Shown: positions 1 to 64,000 of the stretch, in pieces | Position numbering within the stretch: position 1 is the stretch's first letter | Layout: each line of letters starts with the position of its first letter | From: a bacterium | GTDB lineage: Bacteria > Patescibacteriota > Minisyncoccia > UBA6257 > UBA9933 | Assembly: GCA_021796335.1 (NCBI GenBank) | Contig: JAJYHZ010000002.1 | Coordinates: 192,998-256,997, forward strand | Length of the DNA stretch: 64,000 nucleotides | Reading direction: 5' to 3' | The notes under the pieces: generated by a model | The model's database searches: none | What the model saw: only the letters and a program-made list of their open reading frames with translations | Told to the model about the DNA's origin: nothing | Made by a program: the position numbers and the translations under genes

Positions 1-128
1 TTTTGCTGGAAATAAAATAGCAAATAAATGTCGATGCGTAAAGAAATTTATAAATTGGACAAAAGTTGATTGTTATTGTATTCTTATTTTAAGAACTTTT
101 ATTTAAAAATATTGGGAGGTGAGAAGAG

Positions 129-563
129 GTGAAAAAATGTATTTTCTTGATAATGGTTGCTTTTGTTTTTTTGTCCTCCTGCGAGTTTGGAACTCCAGAA
201 GGATCACTATGGGTGCGTCCCAATCTTTTTTTGAATTATAATTATTATCCTTCGCGATTTTATCCGTATGTGAAGGTGGTGGTTATAAATGAAAGTCCGT
301 ATAGGGCTGAAATCAGAAAAGACGGCGTTCCCATAGCCGTTCTTAACCGGCCGGTGATAATTCGGCCGGCGGGAACTTTTCCTGTGTGGGCGAGTGTCCC
401 GTACGAAGCGAATGTGCAGTTCGTTATCACCGCAGTTTTCATAGACAGTTACGGAAATGTGATCTCTGTGGAAAGCCGAGAATTTTCTTTCTACGGAAGC
501 CTTAACCAGGAACAATCGATTTCCTGGGAAATAGGATATTCTTTAAGGCCCCGATATTATTAG
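129..563 (+). CDS. hypothetical secreted protein (N-terminal signal peptide)
   Basis: ORF with hydrophobic N-terminus MKKCIFLIMVAFVFLSSC; followed by hairpin terminator; no recognisable family. Confidence 0.45.
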   Translation: MKKCIFLIMVAFVFLSSCEFGTPEGSLWVRPNLFLNYNYYPSRFYPYVKVVVINESPYRAEIRKDGVPIAVLNRPVIIRPAGTFPVWASVPYEANVQFVITAVFIDSYGNVISVESREFSFYGSLNQEQSISWEIGYSLRPRYY

Positions 564-580
564 GGGCCTTTGCCTTTTTT
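545..580 (+). terminator. rho-independent terminator (aaggcccc...ggggcctt + T-tract)
   Basis: 8-bp GC stem overlapping stop codon followed by tttgcctttttt. Confidence 0.5.
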
Positions 581-698
581 AAACAGCTAAGGCATGCTAT
601 AATTTTTTGGTTATCCCCGTATGAAACTTTAGCGCATTTTTTATAGGGGATTTTACTAATGGAGCTTTGATCAAAACATTAAAGTTCTGCCACAGGGT

Positions 699-1328
699 AT
701 GTTAGAACATTTTTTGATGAATTTTTCGGAATTTCACAGAATTCTGACTTATTCTTTGATTTTTTTAGGAATGTTCATAGAGGGAGAATTGATTTTGATT
801 TTGGCGGGAATTTTGGTCAGCAGCGGACACATAGATTTTTTTGATACAATTGGAATTGCTTTTGTCGCAGTCAATATTCACGATATTTTGTATTGGCATA
901 TCGGCGGGCGGCTGGCGAACTTAAACAAAAAGAAATTTTTATTTTTCAATCTGGAGAAGGTTGAACCGTGGTTTAATAGGATTAAAAGACGCGAAGGATT
1001 ATATATTTTTGTTTCAAAATTCGCTTGGAATTTAAACAGAATAGTTTTGCTCTCAAGCGGTTATCTTGGAACTAAATTTAAAAAATTCGTTAAATTCAGC
1101 ATTCCCGCCGCTTTTCTCTGGACAGCCACCTTTGTTTCGCTGGGTTATTTATTTTCGGACGAACTGGATATTTTGAAAACAGATTTGAAAAGAGTCGCCA
1201 TTTCCGTGACGATTTTTTTCATCGTAATCATTTTTTTGGAAAATGTTATTCGTAAGATTATACGAAGAAGCGTAATCTTGTATAAAAAGCATTTAAAGGA
1301 GAAGATAATAAGGAAAGGGGATGATTAA
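699..1328 (+). CDS. DedA/SNARE-associated (VTT domain) membrane protein
   Basis: multi-TM protein; FIEGELILILAG...GYLG pattern typical of DedA family. Confidence 0.55.
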   Translation: MLEHFLMNFSEFHRILTYSLIFLGMFIEGELILILAGILVSSGHIDFFDTIGIAFVAVNIHDILYWHIGGRLANLNKKKFLFFNLEKVEPWFNRIKRREGLYIFVSKFAWNLNRIVLLSSGYLGTKFKKFVKFSIPAAFLWTATFVSLGYLFSDELDILKTDLKRVAISVTIFFIVIIFLENVIRKIIRRSVILYKKHLKEKIIRKGDD

Positions 1329-1340
1329 GGTTAAAAGTCT

Positions 1341-1415
1341 GCGCGCTTAGCTCAGCTGGTCCAGAGCACCTCGTTTACACCGAGGGGGTCGGGGGTTCGA
1401 ATCCCTCAGCGCGCA
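1341..1415 (+). tRNA. tRNA-Val (anticodon TAC)
   Basis: cloverleaf folded by eye: acceptor gcgcgct/agcgcgc, D stem gctc/gagc, anticodon stem cctcg/cgagg with loop ttTACac, T arm gggggttcgaatccctc. Confidence 0.85.
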
Positions 1416-1535
1416 CAATTAGCCCGGAATTTGTTGTAACGGATACCGATGAGGAGGCAAGGGGTTTGGATCTTTTGCGCCCAGTAGTTAACTTTGTTTA
1501 TTGTACAATCATGATGGTTCGAGGGAGGGCCCAGT

Positions 1536-2264
1536 ATGAGTCAGCGCGGTGTTGAGGGGTCGAAATTGTTTAAATTTACGCAGATGCATTACGAAGAAAA
1601 TCCTTTTGAAAGTGAAAAAGTTGCTCTTGAATGGATAAATAGTGTTGAAAATGAAAAAGGAATGTTTCGAGATAACGATATTTATCCAAGGCTAAAAGAG
1701 TGGATTAAAAAACATGATCCTAATTTTGTTGTTGAAATTGGCTCTGGACAAGGAATTTGTTCGTCAAAACTTGGAAATTTTTTCGGAAATTATATAGGCA
1801 TAGAGCCATCAAATAAATTAGTGGAACGCGCCAAAAAATTATATGAAAGTAAAAATATCAAATTTATTATTGGTAATGCATATCAGTTGCCGATTAACAA
1901 CAATGTGGCGGATGCAATTTTCTCAATAAATGTTTGGTTTCATCTGGAAAGCTTAGAAAAAGCAGCTAAAGAACTGTCAAGAATATTAAAAATCGGCGGA
2001 AAATTTTTAATAATTACAGCCAATCCAAACGTTTATAAATCATGGAAAGATTCATTTATAGAATATAAGGAAGAAAATAAAAAAATCATTGGAAAAGTGA
2101 ATATTCCGGTAAACCCACTATCTAAAGTTATTATTATAAAACATTCTTTAAATGAGATAAAAAAATCTTTAGAAGAAGCAGATTTGAAAATAGAAAATAT
2201 TGAATATTTTTCTTTATTAAAGAAAAAGAATATTTTTATTGCCATAGAAGGAGTAAAGTTATAG
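1536..2264 (+). CDS. class I SAM-dependent methyltransferase
   Basis: motif I VVEIGSGQGICS; Methyltransf_11-like spacing. Confidence 0.6.
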   Translation: MSQRGVEGSKLFKFTQMHYEENPFESEKVALEWINSVENEKGMFRDNDIYPRLKEWIKKHDPNFVVEIGSGQGICSSKLGNFFGNYIGIEPSNKLVERAKKLYESKNIKFIIGNAYQLPINNNVADAIFSINVWFHLESLEKAAKELSRILKIGGKFLIITANPNVYKSWKDSFIEYKEENKKIIGKVNIPVNPLSKVIIIKHSLNEIKKSLEEADLKIENIEYFSLLKKKNIFIAIEGVKL

Positions 2265-2653
2265 ATTTACTCATGGAAATAGAAAAATAAATTATGGAAA
2301 AACGCCAAAAAGCTTTAGAGGCGGTCTAATTATGCCAATCTTTTCATAGGCGCCGATCTTTTAGAAAAAAACATAACAATGTAGTCAAGAAAAATTATAA
2401 ATTTGAGTCCGGAAAAACAGATGCGGAACCATCCCGCCTGGCACCAGGCGAGATTCTTTTCAAATTTCCTGAAATAATTCCAACATCGAACCATAAGTTC
2501 GGCTAAGATCAGTAGGTATCAAACAACTAAAGTGCATAATTTATTTTAAATGGAATTCAATAATTTACAGATTTTATAAATCTTTCGTTGGGACGAAATA
2601 AGGCTGGTTCCGTTTAAATACGCGAGTTTAGTTATAAATTCCGCATTTGCCAA

Positions 2654-3892
2654 TTATTCATACCTTAGCGCTTCAATGGGGGATTTTTGAGCGGCCTGGC
2701 GGGCCGGGTAAAGTCCGAAAATCAAACCGATTATCCCGGAAACTAAAATTCCGATAACGGCTCCTGTTATCGGAAAACCGAAGACCCAGTCAACGGCAAG
2801 AAACTTGCTTAAAATTACCGAAATTAAAAACGAAAATCCCGTTCCCAATATTACGCCGATGATTCCGCCGATGCCGGTCAATAAAACGGACTCCAAAAGA
2901 AACTGGAATAAAATATTTTTTCCGGTGGCGCCAAGCGATTTGCGCAAGCCGATTTCGCGGGTGCGTTCGGTGACGGAAACAAGCATGATGTTCATAATTC
3001 CGATTCCGCCGACAACAAGGGAAATGGCGGCGACGGCCGTCAGGAAAAGGGTCAAAATGGTTGTGATTAAGCTTAGCCGTGAAGCGAGATCGGCCTGGGT
3101 TTCGATGCTGAAATCATCTTTGGAAGGATCGGTAATATTATGCGAATTTCTTAATGTGGTTGTAATATCGTCAACAGTGCGGTTGATGTCATTTTCCGAA
3201 TCCGCAGTTACGATAATGCGGTTGAAATAATTTATGCCGAACAAATAATTTTGGGCGGTGGTATAAGGAACGATTACGCTGTCGTCAAAATTAAAAAACG
3301 ATACCTGCCCTTTGGACGGCAGAACGCCGATGATTCTGAAATTCCTATTCTTGATTTTTATCGTTTCGCCCATCGGGTTGGAAGCGCCGAATAAGTTATC
3401 CTTGACTTTTGATCCGATGACCGCGACTTCGGAGTGGCTTTTTACGTCATCGTCGGTGAAAAAATTCCCCTGGCTGGGGTAAATGTCGAAAAACTGGGAA
3501 ATCAAATCGGTTGCTCCGAAAACTGTCGGCTGATCGGTATTACCCTGGTAATAAAGCGTTTCGGCGCCGATTACAACCGGCATGATTTGGCCGAGAGTGG
3601 GGACGTTATTTTTTTGCTGAAGAGCCGCAAGATCTTTTTCTTTAAGAGAATTGCTTAGTGTTTGGGCAAAATCGGACGGGGTTTTCGCCTGGCGGCCGGG
3701 AATTATGACGATTGTTTTCGAGCCCATTCCCTGGATTTGACTAAGGATTAAATCTTGGGCGCCCTGCCCGATGGACATAATCATGATAATGGAGGTAATG
3801 CCGATAACAATGCCGAGAACGGTTAAGGCGGATCGGGATTTATTTGTTTTTAATCCGGTAAAGGCGGTTTTAAAAGCGTGCTTTAGGGTCAT
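2654..3892 (-). CDS. ABC transporter permease, MacB/FtsX family with large extracytoplasmic domain
   Basis: N-terminal TM, ~250 aa periplasmic region, C-terminal FtsX-like 3 TM with GLYPARQAAQKSPIEALRYE tail; operon with ATPase. Confidence 0.75.
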   Translation of the reverse strand: MTLKHAFKTAFTGLKTNKSRSALTVLGIVIGITSIIMIMSIGQGAQDLILSQIQGMGSKTIVIIPGRQAKTPSDFAQTLSNSLKEKDLAALQQKNNVPTLGQIMPVVIGAETLYYQGNTDQPTVFGATDLISQFFDIYPSQGNFFTDDDVKSHSEVAVIGSKVKDNLFGASNPMGETIKIKNRNFRIIGVLPSKGQVSFFNFDDSVIVPYTTAQNYLFGINYFNRIIVTADSENDINRTVDDITTTLRNSHNITDPSKDDFSIETQADLASRLSLITTILTLFLTAVAAISLVVGGIGIMNIMLVSVTERTREIGLRKSLGATGKNILFQFLLESVLLTGIGGIIGVILGTGFSFLISVILSKFLAVDWVFGFPITGAVIGILVSGIIGLIFGLYPARQAAQKSPIEALRYE

Positions 3893-3955
3893 TTTGGAAT
3901 TTCTAATTACTCCAATGATTAATGATGATTCATTTTTTAGAATAATTAGGTTAAT

Positions 3956-4678
3956 TTATTTGAGCAGCTCCATGTCATTGGCTTTGCGGCGGTTTTTGAC
4001 GATGGAATCGCTTTCGATTTTACCGTCGAAGATTTTAATTATCCGTTGGGCATGCTCGGCGGTATGAGTTTCGTGGGTGATTAAAACTATAGTGCGACCT
4101 TGCTCTTCATTTAATTTTTGGAGAGTTTCCATGACTAAATGGCCCGACTGGGAATCCAAATTTCCGGTTGGTTCGTCGGCAAAGATAACTTCCGGATTAG
4201 TAATCAAGGCGCGGGCGATCGCGGTACGCTGCTGTTCGCCGCCGGAAAGGCGCGAAGGTTCGTGATTAACCCGGTGCGTCAATCCGACTTGTTCAATCGC
4301 TTTTTGCGCCAGCGTATTCCATTCGTTTTCCTTAATTTTAGAATACAGCAAGGGGAGTTTGACGTTTTCAGCCACGGTAGTGCGGGGGAGAAGGTTGAAA
4401 GCTTGAAAAATAAATCCCATTTTTTCATTCCGGATTCGGGCGATTTCGTCGTCGGAATAAGAATCGCTGATCTTGTCCTCAAAAAAATATTTTCCGGAAG
4501 TCGGCTTGTCTAAAAATCCCAAAATCTGGAGAAGGGTCGATTTGCCCGAACCGGACGGACCCATGATTGCGACGAATTCTCCTTTGTCGATCGAAAAAGA
4601 AACGCCGCGAAGCGCGTGAACTTCTCCTTCGCCGTACAGATAAGATTTGGCGATATTTTCGAGTTTGATGAAAGACAC
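3956..4678 (-). CDS. ABC transporter ATP-binding protein (MacB/LolD-type)
   Basis: Walker [10 protein letters not shown], signature [15 protein letters not shown], Walker [13 protein letters not shown]-loop. Confidence 0.9.
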
Positions 4679-4727
4679 TTTTAAATTAAATTTCTAATAA
4701 CTATAGATTAAAACTAATCGTCATTCA

Positions 4728-6281
4728 CTATTGAGGAATGATCACTTTATCTCCCTCGTTTACTCCGCTAAGTATTTCTATATTTCCATCCGTGCTGCGC
4801 AATCCGGTTTTTACCTGAACGGTGCGGAATGATTTTCCATCCACGTTTAAAATTTCAACAGTTTTTTCTCCAGAATCGGAGATAACGGCCCGTTGCGGAA
4901 TTATTATCGCGTTTTTATGTTCGGCGGTTTTTATGTCGATGTTGGCGGTCATGCCGGATTTTATTTTATCCTCGTTATTTAGGAATTGCAGAGTGGTTTT
5001 ATAAGTCGTGACGCCTTCAACAATCGTTTCGGCGGGATCGATAGAAACAACCTTCGCCTTAAATATAACATTACTGCCGTAAGCATCCAGAGTAACGTCG
5101 GCAGGTTCGCCGACGGAAACCGCGGCGATATCGGTTTCGGGAATATCGGCATCGATTTCAAATTTAGAATCTGAGATCAGCGAAATAACGGGAGCACTGA
5201 GAGAAGAAATCTCGCCGATCTTCGAATTGACCTGAGTGACCAACCCGTCGAAAGGCGCGCGGATGTACGTGTTTTCAATCTGCGCTTCGTAATTATCTAT
5301 GTCGGCCTGAGCTTGCCTGACCAGAGCTTCTTGAGCGGCTATGTCTTGAGGAGTGCTGCCAGCTTTGTCCAAATCCAATTCATTTTGAGCGGTTTGGACT
5401 GCAAGTTTTTGGGCGGAAATCGATTGCGCCTGGTTATTCACTTCCGAAGCTGCGGCGTTAACATTGGTTAACCCCGTATTAACGGCGGTTTTGTAGCCGG
5501 ATAAATTCGTCGGCGATAATCCGATGGAATCGTTTAGAGCGACCAGAGCATCATTTAAAAAATCCCTGATATTCGAAAGGCTTTTTTCGGAATCAGCTAT
5601 AGCCGAATCAATATCGGCGGGTGAACTATTATTTTGGAGATTGGCAACTTCAGTCTGCCAAGCGTCGAATTTGGAATTAATGGTAATAAGGCTATTGATG
5701 ACGTTATTTGCGGGTTGCTGATCTTTTGTTGAAAAGGTCAGCTGAGGATTGAGCGTGCTGCCGTTTATAAAAATACCCGCAGTTTGGTTTCTGAGTGCAT
5801 CATTAGCCTTAGAAAATGCATCATTTAAGATATTGGGCGTGCCTGAATAGTAATTATTTAGAGCTTGTTGAGCTTGCGCTAGCTGGGATTCCTTTATTTG
5901 AATCTCTTCGGGACGCGTTCCCGCTTTTAATTGGTCCAGTTTGGCTTGTTGATTTTCAAGGGTGGCTTGGGCTTGTTCAAGCTGGGCTTTCAGGTCGTTG
6001 TTGTCGAGATTGGCCAGGATTTCACCGGCGGAAACGTGGTCTCCCACCGCAATCGCAATGCCGTTTATTCTGCCGACTTTAGCAAATCCCAAATCGGCGT
6101 TTTGAACCGGGCTGACATTTCCAGTCGCGCTAACCTCCTGGACAATATCGCCTTTATAGGCGGCTGCCGTCTGGAACGAAGAATTATTTTTTGAAGAGAA
6201 AGAAAGATAAGCGACGATTGCGACAATTACGACAACGCCGCTTATAAAAAACTTATTTTTGACGATATTCATAAATTTCAT
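4728..6281 (-). CDS. HlyD/MacA-family periplasmic adaptor subunit with extended coiled-coil
   Basis: N-terminal TM anchor, long Q/A-rich coiled-coil, C-terminal beta-barrel region; directly upstream of ABC ATPase/permease on same strand. Confidence 0.65.
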   Translation of the reverse strand: MKFMNIVKNKFFISGVVVIVAIVAYLSFSSKNNSSFQTAAAYKGDIVQEVSATGNVSPVQNADLGFAKVGRINGIAIAVGDHVSAGEILANLDNNDLKAQLEQAQATLENQQAKLDQLKAGTRPEEIQIKESQLAQAQQALNNYYSGTPNILNDAFSKANDALRNQTAGIFINGSTLNPQLTFSTKDQQPANNVINSLITINSKFDAWQTEVANLQNNSSPADIDSAIADSEKSLSNIRDFLNDALVALNDSIGLSPTNLSGYKTAVNTGLTNVNAAASEVNNQAQSISAQKLAVQTAQNELDLDKAGSTPQDIAAQEALVRQAQADIDNYEAQIENTYIRAPFDGLVTQVNSKIGEISSLSAPVISLISDSKFEIDADIPETDIAAVSVGEPADVTLDAYGSNVIFKAKVVSIDPAETIVEGVTTYKTTLQFLNNEDKIKSGMTANIDIKTAEHKNAIIIPQRAVISDSGEKTVEILNVDGKSFRTVQVKTGLRSTDGNIEILSGVNEGDKVIIPQ

Positions 6282-6407
6282 TTAATTTTAGCATACTTAT
6301 TATTCTTTCCCAATTCTACGGAATTTTCAATTAACAAAAAATGACTAAAATGTAAAATTTTGTTATAATTTAAAAAAGGTCGGGAAAGATTAGACTTCTT
6401 TATATTT

Positions 6408-6608
6408 ATGAGAAATTTAAACGCACTTGATTGGATTGCACTCATTCTCCTTACTATTGGCGGACTTGCATGGGGAGTAATTGGCGTGTTTAATTACGAC
6501 TTTGTAACTGGAGCTCTTGGCAGTGTTATTGCCCAAATCGTTTTTATCCTTGTCGGAATTTCGGCTATTTACGAAATTTTTGTAGTCGGCAGTTTGGGCA
6601 AGAAATAA
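6408..6608 (+). CDS. DUF378-family small membrane protein
   Basis: 66 aa, two TM, LNALDWIALILLTIGGLAWG pattern characteristic of DUF378. Confidence 0.5.
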   Translation: MRNLNALDWIALILLTIGGLAWGVIGVFNYDFVTGALGSVIAQIVFILVGISAIYEIFVVGSLGKK

Positions 6609-6679
6609 TTTCGGAGCGGCGGTTTGAAAAATAATTGGGCGCGATAAGCCCGAAGTTTATGTTTCTTTTATAAAATTCA

Positions 6680-7132
6680 TTGATGCAAAAAAGATTATTA
6701 ATCCCCGCGATTATCATCATAATAATGGTAATCACGGGGATGATAGTCTATAATTTTTTTAAAAAAATAATAATTCCTCCGGATCAGGTTCCCGCAAATC
6801 AACCTTACCAAAATTATAATTATCCCGATAGGGTTTCTTCGTCCTCCGATTCCTTGGGGAAGCCCATTATTATTTACAATGGGAACAGTTTTTCTCCAAA
6901 CATATTAAAAATCAAAACAGGGACCGAAGTAGTTTTTAAAAACAACAGTTTGCACCCGATCTCATTGGGCGGAGACGCAAAATTCAAGGATAACTGTTAT
7001 TCAGGATTCGAAACAAAAAATAAGCTGATGCAAGGACAAACCTTTTCTTTCATTTTTCAAAAAACCGGAACCTGGATTTATTCGCAAACTTTAAATCCGG
7101 AAGAAAAAGGAGTTATTTTGGCCGTAAAATAA
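6680..7132 (+). CDS. membrane-anchored cupredoxin-like domain protein
   Basis: N-terminal TM then beta-rich domain with ILKIKTGTEVVFKNNSLHPISLGG resembling cupredoxin/EfeO-like fold; no clear copper ligands. Confidence 0.35.
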   Translation: MMQKRLLIPAIIIIIMVITGMIVYNFFKKIIIPPDQVPANQPYQNYNYPDRVSSSSDSLGKPIIIYNGNSFSPNILKIKTGTEVVFKNNSLHPISLGGDAKFKDNCYSGFETKNKLMQGQTFSFIFQKTGTWIYSQTLNPEEKGVILAVK

Positions 7133-7228
7133 TTATAGATTATAAAATAAAATAAAAGGCAATCTTTGATTCGTGGAATTTTGGCAGATTGGCGGTTAAA
7201 ATAATAATTATTTTGTAAATTACAGATA

Positions 7229-7714
7229 TTGATTATGACGAGAATTAAAAAAGCGACAATTTTGGGATTGGTTTTTATCGCCGCCGCGTTCATAACGATG
7301 TGGATCTTGGTCGCCCATCCGAAATTTTTATTTGCAAAAAAGGAAGCGGCAAATTCCATCTATTTCCCCGACAGCAATCTTGAGGTAAACCTTGAATACG
7401 CGACAACGCCGTATGAATGGACAAAAGGACTGATGTTCCGCACGAGTATGCCGGAAAATTCAGGCATGCTTTTTATTTTTCCGGACGAACAAATTAGGAC
7501 ATTTTGGATGAAGGATACTTTGATTCCGCTTGACATAATATTTATTTCCAAAGACAAAAAGATCGTGGATATAAAAGAAAATTTTCAGCCATGCACTTCA
7601 GGCGTCAGTTGCGGAACTTACGAGTCGAAATTTCCGGCAATGTACGTTTTGGAGGCGAACGCCGGCATTGTTGCCAAATATAATTTGAAAACAGGAGATT
7701 CGGCGGAATTTTAA
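7229..7714 (+). CDS. DUF192 (COG1430) family protein
   Basis: signal/TM then GLMFR...MLFIF...WMKDT..PLD.IF....V motif typical of DUF192. Confidence 0.55.
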   Translation: MIMTRIKKATILGLVFIAAAFITMWILVAHPKFLFAKKEAANSIYFPDSNLEVNLEYATTPYEWTKGLMFRTSMPENSGMLFIFPDEQIRTFWMKDTLIPLDIIFISKDKKIVDIKENFQPCTSGVSCGTYESKFPAMYVLEANAGIVAKYNLKTGDSAEF

Positions 7715-7740
7715 AAATTTTAGAAAATAAGGAGGAAGCT

Positions 7741-8091
7741 GTGGATTCTATTGATAATAGAAAGATCGGATTTGCAATAAAGCAGTTAAGAAAAAATCTT
7801 GGAATGTCGCAAATGCAGCTTGCCGGAAAAATGGGAATTTCGTATCAGCAGGTTCAGAAATACGAGAAAGGAATCAATGAGCTGGGCATGTCGAGGCTAA
7901 GGCAAGTTGCAAAAGCTTTGGGCGTGCCGGCAAGCATCTTTTTCGACGAGGTAATCGCGATAGACATGCAAAAAAATGGATTAACCCGGGAAGAAGAAAA
8001 AATACTGGCGCTTTTTAAAAAAATATCGAATAGAAAAGCAAGGGATTATTTTGTAGGCCTTTTAAAAATAATTGCAAAACTGGCGAAATGA
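7741..8091 (+). CDS. XRE-family helix-turn-helix transcriptional regulator
   Basis: LRKNLGMSQMQLAGKMGISYQQVQKYEKG HTH_3 pattern. Confidence 0.7.
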   Translation: MDSIDNRKIGFAIKQLRKNLGMSQMQLAGKMGISYQQVQKYEKGINELGMSRLRQVAKALGVPASIFFDEVIAIDMQKNGLTREEEKILALFKKISNRKARDYFVGLLKIIAKLAK

Positions 8092-8154
8092 ACTTTTATC
8101 TGGGGCGCGCATGCGCCTCTTTTTATTTTCAATAAAAACTTATAAAATTCGAGC

Positions 8155-8790
8155 ATGGAAATCCTAGATATCTTGAAAAAAGTGGGCGCAATAATGACCG
8201 ACGACCATTTTGTTTACACGTCGGGGAAGCACGGCAGCGTTTATGTGAATAAAGACGCTCTTTATCTGCATATAAACGAGGCTTCGGAAGTAGGGCGATT
8301 ATTCGCGGAAAAGTACAAAGACCTGGATATTGAAGTCGTGGTGGCGCCGGCTTTGGGAGGAATAGTCCTTTCCCAATGGACCGCCTACCATCTTTCAAAA
8401 ATGAAATATAAAAAAATACTTGGTGTTTATACGGAAAAAGATTCCGAAGGAAATCAGATTTTAACAAGGGGGTATGATAAGTTGGTTGCCGGAAAAAAAG
8501 TTTTGATTGTGGAAGATATTACTAATACGGGCGGATCAGTCAAAAAAGTAATGAATAGCGTGCGGGCGGTTAACGCAGATGTTGTTGCGGTTTGCACAAT
8601 GATCAATAGAAATCCTGAAGAAGTAACCTCGGGAACGATGGGGGCGCCATTTTCTTCCCTGGGAATTTTCAAGGCGGAAGCTTTTGAAGAATCCGATTGC
8701 CCGTTGTGCAAACAGAATATTCCAATCAATACGTCGGTTGGACACGGGAAAAAATATTTAGCGAAAAAACAAAATGCCGGTGATCGATAA
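8155..8790 (+). CDS. pyrE: orotate phosphoribosyltransferase-like (type I PRTase)
   Basis: PRPP-binding motif VLIVEDITNTGGS; overlaps and precedes pyrF. Confidence 0.6.
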   Translation: MEILDILKKVGAIMTDDHFVYTSGKHGSVYVNKDALYLHINEASEVGRLFAEKYKDLDIEVVVAPALGGIVLSQWTAYHLSKMKYKKILGVYTEKDSEGNQILTRGYDKLVAGKKVLIVEDITNTGGSVKKVMNSVRAVNADVVAVCTMINRNPEEVTSGTMGAPFSSLGIFKAEAFEESDCPLCKQNIPINTSVGHGKKYLAKKQNAGDR

Positions 8791-9574
8791 ATATAATAGA
8801 AGAGTTGAAAAAATAAATTCGCTTTTATGCGTGGGATTGGACAGCGATTTTGAAAAATTGCCGGAAGAATTCAAGAAGCTGGAAAATCCGCAATTTGAAT
8901 TTAATAAAAAAATAATTGAAGAAACAAATGAATTTGCCGCGTCATTCAAGCTGAATATCGCTTTTTACGAAGGCAGGGGACAAAAAGGAATCGAAGAATT
9001 GAAAATGACAATGGATTATTTTCGAAGCAATTTCCCGGATATATTTTTAATATGTGATTCTAAACGAGGCGATATCGGCAACACCAACCGCGGATATATT
9101 TCTTTTATTTTGGACTGGCTGGGTTTCGATGCTATGACCGTGTCGCCTTATCTGGGGGGAGAATCACTTCAGCCATTTTTTGAAAGAGAAGACAAAGGAA
9201 TAATTATTTTGGCAAAAACTTCCAATCCGGGATCCGGAGAATTCCAGGATTTGGAAATAAACGGAAGGCCTATTTGGAAAATTGTGGCGGAAAAAGCGGC
9301 TAATGAGTGGAATAAAAAAGAAAATTTATTATTGGTAGCCGGAGCGACTTATCCGGAGCAAATGGCGGAAATCAGGAAGATAACGGGCGAAATGACGTTT
9401 CTGGTGCCAGGTATCGGGGCGCAAGGCGGAGACGTGGAAGCAACTGTAAAGGCGGGAATAAACGACGGCAAGAAAGGACTTATCATAAATTCTTCGCGAG
9501 GAATTATTTTTTCTTCAAATCCCAGAGAGGAAGCGAAGAAACTGCGGGCTGAGGTAAATAAGTTCAGGATATAA
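8774..9574 (+). CDS. pyrF: orotidine 5'-phosphate decarboxylase (long type 2 form)
   Basis: LCVGLDSDF and DSKRGDIGNT catalytic motifs. Confidence 0.8.
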   Translation: MPVIDKYNRRVEKINSLLCVGLDSDFEKLPEEFKKLENPQFEFNKKIIEETNEFAASFKLNIAFYEGRGQKGIEELKMTMDYFRSNFPDIFLICDSKRGDIGNTNRGYISFILDWLGFDAMTVSPYLGGESLQPFFEREDKGIIILAKTSNPGSGEFQDLEINGRPIWKIVAEKAANEWNKKENLLLVAGATYPEQMAEIRKITGEMTFLVPGIGAQGGDVEATVKAGINDGKKGLIINSSRGIIFSSNPREEAKKLRAEVNKFRI

Positions 9575-9614
9575 TATTATAGGGTTAGATCTTTAATTTG
9601 TTTAACTATTTTGT

Positions 9615-9660
9615 TGTGGATAACCAATCAAATTTTGAGCGATCGCTCAAAATTTGATTG
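9615..9660. repeat. palindrome family B copy 1 (caatcaaattttgagcgatcgctcaaaatttgattg) preceded by tgtggataa (DnaA-box reverse complement)
   Basis: perfect 36-bp inverted repeat; same sequence at 27183 and 27923. Confidence 0.8.
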
Positions 9661-9765
9661 TGATTTTTCTTATCTCCTTGTTTTTCATATAATGGGGCGC
9701 AACTTGACGAGTGGTTTGAGTTTGTTAATCTTTGTTTAGATTTTTCCAAAAGGAGGGCTTATTAG

Positions 9766-10062
9766 ATGAAAGAACCGATATTAAAGAAAGCAATATTAAT
9801 CATCACCGATAGCGAGGATAAGGCGGAGGCCTTATGCGAAAAAGCTTTTTTGAAAATGCCTGACGGCCAATACGAAGAAACTTTGCTGGATGTCCGGGTT
9901 ATAAAAACAGCGGAAGAAGCGCGTTCGCTGGTAAATAACTATAGCCATCCTGAATATCCATTAATTGAGCTTAAGGAGGTAAATCTTGATTCAAGCCATA
10001 GCAGTTATCACAGGATCGCTATGGCCCTTTCGAGATTCGGGGATAAGGATTTGGGTGTGTAG
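9766..10062 (+). CDS. hypothetical protein
   Basis: 98-aa ORF with RBS aaaaggagg upstream; palindrome B1 ~100 bp upstream; terminator downstream. Confidence 0.4.
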   Translation: MKEPILKKAILIITDSEDKAEALCEKAFLKMPDGQYEETLLDVRVIKTAEEARSLVNNYSHPEYPLIELKEVNLDSSHSSYHRIAMALSRFGDKDLGV

Positions 10063-10083
10063 AGTTAGTTTTGCGAATACAAT

Positions 10084-10115
10084 AAAGGGCGAAAGGAGGA
10101 TCGCCCTTTTTATTT
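10084..10115 (+). terminator. rho-independent terminator
   Basis: agggcgaaaggaggatcgccct stem-loop + ttttatttt. Confidence 0.6.
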
Positions 10116-10298
10116 TACTTCCAATTATTTTAGTATACACTTTTTTCGATCGTTGAAATTGTATACTGAAGCAATTAACAAAATTATTGACAAATGTCGT
10201 AATATCAGCATAATATTTGTCAGTATCATTTCGAAATAAAGAAGCCATTGGCTTCTAAATAAGATAGAATAAAATCGCGATACAAAAGGAGGATTGCA

Positions 10299-10520
10299 AT
10301 GTTTGAGTTTAGTACCGTTGTTGAGAAAATGGGTTATCTTGGCGGTTTCTTCTTTATATCATTGTTGGGTTTTTTGGCCGGCGCAATTGGCCATTTTCTC
10401 AACAAAGCGGAGAAAAAGGTAAAAGACGGCTGGAGAGGTTCGATTGAACCTCTACCACCTTTTTTATTGAAAAAAAATAAAAATTTTGGCAGGATACAAG
10501 CAATAGTTAATGGTGATTAG
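10299..10520 (+). CDS. small hypothetical membrane protein
   Basis: 73 aa, one TM segment, RBS aaaaggagg. Confidence 0.3.
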   Translation: MFEFSTVVEKMGYLGGFFFISLLGFLAGAIGHFLNKAEKKVKDGWRGSIEPLPPFLLKKNKNFGRIQAIVNGD

Positions 10521-10560
10521 TTTTTAGTAATTAGAGAATTAAATAATTAAAAATAAAAAA

Positions 10561-11094
10561 ATGAGCGGTCATAATAAATGGTCTCAAATTAAAAATAAGA
10601 AAGGAGCAACGGATAAAAAACGTAGCCAGATTTTTTCAAAATTATTAAAAGCAATTACAGTCGCCGCCAAGAATGAACCGAATTCTCAGTTTAATCCGAC
10701 TTTAAGGTCGGCGATTGAAAAAGCGAAAGAAAACCAGGTGCCTCAGGAAAATATTGAGAGAGCCATTAAAAAAGCTTCCGAGTCAGGAGATAATTTGGAA
10801 AAATTAATAATGGAAGCATACGGCTCGAATGGTTCGGCATTGCTGGTTCTTGCGATAACGGACAATAAAAACAGGACGGTAAGCGAAGTTAAAAAAATCT
10901 TAAAGGACAATGATGCAAAATGGGCGGATCCCGGAAGCGTCATGTGGGCATTCGAAAAAACAGGCGATGATTATCGGCCAAAGTTCCCGCAGGATGTTTC
11001 CGAGGAGGAAAAGCAGAAATTGGAAAACCTTCTTGATGTTTTGGACGATTACGACGATGTTCAGGAGGTTATTACGAATGCGAAGCTAGAATAG
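10561..11094 (+). CDS. YebC/PmpR-family transcriptional regulator (short form, 177 aa)
   Basis: MSGHNKWSQIKNKKGATDKKRSQIFSKLLKAITVAAK N-terminus diagnostic of YebC; conserved yebC-ruvC gene order. Confidence 0.75.
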   Translation: MSGHNKWSQIKNKKGATDKKRSQIFSKLLKAITVAAKNEPNSQFNPTLRSAIEKAKENQVPQENIERAIKKASESGDNLEKLIMEAYGSNGSALLVLAITDNKNRTVSEVKKILKDNDAKWADPGSVMWAFEKTGDDYRPKFPQDVSEEEKQKLENLLDVLDDYDDVQEVITNAKLE

Positions 11095-11177
11095 GACTAC
11101 AATCTGCAGTCTACGGATTATGGCAAATGAATTACATATTGCTATAGTCTGTAGTCAGTAGACCGTAAGCAGTTTTA

Positions 11178-11660
11178 ATGAAAATTTTAGGAATAGATCC
11201 GGGAACAACCCGGGCGGGATACGGTTTAATAGAGATGAAATCTTTCAATTCTTTTGAATTTTTGGATTGCGGCCTTTTGGAGATTGTCTCAAAAAACAAG
11301 GAAGAACGCCTGGCGGAGCTGGGGAATTCCTTTGAAAAACTTTTAAAAAAAGAAAAACCGGATGCAGTTGCGCTGGAAAAATTATTTTTTATGAAAAATA
11401 TAAAAACCGGAATAGATGTGGCGCAGGCGCGCGGGATTCTGGTCTATCTAGCGGCAAAAAACAAAATTCCAATTTTGGAGATTGCGCCTTCGGAAGTGAA
11501 ATCAAATATAACAGGACATGGAGCCGCGGACAAAAAAGCGGTGGGGAAAATGGTTTGCAGAATTCTAAAAATAGAAAAAATCAACGGGCCGGATGACGTG
11601 TCCGACGCTTTGGCAATCGCGATTGCCGGTTCAGCATATCTTAAATTAACAAAACTTTAA
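11178..11660 (+). CDS. ruvC: crossover junction endodeoxyribonuclease RuvC
   Basis: MKILGIDPGTTRAGYGLIE RNase-H-like N-terminus; length 160 aa. Confidence 0.85.
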   Translation: MKILGIDPGTTRAGYGLIEMKSFNSFEFLDCGLLEIVSKNKEERLAELGNSFEKLLKKEKPDAVALEKLFFMKNIKTGIDVAQARGILVYLAAKNKIPILEIAPSEVKSNITGHGAADKKAVGKMVCRILKIEKINGPDDVSDALAIAIAGSAYLKLTKL

Positions 11661-11718
11661 CATTTTTCTAATTTAAAGGCAGTTGCATTATCTTACAAAT
11701 AAATAAAGGGAGGATGGG

Positions 11719-12168
11719 ATGGGAAAGAAAGGCGATACAACAGAAGAAGTCCAAAAAGTCGAATGCTTTGCGGTTAATAATAATAAAAGCATTCCGTTTG
11801 CGGAATGCCTGAGAATGGGATCCGCCTATAAACGGAACCTGGACGTTTGTACGAAAAATAATTGCACGAGTTTTTGCAGATTATGCCCGACATGCATAAC
11901 AAACGGGCTTAAGGGCGACCTCATGGTGACTTATCCAAAGTATGTCGTTATCCCCGGGACGGGTCATTGTAAAGATCATCAAACTCCGGAGGAGAAAGCT
12001 CAGGCGACGTTTTACTGTCCGGAATATCGGACGGAAATATCGCGGGAGCGGTGCATAAACACAAGCGGGCATTCTGATCAAAATGGGAAATGCGCGGGGC
12101 ATGAATGCGAAAGCCCATGGCGCATATGTGTGGTTTGCGTTAAATTTCATTCATGCAAAACGGAATAG
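11719..12168 (+). CDS. cysteine-rich hypothetical protein
   Basis: 149 aa with ~20 Cys in CxxC-like spacing; overlaps next ORF in different frame. Confidence 0.35.
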   Translation: MGKKGDTTEEVQKVECFAVNNNKSIPFAECLRMGSAYKRNLDVCTKNNCTSFCRLCPTCITNGLKGDLMVTYPKYVVIPGTGHCKDHQTPEEKAQATFYCPEYRTEISRERCINTSGHSDQNGKCAGHECESPWRICVVCVKFHSCKTE

Positions 12169-12761
12169 GGGAAAGATGCGCCTGTAAGGACGCTGCAAGG
12201 GGAAAATGCGAAACGCATCTTAAAAGCCCTTGGGCTTCTCAGAACTGGACAATAGACGTCAGCAGGGAGGAGAAAAAAGATATGGGCGAAAAGAGTCTTC
12301 TGGGCAAAATCAGCGATGCCGTGGCTAAAGGAGATGGTCCGAGTAAGATTTCCAGAGATTTCGGCATAGATATTGCCACCGCATCGAAGTATAAAAAAAT
12401 AATAGATTCTGGGATTGCTCCTGTTAAGGACGCGCTAATAAAGGGCGACATCGGCCTTGCTGCGGCTGTGCTTCTTTCGAAGCAGCCAGGCGATGTTCAG
12501 AGTAAAGTAATAAATACTATTATCGAAAAGGCGTTGAAAGGGAAAAAGGCCGGAAGCTTTATAAAAAGTTTCATTAAAGGAAAAGGGAACGGAACCGATG
12601 ACGGCTGTAGCTGTAAGTCTGTCGCAATTCCTTCGCCGGACACTCTCTCAGCTTCATCGCCTTTACCGGAAAAAGGCGGGGGCATTGGAAAAATCTATTC
12701 TGAAGCCAGGAAGGTTATAATAGAAATTCCTGGCGGCATAAAAATAACAATTGAAAAGTAA
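12153..12761 (+). CDS. hypothetical protein with Cys-rich N-terminus and HTH-like segments
   Basis: ISRDFGIDIATASKYKK and IKGDIGLAAAVLL helix-turn-helix-like stretches; possible frameshifted continuation of 11719 ORF. Confidence 0.35.
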   Translation: MQNGIGERCACKDAARGKCETHLKSPWASQNWTIDVSREEKKDMGEKSLLGKISDAVAKGDGPSKISRDFGIDIATASKYKKIIDSGIAPVKDALIKGDIGLAAAVLLSKQPGDVQSKVINTIIEKALKGKKAGSFIKSFIKGKGNGTDDGCSCKSVAIPSPDTLSASSPLPEKGGGIGKIYSEARKVIIEIPGGIKITIEK

Positions 12762-12767
12762 GCCAGC

Positions 12768-12793
12768 GGGCGGCGGAAGCCGCCCCTTTTTTT
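12768..12793 (+). terminator. rho-independent terminator
   Basis: gggcggc-ggaa-gccgccc followed by cttttttt. Confidence 0.7.
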
Positions 12794-12828
12794 GGTTAAA
12801 AAAAGCGGAGAATTTCCCCGCTTCAGAG

Positions 12829-13065
12829 TTAATCTTCAAGCGTAATTATATTCTGCCATTCTTTATCCTCTGCCCTCTTTTCAAAATCCAAAGCATAAGC
12901 CTCGGATGTTTTGAAATATCTAAGCTTTTTGATAAAATAAAAGAAAAAAAACCTCTCATTTAAAGCAATCCAAAACAATATTGTCGCTATGGTAACTTTA
13001 GCAAATATCCAGAGACCGGAATTGATGACAAGAACTATCAATGGCAGGGTAAGGGCGTAAAACAT
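12829..13065 (-). CDS. small hypothetical membrane protein
   Basis: 78 aa, two predicted TM helices. Confidence 0.3.
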   Translation of the reverse strand: MFYALTLPLIVLVINSGLWIFAKVTIATILFWIALNERFFFFYFIKKLRYFKTSEAYALDFEKRAEDKEWQNIITLED

Positions 13066-13081
13066 TAAAGGGAAAGAATAT

Positions 13082-13432
13082 TTAAATATGATTTTTTTTC
13101 TTTAATGTTTTGTCCGGGAAATTAAAGTAAAAATCCCAGTGCCCGACTTCGTGCGCCAAGATCATTGTTATCTGCTCACGAAATTTTTCATTGAGATTGT
13201 TTAAATCCGGATTATTTATGTTGCAAATCCAAGCAATCGCCCAGATTTTCCAATTGTCGATTGTTATTATGTTTGAAAATAAGCTGAATGTTCCTAGGAC
13301 GGCGATTGGAGAAATCGATTTAAAAATTAATTCGGGCAAGGGATAGCTTCCCCTTTCCGCCATTAATTTTTTCAAGAGCTGTAAATTTAAATTGAATTTT
13401 GGCATTGGTGGAATTTCTCTGAATTTAAACAA
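13082..13432 (-). CDS. small HExxH-motif protein (possible ImmA/IrrE- or DUF45-like metallopeptidase remnant)
   Basis: ILAHEVGHWDF motif near C-terminus; 116 aa. Confidence 0.35.
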   Translation of the reverse strand: MFKFREIPPMPKFNLNLQLLKKLMAERGSYPLPELIFKSISPIAVLGTFSLFSNIITIDNWKIWAIAWICNINNPDLNNLNEKFREQITMILAHEVGHWDFYFNFPDKTLKKKNHI

Positions 13433-13559
13433 ATCATACCTCCCTTATTAAATTTTTATTTTCTAAAAGCATGGAATCAAAAGAAGGCCGCAAAGTCAAT
13501 AATATTATTTAATAAATAAGCTAGCGCTGTTCGGAAACCAGCAAAATAAAAAGGTTTTT

Positions 13560-13639
13560 GTCATACTGAGCGTAAGCGAAGCATCTCGCACCCTCAGAAA
13601 AACTCGATTCCTTCTCCGCCTTTGACGGATCAGAATGAC
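13560..13639. repeat. MITE-like dispersed repeat copy 1 (gtcatactga...ccgcctttgacggatcagaatgac; terminal inverted ends)
   Basis: related copies at 28216-28280, 49096-49158, 52455-52545; ends gtcatactga / tcagaatgac are inverted. Confidence 0.6.
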
Positions 13640-13761
13640 CGAGGGGAAGTTTCCGGGCAGAGGAATGACACTATCCAGAAATAAGCTTGACTTTATGAGC
13701 TAATAAGGTGTATTATTTATATAAAGAGAAATCCGCAGGTCGCGGGTTTTTTTAAAAAAAC

Positions 13762-13857
13762 AAATTTACACGAATGAGTAACGAATCTGCACGAATCACG
13801 AATATTGTTTATCGGTGATTCGTGAAAATTTGTTTTTAATTTGTGAGAATTCGTAAA
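13762..13857. promoter_or_regulatory. array of CACGAAT/CACAAAT heptamers in direct and inverted orientation immediately upstream of nusA
   Basis: acacgaat, aacgaat, cacgaat-cacgaat, then gtgattcgtg, atttgtt, atttgtg, attcgta; same word family flanks GxxExxY gene at 50609-50652/51024-51070. Confidence 0.5.
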
Positions 13858-13860
13858 TAG

Positions 13861-15057
13861 ATGTTGGATCTCAAATCACTTAACTGGGCGGTCAAACAAA
13901 TCGCGGAAGAAAAAGGATTGGCTGAAGACCAGGTGGCGGAAGCGGTGGAATCCGCGATTGCCGCAGCTTATAAAAAGGAATATTGCAAGAAGGGGGAAGT
14001 TGTAAAAGCGAAACTTGATTTAAAATCCGGTGATTTGAAATTCTGGAAAATCAAAACCGTTGTTGACGAATCAATGGTCAGAATTTTGACTGATGAAGAA
14101 GCGGCAGCTGAAGAGCCGCCCAAAGAAGGCGAAGAAAGACTGCCGCGGTATAATCCGGACAGGCATATTTTAATCGACGAGGCGAAAGCAACAGATCCGA
14201 ATGCAAATTTAGGAGATGAACTGCAATTTGAATTGGAAGTTCATCAGGATTTTGGAAGAATTGCTGCACAAACTGCTAAGCAGGTCATTTTGCAAAAAAT
14301 CCGTGAAGCGGAAAGAGACTCCATTAAAAAAGAATTCATTAATAAAGAAGGCGAGATAATCAGCGGCGTCATTCAGCGAATCGAAAGAGGAAATGTTTTT
14401 GTCGATCTCGGCCGCGCCATGGGAATCATGTTTTTCAACGAAGCGATTCCGGGAGAAAGATACAGAATTAGTGAAAGATTGAGATTTTATGTGGTGGCGG
14501 TTCAGGAAGAAGAAGGAAAGAGACCGGGAATTATTTTATCGCGTTCGCATCCGAACTTTGTTTCCAAGCTTTTTGAGCTGGAAGTTCCGGAAATTGCGGA
14601 AGGACTGGTGGAGATTAAAGCAATTGCGAGGGAAGCGGGAAACAGGACGAAAATTGCCGTGTTTTCTAAAGAAGAGGGAGTTGATCCTATAGGCGCTTGC
14701 GTCGGACAAAGGGGAACTCGCGTCATGGCGGTTACCAATGAGCTGGGAAACGAGAAAATCGATATTATCGAATGGCATGAAGATCCTGCTAAGTTTATTG
14801 CTGCGAGTTTGTCGCCGGCAAAAGTCATCAATGTCGATATTCTGCCGCGCCGGGAAGCGAAAGTTTTGGTCAACGACGATCAATTAAGTCTGGCAATCGG
14901 AAAAGACGGGCAAAACGCCAGATTGGCGGCAAAACTCACCGGATGGAAAATAGATATCCGCTCGCAGCAAAATCCGGATGCGGTTCAGGAAGGAGGAGTT
15001 TACGGGGAAGAAGCAGCCGGAAAGGATGATTCTGCTAAAGCCGAATCTGGAGAATAA
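13861..15057 (+). CDS. nusA: transcription termination/antitermination factor NusA
   Basis: N-terminal domain, S1 domain GEIISGVIQRIERGNVFVDLG, two KH domains with GxxG (GKDGQNARLAAKLTGWKIDI). Confidence 0.9.
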   Translation: MLDLKSLNWAVKQIAEEKGLAEDQVAEAVESAIAAAYKKEYCKKGEVVKAKLDLKSGDLKFWKIKTVVDESMVRILTDEEAAAEEPPKEGEERLPRYNPDRHILIDEAKATDPNANLGDELQFELEVHQDFGRIAAQTAKQVILQKIREAERDSIKKEFINKEGEIISGVIQRIERGNVFVDLGRAMGIMFFNEAIPGERYRISERLRFYVVAVQEEEGKRPGIILSRSHPNFVSKLFELEVPEIAEGLVEIKAIAREAGNRTKIAVFSKEEGVDPIGACVGQRGTRVMAVTNELGNEKIDIIEWHEDPAKFIAASLSPAKVINVDILPRREAKVLVNDDQLSLAIGKDGQNARLAAKLTGWKIDIRSQQNPDAVQEGGVYGEEAAGKDDSAKAESGE

Positions 15058-15169
15058 ATAATTTTTGAGATAAAATAAATAATGTAAAAAGTTTTTAACG
15101 TTCGCAAAGTTTTTAAGGCAATTAATCCAGTGCTTTATAAACTTTTGACATTATAACTTTATAAACTAA

Positions 15170-15721
15170 ATGGGTATTTATAATGTTAAAATCGGGGACG
15201 AGGCACCCGAGGTAATAAATGCGGTAATTGAAATACCGAAAAACAGCCAGAATAAATACGAATACGACGAAAAAGGAAATTATTTCAAACTGGATCGCGT
15301 GCTTTATTCCCCTATGCATTATCCGGCCGATTACGGATTTATTCCGGAGACCAGATCGGAAGACGGAGATCACTTAGACGTCATTATTCTAGGAAGTGAT
15401 CCGCTTTTTACGGGCTGCGTGGTGGCGATAAGGCCTATTGGCATTTTAAAGATGATTGATGACGGCGATCCGGATTTTAAAATTTTGGCGGTTCAGGAAA
15501 AAAATCCGCGATTTAAAAATATTAAAGACATCAAAGATATCGAATCCACTCATGAACATTCATTAAAAGAAATCGCGCATTTTTTCCAGGTCTATAAGGA
15601 CTTACAAGGGAAAAAGGTGGAAATTCAGGGCTGGGAAGGAAAAATGGCGGCTATTGAAGAAATAAAAAAAGCGCAGGAAACATTTGCGAATGAAACAAAA
15701 GAAGTGGAGTTGGTTAAATAA
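15170..15721 (+). CDS. ppa: inorganic pyrophosphatase (family I)
   Basis: YPADYGFIPETRSEDGDHLDVIIL signature. Confidence 0.9.
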   Translation: MGIYNVKIGDEAPEVINAVIEIPKNSQNKYEYDEKGNYFKLDRVLYSPMHYPADYGFIPETRSEDGDHLDVIILGSDPLFTGCVVAIRPIGILKMIDDGDPDFKILAVQEKNPRFKNIKDIKDIESTHEHSLKEIAHFFQVYKDLQGKKVEIQGWEGKMAAIEEIKKAQETFANETKEVELVK

Positions 15722-15749
15722 AAAAACAATCACTTGAATCAACTATTAA

Positions 15750-16373
15750 ATGGAAAATAAAAAAAATAACGAACAAATTTATAATCAATATCTGATTCCG
15801 ACCATTATTGAGAAGACTCAATACGGCGAAAGAGCTTACGATATTTATTCGAGGCTTTTAAAAGAAAGAATCATTTTTTTGGGGGGGGTGATTAATGACC
15901 AGGTTGCGAATATCATTATCGCCCAGCTTTTGTTTTTGGAAAACGAAGATTCGAAAAAAGACATTACTCTTTATATTAATTCTCCGGGAGGGTCGGTTTA
16001 CGCGGGCATGGCGATTTACGACACCATGCAATATATTAAACCGGATGTTTCGACAATTTGTGTCGGAATGGCGGCTTCAATGGGGGCATTTTTGCTTTTA
16101 TCCGGGGCTAAGGGAAAGAGAATTGCCTTGCCGAATTCCCAGATTTTGCTTCACCAGGTGATGGGAGGTGCGGAAGGCCAGGCGACGGACGTGGCGATTA
16201 CAGCCAAACAAATCGTAAAAGTGAAAGATAAGCTGAATCAGATTATTTCCAAGCATACCGGACAGTCGTTTGCAAAAGTGGAAAAAGATACGGATAGGGA
16301 TTTTTATATGACTCCGCAGGAAGCTAAAGAATACGGAGTAATTGATGAAATTATTAAGTCAAAAGGAAGATGA
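15750..16373 (+). CDS. clpP: ATP-dependent Clp protease proteolytic subunit
   Basis: [42 protein letters not shown] with catalytic Ser/His context. Confidence 0.9.
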
Positions 16374-16410
16374 TTAAAATAGCGACGAGCGTATTAGAGA
16401 CAAGGTAAAA

Positions 16411-16437
16411 ACAATCCTAAAAGCGGATTGTTTTTTT
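16411..16437 (+). terminator. rho-independent terminator after clpP
   Basis: caatcc-taaaagc-ggattg + ttttttt. Confidence 0.7.
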
Positions 16438-16462
16438 ATGGGCGTTAAAATATTATTTTTAT

Positions 16463-17032
16463 ATGCAGCCAGCCGAATTTGAAATCTTATTTGAAAAAGT
16501 TGCCAGTCTAATAACTTTGGATATGTTTGCAAAAGAAACGGATTTGGAAGGCAATTTCCCCAAAAAAGATCCGAAAACCTCCGCATGGGATGCGGTAGAT
16601 ATATTTTGCGATAATGAATACATAGACATCGGAGACGGCAGATACGTCTCGAATAAAGTTTTTTCCAAAGTTAGGGTGCCGTTTTTTATTATTTTGGCGG
16701 AATTTGAAAGCAGATTATTTCGAATTCACGAGTGGAATGGAGAGAATATCAATGAGTTAAATGATAAAAACCTGAATGACTATATAAAAGAATTAACAAA
16801 TAATCCCGAACTGATGAAACTGCAAAAAGAATACAGGAATAGGAGCGAATTTATGAATGATATGAAAGCGATCAGTTCATTTAGAAACATAATTATGCAC
16901 GTTAATAATAATTTGGAAAAAAACGTGAGCATAGAAACAGTTGTAAAGAGGAAAAAGCAGATTTTCAGGGTTTTGGCCGCATTGCAGGAGATTTTGGACA
17001 AAATGGCGAGTTCCGCATTAAAGAATCGATAA
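16463..17032 (+). CDS. hypothetical protein with HEPN-type RNxxxH motif (possible standalone HEPN RNase / Abi-like)
   Basis: SSFRNIIMHVNNN matches R-[NHQ]-x3-H HEPN catalytic motif in predicted helical C-terminal half; no partner gene evident. Confidence 0.4.
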   Translation: MQPAEFEILFEKVASLITLDMFAKETDLEGNFPKKDPKTSAWDAVDIFCDNEYIDIGDGRYVSNKVFSKVRVPFFIILAEFESRLFRIHEWNGENINELNDKNLNDYIKELTNNPELMKLQKEYRNRSEFMNDMKAISSFRNIIMHVNNNLEKNVSIETVVKRKKQIFRVLAALQEILDKMASSALKNR

Positions 17033-17119
17033 GATAAAACGTCTGGGCGGTTTTATCATGGGTTGTTTTTTATTCTTGATAAATTTATACTGATTTAAAT
17101 CTAATTAATTTTAAAAATT

Positions 17120-18160
17120 ATGAAAGTGTTATTTTCAGAGATTGAAAATTGGGAAGCGGATTATATAAAGCGACAAATCGGCAATCAGGCGGAATTATTT
17201 TTCAACGAGCAGAAAATAATCAAAAGCAATCTTCCGGAACAAAAAGACTTTGATGCAATTTCAGTTTTTGTCGGTTCGAAAATAGACAAGGAAGTAATAG
17301 ATAACTTTCCAAATTTAAAATTAATTACAACCAGGTCAACGGGTTTTGATCATATTGATTTGGATTATGCCAAACAAAAAGGGATCCAGGTGGGATATGT
17401 GCCGGGATACGGAGACAATACCGTGGCGGAATACGCTTTCGGATTACTTTTGGCATTATCAAGAAAAATTTATGACGGAGTCGATCGAATCAAGGAAACG
17501 GAAAATTTCAATTTTGACGGTTTGCGAGGGTTTGATTTAAAAGGGAAAACAATGGGAGTTTTGGGAACCGGGAGAATCGGCCAGCATACCATCAAAATCG
17601 CCAACGGATTCGGCATGAATGTGATCGCTTATGACGCTTTCCAGAAAGAAGAATTGGCGCAAAGTTTGAATTTCAAATACGTTTCTTTGGATGAATTATT
17701 GGGGCAGGCGGATGTAATCAGCATTCATTTGCCATATATTGCTCCTTCGACAATTTCAGGGCAAGCGTCAACGCATCATTTGATAAATAAAGACAATATT
17801 TCAAAAATTAAAAAAGGGGCGATTTTGATCAATACGGCTCGCGGGGCGATTGTGGAAACCGATGCATTGGTGCAGGCTCTGCAACAAGGAATTCTGGGCG
17901 GAGCCGGATTGGACGTTCTGGAAGAAGAAGGGGTTTTGCAGGTTGAGAGGGGAATGGCGTTTAGGGACAGTTTGCGAAGCGCGGATATGAAAACTGTTTT
18001 GGAAGATCATGTTCTGATGCAAATGCCCAATGTTCTGATTACGCCGCATAACGCTTTTAACACAGTTGAAGCTTTAAAAAGAATATTGGATACTGACATA
18101 AACAATATTAAATTTTATTTAAGCAAATCGCAGGTTTCTTTCCCTGTTCCGGCAAAATAA
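17120..18160 (+). CDS. D-isomer-specific 2-hydroxyacid dehydrogenase (D-lactate dehydrogenase-like)
   Basis: NAD-binding GVLGTGRIGQ, catalytic R/E/H arrangement, 346 aa. Confidence 0.8.
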   Translation: MKVLFSEIENWEADYIKRQIGNQAELFFNEQKIIKSNLPEQKDFDAISVFVGSKIDKEVIDNFPNLKLITTRSTGFDHIDLDYAKQKGIQVGYVPGYGDNTVAEYAFGLLLALSRKIYDGVDRIKETENFNFDGLRGFDLKGKTMGVLGTGRIGQHTIKIANGFGMNVIAYDAFQKEELAQSLNFKYVSLDELLGQADVISIHLPYIAPSTISGQASTHHLINKDNISKIKKGAILINTARGAIVETDALVQALQQGILGGAGLDVLEEEGVLQVERGMAFRDSLRSADMKTVLEDHVLMQMPNVLITPHNAFNTVEALKRILDTDINNIKFYLSKSQVSFPVPAK

Positions 18161-18307
18161 ATGAGAAATAAAAAAGGATTTATACAGGTTCTGATAATTT
18201 TGGCAATAATCGGCGCGATAATTTTTGCGATTGTTTGGTTTGTGCAAAATCAACAATGGAGCAAAATCGAAAATACTAATAATAATAATGTAACTAATAC
18301 CCAATAA
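18161..18307 (+). CDS. putative 48-aa single-TM peptide (not in ORF track, <60 aa)
   Basis: ATG directly abuts ldh stop; MRNKKGFIQVLIILAIIGAIIFAIVWFVQNQQWSKIENTNNNNVTNTQ; ends 4 nt before gap start. Confidence 0.3.
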   Translation: MRNKKGFIQVLIILAIIGAIIFAIVWFVQNQQWSKIENTNNNNVTNTQ

Positions 18308-18311
18308 TAAT

Positions 18312-19382
18312 ATGACAAAAATAGCGATAAACGGTTTTGGCAGGATTGGCCGGTTGTTTTTAAGACAGGCGATCGAATTATCTTTTCGACAAGCTCAGGG
18401 CGAACCGGAATTGGAAATTGTGGCAATCAATGATTTGGGGAATTTAGAAAATCTTGCCTACTTGTTGAAATATGATTCTACTTACAGACAGTTTCCTGGA
18501 GAGGTTTCATTTGAGGGCGATCCTTTGACAGGCTCAGGAAAAATCATAATAAGCGGAAAGGGAATAAAATTTATTTCCGAAAAAGACCCGACCAAATTAC
18601 CGTGGAAAGATTTGGGAGTGGATATTGTTGTTGAATCAACAGGAGTTTTTGAGACCTTTGAAAAGTCAAAAGCGCATATTAATGCGGGCGCAAAAAGAGT
18701 GGTTTTAACTGCGCCGGCAAAAGATGCTGACGGAACTTTCGGAAGAACAATTCTAGTCGGGATGAATGAAGGTGAAATAAAATCCTTTGAAATAACTTCG
18801 AATGCGTCATGCACAACCAACGCCACTTCGCCGGTAATCGCGATTATGGCGGAAACAATCGGTATTGAAAAAGCGATTTTAAGCACTGTGCATGCAATGA
18901 CAAACACTCAAACCGTTGTTGATACGGCGGTGAGGGGAGGTGATTTCAGGCGGGGAAGAGCGGCAAGCCATAATATAATTCCGTCAACAACCGGAGCGGC
19001 AATTGCCGTGACGAAAGTTTACAAAGATTTGGAAGGAAAATTTGACGGAATCGCCATGAGAGTTCCGGTAATAACCGGTTCAATCGCGGATATTACTTTT
19101 GTGGCCAAAAGAAAAACTTCAACTGAGGAAATTAAAGAAATTTTCAAAAAAGCGGCGGAATCCGAACAATGGAAGGGAATTTTAAAAGTAACGGAGGATC
19201 AGATCGTTTCCAGCGACATAATAGGCCAGCCGTACGGAGCGATTGTTGATTTGAAATTTACAAAAGTAATAGATGGCGATTTGGTAAAAATTCTGTCGTG
19301 GTATGATAATGAATGGGGGTATACGGCAATGCTGGTAAAACATGTTTTAAAAGCAGCCGAATTAATAACTAACGGCCAATAG
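18312..19382 (+). CDS. gap: glyceraldehyde-3-phosphate dehydrogenase, type I
   Basis: INGFGRIGR NAD motif, active-site SNASCTTN, C-terminal WYDNEWGY. Confidence 0.9.
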   Translation: MTKIAINGFGRIGRLFLRQAIELSFRQAQGEPELEIVAINDLGNLENLAYLLKYDSTYRQFPGEVSFEGDPLTGSGKIIISGKGIKFISEKDPTKLPWKDLGVDIVVESTGVFETFEKSKAHINAGAKRVVLTAPAKDADGTFGRTILVGMNEGEIKSFEITSNASCTTNATSPVIAIMAETIGIEKAILSTVHAMTNTQTVVDTAVRGGDFRRGRAASHNIIPSTTGAAIAVTKVYKDLEGKFDGIAMRVPVITGSIADITFVAKRKTSTEEIKEIFKKAAESEQWKGILKVTEDQIVSSDIIGQPYGAIVDLKFTKVIDGDLVKILSWYDNEWGYTAMLVKHVLKAAELITNGQ

Positions 19383-19398
19383 CAAATAACTATTTACT

Positions 19399-20280
19399 AT
19401 GGATATGCAACCGGTTCAGCCGCAAGTAAATTCAAACCTTTTAAATATCGGGGATTTGTTCAGAGAATCATGGCGATTATTTAAAAAGAAATACGCAACC
19501 CTATTGGGATTATTGCTGGTTCCTTTCGGCGCTTTGATTGCAAGCGCCATCTTAGTTTTATTACTGAGTTTTCTGGGCGCAGATACAACTGCATTCAGGA
19601 TTTTTGTAATCGTATTATTTGTGATTGTCGGAATTATTTTTAGTTTGTGGTCCAAAGCGGCTATGTTTTATTCGGCAAGTTTTGACGGTCGATTTAAAGA
19701 ATCTTTGAGAAAAACCTGGCCGAAAGTTCTTCCGTTTTTTATTCTGGAATTGTTCGTTTTAATTTCAGTTCTGGCGGGATTTATCATCCTCATTATTCCG
19801 GGAATTATATTTTATATTTGGTTTGAATTTGCCGTTTTGATTTTGATCAATGAAAATGATCAAGGAATAAATGCTTTGGCAAAAAGCAAAGAATATGTGA
19901 GAGGAAATTGGTGGCCGATTTTCGGAAGAATTTTTATCCTTTTTCTTTTAAGCCTGGTGGCGTCTTTATTGACAAAAATATTTCCAAATTTTATCGGGCA
20001 GATTTTATCGGCAATATATTTACTGATTTATTCGCCGTTTTCCATAGTTTATTTGTATGTTATTTATAAAAATTTGAGAGAGTTGAAGCCGGGAATATCA
20101 GTGGATCAGAAAGAGGCGAAAACTTTGAAAATTTTTGTAATAGTCGGGGCTGTTTTAGTGGCAGTTGTCGGGTATATTTTAGGGTATGCGTTGATGAATG
20201 CTTCCAAAAACACTTTTTGTGACGGTAATAACTTTAATTGCACAAGTACTTCCAATTATCAATTAATAAGGAAAAAGTGA
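19399..20280 (+). CDS. hypothetical polytopic membrane protein
   Basis: ~6 TM helices, no recognisable catalytic motif. Confidence 0.45.
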   Translation: MDMQPVQPQVNSNLLNIGDLFRESWRLFKKKYATLLGLLLVPFGALIASAILVLLLSFLGADTTAFRIFVIVLFVIVGIIFSLWSKAAMFYSASFDGRFKESLRKTWPKVLPFFILELFVLISVLAGFIILIIPGIIFYIWFEFAVLILINENDQGINALAKSKEYVRGNWWPIFGRIFILFLLSLVASLLTKIFPNFIGQILSAIYLLIYSPFSIVYLYVIYKNLRELKPGISVDQKEAKTLKIFVIVGAVLVAVVGYILGYALMNASKNTFCDGNNFNCTSTSNYQLIRKK

Positions 20281-20438
20281 AGTGCATTTTTACTTTAGCC
20301 TATTTGTGGCGGGCGAGTATGGATTACAGAATTGTTTTCCATGTGTTTGATAGTGAACTTTTTACTAGGTTGTTTTTGTGTTATAATAATAATTAGATAA
20401 TTTCTCCATTTAAAAAAATCCAATACAGGAGGTGCGTT

Positions 20439-21215
20439 TTGAGACAATCACTTTTTTTGCTCGGCTTGTTTATGGTCCTTTTTTTGTTTGCTTGTGGAGG
20501 TGGCGGAGGAATTGGCGGCAATAGCGTGAATACATCAAACTCCAATACTCCTTCGGTTAATAATGACATTGTCTCCGATTCCAATAACAGTCCCGATTAC
20601 CAGGGTCAGAACCAAAGGGCGACGAACCCCGTGGCTCAGCCTGACGCTTTTATTCAGGGAACAACTATAGGCAATTGGCCTGGGCCGGAAACCGGCGTTT
20701 TTGAAACCGGATTCATGCCCAATCCCGGTGTTTTATATCCGGTTTCTGGGCCGTTTTCCATTACGCATGATTATTGCAAGCTAGGCTCTTTTTTCTATTA
20801 CAAGCGCGAGGGATATTTGCATTGCGGCGATATCGGACGAGTTTGGACGGAATGCCCGATTGGTTGCATAAATGGAGCGTGTATAGCTCCGGACATAGTC
20901 GTAAAAAATCCGATTACCGGAAACTATTGGACAAAAGGCAATGAGTATCCAATTGAATGGGATTCGAGCTTCGGTTATGTGTCGTCCGATGTATTCATTT
21001 CTCTTTCTTTTTTTTATAACGGGACAATGCAACGGGCCGGCATCGCCAATGTTTCTAACAGCGGGTCTTATATGTGGAAAGTGTGGGGAGGAATTAAGGG
21101 CGTGGACCTTACGAAAGCTTATTGTAAAATAGAGATAAAAGGGAAAGATTTTTCCGGAGCGGATGTGCTGGGTGTCAGTCCGGTTTTTTATATTGTAAAT
21201 CTTCCTTCAAATTAG
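20439..21215 (+). CDS. hypothetical Cys-rich lipoprotein
   Basis: signal peptide with lipobox LFAC, Gly-rich linker GGGGGIGGN, Cys-rich globular region. Confidence 0.5.
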   Translation: MRQSLFLLGLFMVLFLFACGGGGGIGGNSVNTSNSNTPSVNNDIVSDSNNSPDYQGQNQRATNPVAQPDAFIQGTTIGNWPGPETGVFETGFMPNPGVLYPVSGPFSITHDYCKLGSFFYYKREGYLHCGDIGRVWTECPIGCINGACIAPDIVVKNPITGNYWTKGNEYPIEWDSSFGYVSSDVFISLSFFYNGTMQRAGIANVSNSGSYMWKVWGGIKGVDLTKAYCKIEIKGKDFSGADVLGVSPVFYIVNLPSN

Positions 21216-21234
21216 CTAAAATTTCAAATTATCT

Positions 21235-21258
21235 GCCCCGCTTAAAGCGGGGCATTTT
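21235..21258 (+). terminator. rho-independent terminator
   Basis: gccccgc-ttaaa-gcggggc + attttca. Confidence 0.6.
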
Positions 21259-21260
21259 CA

Positions 21261-21294
21261 ATCGTATATCTTGACGATCGTCAAGATATACGAT
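21261..21294. repeat. palindrome family A copy 1 (atcgtatatcttgacgatcgtcaagatatacgat)
   Basis: perfect 34-bp inverted repeat; variant of 38-bp palindromes at 34471 and 35096. Confidence 0.8.
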
Positions 21295-21727
21295 CATTCA
21301 ATCTATAAACCCCTGGTGCAACCAGGGTTATGTTTGAAGGTGACGCTATATGCATATAATGCAATTAAACACAGTCAAAAAAACAATAATTTTTAGCACA
21401 GGCGTGCCATATAATTGATTTCAATCTCCATAATACCACGCTACGAATAAATTTATATAATTTAGATTAAATAATTTATTAATTATCACAAAGAATAGCC
21501 GGCGATTAAGCCGGCAAAAACAATGCCATCGGATGTCAGTCTGATGGTCGTTTTGAATTATAAGACTCGGTTATCGCCTGAGCTTACTTACCGGCAGGCA
21601 GGCTTGTCAAAGGCATTTTTATATTTAAGCCAAAATTTTATCCCTCGAGAAATTCAGGAAATAAAATTTTAGCAGTTCGTAATTCAAAGCGAGATATTTT
21701 CTCGGATTTATCTGCTATAATAAATTT

Positions 21728-22177
21728 ATGAATATTTATATCGGCGCAGACCATCGGGGGTTCAAATTAAAAGAATCTCTGAAAAAATTTTTGGACAATA
21801 CGGAATATGAGGTGATTGATCTAGGGAATGATCATTACGACGAAGATGATGATTATCCCGATTTTGCAAAAAAAGTGGCGGAAAAAGTTTCAGAAGATCC
21901 GGAAAATAACAGGGGAATAGTGATTTGTCGATCCGGAGTAGGCGTTTCAGTAACGGCTAATAAATTTAAAAATGTGATCGCCGGGTTAATTTTTAATTCT
22001 GATCAGGCGCTGCTTAGCAGACGAGACGACAATGTAAATGTTTTGGCATTGGCTTCCGAATTTATAAATGGAGATAGCGCGGAAAGGATTGTTGATATAT
22101 GGTTAAGAACGCCGTTTTCCGGGAAAGAAAAAGATGAGCGCAGGTTGGAGAAAATCAAGGAAATTGAGAATGGCTGA
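21728..22177 (+). CDS. rpiB: ribose-5-phosphate isomerase B
   Basis: MNIYIGADHRGFKLKE...VICRSGVGVSVTANK RpiB/LacAB signature. Confidence 0.85.
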   Translation: MNIYIGADHRGFKLKESLKKFLDNTEYEVIDLGNDHYDEDDDYPDFAKKVAEKVSEDPENNRGIVICRSGVGVSVTANKFKNVIAGLIFNSDQALLSRRDDNVNVLALASEFINGDSAERIVDIWLRTPFSGKEKDERRLEKIKEIENG

Positions 22178-22346
22178 CGGCGAAGGGCGAATAGTAAATA
22201 GAAAATAACAAATCAAGAATATTTTATTCGGAACTTTTCCGATTTTTTGTTTTCCAATCAAATTTAGTATTTAATCGGTAATTAAAAATTTATTCGGCAG
22301 TGAAATTATTGACATCATTGCCGAATTTTTTTAGGATTATGGCAAT

Positions 22347-23168
22347 ATGGCTTCCAGATCTGAATTTATAAAAAGCAGGTCATTTGAAATCGCATGGGCG
22401 GTTTTTCGTTGTGCTGATTTGGTAAAAAAAGAAAAACTTAAAATAGAACTTGAGGGTGCGGCAGTTGAACTCGTCGCCAAACGAGAACAATTCAAAAGCC
22501 AAAAACATGGCAAGCTTGATTTGCCCCATATTGATAGTCTTCTGGCTATAATAAAATTAGCTGAGGCGGTTAATGAGATAAAGCCGATAAATGCCAAAGT
22601 GCTTTACCGTGAACTGGATAACTTATTAAGAGCTATAAAAGAAGAATTATTTGAAATAGAGAAAGAAGATCGGGAAACTGGAAGCTTAATCGAGGATATC
22701 TTTTCCAAGCCTCCAGCAATTATCCATACGGTTCAGGAAAAAGATATGAGTTCGGCAATTCGGCAAAATATTGATAATTTAGAAAGAACTGAGAAGAAAA
22801 GTGATTTAAAGGAGAGTTTGGCAAGTATTTTTATTGGGCAAGAATTCGGCAATTCGGCGAAATTTACTCACGGGAATTCAAATAAAGCTGTTTTCGACAA
22901 TTCGGCAAATAATAATGCCAAACCAAATTCGGCAGATAATAAAAAAACAGCGGTTTTAGACGAAGGGCAATTGGACTCCTGGCAAGGCCTTATATATAAG
23001 AAGGTAAAAGAATTGGGGTCTATTTCGACCAGGGAAATTTCGGCATTTTTTCCGGAAATAAGCGAAAGAACAGTCAGGTTTTATTTACAAAAGCTGGTGG
23101 AATCAGGGTTTGTTGAAAAAATAGGGAGTACCGGTCCCGGCAGCTACTACAAACTTCCTAATAAGTAA
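22347..23168 (+). CDS. hypothetical protein with C-terminal winged-helix DNA-binding domain and internal NSA-repeat low-complexity region
   Basis: C-terminus ISTREISAFFPEISERTVRFYLQKLVESGFVEK wHTH-like; repeats encoded by iterated aattcggca. Confidence 0.4.
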   Translation: MASRSEFIKSRSFEIAWAVFRCADLVKKEKLKIELEGAAVELVAKREQFKSQKHGKLDLPHIDSLLAIIKLAEAVNEIKPINAKVLYRELDNLLRAIKEELFEIEKEDRETGSLIEDIFSKPPAIIHTVQEKDMSSAIRQNIDNLERTEKKSDLKESLASIFIGQEFGNSAKFTHGNSNKAVFDNSANNNAKPNSADNKKTAVLDEGQLDSWQGLIYKKVKELGSISTREISAFFPEISERTVRFYLQKLVESGFVEKIGSTGPGSYYKLPNK

Positions 23169-23613
23169 TCGGCAAGTAAATACTCGGTAGTTCGGCAAGG
23201 ATTACTATAAGTAGTTTGGCATTAAGTCTAATATTCGACGATCCTGCTGCCGGCAGGCAGGCGTCAAATATTAGATCGGAAATTAAAAATTAGTCTTTAT
23301 TCCAATAAATGAAACAATTTACCCTATATCAGCGTTTTCCTTACAAATCCCTTTTTGGGAGCAGGTTGATTCGATGTCTCGCGAAAGCGGCTGTACAGAG
23401 GATTGACAAAAGAATAAAGCAATTTTAGAATTAATTATTATATTGGTTTGCCCGGTTAACGGGGCAGACCTGCCGGAAGAAATTTAGAACGCATAAATTT
23501 CTACGGGGTTTAGAGTGAGGCTAAACCCAAGGATAGTTATAAGCATTAGTTTTTAGTGATTAGAATTTTACTGATTACTAACGACTGATATCTAACAACT
23601 AATCACTTTTTTA

Positions 23614-23640
23614 GTCTCGCTCAAAAGCGAGTTTTTATTT
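23614..23640 (+). terminator. rho-independent terminator within S-layer gene upstream region
   Basis: ctcgc-tcaaaa-gcgag + tttttattt. Confidence 0.6.
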
Positions 23641-23803
23641 GTTATTAGGACTGTTCTTTTTGTAAAACTGCCACCTAATCCTCACGAGGGTTCGGTAGTT
23701 GGTCGATTATAGATAGGATAGTCTTCTGAAATTCGGTTTTTGTACGATAAAAATTTGTCGTAAAACAAAACAATTAAATTAGTAAATAAAAATTTAGTTC
23801 AAA

Positions 23804-26800
23804 ATGAGTAATATAATCAGAAAGATCGCAGTTGTAGGGCTTTCAGCAACCACTGTGTTGTCTTTTTCTGGAGTTATTTTCTCAGCTTCAGCCGCAACTG
23901 CCGCTGATATCCAAGCCCAAATTCAGGCTTTGGAAACTCAGCTCGCAGCTTTGCAGTCGCAGCTCGGAACCACTTCGGGAACAACTGCTTCAGCAACCAC
24001 TTTTACTCGCAACCTCACTGTGGGTTCAAGAGGAACTGAAGTTTCAGCCTTACAGCAAATTTTGATTAACGCGGGCTTTTTGAAGATCGCTACTCCGACC
24101 ACCTACTTTGGTCCTTTGACAAAAGCAGCTTTGGCTAAATATCAGGCAGCTAATGGCATTAAGCCGGCTGTCGGATATTTCGGACCGATCACAAGAGCTT
24201 ACGTTAATTCATTACAAACAACAACCGGAACTGGAACCGGCACTGGTACTGGAACAGGTACTGGCACTGGAACCGGAACTGGAACCACAACGCCGGCAGC
24301 CGCTGGTTTGACAGTCTCATTGGCTTCAGACAATCCGGCAGCCGCAAGCATTCCTCGAAATTACACTGGACAGGGATCAGAGTTGGTTCCTGTGATGAAA
24401 GTTAATTTCGCAGCAGGAAGCAATGCCGTTACCGTAACCGATTTGAAAGTCAACCGATCAGGCCTTTCAGCCGACAGTGACATTCAAAATGTTTACCTTA
24501 TGGATGGAAGCAATGTAATTGCAACCAACTTAAGCATCAGCAGCGGTGTTATTGATTTCAATAACGGCGCAGGTTTGTTTACGGTTAACGCAAATCAAAC
24601 AAAAGAACTGATTGTTGCAATCAGCTTGGTTGATAGTGTAGCTGCAGGATCAACCTATCAGTTTTCTATTGCCAGCGCTTCATCAGTTACAGCTGGCGGA
24701 GCTGCAATCAACGGAACATTTCCGGTTAGCGGTAATACTATGACTTCTGCTACAGTTACAACTCTTGGCGGAATTCAGATTACCGACAGCTCAACTGGAA
24801 CTTCATCCCCAGGATTATCAGTAAATGCCGGACAAACTCAGTTCCAGGTTGGACAGTTCTCAATTCAGGCGCAGCAGCAATCAATGCAAGTTAAATCAAT
24901 CAAACTTACTTCGGTTGGAAGCGTAGCCTCAACTGATGTACAGAATTTCAAGTTATACAATGGCGGAACTTTGTTGGCCACTGTTCCTTCAGTTGGCTCA
25001 AACAATACCGTTTTGTTTGACTTGTCAGCTAGTCCGTTGCAATTAACCTCGGGACAATCAGCTCAACTTTATGTTTATGCTGATGTTTTGGGCGGTGTAA
25101 ACCGATACTTCCAATTGTCAATCCAGCATGATTACGATGTAGTTGCGCAGGACTTGATGTTTAATATCGGCGTAACACCTTCATTGAACACCGGTTCATT
25201 CCCGATGTATTTGTCTTATGTCAACGTTCAAGCGGGAGCTTTGACTATTACCAAGGATGCAAACTCTCCGGTTAACTATCTGTTGCCGGGAGGAACCAAC
25301 CAAACCATTGCCAAGATTGATTTCCAGGCAACTGGCGAAGCGGTAAGAATCACAAGTTTCGCTGTTAACTTGGCAACTACTACTGGAACAACCGGAACAG
25401 TCTCTAACCTTAAGGTTATTGATGACCAGGGCGTTCAAATCGGTACGACTCAAACATCGCCGACTTTGGGCTCTGATATTTCTTACAGCAATTTGAATTA
25501 CATCATTCCAGCAAATACAACCAGAGTTCTCTCGGTTGTGGTTGATGTATCTTCAGGTTATTCCGGAACATTGCAAGGTACTATAAAGACTATTGTTGGC
25601 CAGGGATACACTTCTCTTGCCTCAATAAGCAATGCTTCCGGTCAGAGCGGCAATTCTTTGACTGCCAACAGCACTCTTTTGAGCGTTGCTCAAAACGGTT
25701 CATTGGGAACAGTCAGCGTTGTTGCCGGACAATCCAATGCCCACATCGCTTCATTTAACTTGACAGCGGGCGCGGCAAGCGGAGTCAGCGTTTCCAACAT
25801 TTCTTTGACCACCGATTCAAAGGCTGGATCAGTACTGAAGAATTTGGTTGTTAAAGTTGGAGGAACTCAGATCGGAACAACTCAGGGCACTGTCAGCGCA
25901 AGCACTGCTTACACTTTCACTGCCTCAACTCCGATTACAATTGCGGCAGGAGGACAGCAGACTGTTGACGTATATGCCGATGTCCAGAGCGGAGCTTCTA
26001 ACGGTACTACAACCATTACCAGCCTTTCCGGCGTATCGGCTATCGCTTCCGCAACAAATCAGGCAATCACCGGAGTTCCGAGTTCTGCAGTAGCCGGTCA
26101 AACCGACACTGTAGCAACTGCCGGAACAATGACTTATGCTGGTTACAACATGCCGGCTGCACAGCAGGTTGGCATGGGAACAACCGGTATCAAGATTGCT
26201 TCATACTTGTTGACAGGTTCTAACAGCGAAGCTATCAACGTTAATAACGTTACGGTAAATTCAACATCGTCAATTGCCGGTTTGCTTTCAAATTACACTT
26301 TGAAAGTCGGCGGAACCACTTATGGCACTCCGTTAACACCGGGATCAGGAACAACAACCTCATTGACATTTGTTGGAACCAATATTCCTGTTGCTCAGAG
26401 CGGAACTGTTGAATTGGATCTTTATGCAGACGCAAACTCATATTCTAATTTGAGCGGCGTTTACACATCGACCAATACGCCTGCAACGGTTACTGTAGGT
26501 ATTCCTTCGATCACTTATCAGGGAACTGCTTCACAGAATACCGGAACTGCAACAAGCACCGATCAAAGCCAGACTTTGACAGTGGTTAGGTCATCCTTGG
26601 CAGCTTCAACTGCTTCGGGTGTTACCTATGGCGGTTCATACAGCAACTACTTGGTTGGCGCTTTCACATTCACTGCTGGAAGCGGCAACAATGTCAGTAT
26701 TTCCGCAATCAATCTTGGAGAATTGATTAACAATGCAAGCTCAAGTAAAACAACTACTACTTTGATCTTGTGGGATAACACTTTGGGACAGGCCGTTGAC

Positions 26801-27079
26801 TCCACCACTACAACTGTAGATGGAACTGGAGCTACAACTACGCTTGCTGCCGCAATTAATATCCCGGCTGGTACTTCTAAAACAATCGCTGTTTACTCAG
26901 ATGTAAGCGGATTTACTACGAAGCCAACCAATCAAACTTCTTCAATCACAGATCAGGTTAACCTGTTTGGCTGGACTTGGAGCGATGGTACAGTTACCAA
27001 TCTTACTCCGGATCCGCGATACAACTTGCCTACAGCGGCAATCACAGGATCAGCTAGCCCGGTCACGATCGTTCAGTAA
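23804..27079 (+). CDS. giant Thr/Ser-rich secreted surface (S-layer-like) protein with peptidoglycan-binding domain
   Basis: signal peptide, coiled-coil ADIQAQIQALETQLAALQSQL, PG_binding_1-like LTVGSRGTEVSALQQIL...AANGI, (TG)11 linker, >800 aa beta-rich T/S/G/A repeats; strong terminator downstream. Confidence 0.7.
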   Translation: MSNIIRKIAVVGLSATTVLSFSGVIFSASAATAADIQAQIQALETQLAALQSQLGTTSGTTASATTFTRNLTVGSRGTEVSALQQILINAGFLKIATPTTYFGPLTKAALAKYQAANGIKPAVGYFGPITRAYVNSLQTTTGTGTGTGTGTGTGTGTGTGTTTPAAAGLTVSLASDNPAAASIPRNYTGQGSELVPVMKVNFAAGSNAVTVTDLKVNRSGLSADSDIQNVYLMDGSNVIATNLSISSGVIDFNNGAGLFTVNANQTKELIVAISLVDSVAAGSTYQFSIASASSVTAGGAAINGTFPVSGNTMTSATVTTLGGIQITDSSTGTSSPGLSVNAGQTQFQVGQFSIQAQQQSMQVKSIKLTSVGSVASTDVQNFKLYNGGTLLATVPSVGSNNTVLFDLSASPLQLTSGQSAQLYVYADVLGGVNRYFQLSIQHDYDVVAQDLMFNIGVTPSLNTGSFPMYLSYVNVQAGALTITKDANSPVNYLLPGGTNQTIAKIDFQATGEAVRITSFAVNLATTTGTTGTVSNLKVIDDQGVQIGTTQTSPTLGSDISYSNLNYIIPANTTRVLSVVVDVSSGYSGTLQGTIKTIVGQGYTSLASISNASGQSGNSLTANSTLLSVAQNGSLGTVSVVAGQSNAHIASFNLTAGAASGVSVSNISLTTDSKAGSVLKNLVVKVGGTQIGTTQGTVSASTAYTFTASTPITIAAGGQQTVDVYADVQSGASNGTTTITSLSGVSAIASATNQAITGVPSSAVAGQTDTVATAGTMTYAGYNMPAAQQVGMGTTGIKIASYLLTGSNSEAINVNNVTVNSTSSIAGLLSNYTLKVGGTTYGTPLTPGSGTTTSLTFVGTNIPVAQSGTVELDLYADANSYSNLSGVYTSTNTPATVTVGIPSITYQGTASQNTGTATSTDQSQTLTVVRSSLAASTASGVTYGGSYSNYLVGAFTFTAGSGNNVSISAINLGELINNASSSKTTTTLILWDNTLGQAVDSTTTTVDGTGATTTLAAAINIPAGTSKTIAVYSDVSGFTTKPTNQTSSITDQVNLFGWTWSDGTVTNLTPDPRYNLPTAAITGSASPVTIVQ
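24234..24286 (+). repeat. in-frame hexanucleotide (ACNGGN)n tract encoding (Thr-Gly)n
   Basis: accgga actgga accggc actggt actgga acaggt actggc actgga accgga actgga acc. Confidence 0.8.
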
Positions 27080-27108
27080 AGATAGTTTTCCGATAGCACA
27101 TAATCGGA

Positions 27109-27140
27109 TTGCAAAACCCCTCGAAAGAGGGGTTTTGTTT
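27109..27140 (+). terminator. strong rho-independent terminator after S-layer-like gene
   Basis: aaacccctc-gaaa-gaggggttt + tgtttttg. Confidence 0.85.
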
Positions 27141-27182
27141 TTGCGTTTTTGCGTATATGCGTATATGTATATGATGAACTTT

Positions 27183-27229
27183 CCAATCAAATTTTGAGCG
27201 ATCGCTCAAAATTTGATTGGTTATCCACA
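27183..27229. repeat. palindrome family B copy 2 (38-bp perfect) immediately followed by TTATCCACA DnaA-box consensus
   Basis: ccaatcaaattttgagcgatcgctcaaaatttgattgg + ttatccaca; ~70 bp upstream of 27301 gene and its TATAAT-like -10. Confidence 0.8.
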
Positions 27230-27300
27230 GAGAAGTTATTTAAAGAATTGCCGTATTATTTGTTATAATTTATTCACATTATATTAATCTTGATAGGGTC

Positions 27301-27852
27301 ATGATAATACATCATATTTTGGAAATAATCAGGGCAGCCGGAATTATTTCGGCTGATGTCGCTTTTACCGATTATCACACTTCTTATAGGAGGATGCGGC
27401 GGATGATGAGATATGGAGTTGATTCTTACTTGGAATTAAACGATTTTAAAAAACATAAGGAGTCCGAGAGAAACAGGTTTAACAGCCTCCTTTGGTATTT
27501 GAAGAAAAAAGGATTGATTGAACGGAAAAAAGGTAATAAATGGAAGATAACGGAAGGCGGAATAAAATGGCTAAAGACGCATTCTCATAAATTGATTCCG
27601 TTTGAAAGCAATGAATTAAAAAAGGGAGAGAAAATAATAATTATTTTCGATATCCCCGAGAAAAGCAAAAAGAAACGAGATTGGCTTAGGAAAAGTTTGG
27701 TTAACATCGATTTTAAAATGCTTCAAAAGAGCGTGTGGATGGGAGATTCGAAATTGCCGGAGGAATTCATTTTGGAAATGAAAAATTTAAACATAATTTC
27801 CTATATCCATATATTTTCGATTAAAGAGAAGGGATCGATTGATTTTAAATAG
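27301..27852 (+). CDS. wHTH + Cas2/VapD-like domain protein (PaaX-like architecture), paralog 1
   Basis: C-terminal IIIFDIPEKSKKKRDWLRKSLVNIDFKMLQKSVWMG matches Cas2 pattern (hhhYDh..KRR.kh.k.L..yG.R.Q.SVF); N-terminal LWYLKKKGLIERKKGNKWKITEGG wing-like; paralog at 34536. Confidence 0.5.
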   Translation: MIIHHILEIIRAAGIISADVAFTDYHTSYRRMRRMMRYGVDSYLELNDFKKHKESERNRFNSLLWYLKKKGLIERKKGNKWKITEGGIKWLKTHSHKLIPFESNELKKGEKIIIIFDIPEKSKKKRDWLRKSLVNIDFKMLQKSVWMGDSKLPEEFILEMKNLNIISYIHIFSIKEKGSIDFK

Positions 27853-27922
27853 AAAGCCTATTTTTTGGAAAACCGCGGACGTAGGATGTAAGCCTGCGGA
27901 TATTTTCGCTTTCGATTTTCTC

Positions 27923-27960
27923 CCAATCAAATTTTGAGCGATCGCTCAAAATTTGATTGG
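27923..27960. repeat. palindrome family B copy 3 (38-bp perfect), immediately downstream of 27301 gene
   Basis: identical to 27183-27220; followed by degenerate box ggatgtccaca. Confidence 0.8.
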
Positions 27961-28215
27961 ATGTCCACATTTGATATTCGGTTTTATTTTTTATAATGGA
28001 ATTAAGCCTTGTGAGGGGGCTGGATATTTTAATTAAATAGTTTTCATTTGCTGTGGAAAGTATTTTAGGGTCTATGAGTATACAGCTCCCTCAGAAATCT
28101 TTTATAAAAATTTTTAATTGAACTACGCCGTTTTCGGCGTATTTTTGGTTGAAAGAATGTTAAGTAATTGCGATTTATGAATTTAAATAACTTTTAGTTG
28201 CGAATCGTGCGCTTT

Positions 28216-28280
28216 GTCATTTTGATTCACTCGCTGGCGAAGAAAGGGATTCTTTCCCGCCTTTGGCGGACCAGGATGAC
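28216..28280. repeat. MITE-like dispersed repeat copy 2 (gtcattttga...cgcctttggcggaccaggatgac)
   Basis: aligns with 13560-13639 copy over both ends. Confidence 0.55.
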
Positions 28281-28318
28281 AGCAAGCAAGTTTGCAGTTA
28301 AAAGTAAATAAATAAAAT

Positions 28319-28858
28319 ATGACTGAATTTAATCAAAACAACAAGAAGTTTAAAAGCAAATATTGGAAATTTGTCGCCGGATTTTTTATTTTAATATTTT
28401 TGGCGATTGCCGGGTATGCTGTTTGGAACAAATATTTCGGTTCTGAAGCTAGGGCTATAAGAGCGAAACAAAAACAAATTCAATTTACTTTGGACGCGCA
28501 GAAAAAATACGAAGAGGCGATGAAAAACGACACGTACGGCGGCAAAACTCCGGAGGAAACTTTACAGATGTTTACGGGCGCTTTAAAGAAGGGTGATATT
28601 GATTTAGCGAGCAAGTATTTTGTTTTAAGAGAAGACGGAAGTGTTGATCCAAAGTGGGTGGAGGGATTGGGAAAAGAAAAAACGGATGGGAGATTGCAAC
28701 AAATTATAGGCATTATTCAAAGGTCAAAATCTGATTCAGCTCAATTAACTGATTACTCAGCTTGGTTTACCGTAGATGATAATTCAGGGATGGCTGAATA
28801 TACAATAATTTTAAATTTAGATAAGCAATCAGGAATATGGAAAATAGAAAGCTTGTAG
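28319..28858 (+). CDS. membrane-anchored hypothetical protein (N-terminal TM, extracytoplasmic domain)
   Basis: single TM WKFVAGFFILIFLAIAGYAVW; 22-bp overlap with downstream giant gene suggests operon. Confidence 0.45.
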   Translation: MTEFNQNNKKFKSKYWKFVAGFFILIFLAIAGYAVWNKYFGSEARAIRAKQKQIQFTLDAQKKYEEAMKNDTYGGKTPEETLQMFTGALKKGDIDLASKYFVLREDGSVDPKWVEGLGKEKTDGRLQQIIGIIQRSKSDSAQLTDYSAWFTVDDNSGMAEYTIILNLDKQSGIWKIESL

Positions 28859-31800
28859 ATTTTTTATTTTTAATTTTAATATTGGTAATTTTTATCGGAT
28901 CGGGTTTTATAAATCAAACGTTTGCGTATGACACGGAAACGCACGCTTATTTGACGAGCGAGATTTTTGATTTTTACAACAAAAATTTTCCGCAAAACAA
29001 ATTGGCTGATGAGTTTAAGAATTATTTGATTGACGGCAGCAGAAATGAGGATAATACGCCGAGATGGATGAATCATTTCTACGACCCCGTGAATAACCGA
29101 GGGCTTACTTGCGATAGCGCGATTGATTTAATTTGCTTAGGTAATTGGGAAAGTTCGAAAATTTGGGCAAATGACAACAATAATCAAAATAGTTTGACCT
29201 ACAAAGTGCCGGCAACAATCGCTTCGACTTTGACTGCGATTGAGCAAAAAAATTTGAGTTTAATTTCAGGCGAAACTGATTTTACCTGGAATGAGGCAAT
29301 TAAAGATTGGATTACTGGCAATAAGGGGAAAGCAATATTTATTCTCGGGCATATTCTGCATCTAATTGAAGATATTTCCGTGCCTGATCATACCAGGAAT
29401 GATTCGCATCCCGGAGACAGCCCTTATGAAAATTATAGCCAGCAATTCACTTTGGCTAATCCGGACCAAAACCTGAATAACAGGATGGTTGGCAAAAATC
29501 CGATAATTTTAAGCGATTTGGGAAATTATTTTGACGAATTGGCAAAATATTCCAATAAATATTTTTACAGCAAAGACACGATTGGAATTCAAAGCGGATA
29601 TGAATTTCCGCAACCGGATTTTACAAAATTAGAGTCAGGTGGGAAGTATTACTATGTTTTAAATAGAGATTCAGATGGCCAAAATTATTACCTCATTACA
29701 AAGAAGTCATTGGGAAATATAATTATTAGTTACCCGAATGACTATGCGTTTGATGACAAAATTTCGTCTTCCTACTGGGCTCTTCTTTCCGTGAAATCGG
29801 TTCAATACGGCGCCGGAGCGATAAATCTTTTCTTTCAGGACGTTGAAAAGGCGAAAAACGATTCGAACTTTATCAAGGCGGATACGGCGGAAAACAAATC
29901 AACTTTTTCCGCAATTTATGACACGGCAAAAACATTCGCAAACAATCTTGGCAATTCTTTGGCTTCGATTTGGACTGCGGCAAAAGGCGTTTTCAGCACT
30001 GATCAAAATTTCAATCAAGTAGCCGAAATTGATTTGCAAAACAATGCGAGCGATTCGAATTTGACCACAACCCAAAATCAAAATAAATCCCGGACAAACG
30101 CCAAAACAGTTTCTTTAAAAACGGATAGCTCGAAAACCAAAACAGATGCCGAGGTGGCAAATTTAAAAGATCAAATTAATAATCTGAAAAATAATATTGC
30201 GGCTTTGGAAAAAGAAAATCAGGCGCTTGTAAAATCGCAATCGCAGACAACCGGGGAGATTTCTAAAAATACCGCGATCGGAACGGCCGGGCAAACGAAC
30301 AATTCATCGCCGGCGCAAGTTTCTTGCGGCTTCAATACAGCTCAATCGCCGAGCCGCAATAAATTAATAATAAACGAAGTGGCCTGGATGGGTTCAAGTG
30401 CAAGCGCGAGCGACGAGTGGATTGAGTTAAAAAATATTTCCGGCGGAGATTTAAATATTTCCGGATGGCAATTAATAAGTCAGAATAATCAGATAGAAAT
30501 TAATTTAGAAGGTTTAAAAAATCAAAAAATCGGCGCGGGAAGATTTATTTTGCTGGAGCGGACCGATGATAATTCCGCCATAGGCGTTCCGGCGGATCTG
30601 ATCTACAGCGGCAGTTTGGCCAACACAAACACGGGATTGCGATTATTCGATAGCGATTGCAATTTAACTGATGAAGTTTTTGCTAATCCGAATTGGCCGG
30701 CTGGCGATAATTCTTCAAAGAAAACAATGGAAAGGGATACAAACGGCTTAAACTGGCACACTTCCGGCAATGTCGGCGGAACTCCGAAACAAGAAAATTC
30801 TTCGGCATCTTTCGCTCCAAGCGGCGGATACACAACATTTTCTCCGGCGAATACCGGCCAAAATCAAAATAATGCCGTTCAGTCGGCAGCGGCTCCGCAA
30901 TATTATCCCGTAAAAATAACGGAAATCATGTACAATCCCGAAGGAAGCGATACGGACAGGGAGTGGATAGAAATTTATAATGGCGGGATGTCGGCTGTCG
31001 ATTTAACCGGTTGGAAAATCAATGAAGGCAATGCGAATCATGGCTTGAAATTGTCCGACATCAAAACTTTAAATACGGGAGAGTACGCCGTTATAGCAAG
31101 CAATAAGGCGGGATTTCTTTCAGACTTTCCCGATTATTCGGGAAATATTTTTGAAAGCGCGATTTCTTTAAATAATGGCGGAGAATCGATTGCTTTGAAA
31201 AACGGAGATTTGAAAATTGACGAAATAAATTATTCGCCGGAAACGGGAGCTGACGGAAATGGAAAAAGCCTGCAGTTAATAGGTGGCTTTTGGAAAGAAG
31301 GAACGCCGTCGCCGGGAAAAGAAAATGCGCCGGACGCAGCGGACAAAAATCCGACAGCAGTTTTTGTTTTTAGTCCCGATAATCCGACAGCTGGGGGCGA
31401 GATAAGTTTCGATGCCTCTTCCTCGACTGATTCGGATGGAAATATTGTTGAATATGATTGGGATTTCGGCGACGGCATTTTTGCCACTACAAGCAGCAAT
31501 GCGATTACTCACACATATGCGAATCCCGGAGATTTCATGATTAGTCTGACAGTTTTTGATGATCAAAGCGTTTCGTCATCGGCAACTACTTCGATTTCAA
31601 TAAGACCAGCCGAGGATAATAACATAAATAATTCCGCAAGTCCCGCAAATATTTTTATAAGCGAGATTGTTTATGACGGCGAAGGCGATGACAGCGGAAA
31701 AGAATTTGCGGAATTGTATAATGCGTCCGATCAGACCGATTTAACAGGCTGGGGCTTAAAATATAAAAAAGGAGACGCGACTTCAGCCGAAACCTTGGCG

Positions 31801-33036
31801 GTTTTTGGAAACAATAGCAATGACATCACTGTGATTCCGAAAAACGGATTTCTACTGATCGGCTTAAATAATTATGACGCAGCTAATTATAACCAGGCTG
31901 CGGCCGATATTTTAAGATCAACGAGTTTGCCAAATGGAACAGCTACGGAAACTGTCGACGTAATTTTATACGATGAGAACGGGAATAAAATTAATAGCGT
32001 AAATTATAATGCGGATTCCGCTGCTAGCGGGGCAAGTTTGGAGCGGAGGGCTTTGGTGAACGGCGAATGTGTTATTGCACAAAACGAAAACGAATATTCG
32101 GGAAACGGATGCGATTCGAATAACGTTCTCGACAAACGGGAAATTCCAAATCCGCAGAATTCAAAAAGCCAAAGCGAGCCGAGAACTCCGCCGCCTGCGC
32201 CGGAAAATTTCACCATTAATTTTGAAGAAAATCCCATGCCGGAAGGATATAAACTTGATTGGAAACCATTGGATTTAAATTTAAGCTGGGGGGCGCCGCA
32301 AGGGTACGAAAATTTAAATTATGAAATAAAGGATATAAGCGATTCGGCAAATCATTTTCCCGACATTAAAGCAAAGGCGACTTCGGCAAAGATTTACATC
32401 AATGAGGTCGGCCGGGATTATAAATTTGAAATTTCGGCGATTGACGATATTGGTTTAAAATCCAGTTCAACGCAGTTTTCCATAAATGTTCCCAGTTTTT
32501 TTAAATCCGTTTCGTTTTATTCCAATAGCACATCTTCTTATTCACTTGATTTGAGTTGGGATAAATATCCGTTCATTCCCGATCCAAAAGCCGGAAGAAA
32601 AGTTGTAATTTTTTATTATAACCAGGATGCGCCGGCAATAGGCGATATCAAATGGATTTTCGGGAATGATTATAAAATGTGGGGATTGATCGGACCTGCA
32701 GGCGCCTTGTCTTTGGAATATCCGAATTGCTCGACTCTTTATCCGACTAAAGGAAAATCTTTAATACTTCCCGACAGTCCCAAGTACTGCAACGTTGATA
32801 CGGATCAGGGGAAATACGCAATTAATTACAATTTATTAAATAATCAAAAAATTTCTTTGACCGTATCGAGCAATCAATTTAATTCCGCTCCGGAATCCGG
32901 AAAGGATTATGTGACAATGGCGTTTTATTCTTTTATCCCCGGATATGAGCCGAATGATTACGGAACAAGAATAGTGGGAGTTGATAAAACTAAATATTAT
33001 TTTGAAGGAATTAAAGAAAATTTAAATCCCCTTTGA
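28837..33036 (+). CDS. giant secreted multidomain protein: Zn-dependent phospholipase C/S1-P1 nuclease-like domain + coiled coil + three lamin-tail domains (LTD) + PKD domain + C-terminal beta domains
   Basis: HFYDP and HLIEDISVPDHTRND (Zn-PLC-like); coiled coil ~aa 440-470; LTD motifs INEVAWMGS...DEWIELKNISGGDLNISGWQL, ITEIMYNPEGSDTDREWIEIYNGGMSAVDLTGWKI, ISEIVYDGEGDDSGKEFAELYNASDQTDLTGWGL; PKD VFVFSPDNPTAGGEISFDASSSTDSDGNIVEYDWDFGDG. Confidence 0.75.
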   Translation: MENRKLVDFLFLILILVIFIGSGFINQTFAYDTETHAYLTSEIFDFYNKNFPQNKLADEFKNYLIDGSRNEDNTPRWMNHFYDPVNNRGLTCDSAIDLICLGNWESSKIWANDNNNQNSLTYKVPATIASTLTAIEQKNLSLISGETDFTWNEAIKDWITGNKGKAIFILGHILHLIEDISVPDHTRNDSHPGDSPYENYSQQFTLANPDQNLNNRMVGKNPIILSDLGNYFDELAKYSNKYFYSKDTIGIQSGYEFPQPDFTKLESGGKYYYVLNRDSDGQNYYLITKKSLGNIIISYPNDYAFDDKISSSYWALLSVKSVQYGAGAINLFFQDVEKAKNDSNFIKADTAENKSTFSAIYDTAKTFANNLGNSLASIWTAAKGVFSTDQNFNQVAEIDLQNNASDSNLTTTQNQNKSRTNAKTVSLKTDSSKTKTDAEVANLKDQINNLKNNIAALEKENQALVKSQSQTTGEISKNTAIGTAGQTNNSSPAQVSCGFNTAQSPSRNKLIINEVAWMGSSASASDEWIELKNISGGDLNISGWQLISQNNQIEINLEGLKNQKIGAGRFILLERTDDNSAIGVPADLIYSGSLANTNTGLRLFDSDCNLTDEVFANPNWPAGDNSSKKTMERDTNGLNWHTSGNVGGTPKQENSSASFAPSGGYTTFSPANTGQNQNNAVQSAAAPQYYPVKITEIMYNPEGSDTDREWIEIYNGGMSAVDLTGWKINEGNANHGLKLSDIKTLNTGEYAVIASNKAGFLSDFPDYSGNIFESAISLNNGGESIALKNGDLKIDEINYSPETGADGNGKSLQLIGGFWKEGTPSPGKENAPDAADKNPTAVFVFSPDNPTAGGEISFDASSSTDSDGNIVEYDWDFGDGIFATTSSNAITHTYANPGDFMISLTVFDDQSVSSSATTSISIRPAEDNNINNSASPANIFISEIVYDGEGDDSGKEFAELYNASDQTDLTGWGLKYKKGDATSAETLAVFGNNSNDITVIPKNGFLLIGLNNYDAANYNQAAADILRSTSLPNGTATETVDVILYDENGNKINSVNYNADSAASGASLERRALVNGECVIAQNENEYSGNGCDSNNVLDKREIPNPQNSKSQSEPRTPPPAPENFTINFEENPMPEGYKLDWKPLDLNLSWGAPQGYENLNYEIKDISDSANHFPDIKAKATSAKIYINEVGRDYKFEISAIDDIGLKSSSTQFSINVPSFFKSVSFYSNSTSSYSLDLSWDKYPFIPDPKAGRKVVIFYYNQDAPAIGDIKWIFGNDYKMWGLIGPAGALSLEYPNCSTLYPTKGKSLILPDSPKYCNVDTDQGKYAINYNLLNNQKISLTVSSNQFNSAPESGKDYVTMAFYSFIPGYEPNDYGTRIVGVDKTKYYFEGIKENLNPL

Positions 33037-33103
33037 TTCTATTCAAAGAGGACTGAATAAAAATCGCCGTCCCGTTGGGCGGGACGGCGGAGTCCGAGGT
33101 AGA

Positions 33104-33661
33104 TTATTTGCTTTCTTTTTTCGGGACCGGAGATGAGACGGCTTCTATTTTAAGATCTTCGTCTAAAAGGATTATTCTGTCGGCCCTGTCTTTTAATTCT
33201 CTGGAAATCGTGCCTTTTGACGACACAATCGTGACTTTAATATCAATATTTTTCAGAGAATCAATAAGATACGCAAAGTCGGAATCTCCCGAGATGAGCA
33301 CGACTTCGTTGCAATCGCGACGCCAGGCATGACGGCAGATATCAGTGGCGATTTCAACATCGAAGTTCGCCTTATTTTTGATACTACCGTTACTGAGACT
33401 GATCGTCTTGATCTCTTTTGCGACAACCCTGAAGCCGGAAAGTTCAAGATAGTCATAAAATTTTTTCCAGCCGGGATTTTCGGGTTTTTCTATATAGATC
33501 GATTTCTCGACCAAGTCTGACCCGAGCGTCACTGTTTCTACGAGCTTGTTAAAGTCAAGCCTAACCTGGGTCAAGCTCATTTTTTTTGCCTGGATGATTG
33601 CGGCAAAGGCCGCTCCGATGTTTGCTTTGTCTATCAGCACGACAGACTTTGATTGCGGCAT
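33104..33661 (-). CDS. NYN-domain (LabA-like/DUF88) PIN-fold nuclease
   Basis: VVLIDKANIG...DVEIATDI...VVLISGDSDFAYLI acidic-residue pattern of NYN domains. Confidence 0.7.
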   Translation of the reverse strand: MPQSKSVVLIDKANIGAAFAAIIQAKKMSLTQVRLDFNKLVETVTLGSDLVEKSIYIEKPENPGWKKFYDYLELSGFRVVAKEIKTISLSNGSIKNKANFDVEIATDICRHAWRRDCNEVVLISGDSDFAYLIDSLKNIDIKVTIVSSKGTISRELKDRADRIILLDEDLKIEAVSSPVPKKESK

Positions 33662-33973
33662 AAAAAACCTCCTTTCATACGGGAAAAATTAATTCCAGAT
33701 CATGCGTATAAACCGGTAAATTTTTACCCCCTCTCTTTTTAAGATTAAAAACGGGCTATAGAAGACATTATTAAAAAAGAGGTTGTTTGTCAAAGCGTCC
33801 GGCGCTGTTCGGAAGTATGGAATCTAATTATTTTGTTATACTGAACCATTAGCTGTCGGAAAAACGCCTTGTAAAATATAAATTGAAGCAACTAGAGATT
33901 TTTCGCAAAACTTAAAATGACTTTCCAAACAGCGCTAAAGCGGCGGGAGAATATTTTATGCTAAAATAAGCGC

Positions 33974-34462
33974 ATGGTTGCGATTTTATACAATATTCGA
34001 AGTTTGCATAATGTGGGGTCGATTTTTAGAACTGCGGATGCGGCGGGAGTAAAGAAAATCTATCTTTGCGGATTAACGCCGACGCCTTATGACGAATTCG
34101 GAAAAAAACGGTCGCAATTGGCAAAAGTTTCCTTGGGAGCGGAAGATTATATTCCGTGGGAGAAAATCGGAAGTGCACGATCGCCAATAGCGACTTTAAG
34201 GCTAATCGATAATTTAAAAAAAACAGGGTACAAAATTTTGGCAATCGAGCAATCAAAAAATTCAGTTCCGTATTACAAATTTGCTTCTACACGAAGAAAC
34301 AATCAAAAGATGGTTTTAATCGTGGGGAATGAAGTGAAAGGGCTATCAAAGACAATTTTAAACAGAGCGGATAAAATCCTGGAAATTCCGATGCACGGAA
34401 AAAAAGAATCATTGAATGTGGCGGTGGCATTCGGAATTGTTGTTTTTGGAATCAAAAAATAA
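33974..34462 (+). CDS. SpoU/TrmH-family (SPOUT) RNA 2'-O-methyltransferase
   Basis: LYNIRSLHNVGSIFRTADAAGV ... LIVGNEVKGLS ... IPMHGKKESLNVAVAFGIV SPOUT motifs. Confidence 0.75.
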   Translation: MVAILYNIRSLHNVGSIFRTADAAGVKKIYLCGLTPTPYDEFGKKRSQLAKVSLGAEDYIPWEKIGSARSPIATLRLIDNLKKTGYKILAIEQSKNSVPYYKFASTRRNNQKMVLIVGNEVKGLSKTILNRADKILEIPMHGKKESLNVAVAFGIVVFGIKK

Positions 34463-34470
34463 TTTACCTA

Positions 34471-34508
34471 TTATCGTATATTTTGACGATCGTCAAAATA
34501 TACGATAA
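34471..34508. repeat. palindrome family A copy 2 (ttatcgtatattttgacgatcgtcaaaatatacgataa), 28 bp upstream of 34536 gene
   Basis: perfect 38-bp inverted repeat. Confidence 0.85.
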
Positions 34509-34535
34509 GATGAAAAATATTAATTATTAATTAGA

Positions 34536-35093
34536 ATGAAAGGAGAAAAACGATTAAGAATTTTAGAGGGAATTGAATTAGGGATGGATACTATCGGAGA
34601 TTTAGTTTTTATATTTAGTTTGCCGTACGGAACTTCCTTTTCTAAAATGAGATATCTGCTTGCAAATAGGGATAGATTTAAAAAATCAGACAATAATAAT
34701 GAAAAAAAGAGATTCCAGGATTTAATGTATCATTTGCGAAGAGACGGTCTAATCGACGAATCCAAAAGAAAGCTCATTTTAACTTTAAAAGGAAAAAAAT
34801 TTTTAAATAGAAAAAAATTTACAACTTTTTCATATAAAAAAGAAAGCGACAATATAATAAAAATAATAATATTTGATATTCCCGAATCTCAGAGAAGAAA
34901 AAGGGTGTGGTTGAGGCAGGCTATAAAAACAATGGGGTTCCAAATGATACAAAAAAGCGTCTGGTTGGGTAAAGTAAAAATCCCGGAAGAATTTTTAAAT
35001 GATTTAAAAAATATGAATCTGATGAATTATATAGAGATTATCGGAATTACAAAGATAGGAACTTTAAAACAAATGAAATATTTTAATCTTTAA
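34536..35093 (+). CDS. wHTH + Cas2/VapD-like domain protein (PaaX-like architecture), paralog 2
   Basis: IKIIIFDIPESQRRKRVWLRQAIKTMGFQMIQKSVWLG aligns with paralog 1 and Cas2 pattern; N-terminal LMYHLRRDGLIDESKRKLILTLKGKKFL wHTH-like. Confidence 0.5.
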   Translation: MKGEKRLRILEGIELGMDTIGDLVFIFSLPYGTSFSKMRYLLANRDRFKKSDNNNEKKRFQDLMYHLRRDGLIDESKRKLILTLKGKKFLNRKKFTTFSYKKESDNIIKIIIFDIPESQRRKRVWLRQAIKTMGFQMIQKSVWLGKVKIPEEFLNDLKNMNLMNYIEIIGITKIGTLKQMKYFNL

Positions 35094-35095
35094 TC

Positions 35096-35133
35096 TAATC
35101 GTATATTTTGACGATCGTCAAAATATACGATTA
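35096..35133. repeat. palindrome family A copy 3, 3 bp downstream of 34536 gene stop
   Basis: taatcgtatattttgacgatcgtcaaaatatacgatta perfect 38-bp inverted repeat. Confidence 0.85.
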
Positions 35134-35307
35134 GGGCATGCGTGGGGAGCGCATGTCTAGCCAGATTTTTTTAAGTCCAATATTTTTAAGTCCAATATTT
35201 CGCGCAGTTTTTCGGTATTTTGCCTGGGCCTTTTAAATTTGTTATAATTAATTTAAATAAGTGCTTCCTGGGATAGTATTCTTTTAAAAAATAAACTTCT
35301 TAACTTT

Positions 35308-36147
35308 ATGACTAACAATGCCTACAAAATAGGGATTGTTGGCACGGGAATGGTGGGAGGAGCGTTGAAGCGATATTACGAATCGATAGGACAAAAGACT
35401 TTTATTTATGACAAATATAAAAACCTCGGATCGCCGAAAGAGCTTAATGAGGCTGATTTGATATTTATTTGCGTGCCGACTCCTTATAGTTTTGAATACG
35501 GGTGCGACCTCTCTTTTATTAAGGATGCGCTTAGTTTTATAAAAGGATCAAAAACGATCGTAATAAAATCGACCATTTTGCCGGGAACGACGGAAATTTT
35601 TCAAAAAAAATATTTGCAGCACAGGTTTTTATTCAATCCGGAATTTTTGTCGGAGGCTACGGCGGATGACGACATGAGTAATCCGGATATTCAGGTTGTG
35701 GGATTTACCATACAGAGCAGGTTTATTGCGGAAGATGTTTTGAAAACTTTGCCAAAAGCGCCGTTTGAAAAAATAATGCCGGCTACCGAGGCGGAAATGG
35801 TCAAATATTTCCATAACACGCACGGGACCGTCAAGGTAAGTTTTGCAAACCAGATGCATGATTTGTGCGAAGCGCTAAACGTTAATTACGAAAATGTAAT
35901 GCAGTGTGCGGTGAAAACAAAAAATATCCAAATAACGAATTATTTACATGTGTGGCATAAAGGGTTTCGCGGATATGGCGGAACGTGTTTTCCAAAAGAC
36001 ATTCGGGCGCTGATTTGGCTGGGCGATAATTTAGGAGTTGATTTAAAAATACATAAAGCGGCCGAGGAAGTGAATAATAAACTGATGGAAAAGCAAAATA
36101 TAAGCGATCCGGAATCTATGGGAAGAAGCTGGAGTATTTTGAACTAA
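35308..36147 (+). CDS. UDP-glucose/GDP-mannose dehydrogenase-family protein (short form lacking C-terminal UDP-binding domain)
   Basis: N-terminal Rossmann IGIVGTGMVGGAL and family signature FNPEFLSEATADDDMSNPDIQVVG; only 279 aa. Confidence 0.5.
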   Translation: MTNNAYKIGIVGTGMVGGALKRYYESIGQKTFIYDKYKNLGSPKELNEADLIFICVPTPYSFEYGCDLSFIKDALSFIKGSKTIVIKSTILPGTTEIFQKKYLQHRFLFNPEFLSEATADDDMSNPDIQVVGFTIQSRFIAEDVLKTLPKAPFEKIMPATEAEMVKYFHNTHGTVKVSFANQMHDLCEALNVNYENVMQCAVKTKNIQITNYLHVWHKGFRGYGGTCFPKDIRALIWLGDNLGVDLKIHKAAEEVNNKLMEKQNISDPESMGRSWSILN

Positions 36148-36152
36148 AACCT

Positions 36153-36180
36153 AAAAGCCGCTTTTAACAGCGGCTTTTAG
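36153..36180 (+). terminator. rho-independent terminator
   Basis: aaaagccgc-ttttaaca-gcggctttt. Confidence 0.6.
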
Positions 36181-36402
36181 GTTTGGAAAAGAAGCGGTAT
36201 TTATCCAAAATTGTTTTGGATTTTTGGGGCGATCTGACACTATATTAATATTGTCCGCAATATTGATTATAAAGTCTGGCTGTATTAGTATTAATAAATA
36301 ATAAAATCCCGTAATTTGGGATTTATATTTTATATAAAAACTTCATGCTCAAGGATTGCGTAGGCTCAAAGAAAGACTTAGCAATACTTTAACAGGGAAG
36401 TT

Positions 36403-38574
36403 ATGCGCAGAATGAAGCTTTTGATGAAAATATCCCTTTGGATATTGGCCTTTATTCCTCTTGTTATCGCCAATTCGGCATTTTTCCCTTACATTAGCGG
36501 AAAAAGTTTGATGATCAGAGCGGCCATTGCAGCAGTATCTTTGTTATTTATAATCCATCTAAACTTTTCCAAATATTTCAGAAAAGAAATTACCGGAAAA
36601 ATAAAAAAATACTGGAAGAATCCTCTTACTATAACGACTTTTTCATTTATTTTACTGACAACTATCAGCGCGATTTTCGCTTTTAACTCTTATAAAGCAT
36701 TTTTCGGCGACGTGGAGAGGGGAGAAGGGCTTTTGGGAATTCTTTCATTTTTTGCATTTTTCGTTTTTTCTCTTTTAATTTTTGAAAAGGAGGATTGGAA
36801 TTGGTTCTTCAGGTTCAATCTTTTTACGGGAATCATTTTGTTTGTAAACGAATTTTCGGCATTTCATTCCGGTACGGTGAGGCCGGGCGCAAATACGGGA
36901 AACCCGACTTTTTTGGCGGGATATTTTCTATTCGTGATTATGGCGGCTATAGCGAGTTATGCTATGGCGGAAAGAGATTCGGCCGCGGGATTGAGTTGGA
37001 AAATCCTATCGGCTATAACCGGAATTTTGGCAGTGGCCGGAATATTTATCACGGAAACCCGCGGAACCATTGTCGGATTGGCGATCGGGGTTTTGGCAAT
37101 AATTATTTATGCGGCTATAAAAGGAAAGGAAACCAAAATCTTCAACAAAATCAGTTTGCAAAAATTTTCTTTGGTTTTATTGGGAGTGTTGGTTGCATTG
37201 ATGCTGATTTTTGCCGCAACAAGGACAAATCCGGTTTGGGAAAAAGTTCCGGGATTAAACAGGTTGGCTCAAATCGGAACTGCGAGCGGAGACAGTTCGA
37301 TAAATACGCGTTTGATTTCCTTGGGAGTCAGCTTGAAAGCGATTAACCCGACCAATAATTCACTGAAGGAATTTTTAATCGGATGGGGGCAGGATAATTT
37401 CAGCATCGCTTATAACAGAAATTACAATCCGCAATATTATAAATACGAGCACTCTTGGTTTGACAGGGCGCACAACAAAATAATGGATGTTCTGGTGATG
37501 GACGGGGTTGCCGGTTTGGTTTCATACCTGGCATTGTGGGGAGCGTTTTTATGGCTGGTGTTCAGGAAAAAAGGATTTTCCGCCTTGGCGATGGCGACTT
37601 TGCTTTTCGGCGTAAGCTATTTTGCACATATTTTCGTGGTGTTCGATCAAATATCCACCTGGATTCCGTTTTTCGCGGCATTGGCGTTTTTGGTTTTCGT
37701 ATCGGAATTCAAGGATGAAGAAAAAAAGCCTGCCCATAAAACCGCAGAAGCAGGCGAGGCAAATAACTATACGCTGCCCTTAATTTTCGGGGCAATCGCA
37801 ATTTTCTTTTTATACAGTTTGATTTTTTGGACCGTAATCCCTTTTTCACAAATGAGCACGTATTTGGGCGCATATTCTTCAAGCAATCTGACGGATTTTA
37901 CAAATGCGGTAAAAAGCTCTTTAACTCCGTTTACTTACGCGCAGGAAGATATAAGAGGACATTTTTTGTCGATGGCGATGTCGTCTTATGCCAAAAACCC
38001 GAATTTCAAGGATTTGTTCAATTTGGCTTTGAACGAAATGGTTGATTTGGTGAACAGGGATCCGGCGAATCCGAGGTACGCTTTGCAAGCGGGTGAAGCG
38101 TATAATTTTCGAGGAAAGATGACAAATAACGCGGATGATTTAAAAACGGCGGAAAAATATTTCCGACAGGCTTTGGCTTGGGCGCCGCGAAGGCAGGATG
38201 TCATTTATGATCTATCCATGAGCGTATTGTCCCAAGGCAGAATCAATGAGGCCCTGGATCTTTTAAACGGATCAATGAAAGATGACAGTCAGGTTCCGGA
38301 GACTCATTATTATCTGGCTGTCGCTCAGACTTATTCGGGCGATTATAAGGATGCGTTGGCCAATGCCGAGTATGCCGCAAGCAGAATAAGCATGCCGCAA
38401 ATGAGCAATTTGTATCAGCAATTTTTGGCGTATTTCTACAAAGAAAAGGACAAGGCGGATTTTATGACAACGGCAAACAGGCTGGAAATTTTGGAGTCGG
38501 ACAAAAAATCCGAATTAGATCAGATTTTAAATTACGTAAACAAAGGCCAATGGCCGGTGATTAATTTTCAGTAA
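36403..38574 (+). CDS. O-antigen ligase/Wzy_C-like polytopic membrane protein with C-terminal TPR repeats (candidate O-oligosaccharyltransferase or polymerase)
   Basis: ~11 TM helices in first 450 aa, large loop, C-terminal ~250 aa TPR-like (YYLAVAQTYSGDYKDALANAEYA). Confidence 0.5.
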   Translation: MRRMKLLMKISLWILAFIPLVIANSAFFPYISGKSLMIRAAIAAVSLLFIIHLNFSKYFRKEITGKIKKYWKNPLTITTFSFILLTTISAIFAFNSYKAFFGDVERGEGLLGILSFFAFFVFSLLIFEKEDWNWFFRFNLFTGIILFVNEFSAFHSGTVRPGANTGNPTFLAGYFLFVIMAAIASYAMAERDSAAGLSWKILSAITGILAVAGIFITETRGTIVGLAIGVLAIIIYAAIKGKETKIFNKISLQKFSLVLLGVLVALMLIFAATRTNPVWEKVPGLNRLAQIGTASGDSSINTRLISLGVSLKAINPTNNSLKEFLIGWGQDNFSIAYNRNYNPQYYKYEHSWFDRAHNKIMDVLVMDGVAGLVSYLALWGAFLWLVFRKKGFSALAMATLLFGVSYFAHIFVVFDQISTWIPFFAALAFLVFVSEFKDEEKKPAHKTAEAGEANNYTLPLIFGAIAIFFLYSLIFWTVIPFSQMSTYLGAYSSSNLTDFTNAVKSSLTPFTYAQEDIRGHFLSMAMSSYAKNPNFKDLFNLALNEMVDLVNRDPANPRYALQAGEAYNFRGKMTNNADDLKTAEKYFRQALAWAPRRQDVIYDLSMSVLSQGRINEALDLLNGSMKDDSQVPETHYYLAVAQTYSGDYKDALANAEYAASRISMPQMSNLYQQFLAYFYKEKDKADFMTTANRLEILESDKKSELDQILNYVNKGQWPVINFQ

Positions 38575-38577
38575 AAT

Positions 38578-39627
38578 ATGAAAATTCTCGTTACAGGAGG
38601 CGCAGGATTTATTGGATCAAATTTTATTAGATACATCTTAAATAAATATAATGATGCACAAATTTTAAATTACGATGCGCTTACTTATTCTGGGAATTTA
38701 GAAAATTTAAAAGATATTAAAGAAAATGGAAGATATAAATTCGTTCAGGGAAATGTTGCAGATAAAAATTCCTTAGATGAAGTTTTTGCAGATTTTCAAC
38801 CAGATCTTGTTATTAATTTTGCAGCAGAAACCCATGTAGATAGAAGTATTCATGTTGGCGCAAAAGAATTTATTGATACAAATATTACAGGTGTTTTTAA
38901 TATTTTGGAAGCGGTCAAAAATGATTCGAATATTAAAAAATATGTTCAGGTTTCAACTGATGAAGTTTATGGGAGTTTGGATTTAGATTCAGAAAATGAG
39001 TTTTCAGAAGAAACTTCTTTTGCGCCAAACGTTCCTTATGCCGCAACTAAAGCAGGGGGAGATCTTTTGTGTAGGGCCTATAACCACACATTTGGAGTTC
39101 CTGTTGTTGTAACTCATTGCTCGAATAATTACGGGCCTTATCAATATCCAGAAAAACTAATTCCGTTTTTAATTTTGAGAATGTTAGAGGATAAAAAAAT
39201 TCCATTGTATGGAGATGGGGAAAATGTTAGGGATTGGATATATGTTTTAGATCATTGCAGTGCATTAGAATCTTGTTTATTTAATGGAAAATCTGGAGAA
39301 GTTTATAACATTGGAGGTGATAATGAATTGGCAAATGTTGAAATTGCAAAAAGAATTTTAAGATATTTTAACAGAGATGAATCATGGATTGAATATGTAA
39401 AAGACAGACCAGGACATGATCGAAGATATGCGATCGATTCTTCTAAAATACAGCAAGAATTGGGTTGGAAACCAAAATATAATTTTGAACAGGCTTTTGA
39501 TGAAACGGTCAAATGGTATTTGAATAATCCCGAATGGATCGATGGTGTTAGAAAAAAAACAGGCGTTTTTAATCCTCATATAGATTTATGGAAAGAACAT
39601 AAAAGTTTAGACGATAATAAAGTATGA
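38578..39627 (+). CDS. rfbB: dTDP-glucose 4,6-dehydratase
   Basis: MKILVTGGAGFIGSNF, catalytic YxxxK (YAATKAG), RmlB-specific DALTYSGNLENL. Confidence 0.9.
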   Translation: MKILVTGGAGFIGSNFIRYILNKYNDAQILNYDALTYSGNLENLKDIKENGRYKFVQGNVADKNSLDEVFADFQPDLVINFAAETHVDRSIHVGAKEFIDTNITGVFNILEAVKNDSNIKKYVQVSTDEVYGSLDLDSENEFSEETSFAPNVPYAATKAGGDLLCRAYNHTFGVPVVVTHCSNNYGPYQYPEKLIPFLILRMLEDKKIPLYGDGENVRDWIYVLDHCSALESCLFNGKSGEVYNIGGDNELANVEIAKRILRYFNRDESWIEYVKDRPGHDRRYAIDSSKIQQELGWKPKYNFEQAFDETVKWYLNNPEWIDGVRKKTGVFNPHIDLWKEHKSLDDNKV

Positions 39628-40334
39628 AGGGTATTATTTTGGCGGGAGGAAATGGAACACGTTTAAGGCCATTGACTCTTATAACAAATAAGCATCTTTT
39701 GCCGGTTTATAATAAGCCGATGATTTTATATCCCTTAGAAACTTTAAGAAAATCGGGCATTGATGAAATTATGATAGTTTGCGGGAAAGAACATGCCGGA
39801 CATTTTATGAATTTTCTGAGTTCTGGGGAAAATTATGGAGTAAAATTATCTTATGCACTTCAGCATGATGCTGGGGGAATAGCTGAGGCATTGGGATTAG
39901 CAGAGGATTTTGCTGATAATGGTAAAATTGCAGTTATACTGGGGGACAATATTTTTGAAGATGATTTTTCGAATAATATTAAATCTTTTAGGAAACAAAA
40001 TGGAGCAAAGGTTTTTATAAAAAAAGTTACTGATCCGACTAGGTTTGGTATTGCAGTAATAAAAGAAGGGAAAATAATCAGTATTGAAGAGAAGCCTAAA
40101 AATCCTAAATCGAATTTTGCAACAGTCGGGTTTTATCTTTACGATTCCGATGTTTTTAAAAAAATTAAAAATCTAAAACCATCCAAAAGAGGGGAATTGG
40201 AAATAACGGATGTCCATAATATGTACATAAAAGAAAATAATTTATCCTATGGTGTTGTTAAGGGATTTTGGTCAGATGCCGGCACATTTGAATCTTTATT
40301 TAAGACCTCTAAGTGGGCACTATCTAGAAAATAA
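39624..40334 (+). CDS. rfbA: glucose-1-phosphate thymidylyltransferase (short form)
   Basis: MKGIILAGGNGTRLRPLT nucleotidyltransferase motif; position within rml operon; 236 aa lacks sedimentation/allosteric C-terminus. Confidence 0.75.
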   Translation: MKGIILAGGNGTRLRPLTLITNKHLLPVYNKPMILYPLETLRKSGIDEIMIVCGKEHAGHFMNFLSSGENYGVKLSYALQHDAGGIAEALGLAEDFADNGKIAVILGDNIFEDDFSNNIKSFRKQNGAKVFIKKVTDPTRFGIAVIKEGKIISIEEKPKNPKSNFATVGFYLYDSDVFKKIKNLKPSKRGELEITDVHNMYIKENNLSYGVVKGFWSDAGTFESLFKTSKWALSRK

Positions 40335-40886
40335 ATGGCAGCTAATTTTATACAAACAAATTTTAGAGAATCTTTTATTATTGAACCCAAAGCTTTTGAA
40401 GACCATAGGGGTTATTTTATGGAGTCTTATAATATTAAAGATTTTCAAAACAAAGGGATTACTGATAAATTTATTCAGGAGAATTTTTCTTTTTCCCAGA
40501 AAAACGTTTTGAGGGGAATGCACTTCCAAAAATCACCTCATGAAACAAGCAAATTTATTCGTTGTGTGGAAGGGGAAATTTACAATGTTATGATAGATAT
40601 TCGCAAAAACTCGTCGACTTTTGGTAACTGGCAAGGGTTTTTCTTATCCAAAGAAAACAGAAAGATGCTTTACGTGCCTAAAGGATTTGCCAATGGATTT
40701 TGTGCCATAAGCAATGGAGCGGGAGTTGCTTATATGGTGGATGAGTTATATTATCCTGATTTTGCTGGAATTATTAGATGGGATGATCCTGATATTGGTA
40801 TTTCTTGGCCAGTCAAAAATCCAGTTCTTTCTGAACAAGACAAAAACGCTCCATTTTTAAAGGAAATTATTGATTTTCTAGGGTAA
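40335..40886 (+). CDS. rfbC: dTDP-4-dehydrorhamnose 3,5-epimerase
   Basis: FIIEPKAFEDHRGYFMESYN ... LRGMHFQ ... cupin fold motifs of RmlC. Confidence 0.85.
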   Translation: MAANFIQTNFRESFIIEPKAFEDHRGYFMESYNIKDFQNKGITDKFIQENFSFSQKNVLRGMHFQKSPHETSKFIRCVEGEIYNVMIDIRKNSSTFGNWQGFFLSKENRKMLYVPKGFANGFCAISNGAGVAYMVDELYYPDFAGIIRWDDPDIGISWPVKNPVLSEQDKNAPFLKEIIDFLG

Positions 40887-40903
40887 GTTGCTTATTCTAA
40901 AAT

Positions 40904-41731
40904 ATGGATTTTTCAAAAACCTTAATTACTGGTGGCGATGGGATGGTCGGCAGCTATGTCGATTTTGGTGTTAAAACAAATAAAAGATCTCTAGATATAA
41001 CAGATTTAAAAGAAGTCTTACTTGTGGTAAATAAATATAAACCTAAAGCCATATTACATTTAGCGGCAGAGACCGATGTTGATCGCTGTGAGCGTGATCC
41101 ACAATTTGCTTATTTTATAAATTCAATCGGAACTTATAATATTGCTTTAGCTGCCAAGCAGATTGGGGCAAAACTGGTTTATGTATCTACAAATGCTATC
41201 TTTGATGGAAAGAAAAAAACTCCTTACCAAGAAAATGATGCACCCAATCCGCAAAATTATTATGGTCATTCTAAATTTTTGGGAGAAGCAGCAATAAAAG
41301 AATTATTAGAGGACTACCTCATTGTTAGAGCTTCTTGGATGTTTGGTGGAGGGCCAGCAAAAGATCAAAAGTTTGTTGCAAAAATTATCAATCAAATAAA
41401 AAATCCAGAAATTAAAGAAATTAAAGCAGTCACAGATCAAATAGGTGCCCCTACTTCTGGGAAAGATTTGGTAAAAGGAATAAAATTTCTTTTAGAAAAA
41501 GATGAGAAAGGAATTTTTAATTTGCCAAATTCTGGAATAGCTTCAAGGTATGATGTCGCTAAATTTATAATAAATACATTAAGACCAGAAGTTAATGTGA
41601 TTCCCGTGGATTCTTCTTATTTTAATTTAGATGCTAAGAGAATTGGGAATGACGGTTTAATATCAAAAATTAATATAATGCGTTCATGGCAGGATGCTAT
41701 GGCAGAATATTTAAAAGAAGAATGGATTTAA
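40904..41731 (+). CDS. rfbD: dTDP-4-dehydrorhamnose reductase
   Basis: short-chain reductase GGDGMVGS, ILHLAAETDVDRCERDP, STNAIFDG RmlD motifs. Confidence 0.8.
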   Translation: MDFSKTLITGGDGMVGSYVDFGVKTNKRSLDITDLKEVLLVVNKYKPKAILHLAAETDVDRCERDPQFAYFINSIGTYNIALAAKQIGAKLVYVSTNAIFDGKKKTPYQENDAPNPQNYYGHSKFLGEAAIKELLEDYLIVRASWMFGGGPAKDQKFVAKIINQIKNPEIKEIKAVTDQIGAPTSGKDLVKGIKFLLEKDEKGIFNLPNSGIASRYDVAKFIINTLRPEVNVIPVDSSYFNLDAKRIGNDGLISKINIMRSWQDAMAEYLKEEWI

Positions 41732-41748
41732 AATAATTAATCAAAGCT

Positions 41749-42981
41749 ATGAAAGAAGAATTTGTTCATAATAATAAATGTAAAAGTTGCGATGGTGTTA
41801 ATTTAGTGAAGTTTTTGGATTTGGGATCTATGCCTCCAGCCAATGCTTTTTTACCTAAAGATGAACTGAATAATGCCGAAGATAAATTTCCTTTGGCTGT
41901 TTATTTTTGTCAGGATTGTGCCATGGTCCAACTTTTGGATGTTGTTGACCAAGATATTCTTTTTGGCCGCTATAACTATTTAACATCAGCTAGTAAACCA
42001 TTGGTGGATCATTTTATCCAAATGGGGAATGAATTAGTAAATAAATTCATTAAATCCAGAGATGATTTAGTGGTTGAGATTGGAGGAAATGATGGGGTAT
42101 TAGTTGGTGCTATTAAAGATAAATGCAGAGTTTTAAATGTGGAACCTGCAAGCAATATTGCGGAAATTTCTAGAGAAAAGGGGATAGAGACCATTAATAA
42201 ATTTTTCAATAAAGATTTAGTGGAGGAAATTTTGAAGAAATATGGCAATGCTAAAGTTATTGTCGCCAATAATGTTATGGCTCATATAGATGATTTAAAG
42301 AGCGTATTTGAAGGCATAAAAATTTTAATTGGAGGGGATGGGGTTTTTGTGTTTGAAGTTCACTGGGTTGGTAATTTGTTGGGCGAAGGCGGATTTGATC
42401 AAATTTATCATGAGCATCTTTATTACCACTCTTTAATTTCTTTGAGGAATTTTGTAAAGCAATTTGGTTTGAATATTTTTGATATTGAAACGGTCCCTAT
42501 ACATGGCGAATCAATGCGAGTTTATGTAAGTAAAAATATGCCAATAAGTGAAAATGTTGAAAAATTTTTAACAAAGGAAAAACAACTCGGACTTGATAGA
42601 GCGGAAACATTTTTAAATTTTTCAAAAAAAGTTGAAGATAATAAAATAAGATTAAAATCGATTCTTAACGAATTAAAAAAAGAAAATAAAAAAATAATTG
42701 GCTATGGTGCGCCCGCAAAAGGCAATACATTACTTAATTATTTTGAAATAGACAGCACTATTTTAGGTTACATAATTGATACAACGCCTCTAAAACAAGG
42801 AATGTACACGCCTGGAACACATATTATCGTGAGTTCGCCAGATAGAATAAAAGAAGAATTACCGGATTACATTTTGCTTTTAGCTTGGAATTATGCAGAT
42901 GCTATTTTAAATAAAGAAAAAGAATTGCGAGAAAGAGGCGTGAAATTTATTATCCCCGTGCCTGAAGCAAAAATTGTGTAA
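41749..42981 (+). CDS. NDP-hexose C-methyltransferase-like (TylC3/Methyltransf_13+14 architecture) with N-terminal zinc ribbon
   Basis: CKSCDG...CQDCAM zinc-ribbon, class I MTase motif VVEIGGNDG, C-terminal domain typical of sugar C-methyltransferases; 410 aa. Confidence 0.55.
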   Translation: MKEEFVHNNKCKSCDGVNLVKFLDLGSMPPANAFLPKDELNNAEDKFPLAVYFCQDCAMVQLLDVVDQDILFGRYNYLTSASKPLVDHFIQMGNELVNKFIKSRDDLVVEIGGNDGVLVGAIKDKCRVLNVEPASNIAEISREKGIETINKFFNKDLVEEILKKYGNAKVIVANNVMAHIDDLKSVFEGIKILIGGDGVFVFEVHWVGNLLGEGGFDQIYHEHLYYHSLISLRNFVKQFGLNIFDIETVPIHGESMRVYVSKNMPISENVEKFLTKEKQLGLDRAETFLNFSKKVEDNKIRLKSILNELKKENKKIIGYGAPAKGNTLLNYFEIDSTILGYIIDTTPLKQGMYTPGTHIIVSSPDRIKEELPDYILLLAWNYADAILNKEKELRERGVKFIIPVPEAKIV

Positions 42982-43026
42982 TTTTTATCTATTGCTTCAA
43001 GCAAGATTTCTTTAACTATCATAATT

Positions 43027-43977
43027 ATGAAGAGTATTTGTAATATTTGTAAACATGACGATGCAAGGCTAATTTTTTATACAAAGGATAATCGTTATAA
43101 TCCAAAAAATAATAAAAAATTTCGTCTTATACAATGTCTTAACTGTGGGTTGGTTTATATAAATCCTTTACCGGATGATTCCGCTATTAAAGATTCTTAT
43201 GGATTTAATTATTTTAAATTAAAGGATGGATCTAAACCAAAAGGAAGAATAATTCAGATTTTAAAATTCATTAAAAAAAAATTCTCTCTAAACATTTATC
43301 CTACCTACAAATTTTATAGACTTAAAAATAAATTTTTCAGTAATAATTCCGGGAAATTTCTTGATGTCGGATGTGCTACGGGATTATTAGATGAATTTCT
43401 AATAAAAGAATTTCCTAGGTGGAAATTTTTCGGAATTGAGCCTAGTGAGGGAGCTTTTAAAAGAGCTTCACGAGTGAATGAATTTAAAGTTTTTAAAGGT
43501 GCTTTAGAAGACGCGAAATATCCATCCGATTATTTCGATATTATTTTAATAAATCAAGTTTTAGAACATGTTTATGATCCTGCCTCAGTAATAAATAAAT
43601 GTTCTCACATTTTAAAGTCGACCGGGAAATTAATTATTGCTGTCCCAGATTTTAATTCTTTCAGCTCTAAAATCTTTGGTAAATATTGGTATCATCTCGA
43701 TGTTCCCAGGCATTTATATCACTTTAATATAAAATCGTTAGAACTGATCCTTGAAAGGAATGGATTTCTTATTCAGAAGAAAGAGAAAGAATCTTTACCC
43801 GGATCTTTTGTAAAAAGCATTTTTCTTTTATTCGGTTCAAACCCTGATTCATTAGATAGTTCGTATGCATGGGTTGCAGTTAAAATTTTATTTAACCCTA
43901 TTTTAAATTTTTTGAATATCTTATTTGAAAAATTTGGTATTTCCAATGGAATTTTTATTATTGCAATAAAGAATTAA
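43027..43977 (+). CDS. class I SAM-dependent methyltransferase with N-terminal Cys4 zinc ribbon
   Basis: CNICKHD...CLNCGLVY, motif I FLDVGCATG, Methyltransf_11/23-like. Confidence 0.6.
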   Translation: MKSICNICKHDDARLIFYTKDNRYNPKNNKKFRLIQCLNCGLVYINPLPDDSAIKDSYGFNYFKLKDGSKPKGRIIQILKFIKKKFSLNIYPTYKFYRLKNKFFSNNSGKFLDVGCATGLLDEFLIKEFPRWKFFGIEPSEGAFKRASRVNEFKVFKGALEDAKYPSDYFDIILINQVLEHVYDPASVINKCSHILKSTGKLIIAVPDFNSFSSKIFGKYWYHLDVPRHLYHFNIKSLELILERNGFLIQKKEKESLPGSFVKSIFLLFGSNPDSLDSSYAWVAVKILFNPILNFLNILFEKFGISNGIFIIAIKN

Positions 43978-43979
43978 TT

Positions 43980-44915
43980 ATGCCTAAAGTTTTTATTCTG
44001 ATTTTACATTGGCAAAAATATGATATTACGAGGGAATGTCTAGAATCATTTAAAAAATTAGATTATCCAAATTATAAGATTGTGGTTTTAGACAATGCAT
44101 CATCTAATGATTCGGCGCGCAGATTAGAACAAGAATTTCCACAGAACTTATTTATTTTCAATAAAGAAAACAAAGGCTATGGGGCGGGTATGAATCCAGG
44201 AATAAAATATGCTTTGGATAACGGTGCAGATTATATTTTTCTTTTAAATAACGATGTCATTGTTAGCAAAAATGATTTTTTAGTTAGACTGATTAACTTG
44301 ATGGAAAGTAATAAAAAGGTCGGTATTGCTGGCCCTAAATTATTATTTAGAGATATGACATATCAAAGATCTTATAGAAATTATTTCTTTTCCATAGCTC
44401 TTGGATTCTGGGCACCTGAAAAAGTGTTTATTTTTTTTAGAAAGATATTTGGCATACTTCCAAAAGACAATATTACTCACAAAGTTGATTGGCTAAATGC
44501 TGTTGCTTTGTTATTTAAAAGAGAAGTGTTTGAAAAAATTGGTTTGATGGATGAAAGATTTTTTTTGGGCGCTGAAGATGTCGATTTATCATTAAGCGCT
44601 AAAAATAAAGGATGGGAGACTTGGTATTGTGCTGAGTCAGAGTTAGTGCACTTAAGTTTTGTCAGTCACGACAATGAAGGCGGTGCCGGATATGATAAAT
44701 ATTGGATAGAGAGTACAATATTATTTTTAGAAAAACATTACTCTAAGATTACAGTTTTCGTAATAAGATTTTTAATTGTTTTAGGTTTATTTTTGAGAGG
44801 GCTGCAGTGGTCAATTCTTGGATTATTTAATCAATCTTATTTTTTAAGAGCAAAAAATTTTTTTAGAATAAGCTACTTTTCATTGATTATTAGACCTAGA
44901 TTTGCCAATAAATGA
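43980..44915 (+). CDS. family 2 glycosyltransferase
   Basis: VVLDNASSNDS, DYIFLLNNDV (DxD) GT-A motifs. Confidence 0.7.
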   Translation: MPKVFILILHWQKYDITRECLESFKKLDYPNYKIVVLDNASSNDSARRLEQEFPQNLFIFNKENKGYGAGMNPGIKYALDNGADYIFLLNNDVIVSKNDFLVRLINLMESNKKVGIAGPKLLFRDMTYQRSYRNYFFSIALGFWAPEKVFIFFRKIFGILPKDNITHKVDWLNAVALLFKREVFEKIGLMDERFFLGAEDVDLSLSAKNKGWETWYCAESELVHLSFVSHDNEGGAGYDKYWIESTILFLEKHYSKITVFVIRFLIVLGLFLRGLQWSILGLFNQSYFLRAKNFFRISYFSLIIRPRFANK

Positions 44916-45814
44916 TTATGAATCCTTTAGTATCTATATTGGTTTTAAATTGGAATAATTTTGATGACACTAATAATTGTGTGACTTCATTATTATCACT
45001 AAATTATAACAATTTTAATATTTTAATTATTGATAATGGTTCTACCGACAATTCTTTTATAAGACTAAAAAATAAATTCCGCGATGAGAGAATCATTTTT
45101 TTAAAAAATAAAGAAAATTTTGGTTATGCTGGAGGTATAAATATAGGCATAAAGTATGTTTTTGAAAAATTATCTTCCGATTTCATTTGGATTCTAAATA
45201 ACGATATTATGGTTGATAAAGATTCTTTAAAATTTTTAATCGATGCTGTAAATAAAAATAAGAAAATTGGTATTGCTGGTCCAACGATTTATTTGGCTGG
45301 AACTAAAAAAATAATGGAACAATATTATCGTTTAAATTTACTTTTTGGACGTTTTTTGGTTAAAACCAATCTTAATGAGAATGAAGTAGTTAAAATAGAA
45401 AATAAAAAAAATAATTACATAGGAGGAGCCGCTGTTTTTTTACGAAAGGAAATTCTAAATAAAATTGGCTATATTCCCGAAGAATATTTTATGTATAATG
45501 AGGATATAGCATGGCATCAAAAAATAAAAAATACTCAATTAGAATATTTATATGTTGGTCCAGCAAAGGTATGGCATAAAAAAGGCGCTTCTAGCGGTGG
45601 GAAAAAAACTATAATGCCTGATTATTATGACTCCAGAAATTTTCTTTATTTTATAAAAAAATTTTATCCGCTTTGGTTGCCTTATGAATTTTTTATGTCA
45701 ATTATTAATAAGGTCTTTCCCAAAGTGTTAAGAGGAGAATGGGAAAGACTCAGATATGTTTTTATGGGATTTAGAGACTTTGCAAAAGGTAAAATGGGAA
45801 AATTCGAAAATTAA
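44912..45814 (+). CDS. family 2 glycosyltransferase
   Basis: ILIIDNGSTDNS, FIWILNNDIMVD GT-A motifs. Confidence 0.7.
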   Translation: MIMNPLVSILVLNWNNFDDTNNCVTSLLSLNYNNFNILIIDNGSTDNSFIRLKNKFRDERIIFLKNKENFGYAGGINIGIKYVFEKLSSDFIWILNNDIMVDKDSLKFLIDAVNKNKKIGIAGPTIYLAGTKKIMEQYYRLNLLFGRFLVKTNLNENEVVKIENKKNNYIGGAAVFLRKEILNKIGYIPEEYFMYNEDIAWHQKIKNTQLEYLYVGPAKVWHKKGASSGGKKTIMPDYYDSRNFLYFIKKFYPLWLPYEFFMSIINKVFPKVLRGEWERLRYVFMGFRDFAKGKMGKFEN

Positions 45815-45816
45815 CT

Positions 45817-46614
45817 ATGCCAAAGGTTTCGATAATAACCCCCTTTTATAAAGGAGAAAAATATATTGGTAGGGCTATTGAAAGTATTTTAAATCAAAAT
45901 TATAAAGATTTTGAATATCTTATCGTTGATGATGGGTCAAAAACTAATTTTAATAATTATCTAACTAATAAATATGGAGGCAAAATTATTTATATAGAAA
46001 AAAGCAATGGTGGTCAGGCTTCGGCAGTAAATGTTGGGATAAAAAAAGCAAGGGGGGAATTTATTGCTTTCTGTGATCAAGATGATTGGTATTTGGATGA
46101 TAAATTATTAAAACAAGTCAATTTTTTAAAAAGCCATCCCGAAATTGCTATGGTTTATTCTGATGTCTTAATGGGAGATGAGAATGGTAAAATACTTGAT
46201 AAAACATGGATGCAATCTAGAAAAGTACGATTTTGCAGTGGAGGTTATGCCGATTGTGCGGCCAAATTATTTAAAAGGAATTTTATTCCCGCACCTTTGG
46301 CAGTTATGATTAGGAAATCTATTTTTGATCAAATAGGTTTATTTAATGAAAAATTTTCTAGCGCTTATGATTATGATTTTTGGTTTAGAATTCTAGAAGC
46401 CGGAATGCGTATTGGGAATATGGAAAATAAGTCAGCTGTTTGGAGAACTCATAGCGGCCAAGAAAGCAGGAATATAAAAAAGGCTAAAATAATGCAAATT
46501 GGAATTTTAAGAAGTTTTTTAAAGAGAAATCCAAAATTTGTATTAAACCACCCATTTTTAACTGCCTATAAAATCGTAAAATCATATATCGCTTTAATAT
46601 TCAGTTTGATATGA
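45817..46614 (+). CDS. family 2 glycosyltransferase
   Basis: VSIITPFYKGEKYIGRAIESILNQ, LIVDDGS, FCDQDD. Confidence 0.7.
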   Translation: MPKVSIITPFYKGEKYIGRAIESILNQNYKDFEYLIVDDGSKTNFNNYLTNKYGGKIIYIEKSNGGQASAVNVGIKKARGEFIAFCDQDDWYLDDKLLKQVNFLKSHPEIAMVYSDVLMGDENGKILDKTWMQSRKVRFCSGGYADCAAKLFKRNFIPAPLAVMIRKSIFDQIGLFNEKFSSAYDYDFWFRILEAGMRIGNMENKSAVWRTHSGQESRNIKKAKIMQIGILRSFLKRNPKFVLNHPFLTAYKIVKSYIALIFSLI

Positions 46615-46686
46615 ATCTATGTTTAAAAAAAAGTATATAAATTTAATAAGGAAATTTGTTGGCAATATAGAAAGAGAAAGAGTGGG

Positions 46687-47832
46687 GTGGCAGAAAAATT
46701 TATTTTAATAAATATGAGGATAGGAATTAATTTAATTCAATATAGGGGATTACATGGTATTGAGGCTTTTGCTCGAGAAATTATCGAAAAATTGATTTTA
46801 TTGGATAAAGATGATGAATTCATCCTTTTTACGAATCAAAATTCTTCAGTTATTTTTAAATTTAGTGGTTCAAATGTAAAAATAATTGAAGAAAAATTTA
46901 AAAATTTTTCTAGATTTAATTTAATTTTATATCAACAAATCTTGTTGCCTCGGATACTAAAAAGAGAAAAAATTGATTTGCTTTATTGCCCATCTGTAGC
47001 TATGCCAATTTTTTATAAAAATAAAATTGTTACTATCCATGATTGTGCAGCTTTTAAATTCAAGAACGAGGTGGGGTTCTCATCAAGAATTTATCTTAAA
47101 ATGGCATTTTGGTCCGCTAAAAATTTTAGTAAAAAAATTGTAACAATTTCCGAATTTTCAAAAAATGAGTTGATAAATGATTATAAAGTTAATCCAGATT
47201 TAATTAGTGTTATCTCTGAAGGAGTTGCGCGAATTCCAGACGTTTCTCTGGATTTTATTGAAAAAACAAAAGAAAAATTTAAAATAGAAAATCCATATTT
47301 TTTTTATTTAGGAAACATTCATTATCGAAAAAATTTAATTGGTTTGTTGGAATCTTTTAAAAAATTTAAAGAAAATCATAACGAATTTTATTTGGTTTTT
47401 GGAGGAAGGATAAATAGTTGTTTTATTAATATTCGGGAAGAAGCGAAGAGATTAAATATTAGTAATAGTTTAATTCAGACGGGGTTTATTTCAGATGAAG
47501 AAAAAGTGGCATTATATAAAGGTGCAATCGCCCATGTCTTTCCTTCTTTTTATGAGGGATTTGGACTTTCTATTTTGGAGGCACAGTCTTTGGGTGTCCC
47601 GGTTTTGACTTCAAACATAACTTCAATGCCGGAAGTGGCTGGGAAAGGGGCCTTATTTGTTAACCCTTATAGTATAGAGGAAATTGCAAGTGGTTTGGAA
47701 GAAATCGTTTTTAATAAAGAATTGAGAAAAAAAATAATAAATAGAGGATTTGAAAATGTAAAAAGATTTTCTTGGGAATTTACTGCAAGGAAAATGATTA
47801 ACATTTTTGAAATTTTTAATAATTACGAATGA
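46687..47832 (+). CDS. family 4 (GT-B) glycosyltransferase
   Basis: C-terminal EGFGLSILEAQSLGVPVLTSN motif. Confidence 0.75.
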   Translation: MAEKFILINMRIGINLIQYRGLHGIEAFAREIIEKLILLDKDDEFILFTNQNSSVIFKFSGSNVKIIEEKFKNFSRFNLILYQQILLPRILKREKIDLLYCPSVAMPIFYKNKIVTIHDCAAFKFKNEVGFSSRIYLKMAFWSAKNFSKKIVTISEFSKNELINDYKVNPDLISVISEGVARIPDVSLDFIEKTKEKFKIENPYFFYLGNIHYRKNLIGLLESFKKFKENHNEFYLVFGGRINSCFINIREEAKRLNISNSLIQTGFISDEEKVALYKGAIAHVFPSFYEGFGLSILEAQSLGVPVLTSNITSMPEVAGKGALFVNPYSIEEIASGLEEIVFNKELRKKIINRGFENVKRFSWEFTARKMINIFEIFNNYE

Positions 47833-47867
47833 ATTCGATAGTTTAATTTCGTTTCAAATAAAAATAA

Positions 47868-49088
47868 ATGTCAATGCTTAAAAAATATAAAAAATTATTT
47901 CAAAAGTTTTTGGGGAATATTTATAGAAAAAGTTTGGAATGGCAACGTAATCTAATTAAGGCATTGAAGTTTTTTTATTTATTGGCAATGTTTCCGATTG
48001 AAATAGTCGGGGATATTTTATTTTTAGGGAAAAGGTTTAAAAAAGGGAAGATACATAATCCTAAGAGAATTTTAATCGTAAAAATCGACCAGTTTGGGGA
48101 TGTTCTTTTTTCGACCTTTATGTTGCCCTTGATTAAAGAAAAATATCCGGAGGCGCAAATAGATTACCTTATAAATCCGAAAACGGAATTTGTCATTAAA
48201 AATAATCCCCATATTTCCAATATTTATTATTGGGAAGATCCATTTTTGCATTTTCTTTTGGGCAGAGAAAAAAGCAATAAGCCGCCGATTTGGAAAATTT
48301 TAAAAAGGGATTTTGATTTGGTTAAAACAATAAGAAAAGAAAATTACGATGCGGTTATAAATACACGCGCTTATTCCCCCAGCACGAATATTTTTTGGAA
48401 ATTATTAAGGCCGAAAAATTTAATCGCTTTTGACATTGCGGAACAAAGCTTTTTGGCGGATTTTTGGGTTGATTACGATTTATATGACGAAGAATGGAGG
48501 AATTATTTAAATCTGTTGTTGCCTTTGGGAATAAATAAAAGTAAGGCAGAATTTAAACCGGGATTCTTTAATTTTAATGAAAAAGAATTTATGGAAAAAC
48601 TTCCCGGGTTAAATAAAAAATTTATTGTGATTTCGCCAGTTTCTTTTGACAAAGAAAGGAATTGGCCAGTGGAAAGATGGAAAGAGGTTATTGATTTTTT
48701 AACAGAAAGAAATTATCAAGTGGTTTTAACGGGGCTTAAATCGCAGGAAAATTATCTTTTAAGTATTTCTGCGGCAGTTGCTTCGCCAAATCTATTTATC
48801 ATTTCAGATATTTCAATTCCGGGATTGGGCAGTGTTTTTAACAATGCCGAATTTTTTATTGGAATTGATTCTTTTCCAGCTCATTTAGCCTTGGCTCTAA
48901 ATAAACCAATAATTTGTTTTGTTAACGAGCAAATTTATTTTCTAAAGAACTTTTCTCAAAAGAAATTTTATATGGACGCGAGGTGTATGATCCCTTTAGT
49001 TGATAAGGTAAAAATTGTTCCAACAACAAATAGCACAAGCGAATATGTTATTTCGTTGGCAGAGGAGTTGATTGGCGGGGAGATGTAA
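47868..49088 (+). CDS. family 9 glycosyltransferase (heptosyltransferase-like)
   Basis: ILIVKIDQFGDVLFSTFMLPLIKEKYPEAQIDYL N-terminus and C-terminal GIDSFPAHLA motif typical of GT9. Confidence 0.6.
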   Translation: MSMLKKYKKLFQKFLGNIYRKSLEWQRNLIKALKFFYLLAMFPIEIVGDILFLGKRFKKGKIHNPKRILIVKIDQFGDVLFSTFMLPLIKEKYPEAQIDYLINPKTEFVIKNNPHISNIYYWEDPFLHFLLGREKSNKPPIWKILKRDFDLVKTIRKENYDAVINTRAYSPSTNIFWKLLRPKNLIAFDIAEQSFLADFWVDYDLYDEEWRNYLNLLLPLGINKSKAEFKPGFFNFNEKEFMEKLPGLNKKFIVISPVSFDKERNWPVERWKEVIDFLTERNYQVVLTGLKSQENYLLSISAAVASPNLFIISDISIPGLGSVFNNAEFFIGIDSFPAHLALALNKPIICFVNEQIYFLKNFSQKKFYMDARCMIPLVDKVKIVPTTNSTSEYVISLAEELIGGEM

Positions 49089-49095
49089 AGGAAAC

Positions 49096-49158
49096 AGATT
49101 CTTCGTCCGCCGGCTGGGCGGATTCAGGATGACAAGGAGGCGGATCAGGATAACAGAA
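49096..49158. repeat. MITE-like repeat fragments copy 3 (tandem ggcggattcaggatgac / ggcggatcaggataac)
   Basis: shares ggcgga(t)caggatgac core with copies 1, 2, 4. Confidence 0.55.
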
Positions 49159-49175
49159 ACTAATAGCGAATGGCG

Positions 49176-50627
49176 TTATTGTCTTTGCAGGATGATGTTT
49201 TTAATATCAATCGCGGTTTCTTCTTTTAAAATAATCAGAGAGACAATATAAGCCAGAGCGGAGGAGATTATTATCAGGAGGACATTGATGTTGAGGTTTA
49301 ATAGCCCTTCGATAAAGCCGACCATAACAGCCGAGGCGATAATTGTTTTTGTAAAACTGCTAATAACTCTAAACTGAAGGTGTTTTTTAAGACTGAAGTA
49401 TAGATACAGGGTTATTATGATTGTGTTTATAAGCGAAGCCAAAGCAGATCCGGCAATGCCAAATGGAGGTATGAGCAAAATATCAAAAAACAGATTTCCG
49501 AAAATTCCAAGAGCCGCATAAATAAGCAATTGACGCTCTTTTCTAAGGGCAAATAATTGATTGCCAAGCGCATTGGACATAAAGGTGGGAATAAACATCA
49601 GGCTCATTATCATAAAAGTGATTGTGGCCGGAATATACCGGTATCCGAATAATAAAACGATAATTTTTTGCGATAATAAAATTCCGCCAATTGTTAAGGG
49701 GAGGGCTAAAATTATCATCAGTGCCAAACTTTTTTCAACTATTTTTACCAGCCTTTCTTTTTGGTCGGCTAATTTCGCGGTTTGGGGGAAAAGGGCAACG
49801 GTTATCATGGCAGGCACAATAAAAATAATTTGGGTTATTCTTAATGGCGCGGAGTAGTAGCCTACCTCGGTGATGCTTTTTAACCAAGCAATCATAAGGT
49901 TGTCCGTGTTGAGCATTACTGTTCCCATAACAGCCAGAATTCCCATGGGCCAGCTGGAATAAAGAAGGGTTTTTATTATGCTTTTCGAAAAAGTTTTTTT
50001 GACGTTTTTGAGATAACGGCGGAACGGATAGAATGCGCTTATCATGCCCAGTCCTGTTCCAAGCACATATCCAAGAGAAAGAGCTTTCGGGGTTTTGGAA
50101 TAATAAAGGGCGAGAAAACCGCCGGCGACAATAAAGACATTGGTGATAATTTGAACAACAGCTTCGATCTCCATTTTTTCCCAGGCGCGGGCAAGAGAGG
50201 CGCCAAAATCCCTCAAGCTGTCAAAGGCGACAATTAGAATAACTATCGGCATCAAGTCGGCGACGGCTTTATCTTTAAAGAGAAGAGGAGACAAAACAAT
50301 TACTGAGATGGAGATGAGGGCGAGCATTATCAGTTTTATAACTAAGGCGGTGGAAAAATATTTTTCCTGGATAGAAAGATCCTTGCTGGATTCGCGGACA
50401 ATGGTCGCGTTTAATCCGAAATCGGCGAAGGTTGTGAAAAATCCGGCTAAACTTAAGGCATAAGAAAAAGCGCCGTATCCGTTAACGCTGAGGACGCGAG
50501 CGGCATAAACGATGATGGCCAGCTTGATAAGCTTTGAAAAAATCTGGCCGAAAAACAGCCAAAAGGTATTTTTGGCGACAGTCTGGCGGGCGGTTTTATT
50601 TTTGAATAAGAATTCACGAATATTCAC
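49176..50627 (-). CDS. wzx: Wzx-type polysaccharide flippase (MOP superfamily)
   Basis: 12-14 TM helices, polysacc_synt-like N-terminus; GTG start inferred. Confidence 0.7.
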   Translation of the reverse strand: MNIREFLFKNKTARQTVAKNTFWLFFGQIFSKLIKLAIIVYAARVLSVNGYGAFSYALSLAGFFTTFADFGLNATIVRESSKDLSIQEKYFSTALVIKLIMLALISISVIVLSPLLFKDKAVADLMPIVILIVAFDSLRDFGASLARAWEKMEIEAVVQIITNVFIVAGGFLALYYSKTPKALSLGYVLGTGLGMISAFYPFRRYLKNVKKTFSKSIIKTLLYSSWPMGILAVMGTVMLNTDNLMIAWLKSITEVGYYSAPLRITQIIFIVPAMITVALFPQTAKLADQKERLVKIVEKSLALMIILALPLTIGGILLSQKIIVLLFGYRYIPATITFMIMSLMFIPTFMSNALGNQLFALRKERQLLIYAALGIFGNLFFDILLIPPFGIAGSALASLINTIIITLYLYFSLKKHLQFRVISSFTKTIIASAVMVGFIEGLLNLNINVLLIIISSALAYIVSLIILKEETAIDIKNIILQRQ

Positions 50628-50652
50628 AAATTAAACACAAATTTCACAAATG
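50609..50652. promoter_or_regulatory. heptamer array (cacgaat, cacaaat x3) overlapping wzx start and GxxExxY stop
   Basis: gaattcacgaatattcacaaattaaacacaaatttcacaaatg; ~85% identical to reverse complement of nusA-upstream array. Confidence 0.5.
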
Positions 50653-51045
50653 CTAATTAAGCACTCTTCGAAATTCAAGCTTGTTATGTTTGAAATTAGC
50701 AATAATTCCCAATTTTAATCCTGTAGCTTCTAAATATCGTAGAACTTGCTTTATGTCATTTTGACTTATTTTCCAAATAACTTTTGTTTCCAATAAGATT
50801 TGATTATTTATTATAAAATCAGCAAAAAATTCACCCAACTCTTCATCTTCAAATTTTGTTTTTATCTGAACTTCTTTTTTATCGAGAAGACTATATTTCC
50901 CCAGTTTTATAGCAATGGCTTTTTGATAATGTTTTTCTTGGTATTTATTTCCCAGCTTATTATGCACTTCAAATAGAATTCCCATTAGTTTATAACTTAA
51001 TTCTGGATAAATAAGTTTTTCTTTATTCGTGATATTCGTGATCAT
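50653..51045 (-). CDS. GxxExxY-family protein (predicted PD-(D/E)xK nuclease fold)
   Basis: YPELSYKLMGILFEVHNKLGNKYQEKHYQKAIAIKL carries the GxxExxY signature (GILFEVHNKLGNKY). Confidence 0.7.
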   Translation of the reverse strand: MITNITNKEKLIYPELSYKLMGILFEVHNKLGNKYQEKHYQKAIAIKLGKYSLLDKKEVQIKTKFEDEELGEFFADFIINNQILLETKVIWKISQNDIKQVLRYLEATGLKLGIIANFKHNKLEFRRVLN

Positions 51046-51070
51046 TTGTGTAAATTTGTGCGTAAATTAT
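51024..51070. promoter_or_regulatory. heptamer array (attcgtg x2, atttgtg x2, cgtaaat) overlapping GxxExxY start
   Basis: ttattcgtgatattcgtgatcatttgtgtaaatttgtgcgtaaatt. Confidence 0.5.
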
Positions 51071-52404
51071 TTCTGGTTCACAAAAAATAACTTAAGCGTT
51101 TTTAAAACAATAAGCAAATCCAAAAAAATCGAGCGGTTTTCAATGTAAAATATGTCATATTGGAGTTTTTCGACTGCGTCTTGAACGGAGGCGCCGTAGC
51201 GGTAATTGATTTGCGCCCAGCCGGTGATACCGGGTTTGGTCAAATGGCGGATTTCGTAATAAGGGATTTGATCCTTCAATTCTTTGACGAATTCGGGGCG
51301 TTCGGGACGGGGGCCGACAAAAGAAATATTTCCTTTAAAGACGTTGACTAGTTGCGGCAATTCGTCTAAGTGTGTGTATCTTAGAAATTTTCCGAATTTA
51401 GTTACGCGGTTGTCGCCGGGCTGGGACCATTGAGCGCCGTTTTTCTCGGCATCAAGGCGCATCGTTCTGAATTTATAAAGAGTAAATTCTTTTTCATTTT
51501 TTCCGATGCGGATTTGCTTATAAATCACAGGACCGAGAGAAGTCAGTTTGCCGATTAAAAATATAATAAGAAAAAACGGAGAAAAAATAATCAAGGCAAT
51601 TAAGGCGAAAATTTCATCAAGAATGTTTTTCCCCATGTCATATAGGCCGGTTTTATAAATGAAGTTTTCCAAAAACCAAGCTTCTTCCAACTCGGTTAGC
51701 GGGACCTTTTGGAAAATATTTTCATAGAATTCGGAAAGGTTGAGAACTCGGATTCCCAAGGGGAGATTTTTATAAATTAATTTCGCCAAGCGGATTTTTT
51801 CGGTTAAGTGGGCGGGAATGACAATTAATTTTATATTGTTTTTTAAAATGATTTGAGAAAGATTTTCGGCATTGGTCAGCTCATTTTCATGGATTTTCAA
51901 TTTAATTTGAAAACCGAATTGAGCGTGGATTTTTAAAAATTCGTCGAGTTTTTCCGGCAGATCATTTTTTTGATCAGAGGTGATAATTAAAACATTTTCG
52001 GGCGATTTTGATCTGATATTGAAAAAGTTAAAAAAGTATCGCCAGGCGAATTCCAAAATTCCAAAAACAATTATAAAGATAAGCAAGTTTGTTTTAGGAG
52101 CAATGCCAAAGAAGGGAATCAAATAAAAGAAGGCGATGGCTATAAAGATATTAATCAAAAGAGAAATGGCGAATTTTTTGAAAAAATTAAGATTATTGCG
52201 CAGAGTTTTGCTTTCGTAAAGGTCGTTGATATAAAAGACAATCAGCCAGATGATGAAAATAAGAGAAAAAGGCAGGATGTGAAGAGAAATCTTGCTCGCG
52301 AATTGTTGCGGACCATAACGCAAATCAAGGGTCAGAAGCAGAGATCCGTATAAAATAATAATATCGCTTATTAAAAGAAGAAATTGTTTAAATTTGGAAA
52401 GCAT
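51067..52404 (-). CDS. undecaprenyl-phosphate sugar phosphotransferase (WbaP/WcaJ-like bacterial sugar transferase)
   Basis: N-terminal TM bundle, C-terminal IRIGKNEKEFTLYKFRTM...GPRPERPEF catalytic domain. Confidence 0.8.
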   Translation of the reverse strand: MLSKFKQFLLLISDIIILYGSLLLTLDLRYGPQQFASKISLHILPFSLIFIIWLIVFYINDLYESKTLRNNLNFFKKFAISLLINIFIAIAFFYLIPFFGIAPKTNLLIFIIVFGILEFAWRYFFNFFNIRSKSPENVLIITSDQKNDLPEKLDEFLKIHAQFGFQIKLKIHENELTNAENLSQIILKNNIKLIVIPAHLTEKIRLAKLIYKNLPLGIRVLNLSEFYENIFQKVPLTELEEAWFLENFIYKTGLYDMGKNILDEIFALIALIIFSPFFLIIFLIGKLTSLGPVIYKQIRIGKNEKEFTLYKFRTMRLDAEKNGAQWSQPGDNRVTKFGKFLRYTHLDELPQLVNVFKGNISFVGPRPERPEFVKELKDQIPYYEIRHLTKPGITGWAQINYRYGASVQDAVEKLQYDIFYIENRSIFLDLLIVLKTLKLFFVNQK

Positions 52405-52454
52405 TAATTCTTAAATCGTTCTAATTAGTTTAATTTTGATTATGAGCTTTTTCC

Positions 52455-52545
52455 CCGTCGATTGGCGGATCAGGATGACGCAGAGGGGACTCAGGATAGC
52501 ACCCTTTTCGCTTTATTCAGGACGATATGGCAGACGATAGACGGT
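52455..52545. repeat. MITE-like repeat fragments copy 4 (ggcggatcaggatgacg, actcaggatagc, attcaggacgat)
   Basis: same core as copies 1-3; with copy 3 brackets the minus-strand wzx-GxxExxY-wbaP block. Confidence 0.55.
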
Positions 52546-52755
52546 TTTTGAAATTGCTTTTGTTGACTATAGTTTCGGGGTGAATTATTATTTTAAAAAG
52601 CCGAAAATATATTTAAATTCTAATCTTTTTTTAACAAATTATGAAGGTTTCTCCCGGGCAAGATTCAGGGATAGACCTTTGTTGCGGTATTGCTCGTCCA
52701 AAATGAAAAAATCTTATTTTTTCATTTTGTTCCCTGCTTGTCCGCATTAAACAAA

Positions 52756-53577
52756 ATGGACAATAAAAATTCTAACAAATGGGCAATACCGGCAGCTATA
52801 ATTTTTGCAGCTCTTCTTATCGGAGGCGCATTAATTTATTCAACCGGGAAGAAAAGCATTGATTCCCAGCAAGGAAATGGCGCCAACCAACAGCAAAATC
52901 AGCAGGCAAATCAACCGGGAAATGCAAACCAGCAGCAAACAAATTCGGGCCAGGCCTCGGGTCCTTCCATAGACAGCAGCGATGTTGTTTTGGGAAATGC
53001 AAATGCTCCGCTGACAATTATCGAATTCGGGGATTTCCAATGCCCGTTTTGCACGAAGTTTTCTCAGGAAATCGAGCCTCAATTAAGGACTAATTATATA
53101 GATACGGGCAAGGCGAAAATGGTTTACAAGCCGCTGGCGTTTTTGGATTCCCAATCGCAATATAAAGAATCGCAAAATGCCGTAGCTGCGGTGGAATGCG
53201 CCAAAGAGCAAGGCAAGTTTTGGGATTTTCATGACGCGATTTTCAAATTCGAATACGGAGAATTGCAAAAGGAAATGGCCGGCCAGCTTCAAACTACGGA
53301 AAATATCGGAGTTTTGAACAGGGCTTTATTCCAGAGAATCGCGGGTGATCTTAAAATGGATACAAATAAGTTTTTGTCTTGCTATGATTCGGGGAAATAT
53401 GCCAACGCCTACCAAACTTACATGCAAGAGGGAGAGGCGGCTATGCCACAGGGAATCGGCACTCCCGCAGTTTTCGTAAACGGGCAAAAGGCGGAACTTC
53501 AGATTAATTCTTCGGGACAATTTGATTTCAACGCTTTTTCCCGGGTTCTGGATGGAATGCTGGGGAATGGCAAATAG
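52756..53577 (+). CDS. DsbA-family thiol:disulfide oxidoreductase, membrane-anchored, with Q/N-rich linker
   Basis: FGDFQCPFC thioredoxin-fold CxxC; start chosen at MDNKNSNKW preceding TM helix. Confidence 0.7.
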   Translation: MDNKNSNKWAIPAAIIFAALLIGGALIYSTGKKSIDSQQGNGANQQQNQQANQPGNANQQQTNSGQASGPSIDSSDVVLGNANAPLTIIEFGDFQCPFCTKFSQEIEPQLRTNYIDTGKAKMVYKPLAFLDSQSQYKESQNAVAAVECAKEQGKFWDFHDAIFKFEYGELQKEMAGQLQTTENIGVLNRALFQRIAGDLKMDTNKFLSCYDSGKYANAYQTYMQEGEAAMPQGIGTPAVFVNGQKAELQINSSGQFDFNAFSRVLDGMLGNGK

Positions 53578-53679
53578 CGGATAGCTAATGGCGAATAGCC
53601 ACAGCTAAACAGAAAGGATTATTAACAGATGTGGTAAAATCCAAAGAAAGGTCGTTAGATCAGAATAGCAGAAAGTTAT

Positions 53680-53919
53680 ATGGCCAAAGTTACAATTTAT
53701 TCAACTCCAACTTGTCCTTATTGCGAAATGACAAAGGAGTATTTGAAAAAGAACAATATTGAGTTTGAAAATAAAGATGTCAGCGAGGATGAAAATTCCG
53801 CACGGGAAATGGTTGAAAAATCCCACCAATTGGGAGTTCCGGTCATAGATATTGACGGAGCAATAATCGTCGGCTTTAACCGGCCCGAAATAGATAAGGC
53901 ATTGGGGTTGCAAAAATAA
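53680..53919 (+). CDS. glutaredoxin-like protein (NrdH/YruB-like)
   Basis: VTIYSTPTCPYCEMTKEYL CPYC active site, 79 aa. Confidence 0.7.
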   Translation: MAKVTIYSTPTCPYCEMTKEYLKKNNIEFENKDVSEDENSAREMVEKSHQLGVPVIDIDGAIIVGFNRPEIDKALGLQK

Positions 53920-53981
53920 CTACAGCCTACAGGCCACAGGCTGCACACTAATCGTTGTAGTCCGTAGCCTGTAGTCGGTCT

Positions 53982-54935
53982 ATGCAAAAATACGATTTGA
54001 TAATTTTAGGCGGAGGTCCGGCCGGAGTGGCTGCCGGAATTTATGCCGCGCGAAAAAAAATAAATGCTCTGCTTTTGACAAAAAGCGTCGGAGGCCAGTC
54101 AATCGTATCAGCTAAAATAGAAAATGTTATCGGCTTGAATTCCCTTTCAGGCGAGGAGCTTTCAAATATTTTCGAGAATCAGCTGAAATCTTATCCGAAC
54201 TTGGAATTGGAAACGGGAATTTCCGTTGAATCCATAAAAAAAATCGAGGATGTATTTGAAATAAAGGATTCAAGCGGGAATTCCTATCAGGCAAATTATG
54301 TTTTGAACGCGATGGGCAGCGGATACCGGAAGCTTGGCGTGCCCGGCGAAAAAGAATTCGGAGGCGAGGGAGTTTTTTATTGCTCAACCTGCGATGCGCC
54401 TTTGATGAAAAATAAAATAGCGGCGGTAATCGGCGGAGGAAACAGCGGGTTTAACGCGGTTATCGATTTACTGCCGTATGCGTCGGAAATTTATCTTCTG
54501 GAAGCAGCCGGCCAATTGAGAGGAGATCCGATTTTACAGGATAAAATAAAAAACGAAAGAGTAAGGGTTATTTTAAACGCCAAAGTTTTGGAAATTTCCG
54601 GAAGCGGGTTAGTAAACGGCTTAAAATATTTGGATTTGGCCGCAAACGAAGAAAAATTCCTGAATCTTTCCGGTATTTTTGTGGAAATCGGATATGAGCC
54701 GAATACCGAATTGGTAAACGGAATGGTGAATTTGAATGAAAAGAGACAAATTATTGTCGATCACAAAACAATGAGAACGTCTATTGACGGAATGTGGGCA
54801 GCCGGAGACATAACCGACGGTTTGTATAATCAAATAAACACTGCTATTGGAGACGGCATAAAAGCGATTTTAAACATCTACGACACTATTAAATCCCGCA
54901 GCGAAAAAGATAAAATTTTGGAGCCAATAAATTAA
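53982..54935 (+). CDS. trxB: thioredoxin-disulfide reductase
   Basis: FAD motif YDLIILGGGPAGVAAGIYAAR, redox CSTCD, NADPH motif VIGGGNSG, C-terminal GDITDG. Confidence 0.8.
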   Translation: MQKYDLIILGGGPAGVAAGIYAARKKINALLLTKSVGGQSIVSAKIENVIGLNSLSGEELSNIFENQLKSYPNLELETGISVESIKKIEDVFEIKDSSGNSYQANYVLNAMGSGYRKLGVPGEKEFGGEGVFYCSTCDAPLMKNKIAAVIGGGNSGFNAVIDLLPYASEIYLLEAAGQLRGDPILQDKIKNERVRVILNAKVLEISGSGLVNGLKYLDLAANEEKFLNLSGIFVEIGYEPNTELVNGMVNLNEKRQIIVDHKTMRTSIDGMWAAGDITDGLYNQINTAIGDGIKAILNIYDTIKSRSEKDKILEPIN

Positions 54936-55283
54936 TTTTATATACTTGCCTCTGTTAGTAAGCGAAACTACGGGCGCAAGTTCGCGGATATCCGGCATAT
55001 TTCATAATGCTTCCATATGTGTAAGCATTATGAATAAGCGAAGTTCGTAATTAATATAATAATATAAGCATTCTGCTTAGCGGAATATTTATCCGAAAAC
55101 CAAATGCCATAGCCGTGAGGCTGCAATGATTGTTCTTTCTTTTTTGCACGGATATATTCTGACAAAGACGGAATTTTGCCGCAGGGCTTGAATTCTTCCT
55201 TTTTATTTATTACACTTTTCTTATTGTTTAGCCCTGAATGGGCCTTTTTGGTCAAAGGCCGATCGGGCTTAACTTTTTTATAT

Positions 55284-56081
55284 ATGGCAGAAGAAGCACA
55301 AAAATTAAATGCGGATTTGGATGAGATAGTCCAGGAGGAAAGCTTTGATGAAAGCGAAATTAAGCTTTTGCGGGAAATGGCGGAAAAGGGAATAATGTAC
55401 GGACATAAGAAAAACAGGACTAATCCGAAATTCAAGCCTTATATTTTTGCCACCAGAAACGGATTAGAAATAATAGATCTGGGGAAAACAGTTAAAGGAT
55501 TGGAAACGGCGATTGAATTTTTAAAAAAGCAGCTGAGCGAGAATAAGACAGTTCTTTTAATCGGGATGCAGCCGGCGAGCTGGGAATCCATGGGCGAATT
55601 GGCGAAGAAATATAATTTTTCAATGGCAAAGAACGGCTGGATCGGCGGTTTACTGACAAACTTTAAGAATGTTTCGCAGAGAATCGAGTATTTCAAAAAA
55701 CTGCGAGACGGCATGGCAAAGGGAGAATTTGAAAAATATACCAAAAAGGAAAGAGTGATGATCAGCAAGAATATCGAAAAAATGAAACTGATGTTCGAGG
55801 GATTGGAAAATCTGGTCAAGATCCCCGATGTTGTTTTCGTAATTGACACCGCATTAAAGAGCCATGTTACCGCCATTAAGGAAGCAAAATTGTTAAATAT
55901 ACCCGTTATAGCGGTAATGGACAGCGATGACGATCCGGAACGGGCCAAGTACGTTATTCCCGCCAACGATCATTCAAAATTAAGCATTGATTGGATCATG
56001 GAGAAAATCGGCCAAGAATTGTCTTCTGTTAAAATAAGCGAAAACATCAACAAACCGCAATCTACAGACAGCGGCAAATAA
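55284..56081 (+). CDS. rpsB: 30S ribosomal protein S2
   Basis: MYGHKKNRTNPKFKPYIF and PDVVFVIDT conserved S2 motifs; start moved to MAEEAQ inside longer track ORF. Confidence 0.85.
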   Translation: MAEEAQKLNADLDEIVQEESFDESEIKLLREMAEKGIMYGHKKNRTNPKFKPYIFATRNGLEIIDLGKTVKGLETAIEFLKKQLSENKTVLLIGMQPASWESMGELAKKYNFSMAKNGWIGGLLTNFKNVSQRIEYFKKLRDGMAKGEFEKYTKKERVMISKNIEKMKLMFEGLENLVKIPDVVFVIDTALKSHVTAIKEAKLLNIPVIAVMDSDDDPERAKYVIPANDHSKLSIDWIMEKIGQELSSVKISENINKPQSTDSGK

Positions 56082-56123
56082 AATTCGCAAATTTATTTGT
56101 GTTGCCGTCAGATTTTTATTTTT

Positions 56124-56570
56124 ATGGCAAATGCAACCGACATTCAAAAATTACGAGAAGTTACCGGCGCCGGAGTCATGGAATGTAAAAAAGCGCTGGA
56201 CGAAGCAGGCGGTGATTTCGAAAAGGCAAAAGCAATTATTTACGAAAGAGGATTAGCCAAGGCGGAAAAACGCGGGGGAAGGGCGACCGGAGCCGGAGTT
56301 CTGGAAACTTATATCCACAACGAAAGGGTCGGAGTTTTGCTGGAGTTGCGCTGTGAAACCGATTTCGTGGCAAGGACGGAAATGTTCCGCGAGTTGGCTC
56401 ATGATCTGGTAATGCACATCGTCGCAATGAATCCGGAGAATGTCGAGGAATTATCGAAGCAAAATTTCGTTAAGGACGAATCAAAGACTGTCGATGATCT
56501 GGTGAAAACCGCAATTGCCAAATCCGGAGAAAATATAAGAGTGGAAAAATTCTGCAGGTATGAACTCTAG
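56124..56570 (+). CDS. tsf: elongation factor Ts (short form)
   Basis: [32 protein letters not shown]-like N-terminus and [16 protein letters not shown]; start at MANATD. Confidence 0.8.
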
Positions 56571-56600
56571 CCAATAGCTATTTACAACCGGCTTAATTCA

Positions 56601-57011
56601 ATGTATAGCTTCATCCTTCAAATTTTAATAATGGGCTCTTTGGGGGCAATGATATATTTAATTGCCCGGAAAATCCCTTTAATCAGCGACAGGGCCGAAG
56701 AAAACGGTTTAATGCATCCGAAAGGATTTTTCGGCAAGGTGGAATTTATGATTGAGTCGTTGCCGCTTGAAAAAATGGATTTTGCATTCAGCCGATTTTT
56801 TGAGAAAAAATTAAGGCAGTTGCGGATCGGTTTGATGAAGATGGATAATTATTTGGTTAAGCATTTGGAGACTTTTAAAAATATTAAAAACGCGCGGCAT
56901 TCTCTTAATGTCAGAAGGGCAAGATTCGAGAAACTATATGAGAGTCAGCTGGAGAATAACGGAGGAGCGGGAAAAAAAGAAGCTGATGCAACATCTAAAG
57001 AAATCGAGTAA
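56601..57011 (+). CDS. hypothetical protein with N-terminal TM helix
   Basis: 136-aa ORF, no family recognised. Confidence 0.35.
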   Translation: MYSFILQILIMGSLGAMIYLIARKIPLISDRAEENGLMHPKGFFGKVEFMIESLPLEKMDFAFSRFFEKKLRQLRIGLMKMDNYLVKHLETFKNIKNARHSLNVRRARFEKLYESQLENNGGAGKKEADATSKEIE

Positions 57012-57022
57012 GATTCTTGAAA

Positions 57023-57109
57023 TGCGCAGGTGGCAGAGCGGTCAATTGCATCAGACTGTAAATCTGACGCCTTTATGGCTACGGGGGTTCGAATCCCTCC
57101 CTGCGCACC
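57023..57109 (+). tRNA. tRNA-Tyr (anticodon GTA), CCA encoded
   Basis: acceptor gcgcagg/cctgcgc, anticodon stem tcaga/tctga loop ctGTAaa, long variable arm, T arm gggggttcgaatccctc. Confidence 0.85.
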
Positions 57110-57120
57110 AGTAAGGAGAT

Positions 57121-57191
57121 TGCCTCCTTAGCTTAGTGGCAAAGCAATGCTTTTGTAAAGCAAGGACGGGGGTTCGATTCCTCCAGGAGGC
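57121..57191 (+). tRNA. tRNA-Thr (anticodon TGT)
   Basis: acceptor gcctcct/aggaggc, D stem gctt/aagc, anticodon loop ttTGTaa, T arm gggggttcgattcctcc; one A-A mismatch in anticodon stem lowers confidence in isotype. Confidence 0.6.
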
Positions 57192-57251
57192 TCACTAAAT
57201 AATAGTCAGTATCTTTCCTATTATTTAGTAGTTAGTTTAAAAATAAGCAAA

Positions 57252-57324
57252 TGCCAATGTAGCTCAGCTGGTAGAGCAACTCCATGGTAAGGAGTAGGTC
57301 GCCGGTTCGACTCCGGCCATTGGC
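57252..57324 (+). tRNA. tRNA-Thr (anticodon GGT)
   Basis: acceptor gccaatg/cattggc, anticodon stem actcc/ggagt loop atGGTaa, T arm gccggttcgactccggc. Confidence 0.85.
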
Positions 57325-57426
57325 TCACAAAGCAGAGTATAGGATATAGGATTTAGGATTGACGTATATATCTTTTTGCTGTAAATTGATTTAGGCTAAA
57401 TTCTACATCCTGAATTCTATTTAAAT

Positions 57427-57597
57427 ATGGCAAAATCAAAATTAAAAGAACAATTAACCAGGCTTCGTTGCTCCAAATGCAAGCATGTAAACTATCATAC
57501 TCGCAAAAACAAGAAGACAGTGGACAGAAAGCTGGAATTCAAAAAATATTGCAAATGGTGTAAAGCCACCACTGTGCACAAAGAGGCTAGAAGATAG
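57427..57597 (+). CDS. rpmG: 50S ribosomal protein L33 (56 aa; absent from ORF track because <60 aa)
   Basis: MAKSKLKEQLTRLRCSKCKHVNYHTRKNKKTVDRKLEFKKYCKWCKATTVHKEARR: Cys4 zinc-ribbon and KKYC..C..HT..KE pattern of L33. Confidence 0.8.
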   Translation: MAKSKLKEQLTRLRCSKCKHVNYHTRKNKKTVDRKLEFKKYCKWCKATTVHKEARR

Positions 57598-57603
57598 TCT
57601 CTT

Positions 57604-58434
57604 TTGTATTTTTGGATTATGGAAAAGAAAAATTTTCCTATAACTGAATCAATCCCGCTGAAAGAAAATAAAGAAAAAGAATTGGTTGAATTTATAAAGG
57701 CAATTTCCGAGCAGTTGCGAAATGAGGGCATTCCGGTTAAAGATGACGGCCGAATTGATATGGATGCTTTTGAGGGAGAGTTATCTTCAAAAAACGATAT
57801 TGAAGCGGATAAAAAAGTAGTGGAAGAATATGAAAAAGAATGGCATAAAGATTTGAGCCAAGAAGAAATCGAAAAATCAAAAACAAAACGAGACGGGCCG
57901 AAACTGGAGATGTTTAAGACGGCCTTATTTAATAAATTTTTAAATAAGGATTTTATTGTGGCCAGGTCATCCGAATTTGATGATATAAAGCGCGGGATTG
58001 ATAATGTTATTTTGGAGAGATCGACCGGCAATTTAGTTTGCGCTTTGGATGAAGTGGCGGATGAATCGGGAGACAGGTTCTTAAATAAAAAAGATTCGGT
58101 TTTAGAAAAAAATAAAGAATATAATGGGAATAAATTAAGGTATGCCCTCAGTGTCCGGAATGGAAAAGTTGTGAAAATAAAAGAAGTGCAATCGCCGGTT
58201 TTTTATTTGGCGTTATCAAAGAAAACATTAGATGAGGGAATTCAGGGATTTATTCCGTCTTTAGAGGAAAAATCGGAAAAAGAGATTGATATTTTCAATC
58301 ATTTTATTAGTTCTATTTATAATCAATATACAACTTTAAAATTGAGGGGAGATTTGCAGCCGGTTTTTAAGAAAAAGTTGGAATATTTGCGAGATACAAT
58401 CGGGAAATTGGCAGAGAAAATGCAAATAAATTAA
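57604..58434 (+). CDS. hypothetical acidic/K-rich protein (start possibly at 57619 MEKKNF)
   Basis: 276-aa ORF between rpmG and tRNA-Trp where secE-nusG would be expected; no family recognised. Confidence 0.4.
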   Translation: MYFWIMEKKNFPITESIPLKENKEKELVEFIKAISEQLRNEGIPVKDDGRIDMDAFEGELSSKNDIEADKKVVEEYEKEWHKDLSQEEIEKSKTKRDGPKLEMFKTALFNKFLNKDFIVARSSEFDDIKRGIDNVILERSTGNLVCALDEVADESGDRFLNKKDSVLEKNKEYNGNKLRYALSVRNGKVVKIKEVQSPVFYLALSKKTLDEGIQGFIPSLEEKSEKEIDIFNHFISSIYNQYTTLKLRGDLQPVFKKKLEYLRDTIGKLAEKMQIN

Positions 58435-58604
58435 TCGGTATATTCATCTTTACCAGGCTTGATTTAGCCTTTATAATGCATATGTCATATGTGCAGATTG
58501 GGTTCATAGTTTAATGGCAGAATTTCGGTCTCCAATCCACCGAAATAAAATGGGTCTGTCGGTCATGGCAATATTTGTCTCTATCCTAGCAACTTTCTTC
58601 AAAT

Positions 58605-58675
58605 GGGTGTTTAGGTAAGTGGTATACCTGCGGTCTCCAAAACCGCGATCGGGGGTTCGATTCCCTCAACACCCG
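58605..58675 (+). tRNA. tRNA-Trp (anticodon CCA)
   Basis: acceptor gggtgtt/aacaccc, D stem ggta/tacc, anticodon stem gcggt/accgc loop ctCCAaa, T arm gggggttcgattccctc. Confidence 0.85.
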
Positions 58676-58853
58676 CCCCGTTGAGCAGCGGTTCAAGGGA
58701 CTGCATTTGTTTGTATCAGAAAAAACTTCAAGTAAAATTGATTCAATGGAAAACTTAGATTATCAGGATTATCTTGATGGGACAAAAAAGATTTTGGACG
58801 ATAGTCAGAAGGAATCGGAGCTATATATACAACCGTTCTAGGAAAAGAATTTA

Positions 58854-59425
58854 TTGTTTATCCCAATTTTTTTCCCTAAGTATTTTAATGATACGGAAAT
58901 TTTTGCTCAAAATTTACCAGTTAAAAAAAATGACGAGATGTTGGAAATAGGATCTGGGACTGGCGTAATAAGCATTTTTGCAGGTATTAAGGGAGCAAAA
59001 AGAGTCCTTGCAATAGATATAAATCCTGATGCTTTAAAAAACACCGAAGAAAACATCAAAGGTATAATTTGAAAGATAGGATTAAGGTAAGACAGGGAGA
59101 TTTATATGATTCGCTTAAAAAGGGAGAAAAATTTGAGGTTATTTTTTGGAATACTCCTTTTGGGTTTGTGGATAAGGGAAATATTTCTGATCTAGAAAAG
59201 TCAGTTTACGATCCAGGCTATAAATCTACTGAGAGATTTATAAAAGAGGCAAAAAATCATCTAAAATCAAAGGGGAAATTACTAATAGGATTTAGCTCAA
59301 TCTTGGGGAAGTTAGAGTTGATTAAAAAATTTGTGAAAGAAGCGGGATTTAATTTGCAACTTTTATTTGAGGCCGAATCGGAGGAGATCTATCCTGTTAA
59401 GTTTGAAATTTTCGAAGTGCAATAA
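58854..59425 (+). pseudogene. frameshifted HemK/Mtq2-like small SAM-dependent methyltransferase (protein N5-glutamine or rRNA MTase family)
   Basis: ORF 58854-59072 carries motif I LEIGSGTGVIS; ORF 59069-59425 in another frame carries GDLYD and NTPF (NPPY/F-type) motif; junction near ggtataatttgaaagat. Confidence 0.5.
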
Positions 59426-59630
59426 ATGGAATCAATTGAAAAATTCAGTAGTGATTTATCTAAAAAAATGATAACAGAAGAAGCAGCGGGCAGTTTCCAA
59501 GGAGAGGTAAAAAGAGATGAAGTATTTTTAAATTTATTGAGATAGGAATTGTTGCAATAAGCTGTTTACAAAACTTTGACAAATTTGTTATAACCTTTAT
59601 TATTTAAAGCAGCTCTAAAATAAATCTTTT

Positions 59631-60011
59631 TTGGGAAGGAGGCAGAAAGAATTGCGTTTATTTCCGAACAGAGAGGAAATTTCTTATGTCTGCAGCCGGG
59701 ATCATATTCGCAATATGGACAGGTGGGCTATGGCGGTTATTATATTTTCTACCATAGACATCGTTATTACAATAATTTTTATAAACGTATTGAGAAAAAA
59801 TGGAGGAATGGTTTTTTCGTGGATTTATAACCATGGGGGGTGCTTTACGATATCCGTCTATAAGATATTCACGACTGCAATTCCACTGTATGCAATCGGG
59901 AAAAAGAAAAAAGCGGGCCATGTAGTTGCAGCGGCTGTAATTGTCGCAATAGGTCTAAATTATATAATCTTCTTTCTTTTCCCTTATTTGAAGGGCCGGG
60001 GCTATTTTTAA
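59631..60011 (+). CDS. hypothetical membrane protein
   Basis: three predicted TM helices; start uncertain. Confidence 0.3.
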   Translation: MGRRQKELRLFPNREEISYVCSRDHIRNMDRWAMAVIIFSTIDIVITIIFINVLRKNGGMVFSWIYNHGGCFTISVYKIFTTAIPLYAIGKKKKAGHVVAAAVIVAIGLNYIIFFLFPYLKGRGYF

Positions 60012-60032
60012 AGCCTGCGGCCCGTTTTTTTT
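59993..60032 (+). terminator. rho-independent terminator
   Basis: gggccg...cggccc stem followed by gttttttttgg. Confidence 0.6.
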
Positions 60033-60198
60033 GGTTTGTTTCGCAAAATCTTACCGAAATAAGCAGTATACAATTGCAGCGATCGTTGCGATTGTATACC
60101 GTTTGAGGAGTTTATTTCCTGTTTTATTCCTTGATTTTAAGAGTTTGGCATTGTTTTGAAAATTGCTTATACTATAAAAATAAAATTCTTATATCTAA

Positions 60199-60924
60199 AT
60201 GGAAACTAGAAATTTTGAAAATAAAGATTCCATAAAACCTGATTTTAGAAAAATATTTAAGGAGAAACTAGAGTCCATTGAACCAATTTCTGAAAAAGAG
60301 CAAAAGGATGCCGCCAGCGGATTTGAGGATGTTGGTATTGAAAAAATAAAAAAAGAAATTCCAGCCATGATTATTAGAATGGCCGGAAATGAAGATTTTG
60401 ATTTATGGATAGAGGATAGCAATAATTTTAAGAATGTATTTGAGCCTCATGACGAATTAAGAGGGTTTCTTTGTATATTTTTGAATATAAAAGATGAATA
60501 TGATCCAAAATTTCCCAGATTTCAATTAGGAGGAACCATTCTTCAAGATGAGAGTAATTCACTGTATTTACTAATGGATGAAATTCGCGAAGATGGATTA
60601 AGAGGTTTTATGAAAATTGAGGAGGTCGGGCCATTATTATTAGATTTGTTACGAGTATATAATATTAAAAAGGTTATCGGAAGATTTTCTAAAGAAGAAA
60701 GAGGAAAAAAATTTAGCGGTTTTAGGACTGCATCGCGAGATATAATTGATGAAGATCTAATAGGAAAAAGGAGGGAGCTTTTTTATTTTGTAAATTTAGC
60801 TCGCAAGTATAATATGACAAACGCGCAATTTTTGAGATTAAGAGTTATGGGTTTGAGCGCCTTCCAGGCAGGAGTTTCTATAAACTTGGAAGATATTGCA
60901 AAAGAGATTATTAAAGATGATTAA
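60199..60924 (+). CDS. hypothetical protein
   Basis: 241-aa ORF ending 2 nt before pyrG start; no family recognised. Confidence 0.4.
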   Translation: METRNFENKDSIKPDFRKIFKEKLESIEPISEKEQKDAASGFEDVGIEKIKKEIPAMIIRMAGNEDFDLWIEDSNNFKNVFEPHDELRGFLCIFLNIKDEYDPKFPRFQLGGTILQDESNSLYLLMDEIREDGLRGFMKIEEVGPLLLDLLRVYNIKKVIGRFSKEERGKKFSGFRTASRDIIDEDLIGKRRELFYFVNLARKYNMTNAQFLRLRVMGLSAFQAGVSINLEDIAKEIIKDD

Positions 60925-60925
60925 A

Positions 60926-62671
60926 ATGAAAACACCGAAATACATTTTTATAGTGGGCGGGGTTATGTCGGGAGTGGGAAAGGGAATAGCTTCCGCTTCG
61001 ATTGCCAAAATTCTTCAGGCTAAAGGATATGAAACAACAGCTATAAAAATAGATCCCTACGTAAATGTGGACGCGGGAACCATGAATCCCACCGAACACG
61101 GCGAGGTTTTTGTTTTGGATGACGGAATGGAATGCGATCAGGATATGGGAAATTACGAAAGATTTTTAAACAAAAACCTTTCAAGCGCGAATTACATGAC
61201 AACCGGAAGCGTTTATCTTTCTCTGATCCAAAAAGAAAGAGCGCTGCAATTCGGCGGGAAAAACGTGGAGGTAGTGCCGCATGTGCCTTTGGAAGTTATC
61301 GGAAAAATAAATAAGGCGGCGGAAAAAGAAAAAGCGGAAATCGCGATTATTGAAATCGGCGGAACTGTGGGAGAATATCAGAATATTTTGTTTCTGGAAG
61401 CGGTCAGAATGCTGAAAATAAAAAGTCCTCAAGATGTCGTTTTGGGGCTTGTAAGTTATCTGCCTCAGCAAGGAGATGCCGGAGAATTAAAAACAAAACC
61501 GACGCAATATGCGGTAAGAACTTTAAATTCAGCCGGACTTCAGCCGGATTTGGTTTTGGCAAGGGCGGGCGTTTCTTTGGACGAAAAACGAAAAGAAAAA
61601 ATCGCTTTCAACTGCAATATAGACGAGAACGCGGTTATTTCCGCGCCGGATGTTGAAAGCATTTATGAAGTACCGCTTAATTTTGAAAGAGACAAGCTCA
61701 GCGAGATTATTTTGAAAAAATTAAATCTGAAGCCGAAGAAAAAAGATTTGAAGGAATGGGCGGCTTTGGTAAAAAAGATACATTCGGCGAAAACTCCGGT
61801 AAAAATCGGAATTGTGGGGAAATATTTCTCAACCGGTAAATTCGTTCTGGCGGATTCGTATATTTCCGTAATCGAAGCGATTAAGCATGCGGCTTATACG
61901 CAAAACAGGAAGCCTGAAATTCATTGGCTAAACGCGGATGACTTCGAGTCATCCGCCGCGGAACTGCGCGGACTGAAACGCGAAATCACGCGGAAAAATA
62001 AAACAGGATTGAGAAAAGATTTTAGCGAATTAGAACAATATGACGGGGTTATAATCCCGGGCGGATTCGGAAGCAGGGGGATAGAAGGGAAAATCGCCGT
62101 CATCAGCCATTTGCGGGAAAATAAGATTCCATTTTTGGGGCTTTGTTACGGCATGCAGCTGGCGACAATCGAATACGCGAGGAATAAAGCGGGAATGGAA
62201 GGAGCGCATACGACTGAGGTGGATAAAAAAACGAAATATCCAGTAATTGATATTTTGCCCGAACAGAAAAAGAATCTGACCGAAAAAAATTTCGGAGCAA
62301 CTATGAGATTGGGAGCTTATCCGGCAATCGTGAAACCGGGTAGCATCGCATACGGCGCTTATCGTGGCACAGCTTGGGAGGTAAAAGACAAAAAATTGCG
62401 GGATAAATACGGAGCCGGGCCGAAAGATTTGCTGATTTTTGAAAGGCACAGGCACAGGTACGAAGTAAATCCGCTTTATATAGACAATTTAATTGACAGC
62501 GGATTGGTTTATTCCGGAATTTCTCCGGATCAACGCTTGATGGAAATTCTGGAATTGCCGAAAAAAATCCATCCGTTTTTTGCGGCAACTCAGTTTCATC
62601 CGGAGTTGAAATCCCGGCCGTTGGATCCGCATCCTTTATTCAAAGAATTCATTAAAGCCGCGATGAAATAA
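60926..62671 (+). CDS. pyrG: CTP synthase
   Basis: KYIFIVGGVMSGVGKGIASASI synthase N-terminus, C-terminal glutamine amidotransferase GLCYGMQ ... HPE; start set at MKTPKYIF. Confidence 0.9.
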   Translation: MKTPKYIFIVGGVMSGVGKGIASASIAKILQAKGYETTAIKIDPYVNVDAGTMNPTEHGEVFVLDDGMECDQDMGNYERFLNKNLSSANYMTTGSVYLSLIQKERALQFGGKNVEVVPHVPLEVIGKINKAAEKEKAEIAIIEIGGTVGEYQNILFLEAVRMLKIKSPQDVVLGLVSYLPQQGDAGELKTKPTQYAVRTLNSAGLQPDLVLARAGVSLDEKRKEKIAFNCNIDENAVISAPDVESIYEVPLNFERDKLSEIILKKLNLKPKKKDLKEWAALVKKIHSAKTPVKIGIVGKYFSTGKFVLADSYISVIEAIKHAAYTQNRKPEIHWLNADDFESSAAELRGLKREITRKNKTGLRKDFSELEQYDGVIIPGGFGSRGIEGKIAVISHLRENKIPFLGLCYGMQLATIEYARNKAGMEGAHTTEVDKKTKYPVIDILPEQKKNLTEKNFGATMRLGAYPAIVKPGSIAYGAYRGTAWEVKDKKLRDKYGAGPKDLLIFERHRHRYEVNPLYIDNLIDSGLVYSGISPDQRLMEILELPKKIHPFFAATQFHPELKSRPLDPHPLFKEFIKAAMK

Positions 62672-62754
62672 TTTACGGATGAATTTGGTTTTATGTTTAG
62701 GACCAAGTGGATAAACTGATATCAAATTATTTTTTATTCATTTAGGAAGGTTTT

Positions 62755-63411
62755 ATGATTAAAGCTATTATTTTTGACATGGATGGCGTCATTGTTGATT
62801 CCGAGCCGTTAAACAAAGAGGCTGATAAGTGGGTTTGCGAACAATATGGAATAAAAGTTCCGGCATCTGAATGGAATAATCTGAAAGGAAAAACAAACAG
62901 GGATATTTTCTCTTATCTCATTGATAATTTTTCAGAGGGGGGGAATTTTAATCCGGAAGAATTGTCGCAAGCAAAAAAAAGGAGGTATTTGGAAATCGCT
63001 CCACTACGAATTTCTTTGGTTGAAGGGTCAAAGGATTTTATCCATCAGATCAGGCAATTGGCAGACAAAATCGCTTTAACGACTTCAAGCAGTAAAGCCA
63101 TACAGGAAATGACATTTAATATTTTTGATTTGCATGATTATTTTGACGAGATTGTGACCGGCGATGAGATAAATAATGGCAAGCCACATCCAGAGTCATA
63201 TCTGAAAACATTGGAGAAATTGAAGATAGAGCCGCGACATGCCGTTGTTATAGAAGATTCGGTTAACGGCATAAGGGCGGCAAAAGCTGCCGGCTGCAGA
63301 ACAATAGGAATCACGACTTCCTTTCCGAAAGATACTTTAAAAAACGCAGGAGCTGATTATGCGGTTGATAAATTCGAGGAAATCTATCGGGTGATTTTGG
63401 ATAATTATTAG
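62755..63411 (+). CDS. HAD-superfamily hydrolase (beta-phosphoglucomutase-like subfamily IA)
   Basis: IKAIIFDMDGVIVDSE motif I, TTSS motif II, GKPHPE, EDSVNGIRAAKAAG motif IV. Confidence 0.75.
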   Translation: MIKAIIFDMDGVIVDSEPLNKEADKWVCEQYGIKVPASEWNNLKGKTNRDIFSYLIDNFSEGGNFNPEELSQAKKRRYLEIAPLRISLVEGSKDFIHQIRQLADKIALTTSSSKAIQEMTFNIFDLHDYFDEIVTGDEINNGKPHPESYLKTLEKLKIEPRHAVVIEDSVNGIRAAKAAGCRTIGITTSFPKDTLKNAGADYAVDKFEEIYRVILDNY

Positions 63412-63534
63412 GCAATTTTCCGGCCTTGCTATTTGATTTTTTCAGTACAGAGATTATCCACATTACGGGTAATTACTTTTGTGATATAATAAATCAAAAT
63501 TAATAAAAGGGCGCTTTAACCTATTAAAAATATT

Positions 63535-64000
63535 ATGAGAAAATACTTTTTGACGGCAGCCATTTTTTGCGCTGTTTTTTTGTTGTTTTTAGTTGGGTCG
63601 ACTAATATAACAAGAGCGGCGGTTACCGCCACCGTAACGCCGATGAATTCCAATAGCGCAAATACTATAAAGGCAAATGCAACGCAGCCTGTCCTTAGAA
63701 TCAATATGTCGGAGAGCGCGGGCGAGACCCTTACCAGTGTTACGGTTCATATCTCGAGCGCGACAACGGCAACTCCGACAGCATTTAGTCTTTCCAGTTT
63801 GGCACCTGTTGTTGATTTGGTACGGGATGCGGACGGAAACGGGTTATTCGATGCGACCGATACTGTTATAGCCACCGCAACTCCGAATCTCGCGCTTACC
63901 CAATTAAGCGTTTCAGCCACAACCACGGCAAGCGGAACTTTTTTCGTCGCGATAAACACGGCAAGTTCAACGGCGTGGACGGATAACGGTTATCCGGAAA
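63535..64000 (+). CDS. partial (3'-truncated by window edge) secreted Thr/Ala-rich surface protein
   Basis: ATG at 63535, signal peptide MRKYFLTAAIFCAVFLLFLVGS, open to end of window; not in ORF track because no stop; composition resembles 23804-27079 protein. Confidence 0.5.
   Translation, partial: MRKYFLTAAIFCAVFLLFLVGSTNITRAAVTATVTPMNSNSANTIKANATQPVLRINMSESAGETLTSVTVHISSATTATPTAFSLSSLAPVVDLVRDADGNGLFDATDTVIATATPNLALTQLSVSATTTASGTFFVAINTASSTAWTDNGYPE

Follow-up and report, generated by a model that had tools for sequence, protein, structure and literature searches.

Dispersed intergenic repeats of a 64-kb bacterial DNA stretch as probable members of the GTC-tagged hairpin repeat superfamily

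Intergenic repeats in the window

The window, i.e. the whole 64-kb stretch of DNA analyzed here, carries five intergenic loci with copies of a short repeat. The additional flanks, which extended the inspected DNA to 83 kb in all, contained none, and the density of the repeat is low. Copies A and D lie in divergent promoter spacers, whereas copy C lies 3' of genes: it begins 9 nt past the stop codon of a glycosyltransferase-9 gene and is located between convergent genes. The motif CAGRATGAC occurs four times in the window, always on the plus strand and always between genes. A preliminary description had reported a dispersed, non-coding, intergenic family with inverted repeats; this family is real, and its sequences were found where they had been placed. 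A search with GGCGGAYCAGGATGAC, allowing up to three mismatches, gave five matches as compared to 0.32 expected, and 0 of 100 shuffles reached five, which excludes chance as the cause of the similarities. One of the five, at 14496 inside nusA, is a chance match.

Exact repeated 13-mers are common by chance in the window (401 observed, about 204 in shuffles); GC-rich ones, however, exceed chance, with 23 observed and 1.1 expected. The 13-mer GCGCTGTTCGGAA, earlier taken to mark possible 5' partial fragments, is indeed repeated, but its sites are 13524 and 33802 rather than 13507 and 33800. Beyond it, the match between the 13.5-kb and 33.8-kb sites continues as TTTTGT(C/T)ATACTGA at similar spacing. 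This continuing match and the excess of GC-rich 13-mers therefore indicate that a fifth composite, now decayed, is present in the 33.8-kb spacer at 33835-33921, with E=0.19 for its right unit.

The copies are listed below. The strand given is the one that reads 5'-GTC-AT..hairpin..-3', and R1 denotes a covariance model with 12 base pairs that was built from foreign copies and run on the window.

13560-13590, plus strand: unit A-left, tGTCATACTGAGCGTAAGCGAAGCATCtcgc, short form with decayed basal stem (ATAC/GCAT); R1 match at 13560-13585, 20.7 bits, E=0.033; ssDNA fold z=0.02, no better than shuffles
13606-13639, minus strand: unit A-right, plus strand GATTCCTTCTCCGCCTTTGACGGATCAGAATGAC; R1 20.8 bits, E=0.032; ssDNA fold -4.7 kcal/mol, z=-1.67
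13641-13669, minus strand: third, degenerate unit (A-third) directly after copy A, plus strand gaggggaagTTTCCgggcagaGGAATGAC, with a GGAATGAC tail and a TTCC/GGAA stem; weak fold, z=-1.0; tentative because absent from the R1 matches
28216-28247, plus strand: degenerate unit B-left, tGTCATTTTGATTCACTCGCTGGCGAAGAAAGG, with GTCAT tag and CTTCGCCAGCGAG core; ssDNA fold z=0.47, no better than shuffles
28248-28280, minus strand: unit B-right, plus strand GATTCTTTCCCGCCTTTGGCGGACCAGGATGAC; R1 28.5 bits, E=0.00099; ssDNA inner hairpin -5.4 kcal/mol, z=-2.09
33802-33870, plus strand: decayed left part of the fifth composite, GCGCTGTTCGGAA, about 20 nt, then TTTTGTTATACTGAACC..., tag changed from GTCAT to GTTAT; homologous to 13524-13572 (collinear blocks of 13/13 and 14/15 in the pairwise alignment)
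33897-33921, minus strand: weak short-form unit closing the composite 33835-33921, plus strand GATTTTTCGCAAAACTTAAAATGAC; R1 16.9 bits, E=0.19; tentative
49097-49133, minus strand: unit C, the best-preserved copy, plus strand GATTCTTCGTCCGCCGGCTGGGCGGATTCAGGATGAC; R1 39.7 bits, E=6.1e-6; ssDNA fold -6.9 kcal/mol, z=-2.11
49139-49154, minus strand: tandem partial copy, GGCGGATCAGGATAAC, made up of tail and 3' arm; differs from the 16-mer at one position
52455-52479, minus strand: unit D remnant, inner hairpin CCGTC/GGCGG and tail ATCAGGATGAC, an exact 16-mer match; no 5' basal arm; R1 scores the tail only (52468-52479; 10.2 bits, E=4); no stable fold, z=0.71
52486-52525, minus strand: two further decayed tandem tails, GGGGACTCAGGATAGC and TTATTCAGGACGAT; tentative because identified by similarity only

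C is a single unit, whereas A, B and the decayed 33.8-kb copy are inverted pairs whose tags point outward; C and D are accompanied by decayed tails in tandem. The two A units form the composite 13560-13639 and the two B units the composite 28216-28280, which as a whole folds with z=-2.44. The inverted termini GTCATACTGA and TCAGAATGAC had been described correctly. Copies A and B cannot be aligned over their full length: they have the two termini and about 35 nt on the right in common, left part and interior differ, and MAFFT requires a 15-nt gap. Copy D, formerly placed at 52455-52545, consists of no more than a 3' arm with its tag (E=4), behind which the two decayed tails lie.

Anatomy of the hairpin unit

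The basic repeat unit is a hairpin of 25-38 nt and not an element of 80 bp (65-80 bp). On the tagged strand it reads 5'-(T/C)GTC | AT(T/C)C..stem-loop..G(A/G)AT | C-3', an imperfect palindrome, and in all seven ATGAC/GTCAT units of the window GTC stands immediately 5' of a palindrome starting with AT, in agreement with the frame of SRM and CGTC-tagged REPs. The tag is TGTC in A-left, A-third, B-left, B-right and C, CGTC in D and GGTC in A-right; it is mutated to GTT in the decayed 33.8-kb copy. The C following the palindrome is kept in five of the seven units (A-left, A-right, A-third, B-right, C), and its counterpart, G at position -1, is found in 275 of 461 units family-wide.

In the window variant, a basal stem of 5 bp beginning with AT is separated by a small, TC/TC-like internal loop from a GC-rich inner stem of 5-7 bp (CCGCC/GGCGG), which is closed by a loop of 3-5 nt; AT comes first in all units. 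Stem covariation was scored on an alignment (A2) selected by anchors only. It reached 0.305 as compared to 0.151 in shuffles (0 of 500 reached 0.305) and 0.10-0.14 for slid partners; among the covarying pairs, pair 3 is UA in 31 and CG in 24 units, and pair 8 is GC in 29 and AU in 28. This covariation demonstrates that the hairpin is real. In the window itself, the inner hairpins of B-right and C fold as ssDNA with z about -2.1. For four of the seven to eight units, folding showed no advantage over shuffles, and several units carry A.C mismatches in the basal stem of the tagged strand; such poorly folding units may be uncleavable.

Related units and GIY-YIG genes in other genomes

Homologous units with covarying stems were found in Armatimonadota, Bacteroidota (Chitinophagaceae), Gammaproteobacteria, Chloroflexota (Chloroflexia) and Acidobacteriota (Terriglobia), furthermore in CPR bacteria (Magasanikbacteria) and on phage-like contigs. 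The 1.14 Mb of fetched loci contained 702 occurrences of G[GA]ATGAC as compared to about 69 expected, and 48% of the tails fell into the 13.5% of sequence outside long ORFs. One gene (locus L246) carries an in-frame insertion of a unit. NTS-type units (GATTCCCGC..GCGGGAATGAC) share loci with window-type units, e.g. L040. Adjacent pairs are most often arranged with tags outward (112 pairs versus 40 with tags inward), giving composites with a median length of about 95 bp; single units and tandem partial units match these composites in frequency.

Clustering of the 2606 ORFs in unit-bearing loci revealed one recurrent family of small proteins, namely single-domain GIY-YIG proteins (PF01541, E=1e-12 to 1e-18). 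Ten such genes were present in unit-bearing loci and none in about 0.8 Mb of chance-match loci. In these related loci, as distinct from the window, a unit tail lies within 300 bp of eight of the ten genes (background 0.26, p=6e-4), and four of them (L140, L192, L224, L275) have units of the window's subtype on either side (background 0.023). Size and single-domain architecture of the proteins fit the Ssn clade (CDD cd10448). An NCBIfam search gave only weak matches to group-I-intron endonucleases and nothing specific, and a PDB sequence search found no relative. No GIY-YIG homologue was detected by tblastn in the window, nor was one present in about 9 kb on each side (83 kb covered).

Interpretation and comparison with known systems

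The architecture of the window units matches the Neisseria dRS3/NTS element (CGTCATTCCCGCG..GCGGGAATC), and we consider it probable that the window repeats belong to the known superfamily of GTC-tagged hairpin repeats, which is found bacteria-wide and associated with small GIY-YIG nucleases that act on single-stranded DNA. This superfamily goes under the names dRS3/NTS (Neisseria), CGTC-tagged REPs (including Rickettsia RPE-4 and RPE-6) and Ssn-related motifs (SRM): dRS3/NTS-like elements were termed "Ssn-related motifs" by Chenal et al. (Nat Commun 2025; PMC11893778), while Di Nocera, De Gregorio and Rocco (BMC Genomics 2013; PMC3733652) had named them "CGTC-tagged REPs". The preliminary description had not recognized it. 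Within this family, the window copies are a variant with 5-bp basal stem, internal loop and GC inner stem. As short tagged DNA hairpins of a described family, they are therefore no novel transposon, and they are not a structured RNA either.

Mobility as a classical MITE, i.e. as a 65-130 bp deletion derivative of a DDE-transposase IS with GTCAT..ATGAC TIRs that is mobilised in trans and makes target-site duplications, seems highly improbable. Tags-outward composites such as A and B are the commonest arrangement, and to this extent the inverted ends pointed out before hold; however, the "TIRs" of a composite are two independent units, mostly with different stems, interiors are unrelated from copy to copy, and single and tandem partial units are as frequent as composites. 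Target-site duplications, which had been proposed as a check, were seen neither at A or B nor in 98 composites from other genomes, where none had identical flanks of 2, 4, 5, 6 or 8 nt. Furthermore, the family is common to several phyla and not tied to one IS, and ORF clustering, as distinct from a profile scan, revealed no recurrent transposase family. The MITE reading suggested earlier thus fails in the classical sense, given a 25-38 nt hairpin unit, spread across phyla and no target-site duplication. Classical REP/BIME elements mobilised by RAYT, an IS200/IS605-type Y1 transposase, follow the same logic: extragenic palindromes of 20-40 nt, an end tag, inverted dimers, single-strand recognition and no target duplication (PMC2817692, PMC3733652). 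Yet the tag is (T/C)GTC and not GTAG, no tyrosine transposase flanked by CGTC-type repeats was found by Di Nocera et al. (PMC3733652), and GIY-YIG is the sole recurrent neighbour gene in our loci by ORF clustering; we give RAYT mobilisation very little credence.

Selection at the RNA level, with the repeat acting as cis-regulatory hairpin, mRNA stabiliser, terminator or small RNA, would account for the covarying hairpins and for G.U pairs on the plus strand of window copies (ATTCT/AGGAT). Units also lie within operons, e.g. between ribosomal protein genes in L187, and are therefore transcribed, and REP-like hairpins are generally known to affect mRNA stability (PMC3733652). We nevertheless rate the structured RNA proposed as an alternative in the preliminary description as very unlikely: an Rfam search gave no family at gathering score but tRNAs only, units are co-oriented with flanking genes in 106 and antisense in 114 cases and thus unbiased, and G.T does not exceed A.C in the stems (136 versus 114, p=0.18, 396 distinct units). 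Additionally, hairpins of window copies lack a T-run behind them, units occur in divergent promoter spacers (A, D) and not just 3' of genes (C), and the linked Ssn enzymes act on ssDNA and do not bind RNA (PMC11893778). A different question is whether the window copies are inert relics that have decayed and at present have neither a partner enzyme nor a function in the genome. This is possible, if somewhat doubtful. The four units folding like shuffles, the missing 5' arm of D, the mutated tag at 33.8 kb, the lack of a GIY-YIG gene in 83 kb and the low density point to it; units C and B-right, however, are well preserved (E=6e-6 and 1e-3), and the inspected part of the genome amounts to about 83 kb. 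Since such decay concerns present activity and not the identity of the element, it is compatible with membership in the GTC-tagged hairpin family.

For Ssn, the GTC tag was reported to be critical for cleavage and the C after the palindrome to be the most critical base for binding; the NTS consensus CGTCATTCCCGCGMAVGCGGGAATCYRG has the same frame as the window units. Ssn acts on tagged ssDNA but does not cut the complementary strand, dsDNA or RNA, and in Neisseria its cleavage restricts incoming transforming ssDNA (PMC11893778). By analogy with these systems, in which this course of events is documented, the tagged strand of a window unit, once single-stranded, would fold into the hairpin; a single-domain GIY-YIG nuclease of about 95 aa from the Ssn family would bind the hairpin and the C behind it, and would place a nick in that strand, a few nucleotides 5' of the GTC tag. 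Because ssn genes are flanked by units and composites lack target-site duplications, the spread of units probably depends on Ssn and proceeds through single strands, in analogy to REP/RAYT. The window copies, mostly degenerate, would either rely on a gene that lies elsewhere in the genome and acts in trans, or be relics.

In comparison with known systems, NTS/dRS3 and SRM share with the window GTC directly 5' of a palindrome starting with AT(T/C)C and a C right behind it. Like this family, they are multi-copy, intergenic, clustered hairpins of 20-50 nt, often in inverted pairs, occurring in many phyla with unit-flanked single-domain GIY-YIG genes of about 95 aa nearby. They differ by a continuous ATTCCCGCG/CGCGGGAAT stem in place of the window's 5-bp basal stem, internal loop and separate GC inner stem. 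The published degenerate SRM pattern HGTCWYN(0-2)YYVSBRHN(0-5)WNVSBRGN(0-2)RNCYNB, which assumes a continuous stem, had 0 matches in window and flanks (shuffles 0.17). Furthermore, the window tag is mostly TGTC, no ssn gene was seen in its 83 kb, and its host seems to be an uncultured bacterium with a small genome (MAG) rather than a proteobacterial symbiont or pathogen.

CGTC-tagged REPs likewise often have CGTC changed to TGTC (CCTC is also allowed) and A-T and T-A as first and second stem positions; as in this family, loops are short, a short untagged tail starts with C, most copies are inverted dimers, no dedicated transposase was found and in-frame gene insertions occur occasionally. Their loop has 4-5 nt. 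Their continuous stem of 8-9 bp and CCA tail contrast with the bipartite window variant, and the CGTC-type phyla of the 2013 survey did not include CPR bacteria, Acidobacteriota, Armatimonadota and Chloroflexota, where units occur here (PMC3733652). Bacterial MITEs (e.g. Correia/NEMIS, RUP, MITEAba12) are likewise small dispersed elements that lie between genes, encode no protein and have inverted ends, but the window family has no target-site duplication, conserved interior or parent IS, and its unit is a single hairpin. GTAG REPs, BIMEs and REPINs with RAYT are alike in outline, combining small extragenic palindromes, an orienting tag, recognition of a single-stranded hairpin, dimers, no target duplications and repeats on either side of the gene for the small nuclease that recognizes them. 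They differ in their GTAG tag and HUH/Y1 fold as opposed to a GTC tag and GIY-YIG fold, and enzyme-driven mobilisation is here put forward as a proposal.

Repeat units in the window

The repeat was present at all four sites where it had been described. Chance and base composition were tested as explanations: GGCGGAYCAGGATGAC, with up to three mismatches, matched five times in the window as compared to 0.32 matches expected, and none of 100 shuffles reached five. One of these matches, at 14496 inside nusA, is due to chance. The motif CAGRATGAC occurred exactly four times, always on the plus strand and always in a spacer between long ORFs, in agreement with the claim that the copies are intergenic. 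The surrounding genes are housekeeping genes: copy A (13560-13639) is located upstream of nusA, copy C (49097-49133 with a tail copy at 49139-49154) between genes for a family-9 glycosyltransferase and a flippase, and copy D (remnant at 52455-52479, decayed tails at 52486-52525) between a sugar transferase gene and a DsbA-like gene. Fragments carrying gcgctgttcggaa were also found, with their coordinates corrected to 13524 and 33802, and the match runs on as TTTTGT(C/T)ATACTGA. Bare repeated 13-mers are common in the window (401 versus about 204 in shuffles); GC-rich ones are rare by chance (23 versus 1.1). Because of this GC-rich excess and the extended match, we recognize a fifth, decayed composite of two inverted units in the spacer at 33.8 kb. 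The observation is confirmed with these corrections.

Comparison of the copies with each other and with other genomes revealed that the repeating unit is a hairpin module of 25-38 nt instead of the 80-bp element proposed in the preliminary description. On the strand ending in ATGAC, the tail, the unit reads (A/G)G-AT(T/C)C..stem..loop..stem..G(A/G)AT-GAC; the opposite, tagged strand starts with GTC-AT, GTC being the tag 5' of the hairpin. Copies A and B (28216-28280) each consist of two inverted modules with unlike stems. Hence, their termini are inverted as described, but alignment is limited to the ends and about 35 nt on the right instead of extending over the entire copies. The doubled core of copy C proved to be one good module with only its 3' arm repeated in tandem; copy D comprises a 3' arm with tail and two decayed tails, and an additional weak module follows copy A at 13641-13669. 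A covariance model (A5/R1) was trained on foreign copies only, and the window was scored with filters off. The matches, with match strand, were as follows:

49097-49133, + strand, module of copy C, E=6e-6
28248-28280, + strand, right unit of copy B, E=1e-3
13606-13639, + strand, right unit of copy A, E=0.03
13560-13585, - strand, left unit of copy A, E=0.03
33897-33921, + strand, further unit match, E=0.19
52468-52479, + strand, remnant of copy D, E=4

For the five main units, the minus strand is predicted to be the tagged one; for the three left-hand units, it would be the plus strand. The module of copy C and the right unit of copy B are well preserved. In the other units the tagged strand has A.C mismatches or lacks an arm, and these units fold no more stably than shuffled sequences; therefore, several window copies are probably relics. 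Annotators should beware of the spurious small ORFs created by units ('..RFFASLRMT..', '..HSERSEES..').

Further features were noticed in the window. One group consists of nearly perfect palindromes, around 36 bp in length and with (G)CGATCG(C) at their centre, e.g. CCAATCAAATTTTGAGCGATCGCTCAAAATTTGATTGG and ATCGTATATTTTGACGATCGTCAAAATATACGAT:

27183-27229 and 27923-27969, bracketing a PaaX-like / Cas2-like-domain ORF at 27301-27852
34473-34509 and 35098-35134, bracketing a PaaX-like / Cas2-like-domain ORF at 34536-35093
9624-9670, 21261-21297, 10133-10168 and 60064-60099, further palindromes

There are two palindrome types, each found on both sides of its own PaaX-like / Cas2-like ORF. They constitute a second repeat system with no sequence kinship to the GTC-tagged hairpins; for a homologue of these ORFs on a foreign locus (L245, 6128-6721), the bracketing repeats are GTC-tagged units. 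The sequence separating copy A from nusA (13690-13860) contains a sigma-70-like TTGACT-17-TATTAT; about 20 nt further on lie a T-run-bearing hairpin (CCGC/GCGG) and then a 100-bp tract of CACGAAT / ATTCGTG repeats, part of which recurs inverted at 50612-50644. This stretch could represent a tiny transcript or attenuator together with a regulator-binding array. The intergenic sites 21570-21605 and 23237-23266 have CCGGCAGGCAGGC in common, and one of them (GATCCTGCTGCCGGCAGGCAGGCGTC) starts like a unit and lacks the ATGAC tail; stems similar to GCCTGCCTGCCGG..GGCAGG were found within true units of two foreign loci (L161, L222). Both sites may be further decayed relatives of the units. The tRNA-Thr/tRNA-Trp slot upstream of the secE-nusG region is normally occupied by tuf in many bacteria. 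In the window, this slot (57327-58603), upstream of the usual secE-nusG region, contains a 276-aa ORF (57604-58434) for which Pfam gave no match.

Homologous units and their arrangement

A first contig scan with a 15-base pattern was unspecific, with about 110 of 120 listed loci being chance matches in GC-rich coding DNA. Clear homologues were obtained from Armatimonadota, Chitinophagaceae, two uncultured Gammaproteobacteria, Candidatus Magasanikbacteria, Chloroflexia and Terriglobia. A more specific pattern yielded at least 120 loci in metagenomes. Units of bipartite form (TGTC tag, 5-bp basal stem, TC/TC loop, variable inner stem; short version GTCATTCTGAGCGAAGCGAAGAATC) occur in CPR-like genomes, soil phyla and tailed-phage contigs, and exact matches to the short form GATTCTTCGCTTCGCTCAGAATGAC, a 25-mer, were found in 35 IMG/VR contigs (L246-L280). 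Of these contigs, 11-12 share a portal/scaffold/capsid-like module in synteny. In one of them (L246, 1-1671) a unit at 563-587 lies in frame within a 557-aa ORF ('..CHSERSEES..'), similar to the in-frame Rickettsia palindromic elements. On a CPR-like metagenome contig (L187, 4400-8700) each of the spacers separating rplC, rplD, rplB and rpsS, which encode ribosomal proteins, holds a cluster of hairpins; the units are therefore tolerated in an essential operon.

In 1.14 Mb of fetched loci, the tail G[GA]ATGAC occurred 702 times against an expectation of about 69; search seeds account for only 180 of the occurrences. Both stem sides vary among the bystander units within a constant frame (ATTC/GAAT, ATCC/GGAT, ATGC/GCAT; further ATTCCCGC/GCGGGAAT, ATTCCGGG/CCCGGAAT, ATCCTGAA/TTCAGGAT). 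For 80 distinct 25-mers chosen by GAT-N17-ATGAC alone, the covariation score was 0.305 versus 0.151 in shuffles (0/500 reached it) and 0.10-0.14 with slid partners. In one subfamily the TC/TC internal loop is unpaired and a covarying pair lies past it (GC 29, AU 28). Covariation shows that the hairpin is real. Units were called by the 8-mer tail together with the covariance model, replacing an energy-based caller which was too permissive (670 calls versus 201 on reversed sequence).

The preliminary description had offered a mobile element of the MITE type or a structured RNA, and its small dispersed inverted-repeat element stands. Adjacent tails up to 400 bp apart were arranged tags-outward in 112, tags-inward in 40 and in tandem in 103 cases; tags-outward pairs usually have gaps of 45-110 bp, and the median composite is about 95 bp long. 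A MITE in the classical sense is contradicted by the hairpin module being the unit and by the flanks: identical 2-, 4-, 5-, 6- or 8-nt target duplications were found in 0/98 composites, whose T..A flanks merely extend the palindrome. Long ORFs leave 13.5% of the sequence uncovered, and 48% of the tails are located there. As to a structured RNA, the window copies contain G.U pairs. Rfam matched only five tRNAs and none of the repeats; relative to the genes beside them, units are evenly split between co-oriented (106) and antisense (114), with 45 in convergent and 30 in divergent spacers. G.T and A.C stem mismatches are balanced in the family (136 versus 114, p=0.18), so the G.U pairs are no evidence for RNA. 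Neither the classical MITE nor the RNA reading was upheld.

A bias of the ATGAC-ending orientation towards the G-rich strand (242:139; 44 loci versus 12, sign test p=2e-5; loci L125-L280, ≥3 kb, |GC skew| ≥0.04) was equalled by composition-matched control 8-mers (similar or larger at 81:32 and 89:35; also 33:45), and the skew effect is therefore not established. If true, the strand cleavable by Ssn nucleases would mostly be the C-rich strand. By eye, integron attC sites (wrong core sites, housekeeping neighbours), a hammerhead-like core (CUGA..GAAA resemblance without stem I and GA) and terminators (no T-runs) were rejected, as were unit-flanked 'gene cassettes', which contain ordinary genes, among them those of a ribosomal protein operon.

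A GIY-YIG gene family next to the units

When 2606 ORFs from the fetched loci were clustered all against all, a single module of phage genes emerged, together with two recurring families of small proteins. The first is a single-domain GIY-YIG protein of 95-110 aa (PF01541, E=1e-12 to 1e-18). Ten such genes were detected by tblastn, all in unit-bearing loci, and none in about 0.8 Mb of the chance-match loci from the 15-base scan, reused as negative control. A unit tail was located within 300 bp of 8/10 genes (0.26 for a random 300-bp segment, p=6e-4), and four genes (L140, L192, L224, L275) had units on both sides (background 0.023). The flanking units, e.g. GTCATCCCGATCCGCCGGTTGGCGGAGAGGGATC and GATCCTTCATCCGCCAGCCGGCGGATTCAGGATGAC in L140, are of the window's subtype. 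The window and about 9 kb on either side contain no GIY-YIG gene. The second family, a 23S-rRNA-IVS four-helix-bundle protein (PF05635) from metagenome loci L137, L161, L180, L195 and L231, was rejected as a partner: its genes have no adjacent units, and 3/5 have none within 500 bp.

Comparison with known systems

The dRS3 repeat of Neisseria, ATTCCC-N8-GGGAAT, is often embedded in NTS, an oriented element of greater length (CGTCATTCCCGCGMAVGCGGGAATCYRG; Chenal et al. 2025, PMC11893778), whose frame is the reverse complement of the unit frame G-ATTC..GAAT-GAC found here. NTS-like hairpins of 20-50 nt, the Ssn-related motifs (SRM), are known from numerous phyla; a motif lies near 71% of ssnA homologues and on each side of 42% (PMC11893778). 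SsnA, a 94-aa single-domain GIY-YIG protein (cd10448), binds the single-stranded DNA form of the hairpin and cleaves upstream of it; the GTC preceding the palindrome matters for cutting, the C following the palindrome matters most for binding, and substrates exclude the reverse strand, dsDNA and RNA (PMC11893778). In Neisseria, Ssn cutting limits integration of transforming DNA (PMC11893778). Exactly the bases for Ssn binding and cutting are conserved in the units, the GIY-YIG neighbourhood holds for the window's subtype, and target duplications and RNA-type strand signals are absent.

The tagged single strand would fold, be bound by an Ssn nuclease and be nicked upstream of GTC, as shown elsewhere, and units probably spread by an Ssn-dependent, REP/RAYT-like single-strand process. 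The GIY-YIG association, found blind in metagenomes, and the lack of duplications in all 98 composites independently support Ssn and SRM as a REP/RAYT-like pair, selfish or domesticated. The bipartite form may be a distinct, very widespread SRM subclass; GIY-YIG nucleases with a novel specificity may be dedicated to it; and propagation may proceed through its tags-outward composites of 80-115 bp, which lack target duplications. That all three hold jointly appears rather unlikely to us. If true, Ssn proteins would be REP/RAYT-like mobilising enzymes and not only restrict transformation.

The same elements were described as 'CGTC-tagged REPs', with a tag that is often TGTC, AT first in the stems, mostly inverted dimers and no transposase found; dRS3 and Rickettsia RPE-6 are equivalent to CGTC-1 and RPE-4 to CGTC-4 (Di Nocera et al. 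2013, PMC3733652). The window repeats fit the SRM and CGTC-REP definitions save for the missing GIY-YIG gene in the window and its flanks and for their bipartite form: unlike in published forms, an internal loop separates their 5-bp basal stem from a GC inner stem. Because of this form, the published degenerate SRM pattern gave 0 matches in the window. As a common variant escapes this pattern, surveys probably undercount SRM and the pairings of Ssn with a motif. For the window itself the import is small, the family having been described in 2013 and its enzyme partner in 2025. The family range now includes a small-genome uncultured lineage and phage-like contigs; the repeat family is already known, and the window holds a bipartite variant of it in a new host.

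Follow-up and report, generated by a model that had tools for sequence, protein, structure and literature searches.

The intervening sequences of bacterial 23S rRNA genes, as known from Coxiella burnetii, Leptospira and Salmonella, are small selfish inserts whose inverted repeats pair in the transcript. A small ORF is optional in these inserts, with the S23p four-helix-bundle proteins as the documented case, and family descriptions also name GxxExxY proteins, which are very common small proteins. In a 2012 survey of the nuclease superfamily, the function of GxxExxY (PF13366) was given as unknown. The ORF of the Coxiella intervening sequence is preceded by tandem heptamers (GACAGAT), the first of which is the site of RNase III cleavage (PMC4990558). 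The origin and mobility of 23S rRNA intervening sequences are open questions (PMC4990558).

Several other described systems combine short repeats with a small gene or with a binding protein. MITEs such as the Correia elements of Neisseria are short and non-coding, have inverted ends in common with a coding element of their host genome, occupy intergenic or 5ˊ UTR positions where they are co-transcribed with their neighbours, and are present or absent among relatives. Correia hairpins are RNase III substrates. In REP/REPIN-RAYT systems, a single-copy gene is flanked by inverted short repeats, and the same repeat also occurs as gene-less intergenic palindromic doublets at high copy number. Free-standing homing endonuclease genes, including that for the PD-(D/E)xK enzyme I-Ssp6803I, are small nuclease genes fitted exactly between host genes, with next to no untranslated sequence around them; they are absent from the same site in relatives and are spread across phyla. 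Finally, OmpR/PhoB-type operators and plasmid iterons carry direct repeats 6-7 bp long, whose centres are 10-11 bp apart and whose spacers vary. Our literature search returned no paper on the heptamers described below or on the flanks of GxxExxY genes, the only related report being that of the heptamers in the Coxiella intervening sequence (PMC4990558).

The locus of interest is a 97-base palindrome of nine heptamers located directly before the nusA gene at positions 13759-13855 of the window, by which we mean the whole 64-kb stretch of DNA that was analysed (~38% GC). The array motif is (C/A/T)AC(G/A)AAT, present in five direct and four inverted copies at 10-11 bp spacing, and only 5 nt separate the end of the array from the nusA ATG. 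Its parts are as follows.

13759..13803, + strand: left arm, five direct heptamers with start-to-start spacing of 10, 11, 10 and 7 (AACAAAT at 13759, CACGAAT at 13769, AACGAAT at 13780, CACGAAT at 13790, CACGAAT at 13797)
13804..13817, + strand: centre between the arms, 14 nt, ATTGTTTATCGGTG, the apical loop region of the predicted hairpin
13818..13855, − strand: right arm, four inverted heptamers with spacing of 10, 11 and 10 (read on the + strand as ATTCGTG at 13818, ATTTGTT at 13828, ATTTGTG at 13839, ATTCGTA at 13849)

The spacer lengths are symmetric, 3-4-3 in each arm. A preliminary description of this region had counted four copies of CACGAAT. The hexamer ACGAAT does occur four times, but the full heptamer is found only at 13769, 13790 and 13797, with AACGAAT at 13780 as the fourth. 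The inverted copies listed there, namely GTGATTCGTG (13815-13824), ATTTGTT, ATTTGTG and ATTCGTA, are all present at 13815-13855, and a fifth direct copy, AACAAAT at 13759, lies just outside the interval that had been considered.

One alternative to be weighed is chance clustering of AT-rich words. Overall heptamer counts agree with it, since CACGAAT occurs 10 times in the window versus 7.4 expected and CACAAAT 14 times versus 12.1 expected. The distribution of the copies does not. There are 127 ACRAAT hexamers on both strands of the 64 kb, nine of which fall within a single 100-bp span at the nusA array where 0.2 are expected. The Poisson expectation for such a cluster over all spans of this size is 7e-8, and the maximum reached in 300 block shuffles was four. 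Only three clusters exist in the 64 kb, specifically the nusA array and the tracts at 50616-50651 and 51025-51060, which bracket a GxxExxY gene. Similarly, 555 kb of loci fetched for comparison contain 50 arrays versus ~0.2 in shuffles. Background frequency, which had been put forward as an outcome that would dismiss the array, thus describes the counts and not the clustering. Together with the alignment score given below (z ~10), the cluster statistics and shuffles leave chance with a negligible probability, and the nusA array is not due to chance.

The other two clusters belong to a gene-bearing element 37 kb away, which has the following parts.

51025..51060, − strand: 5ˊ array, in the sense of the gene CACAAAT, CACAAAT, CACGAAT, CACGAAT
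50653..51045, − strand: GxxExxY gene, 130 aa, PD-(D/E)xK nuclease fold, PF13366
50615..50651, + strand: 3ˊ array, on the + strand CACGAAT, CACAAAT, CACAAAT, CACAAAT

The full element (50615-51060) codes for no protein other than GxxExxY, and the last two heptamers of the 5ˊ array encode the residues ITNITN at the N-terminus of this protein. Its best homologue carries the name Wolfebacteria. The nusA array encloses no GxxExxY (TIGR04256 / PF13366) gene and is in this sense a gene-less derivative or shell. It has a 14-nt centre where the full element has a 373-bp gene body. Within the 64 kb there is one gene-less and one full copy.

A match of about 85% identity between the region before nusA and the left flank of the GxxExxY gene had been reported in the preliminary description, with the reservation that it might vanish under a significance test. 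The match is real and survives the test. The reverse complement of 13818-13855 agrees with 50615-50651 at 32/37 positions with one gap, and the segment originally compared has an alignment score of 27, whereas random 60-mers from the window have a mean of 7.9 (sd 1.9, maximum 18; z ~10). A second match, absent from that description, joins the left arm (13759-13803) to the reverse complement of 51025-51060, again at 32/37 positions. Corresponding arms of the two loci align with scores of 25 and 26, compared to 12 and 17 for swapped arms and 17-18 for an arm and its own partner. Because corresponding arms score above own partner arms, the homology takes in both loci as complete elements with two arms, and they are co-oriented, with the GxxExxY sense direction running with nusA in the gene-less copy. 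Against the arms of 12 other GxxExxY loci, the nusA arms score only 9-24, and against the leader arrays of relatives 7-21. That the nearest arms are those of the GxxExxY element in the same genome is consistent with exchange between copies within the genome. Any transfer between the two was not recent, as they are 86% identical, and this arm-by-arm homology extends into the spacers.

The 14-nt centre holds a weak 8/9 match, TTGTTTATC versus TTATTTATC, to codons 11-13 of GxxExxY, for which the shuffle p-value is 0.02 when the 5ˊ 45 nt of the gene are considered and 0.34 for the whole gene. On these values, we do not accept an internal deletion of the gene as the source of the centre.

An alignment of GxxExxY homologues, used to search a single genome for each species, gave 20 loci from Patescibacteria, WOR-3, Stahlbacteria and other bins. 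The 20 distinct loci tabulated are 19 of the 20 fetched plus the copy in the window, with L009 and L017 being near-duplicates of L008 and L016. In all 20 tabulated loci, two to eight heptamers are located at the ATG or shortly ahead of it, and the stop codon is closely followed by three to six inverted ones. Start-to-start spacing is most often 10 bp (47 cases), followed by 11 bp (32) and 9 bp (18), in a tally that counts both near-duplicate pairs twice. The family consensus is C, T or A (never G), then A, C, a centre base of G, A or T, and A, A, T. The centre base is G in 45% of cases, A in 29% and T in 24%, with the scan pattern disallowing C at this position, and the flanks of the heptamers are unconserved and AT-rich. 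The start codon of GxxExxY usually lies within the 5ˊ array, where ACGAAT read in frame encodes Thr-Asn and thereby accounts for the conserved MxTNxTNK N-terminus of the protein. The nusA array carries the signature by which we operationally define the family, which is at least three copies per arm of (C/T/A)AC(G/A/T)AAT at 9-11 bp, and its layout, with inverted arms and CAC facing outward, is identical to that of 50615-51060 and of loci L001-L020.

The cassette family is widespread across bacterial phyla, and the gene-bearing copy in the window is an insertion relative to two relatives. Both relatives (L213 and L214) have the same order of genes for a DsbA-like protein, a sugar transferase and a flippase, with no array, and their transferase and flippase genes are 24 bp apart or overlapping. 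In the window, ~446 bp of arrays and gene separate the transferase from the flippase, and the first seven flippase codons (MIKKxKS) are replaced; the only in-frame start found for the flippase is a GTG at 50627 inside the outer heptamers of the 3ˊ array. The two relatives without an array at this junction identify the gene-bearing copy as a discrete insertion and indicate that the gene came in together with its arrays. A target-site duplication is not evident at 13759/13855 or 50615/51060, and the divergence of the relatives is too great for the exact junctions to be defined. At the nusA array, no polymorphism separates the window from four further assemblies of the same organism.

From these observations, 13759-13855 probably belongs, as a non-autonomous copy that lacks the gene, to a family of small selfish cassettes bounded by inverted heptamer arrays. 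One of the two options offered earlier, a solo relic of the same element, is supported as far as a cargo-less copy is concerned, because both arms are homologous, in the same order and orientation, to a gene-bearing copy that is itself an insertion. The word relic may understate the case, as the palindrome with its mirrored spacers is well preserved and most related lineages carry an array at this position of the leader.

The position of the array relative to the nusA promoter bears on whether it acts as an operator. The features around it are listed here.

13687..13716, + strand: sigma-70-like promoter of the nusA leader, TTGACT-18-TATTAT, 10/12 matches
13725..13757, + strand: leader hairpin and U-run, AAAUCCGC-loop-GCGGGUUUUUUU, terminator- or attenuator-like, abutting the array on its upstream side
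13861..15057, + strand: nusA (TIGR01953, 382.6 bits)

The NusA protein of the window is identical to that of the Patescibacteria assembly GCA_021836325.1, and with its GC content and the Wolfebacteria homologue of GxxExxY the window has the look of Patescibacteria DNA. The array starts 43 nt past the −10 box and beyond the leader hairpin. With both promoter and leader hairpin upstream, it is located inside the 5ˊ UTR of nusA. Its sites are neither over nor just upstream of the promoter, and by position it is not a promoter operator. The hairpin formed by the array is followed by AAAUAGAUG and is not the GC-rich hairpin with a directly adjoining U-run that is expected of a terminator; the terminator-like hairpin is the separate structure at 13725-13757.

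Close relatives, in which NusA is 69-78% identical, have the gene order yebC-ruvC-nusA in common. They also share the build of the leader, in which a consensus promoter precedes a short hairpin and its U-run (AAUCCGC-loop-GCGG(G/A)UUUU). A promoter of the form TTGACA...TATACT is found at the equivalent position in L025, L026, L027, L029, L030 and L032, and the same leader hairpin in L026, L027, L029, L030, L032 and L033, whether or not an array is present. Arrays occur in the nusA leaders of L025, L026, L027/L031, L029, L030, L033/L034 and L040, in the following forms.

L025 and L026: a different repeat, CAACAAC facing GTTGTAG
L027/L031: TACGAAT twice facing ATTAGTA three times
L029: CACAAAT, CACGAAT, TACGAAT and CACAAAT, with an inner hairpin
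L030: TACGAAA repeats facing TTTCGTA
L033/L034: ATCCAAAC and CTACAAAC types
L040 (distant): TACAAAT four times, 110 bp, ATTTGTA four times

Arrays are absent from the nusA leaders of L032, L036, L037 and L041, where the ATG lies within ~11-36 nt of the hairpin. Their absence in close relatives indicates that nusA can do without the array and that the array is subject to turnover. In total, arrays are found in 8 of the 12 sampled nusA leaders versus ~2 of ~60 other intergenic gaps at the same loci. This enrichment is not predicted by random insertion and hints at a function or a target preference. Targeting of terminator hairpins was considered as the basis for such a preference and set aside, as hairpins of this kind were seen only in nusA leaders, with none beside GxxExxY elements. 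The nearest relative is L029, whose leader array scores 21 against the left arm of the nusA array and 13 against the right arm. Given this similarity of the left arm, the nusA array may be old and maintained.

The second option in the preliminary description was a shared operator or iteron array for a DNA-binding protein that also controls nusA. In this explanation, a host regulator would co-regulate nusA and the GxxExxY gene. The 10-11 bp phasing that places the sites on one face of the helix, a conserved motif with variable spacers and centre base, the enrichment in nusA leaders, and the lone direct triplets just upstream of genes in viral contigs are all features that such an array might have, and the first two recall OmpR/PhoB-type operators and plasmid iterons. 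However, the array is downstream of the promoter and leader hairpin rather than over the promoter, and the four relatives named above do without it. Half of the sites at GxxExxY genes are located past the stop codon in inverted orientation, and arrays also bound unrelated viral genes. Two inverted arrays, placed in 5ˊ UTRs and past stop codons, are unlike those of OmpR/PhoB-type operators and iterons, as are a motif common to phyla and phages, which does not resemble the site of a lineage-specific regulator, and the lack of a linked regulator or replication gene. We consider co-regulation by a host protein quite improbable, and a shared operator in this form is not supported, though the array may have some regulatory effect on nusA. 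One part of the operator and iteron idea fits the data, which is that the heptamers are perhaps units of recognition for a protein.

A location inside the 5ˊ UTR also raises the possibility of an RNA structure that evolved in place, either as an RNase III site or for translational control, with the likeness to the GxxExxY element being coincidental. The leader of metY-nusA in E. coli is cut by RNase III, which counts for this explanation. Also in its favour, the sense transcript of 13757-13866 is predicted to form a four-helix bulged hairpin (−32.6 kcal/mol, z −4.7) with mirrored spacer lengths and two G-U pairs on the sense strand. The position is kept in several relatives despite their differing repeats, in a manner that looks like covariation at the level of whole arrays. 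Against this, the antisense strand folds about equally well (z −5.5), and G-U pairs on the sense strand are not in excess over A-C mismatches, with 11 versus 12 in leader copies and 33 versus 20 in GxxExxY elements. An arm pairs slightly better with its own partner than with the arms of other elements (permutation p 0.019), an effect driven by divergent motif variants. No match at the gathering score was found in Rfam 15, where microRNA-precursor-like hairpin hits reached at most 25 bits versus cut-offs of 72-130, and a known RNA family was thus rejected at both the gathering and the E-value threshold. Coincidence likewise does not predict 86% homology, arm by arm and with spacers included, to an element 37 kb away, or the leaders of L032, L036, L037 and L041 that lack the array. 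A purely structural RNA is not favoured by the absence of a G-U excess, the equal folding of the antisense strand and the weak own-arm pairing, and we judge an origin in place to be rather implausible.

Features of the arrays themselves identify what is conserved. Spacers and centre base vary, the spacers are not complementary, an element's own arms pair only slightly better than arms of different elements, and lone arms occur both in L014 and in viral contigs. The conserved object is consequently the heptamer and not the pairing. Its conservation and a phasing close to one turn of the helix point to a protein that recognises it, and the hairpin in the transcript follows from the inverted layout of the arms. 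The heptamers may therefore be putative protein-recognition units and not just halves of a hairpin.

If the array before nusA is a gene-less cassette, the heptamers would act in cis as the sites at which the cassette is recognised. The putative reader would most plausibly be the GxxExxY PD-(D/E)xK nuclease acting in trans, which might cut at or near the arrays and so lead to copying or gene conversion between copies. We infer that this nuclease reads the heptamers. A comparison by sequence with solved structures gave no match for GxxExxY, and searches of phage and defence libraries gave no PHROG match and only a faint nuclease-domain hit in PADLOC. Because the array would be transcribed with nusA, its inverted arms would form a long bulged hairpin in the transcript. 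By analogy with 23S rRNA intervening sequences, this hairpin would be a likely RNase III substrate and may modulate the stability or translation of the nusA mRNA. Processing by RNase III and some effect of the array on nusA expression are thus expected from this model.

By its structure, the nusA tract is similar to MITEs as well as to rRNA intervening sequences. As in a MITE, the element is short and non-coding, lies in a presumably co-transcribed 5ˊ UTR and has its inverted ends in common with the gene-bearing element 37 kb away, and there is variation in presence among relatives both for the leader array (L032, L036, L037, L041) and for the full element (L213, L214). Unlike in MITEs, the ends are degenerate heptamer arrays rather than one continuous terminal repeat, and the partner gene encodes a 130-aa PD-(D/E)xK protein that is not a known transposase. 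As noted above, a target-site duplication is not evident at either element, whose exact junctions are blurred by the divergence of the relatives. The terminal inverted repeats, which form a predicted stem in the transcript (−32.6 kcal/mol, z −4.7), and the optional small ORF are shared with 23S rRNA intervening sequences. In contrast to these inserts, the nusA copy is located in a 5ˊ UTR and not in helix 9, 25 or 45 of a 23S rRNA gene; rRNA is absent both from the window and from all 20 GxxExxY loci that were fetched (L001-L020). In addition, the cassette heptamers differ in sequence from those of Coxiella and are 9-11 bp apart rather than contiguous.

The cassettes have in common with REP/REPIN-RAYT systems a gene flanked by inverted repeats and gene-less intergenic doublets of the same repeat, which suggests mobilisation or maintenance in trans by the product of the flanked gene. 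RAYTs are IS200/IS605-type tyrosine (HUH) transposases, unlike the PD-(D/E)xK fold of GxxExxY (PF13366), and REPs are single palindromes of 20-40 nt, unlike phased heptamer arrays. REPs occur at high copy number, and the copies seen within the 64 kb are one gene-less and one full. The GxxExxY gene is similar to free-standing homing endonuclease genes in its precise placement between host genes with hardly any untranslated sequence, its absence from the same site in relatives and its spread across phyla. Homing sites are normally unique conserved host sequences that are split by the insert, whereas the cassette brings its own inverted arrays, and the nuclease activity of GxxExxY is only putative, from its fold.

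A broader and more tentative proposal, which we hold to be possible although doubtful, is that CAC-N-AAT arrays and GxxExxY proteins constitute an unrecognised class of mobile cassettes across phyla in which the protein reads the heptamers and drives copying or gene conversion. The class would include rRNA intervening sequences, copies in the leaders of core genes (nusA, rplA, rplJ) and accessory genes of uncultivated phages that are bounded by arrays, such as those for DNA methylases. If so, rRNA intervening sequences would be a special case, for which a mechanism of mobility, lacking for 30 years, would at last be at hand, and phages and bacteria would have a cassette-exchange system in common. 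A heptamer array, a nuclease-fold gene always located between two arrays, and gene-less copies together offer a concrete candidate pair of a protein and a defined DNA or RNA site. Should processing or binding take place at the arrays, they would touch the expression of nusA and of ribosomal protein operons in Patescibacteria, where gene regulation is, to our knowledge, almost unexplored.

Gene-less arrays are also found outside nusA leaders. On a 9.8-kb Saccharibacteria contig (L014), they precede rplA, rplJ and pth, and a further one follows rplL. In these copies, a CACTAAT arm is opposite ATTCGTG, with centre bases that are unable to pair. In viral contigs, at least 120 loci match the pattern CACGAAT-N2-4-CACRAAT-N2-4-CACRAAT, for which a rough estimate gives ~1 match expected by chance. 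Among the matches listed, palindromes of three plus three heptamers lie between viral genes in L094, L105, L170, L182 (twice), L191 and L208 (twice), arrays flank whole genes for DNA methylases (L099, L206) and a radical SAM protein (L140), and many lone direct triplets are present right before start codons. That arrays are so abundant, unexpectedly, near accessory genes of uncultivated phages hints at a cassette system of wider reach. Again among the matches listed, no GxxExxY gene is located within ~5 kb of the viral arrays, and given such arrays without the gene, the heptamers may be read by a protein other than GxxExxY.

These gene-less arrays are also relevant to an explanation in which arrays exist independently, GxxExxY is a homing-type gene that invades the array centre, and the nusA array is a site that has yet to be invaded. 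Arrays are far more widespread than the gene, as the viral loci demonstrate, and occur without it in the leaders of several housekeeping genes. Where the gene is present, it always occupies the exact interval that separates the two arms, its ATG falls within the 5ˊ arm, and its nuclease fold would suit a homing function. Yet at the one empty allele that could be examined, the transferase-flippase junction, the relatives have no array at all, and the centre of the nusA copy retains the weak trace of 5ˊ codons of GxxExxY noted above. We regard an uninvaded site as unlikely and retain the gene-less cassette as the preferred reading of the nusA array. Regarding the range of sequences that carry arrays, a search of cultured phages gave no informative matches, and a few of the matches in viral contigs are coding 9-bp repeats in giant-virus bins that are unrelated to the cassettes.

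A consensus promoter, directly followed by a short hairpin with a U-run, is common to the nusA leaders of this Patescibacteria clade (window 13687-13757; same position in the nusA loci of relatives L025-L033). The hairpin, AAUCCGC-loop-GCGGGUUUU, may be a NusA-dependent attenuator that serves autoregulation and does not rely on the gene-less inverted heptamer array (the nusA array, 13759-13855). In two of the relatives, the same place in the leader is occupied by a palindromic array of a different, contiguous heptamer (L026 2420-2495 and L025 2410-2495), in which CAACAAC/ACCAAC units lie opposite GTTGTAG/GGTTGT. These arrays point to a second family of repeats built on the same plan.

A 14-codon ORF (MSNESARITNIVYR, window 13774-13818) crosses the nusA array through its left arm and its centre. 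Its ITN-IVY residues resemble ITN...LIY at the N terminus of the GxxExxY protein (p about 0.02), a likeness that could be either the remnant of an internal deletion or due to chance.

Upstream of this leader, the window carries an additional block of ~2 kb (11719-13686) compared with relatives, where the gap from ruvC to nusA is 170-600 bp. None of the four small ORFs in this block (11719-13432) has a family match. In two further assemblies of this organism, the sequence breaks 361-397 bp upstream of nusA. The block comprises the following features.

11719-12168, small ORF
12153-12761, small ORF
12829-13065, minus strand, small ORF
13082-13432, minus strand, small ORF
13433-13686, 250 bp of non-coding DNA, partly GC-rich

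Gene-less heptamer arrays are also present in a Saccharibacteria contig (L014), in front of pth, rplA and rplJ, and likewise after rplL. Their arms carry CACTAAT against ATTCGTG, with centre bases that are unable to pair. Among these sites are the leaders of the L11 and L10 ribosomal protein operons, classic examples of regulated leaders. The arrays are located as follows.

L014 3189-3211
L014 3877-3958
L014 5010-5075
L014 6641-6667

CACGAAT triplet arrays occur in at least 120 uncultivated viral contigs (L093-L212), where the variant heptamer ATCCGTG is found alongside them. Many are lone triplets immediately 5ˊ of start codons, and some contigs carry 3+3 palindromes between genes. In others, arrays bound whole genes, namely two DNA methylases and one radical SAM protein. 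No GxxExxY gene lies near the arrays among the viral matches listed. Examples are as follows.

L094 2269-2331
L182 2676-2742 and 5350-5416
L208 1186-1282 and 2935-3055
L099 5849-6667
L206 815-2114
L140 7351-8368

The gene-bearing GxxExxY cassette replaces codons 1-7 of the downstream flippase gene, which read MIKKxKS in relatives without the cassette (window 50600-50660 and 51045-51070 compared with L213 3860-3990 and L214 4320-4440). The sole in-frame flippase start found is GTG 50627, within the outer heptamers of the cassette, giving the N terminus V/M-NIRE-FLFKNKT. Directly upstream of the cluster of polysaccharide genes in which this cassette lies, GC content is 28-30% over 6 kb (window 42000-48000) versus ~38-40% elsewhere, and this stretch may be a horizontally acquired block. 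On a contig with a divergent GxxExxY cassette (L016), positions 64-138 match a domain of group II introns (RF00029, 41.5 bits).

What the first reader, a model, noticed from the sequence alone, without database searches (positions are those of the whole stretch)
16463..17032. Orphan protein with a HEPN-type RNxxxH motif between clpP and an ldh-like gene
The 189-aa protein is predicted to be mostly helical. It carries SSFRNIIMH in its C-terminal half, matching the canonical HEPN RNase motif. No MNT or antitoxin-like partner is adjacent. It has its own terminator-bounded transcription unit. It could be a standalone abortive-infection or stress RNase.
Basis: partly seen in the sequence, partly recalled or inferred. 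Interest (0 to 1): 0.5.

Follow-up and report, generated by a model that had tools for sequence, protein, structure and literature searches.

The report
Miniature CBS-HEPN RNase, DS-11 relative
The gene is real and encodes a small predicted RNA-cutting enzyme (HEPN domain) joined to a small sensor-like domain; it is a shortened, distant relative of the recently validated single-protein anti-phage system DS-11, and its rare family occurs mainly in ultra-small DPANN archaea and in a few bacteria.

Summary
The ORF at 16463..17032 (+), 189 aa, lies between clpP and a 2-hydroxyacid dehydrogenase gene and carries SSFRNIIMH at residues 138-146, as reported. The motif alone is weak evidence, but R141 and H146 are invariant and N142 nearly so across a tiny family. 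That family has 19 proteins among 5.8 billion and 22 cluster representatives among 1.84 billion.

The protein lacks DS-11's N-terminal 150 residues, including most of the first CBS motif, and it passes no curated family threshold. No MNT, antitoxin or defence gene lies within 8 kb. Every homologue on an identifiable contig outside the window's own clade is in a DPANN archaeon.

Best reading: a standalone HEPN RNase, probably nucleotide-gated, used in defence or stress arrest. The function is inferred, not tested. It is a new variant of a known kind and of moderate interest.

The parts
16463..17032 (+). Complete gene for the 189-aa CBS-like + HEPN protein (stop codon TAA at 17030-17032)
   Evidence: ORF listing and sequence. 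The identical protein is found on 7 metagenomic contigs. There are 19 homologues at 50-76% identity sharing the same start. The AlphaFold2 model has mean pLDDT 91.1 and pTM 0.86.
16463..16660 (+). N-terminal alpha/beta domain (aa 1-66): one CBS-like motif (about aa 33-66) preceded by a remnant of a first CBS motif (aa 1-25)
16661..17023 (+). HEPN domain (aa 67-187), an all-helical bundle
16700..16714 (+). E80-F-E82-S-R84, the Ex3[KR]-type acidic/basic element in the first HEPN helix
   Evidence: E82 is 29/29, E80 27/29 and R84 25/29 in the extended family. It aligns with S-E-I-E-N-H of DS-11. The Ex3[KR] element is described as a second conserved HEPN feature in PMC3710099.
16883..16900 (+). 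R141-N142-I-I-M-H146, the predicted catalytic Rx4H motif of the HEPN domain
   Evidence: R141 is 29/29, N142 28/29 (D in one) and H146 29/29. The motif aligns with DS-11 R330-N-D-V-M-H335. R330A and H335A abolish DS-11 defence (PMC13092281).
16407..16437 (+). Terminator-like hairpin plus T-run after clpP, which separates the gene from the upstream transcription unit
   Evidence: 11-bp stem, 7-nt loop, dG -11 kcal/mol, z -2.85 against shuffles. It was not reported by the consensus terminator scan.
17033..17074 (+). Weak hairpin (17033-17057) followed at a distance by a T-run, a doubtful terminator after the gene
   Evidence: dG -7.4 kcal/mol, z -0.98; 33 of 200 shuffles fold at least as well.

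Best explanation
The gene encodes a two-domain protein. A small N-terminal CBS-like domain (aa 1-66) is fused directly to a HEPN ribonuclease domain (aa 67-187) with an intact catalytic R141-N-x3-H146 motif. It is a distant, shortened homologue of DS-11, the single-protein CBS+HEPN anti-phage system of E. coli.

Proposed mechanism, each step inferred unless marked:
1. The protein dimerises through the HEPN domain, as HEPN RNases typically do. This brings two Rx4H motifs together into one metal-independent active site.
2. The CBS-like domain holds the nuclease off or on according to whether it binds an adenine-nucleotide-type ligand. Because only about one and a half CBS motifs are present, a complete Bateman-like module may form only across the dimer.
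3. When triggered by infection or by nucleotide or energy stress, the enzyme cleaves cellular and/or viral RNA and arrests growth. This would be an abortive-infection or stress response that needs no partner gene.

Shown here: the gene is real and conserved, the fold, the conserved motifs, homology to DS-11, absence of a conserved neighbour, and the rarity and patchy cross-domain distribution of the family. Inferred: RNase activity, dimerisation, ligand gating and biological role.

Approximate sub-confidences: HEPN domain with a catalytic-type site 0.9; homology to DS-11 0.85; CBS-like regulatory domain 0.7; defence or conflict role rather than housekeeping 0.5.
For: Family and conservation: there are 19 homologues among 5.8 billion proteins and 22 representatives among 1.84 billion, all about 185 aa. 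R141 and H146 are invariant and N142 is 28/29. E82 is invariant and E80x3R84 is nearly so.

Sequence profiles: there are sub-threshold but recurrent HEPN-clan hits. The bridging member P0039 from Thermococcus hits NF053863 DS11_antiphage at 1.6e-6, CBS at 0.0028 and HEPN_RiboL-PSP at 0.0014. The family profile against P0039's family gives 96.8%. The family profile against the DS-11 family gives 95.7%, E 3.9e-9, over aa 1-180 <-> 152-365, with R141<->R330 and H146<->H335. Twenty column-shuffled controls and one reversed control all score at most 1.6%.

DS-11 itself is a validated one-protein defence. Its HEPN R330A and H335A mutants and its CBS Y157A mutant all lose protection (PMC13092281).

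Accessory-gene behaviour:
- Neighbours differ in nearly every lineage.
- The gene is broken by two frameshifts in one bacterial lineage.
- Fusions vary: Nudix, an extra HEPN, and an unknown C-terminal domain.
- It occurs in DPANN archaea and in bacteria.
Against: No curated model reaches its threshold: DS11_antiphage scores 15 bits against 260, HepT_toxin 14.8 against 60, and every Pfam hit is below its gathering score. PADLOC finds nothing. Foldseek against the PDB finds nothing significant; the best well-superposed matches are HepT toxins at E above 2. PDB sequence searches are empty.

The window gene sits among housekeeping genes, not in a defence island. Its GC3 (0.41) equals that of its neighbours. 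No family member was found on viral contigs. No activity, toxicity or ligand binding has been tested.
Confidence: 0.6

Rival explanations
1. It is a housekeeping or physiological regulator rather than an immune protein. In this reading a CBS-gated HEPN RNase tunes RNA stability to the cell's adenylate or energy state, as Anantharaman et al. proposed for CBS-HEPN fusions.
For: The gene sits between clpP and central-metabolism genes with matching GC3. Synteny is conserved within one bacterial clade (L012, L036, L013-15). No viral or mobile-element association was found. The 2013 HEPN survey suggested ligand-responsive RNA stability control for CBS-HEPN proteins (PMC3710099).
Against: The family is extremely rare: 22 representatives in 1.84 billion proteins, and 5 loci among 185,579 species genomes. 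A general physiological function would be expected to be more widespread. The gene is pseudogenised in one lineage, moves between domains of life and has variable fusions. Its only experimentally characterised relative is a defence protein.
Confidence: 0.25
2. It is the toxin of a HEPN/MNT-type (type VII-like) toxin-antitoxin pair whose antitoxin is not adjacent in this genome.
For: HepT_toxin is the most frequent sub-threshold hit (8 of 19 members). HepT structures are among the best superpositions. In three archaeal loci a 611-aa protein with an NTP_transf_2/Polbeta domain (30.1 bits, above the cut-off of 21) lies downstream of the family gene (L004, L024, L028).
Against: No MNT or small antitoxin-like ORF lies within +-8 kb in the window. 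No c32 homologue exists anywhere in the 64-kb window. The MNT-domain neighbour occurs in only 3 closely related loci out of about 20 distinct contexts, so it may simply reflect shared synteny. The HepT model scores 14.8 bits against a cut-off of 60. The closer relative, DS-11, works alone.
Confidence: 0.1
3. The HEPN-like bundle is non-catalytic and acts as a ligand- or protein-binding module, as in the kanamycin nucleotidyltransferase C-terminal domain, MtlR or sacsin-type HEPN domains.
Against: HEPN lineages that lost catalysis usually lose the Rx4-6H motif (PMC3710099). Here R, the following N, H and the helix-1 glutamate are invariant or nearly so over 29 divergent sequences, and they align with residues essential for DS-11 function.
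Confidence: 0.05

Closest known systems
DS-11 (E. coli WP_000257686.1, 365 aa; NCBIfam NF053863 'CBS domain-containing anti-phage protein'; DeWeirdt et al., Science 2026, PMC13092281)
   Same: Both are single-protein systems with a CBS motif running directly into a HEPN domain. Both have the same Rx4H spacing with N after R (RNDVMH versus RNIIMH) and the same helix-1 element (SEIENH versus AEFESR). Profile-profile probability is 95.7%, E 3.9e-9, over aa 1-180 <-> 152-365, with the catalytic residues in register.
   Different: The window protein is half the size. It lacks DS-11 residues 1-151, which comprise the N-terminal domain, a linker and most of CBS motif 1. It scores 15 bits against the 260-bit cut-off of NF053863. 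DS-11 relatives number at least 3643 clusters, and all named hits among the best 120 are Proteobacteria. This family has about 20 clusters, in DPANN archaea and a few bacteria. No phage-defence test exists for it.
Swt1-like/Abi2 clade of the HEPN superfamily, including the CBS(+HD)-HEPN fusions noted by Anantharaman et al. 2013 (alr3009, Pelobacter gi 118580987)
   Different: No direct profile hit of this family to PF18731 was obtained here. There is no HD domain, and the CBS region is much shorter.
HepT/MntA type VII toxin-antitoxin HEPN toxins (PF01934, NF047751; PDB 5yep, 7ae2, 7bxo)
   Different: There is no adjacent MNT antitoxin. The protein has an extra N-terminal CBS-like domain. HMM scores are far below threshold (14.8 against 60 bits).
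CARF-HEPN effectors of type III CRISPR systems (Csm6/Csx1)
   Different: The sensor fold is different (CBS-like, not CARF). There is no CRISPR association and no evidence for a cyclic-oligoadenylate ligand.

Membership tests
HEPN superfamily (Pfam clan CL0291) | Conserved Rx4-6H motif with a polar residue (N/D/H) after the R | tested here: met
   R141-N142-x3-H146: R 29/29, N 28/29 (D in one), H 29/29 in the extended alignment. The definition is taken from PMC3710099.
HEPN superfamily (Pfam clan CL0291) | Second conserved acidic residue, typically within Ex3[KR], in the first core helix | tested here: met
   E80-x3-R84 (27/29 and 25/29) and E82 (29/29), located in helix 67-91.
HEPN superfamily (Pfam clan CL0291) | Helical-bundle fold superposable on solved HEPN domains | tested here: met
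HEPN superfamily (Pfam clan CL0291) | Score above the curated threshold of a HEPN-clan profile | tested here: not met
   Best values are HEPN_MAE_28990 at E 4.4e-4 (3 of 19 members), HepT-like at 0.0062 and HEPN_Apea at 0.16. The window protein scores 12.9 bits on HepT-like against a gathering score of 23.5.
HEPN superfamily (Pfam clan CL0291) | Metal-independent endoribonuclease activity that depends on the R and H | not testable with these tools
   This needs an in vitro RNase assay or toxicity tests of R141A and H146A.
DS-11 anti-phage family (NCBIfam NF053863) | Equivalog HMM score of at least 260 bits | tested here: not met
   The window protein scores 15 bits, E 0.0096, matching only profile positions 231-288. 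Only 1 of 19 core members hits at all. P0039 scores 27.5 bits.
DS-11 anti-phage family (NCBIfam NF053863) | Detectable homology over the CBS2 + HEPN region, with the catalytic R330/H335 equivalents | tested here: met
   hhalign of the 29-sequence family profile against the 117-sequence DS-11 profile gives 95.7%, E 3.9e-9, over 174 columns, with R141<->R330 and H146<->H335. Shuffled and reversed controls score at most 1.6%.
DS-11 anti-phage family (NCBIfam NF053863) | Full architecture: N-terminal region plus a pair of CBS motifs (Bateman module) plus HEPN, about 365 aa | tested here: not met
   The protein is 189 aa and its alignment begins at DS-11 residue 152. The N-terminal region and most of CBS motif 1 are absent.
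DS-11 anti-phage family (NCBIfam NF053863) | Adenine-contacting aromatic residue of the CBS domain (Y157), required for defence | tested here: inconclusive
   hhalign places F6 (F in 24/29, W in 1) opposite Y157, but in the low-confidence first columns of the alignment.
DS-11 anti-phage family (NCBIfam NF053863) | Protects cells against phage when expressed alone | not testable with these tools
   This needs a plaque assay in a heterologous host. No cultured host or virus is known for this lineage.
CBS domain (PF00571) | Match to the Pfam CBS profile | tested here: not met
   No CBS hit at E up to 1 in any of the 19 core members. Only the distant member P0039 hits, at E 0.0028 and 18.4 bits against a gathering score of 24.
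CBS domain (PF00571) | beta-alpha-beta-beta-alpha fold superposable on solved CBS domains | tested here: inconclusive
HepT/MntA type VII toxin-antitoxin | Adjacent MNT (nucleotidyltransferase) antitoxin gene | tested here: not met
   The neighbours are clpP and a 2-hydroxyacid dehydrogenase. No NTP_transf_2 protein was found within +-8 kb, and no homologue of the archaeal MNT-domain neighbour exists in the window.

The most novel reading that the evidence does not exclude
This would be the minimal form of a ligand-gated HEPN immune or stress RNase. A single CBS motif plus a remnant would complete a Bateman-like nucleotide pocket only across the HEPN dimer. Binding of an alarmone-type adenine dinucleotide such as Ap4A would then directly assemble or release the composite RNase site. 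One member's in-frame Nudix fusion hints at a built-in off-switch for such a ligand. The family would have spread between DPANN archaea and equally small bacteria living in the same 0.1-um-filtered communities, giving a defence module specific to episymbiotic microbes.
Probability: 0.2. Interest if true: 0.65.

Novelty: new variant of a known kind. Interest (0 to 1): 0.42.

Why it matters
DS-11 was validated only recently, and its activating ligand and RNA targets are unknown. A naturally minimised relative of 189 aa keeps the last CBS motif and the catalytic HEPN core. It could show which parts of the sensor are indispensable, and it would be an easier object for structural and biochemical work.

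The result also extends CBS-HEPN proteins to DPANN archaea and to a poorly sampled bacterial lineage. Very few defence systems are known in these groups, and cross-domain gene sharing there is of evolutionary interest. No current annotation library (Pfam, NCBIfam, PADLOC, PHROGs) recognises the family, so it is missed by defence-system annotation pipelines that rely on the PADLOC models.

Tried and rejected
- Single-sequence and profile searches of PDB sequences gave only chance-level hits.
- PADLOC gave nothing. PHROGs gave only weak families of unknown function.
- Foldseek against the PDB and against viral structures in BFVD gave no significant match. The afdb50 library was unavailable.
- A scan of viral contigs for family members found none.
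- hhalign of the 19-sequence alignment against the single DS-11 sequence was uninformative (probability 0.6%, E 0.094). Only profiles on both sides gave a clear signal.
- The second Rx4H (R84-x4-H89) was rejected as a catalytic motif. It is attractive because the protein's only two histidines both sit in Rx4H. However, H89 is conserved in only 20/29 sequences (L, Q, N or I elsewhere), and it aligns with non-catalytic DS-11 positions.
- An MNT partner was rejected. The 611-aa NTP_transf_2 protein is downstream in only 3 related archaeal loci and is absent from the window.
- No neighbouring cluster recurs beyond lineage-level synteny, so there is no conserved operon partner.
- The structure of the 379-aa fused member P0020 was predicted to identify its C-terminal extension, but the model was unusable (pLDDT 38).
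- The window's organism could not be named. There is no rRNA in the window, and the housekeeping proteins are unnamed singletons.
- Recent horizontal acquisition was not supported by composition: GC3 is 0.41, like the neighbours.

Full report
**1. Observation**

The ORF 16463..17032 (+) runs from ATG to TAA and encodes 189 aa. SSFRNIIMH lies at residues 138-146, and R141-N-I-I-M-H146 at nt 16883-16900. Upstream is clpP (15750..16373). Downstream is a D-isomer-specific 2-hydroxyacid dehydrogenase (17120..18160). NusA, inorganic pyrophosphatase and GAPDH lie further out.

The exact protein occurs on seven metagenomic contigs with the same neighbours. As a bare pattern the motif is not remarkable. 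Rx4-6H occurs in 27% of shuffles of this sequence and RNx3H in 1%, although this is the only one of 50 long ORFs in the window that has it.

The hairpin after clpP (16407-16435, dG -11 kcal/mol, z -2.85) looks like a terminator. The hairpin after the gene is weak (dG -7.4, z -0.98). The consensus terminator scan reported neither. None of the genes in this stretch has a Shine-Dalgarno-like sequence, and the gene's GC3 (0.41) matches its neighbours.

**2. The family**

A search of 5.8 billion proteins found only 19 relatives, at 50-76% identity. They are 124-236 aa long, mostly about 185 aa, and none has a Pfam domain or a name. An exhaustive profile search of 1.84 billion cluster representatives found 22 with E at or below 1e-3. 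The family is real but very rare.

In the 19-sequence alignment R141, N142, H146 and N148 are invariant, as is the block E80-F-E82-x-R84-L-F-R87-I. Nine more divergent members and two trimmed fusion proteins were then added, giving 29 sequences. R141, H146, E82, F74 and K164 remain 29/29, N142 is 28/29, and E80 is 27/29.

These are the two sequence hallmarks of catalytically active HEPN domains described by Anantharaman et al.: Rx4-6H with a polar residue after R, and an Ex3[KR]-type acidic element (PMC3710099). The second Rx4H (R84..H89) is not conserved in divergent members (H in 20/29), so it is not a second active site.

**3. Fold**

AlphaFold2 with the family alignment gave mean pLDDT 91.1 and pTM 0.86. 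Residues 1-66 form an alpha/beta unit. Residues 67-187 form a helical bundle.

**4. Link to a characterised system**

Library scans gave only sub-threshold hits, but they point one way.
- For the window protein: HepT-like and MauJ in Pfam, and DS11_antiphage (E 0.0096) and HepT_toxin (0.019) in NCBIfam.
- Across the 19 members: HepT_toxin in 8, and HEPN_MAE_28990, HepT-like and HEPN_Apea in 3 each.

The most divergent relative, P0039 from Thermococcus thioreducens (243 aa), hits DS11_antiphage at 1.6e-6, Pfam CBS at 0.0028 and HEPN_RiboL-PSP at 0.0014.

DS-11 is a one-protein anti-phage system of E. coli with CBS and HEPN domains. Its HEPN mutants R330A and H335A and its CBS mutant Y157A all lose defence, and the authors propose that an unidentified adenine derivative gates the nuclease (PMC13092281). 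I took its sequence from the paper's Table S8 and collected its family, which has at least 3643 clusters. I then ran hhalign with profiles on both sides.

| Comparison | Probability | E-value | Region |
|---|---|---|---|
| Family (29 seqs) vs DS-11 family (117 seqs) | 95.7% | 3.9e-9 | aa 1-180 <-> DS-11 152-365 |
| HEPN part alone vs DS-11 family | 92.7% | 4.2e-7 | |
| N-terminal part alone vs DS-11 family | 23.7% | 8.5e-4 | |
| Family vs P0039's family | 96.8% | 2.7e-10 | |
| P0039's family vs DS-11 family | 77.9% | 1.8e-5 | |
| Family vs 20 column-shuffled and 1 reversed DS-11 profile | at most 1.6% | 0.032 or higher | |

In the main alignment RNIIMH lies on RNDVMH (R330/H335) and PFFIILAEFESRLFRI lies on PFLLLSEIENHIRKL.

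The window protein is thus a homologue of the C-terminal 60% of DS-11. It retains the end of CBS motif 1, CBS motif 2 and the HEPN domain. It lacks the N-terminal region and most of CBS motif 1.

**5. Context and distribution**

In the window there is no MNT, no small antitoxin-like ORF and no recognised defence gene within +-8 kb.

Elsewhere the neighbours differ from lineage to lineage, and no gene cluster recurs beyond local synteny. Five loci found among GTDB species genomes all belong to DPANN archaea: one Nanoarchaeota, one Iainarchaeum, two Woesearchaeota and one Pacearchaeota. Other contigs carry archaeal markers such as RNase P p30/Rpp14 and a TFIIS-type ribbon.

The window is bacterial, with NusA, ClpP, a MacB/FtsX-HlyD pump and polysaccharide-synthesis genes. 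Its lineage is unnamed and poorly sampled.

In a neighbour-joining tree without support values, the window protein and its closest relatives form one clade nested among the DPANN sequences. That clade also includes a second bacterial group, whose loci share synteny with TruB, RsmE and DinB genes. This is compatible with a single inter-domain transfer.

In the second bacterial group the gene is intact in L012 and L036. In L013-L015 and L040 it is broken by two frameshifts. The family also shows variable fusions:
- an in-frame Nudix domain in L032;
- an extra PF05168-like HEPN domain in P0022;
- a C-terminal extension of about 190 aa, of unknown fold, that is fused or adjacent in Nanoarchaeota and Pacearchaeota members.

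Rarity, patchiness, decay and domain shuffling are typical of accessory conflict genes. They are not typical of core housekeeping enzymes.

**6. Mechanism**

Shown: there is a conserved two-domain protein with a HEPN fold and catalytic-type residues. It is homologous to a protein in which exactly those residues are needed for phage defence, and it has no conserved partner.

Inferred from established HEPN and CBS biology: HEPN-mediated dimerisation creates a composite, metal-independent RNase site. The CBS-like domain controls that site by binding an adenine-nucleotide-type ligand, and activation leads to RNA cleavage and growth arrest.

Because the sensor is cut down to about one and a half CBS motifs, the ligand site may be completed only in the dimer or may differ from that of DS-11. 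The biological role (antiviral, or stress or energy sensing) is open; I put defence or conflict at about 0.5.

**7. Comparison, novelty and verdict**

The protein works like, and is homologous to, DS-11 and the CBS-HEPN fusions of the Swt1-like HEPN clade. It fails the curated DS-11 model (15 bits against 260) and lacks part of the defining architecture. I therefore classify it as a new variant of a known kind, not as a member of NF053863.

The CBS-like sensor, the DS-11 link and the DPANN-centred distribution are new information. Interest is moderate, at 0.42.

Noticed in passing
L013 1208-1762 (also L014, L015, L040): The family gene is broken by two frameshifts: frame 2 for aa 1-57, frame 3 for aa 51-168, then back to frame 2. 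The orthologues in syntenic L012 and L036 are intact. The 124-aa middle fragment (P0019) was seen on 16 contigs, so this is a real and apparently recent pseudogene, not an assembly error.
   Followed up: partly
L032 6001-6969: The family protein is fused in frame to a NUDIX hydrolase domain (PF00293, E 8.7e-19), giving a 322-aa CBS-like-HEPN-Nudix protein. It is a single locus. It might be a ligand-degrading off-switch, or simply a lost stop codon.
   Followed up: partly
L017/L022 6001-7137; P0020; L021 5513-5914; L041; L037: A C-terminal extension of about 190 aa with no Pfam hit is fused to the family protein in a Nanoarchaeota MAG and in P0020. It is encoded just downstream, in another frame, in Pacearchaeota contigs. 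A single-sequence structure prediction was unusable (pLDDT 38).
   Followed up: partly
P0022 (403 aa, residues 1-95 and 212-392): One family member carries an additional N-terminal classical HEPN-like region (PF05168, E 0.0068, below threshold) ahead of the family domain.
   Followed up: no
L024 6617-8452; L004 6888-8747; L028 8023-9079: A 611-aa protein with an NTP_transf_2/Polbeta nucleotidyltransferase domain (30.1 bits, above cut-off) lies downstream of the family gene in three related archaeal loci. It is absent from the window. It could be a lineage-specific MNT-like partner or mere synteny.
   Followed up: partly
window 13836-19398 (25 nt upstream of each of seven start codons): None of the seven consecutive genes from nusA to the membrane protein has a Shine-Dalgarno-like purine run in the 25 nt before its start codon.
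   Followed up: no
window 27301-27852 (+): This 183-aa protein combines a winged-helix/Mrr_N-like region with a PaaX/Cas2-like domain (PaaX_M 1.4e-13, CRISPR_Cas2 5.1e-6). No CRISPR array or other cas gene was looked for.
   Followed up: no
window 23804-27079 and 28837-33036 (+): There are two very large proteins. The first (1091 aa) has only a peptidoglycan-binding domain recognised. The second (1399 aa) has three lamin-tail domains and a PKD domain. Both are probably surface proteins.
   Followed up: no
window 13082-13432 (-): This 116-aa ORF contains an AHEVGH (HExxH-type) motif and has no Pfam match. It could be a small metallopeptidase-like protein or a spurious ORF.
   Followed up: no
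window 13861-18160 (NusA, ClpP, 2-hydroxyacid dehydrogenase) and 18312-19382 (GAPDH): Even these housekeeping proteins are unnamed singletons at 90% identity among about 15 billion proteins. The source organism therefore belongs to a very poorly sampled bacterial lineage, and its phylum could not be determined with the tools available.
   Followed up: partly
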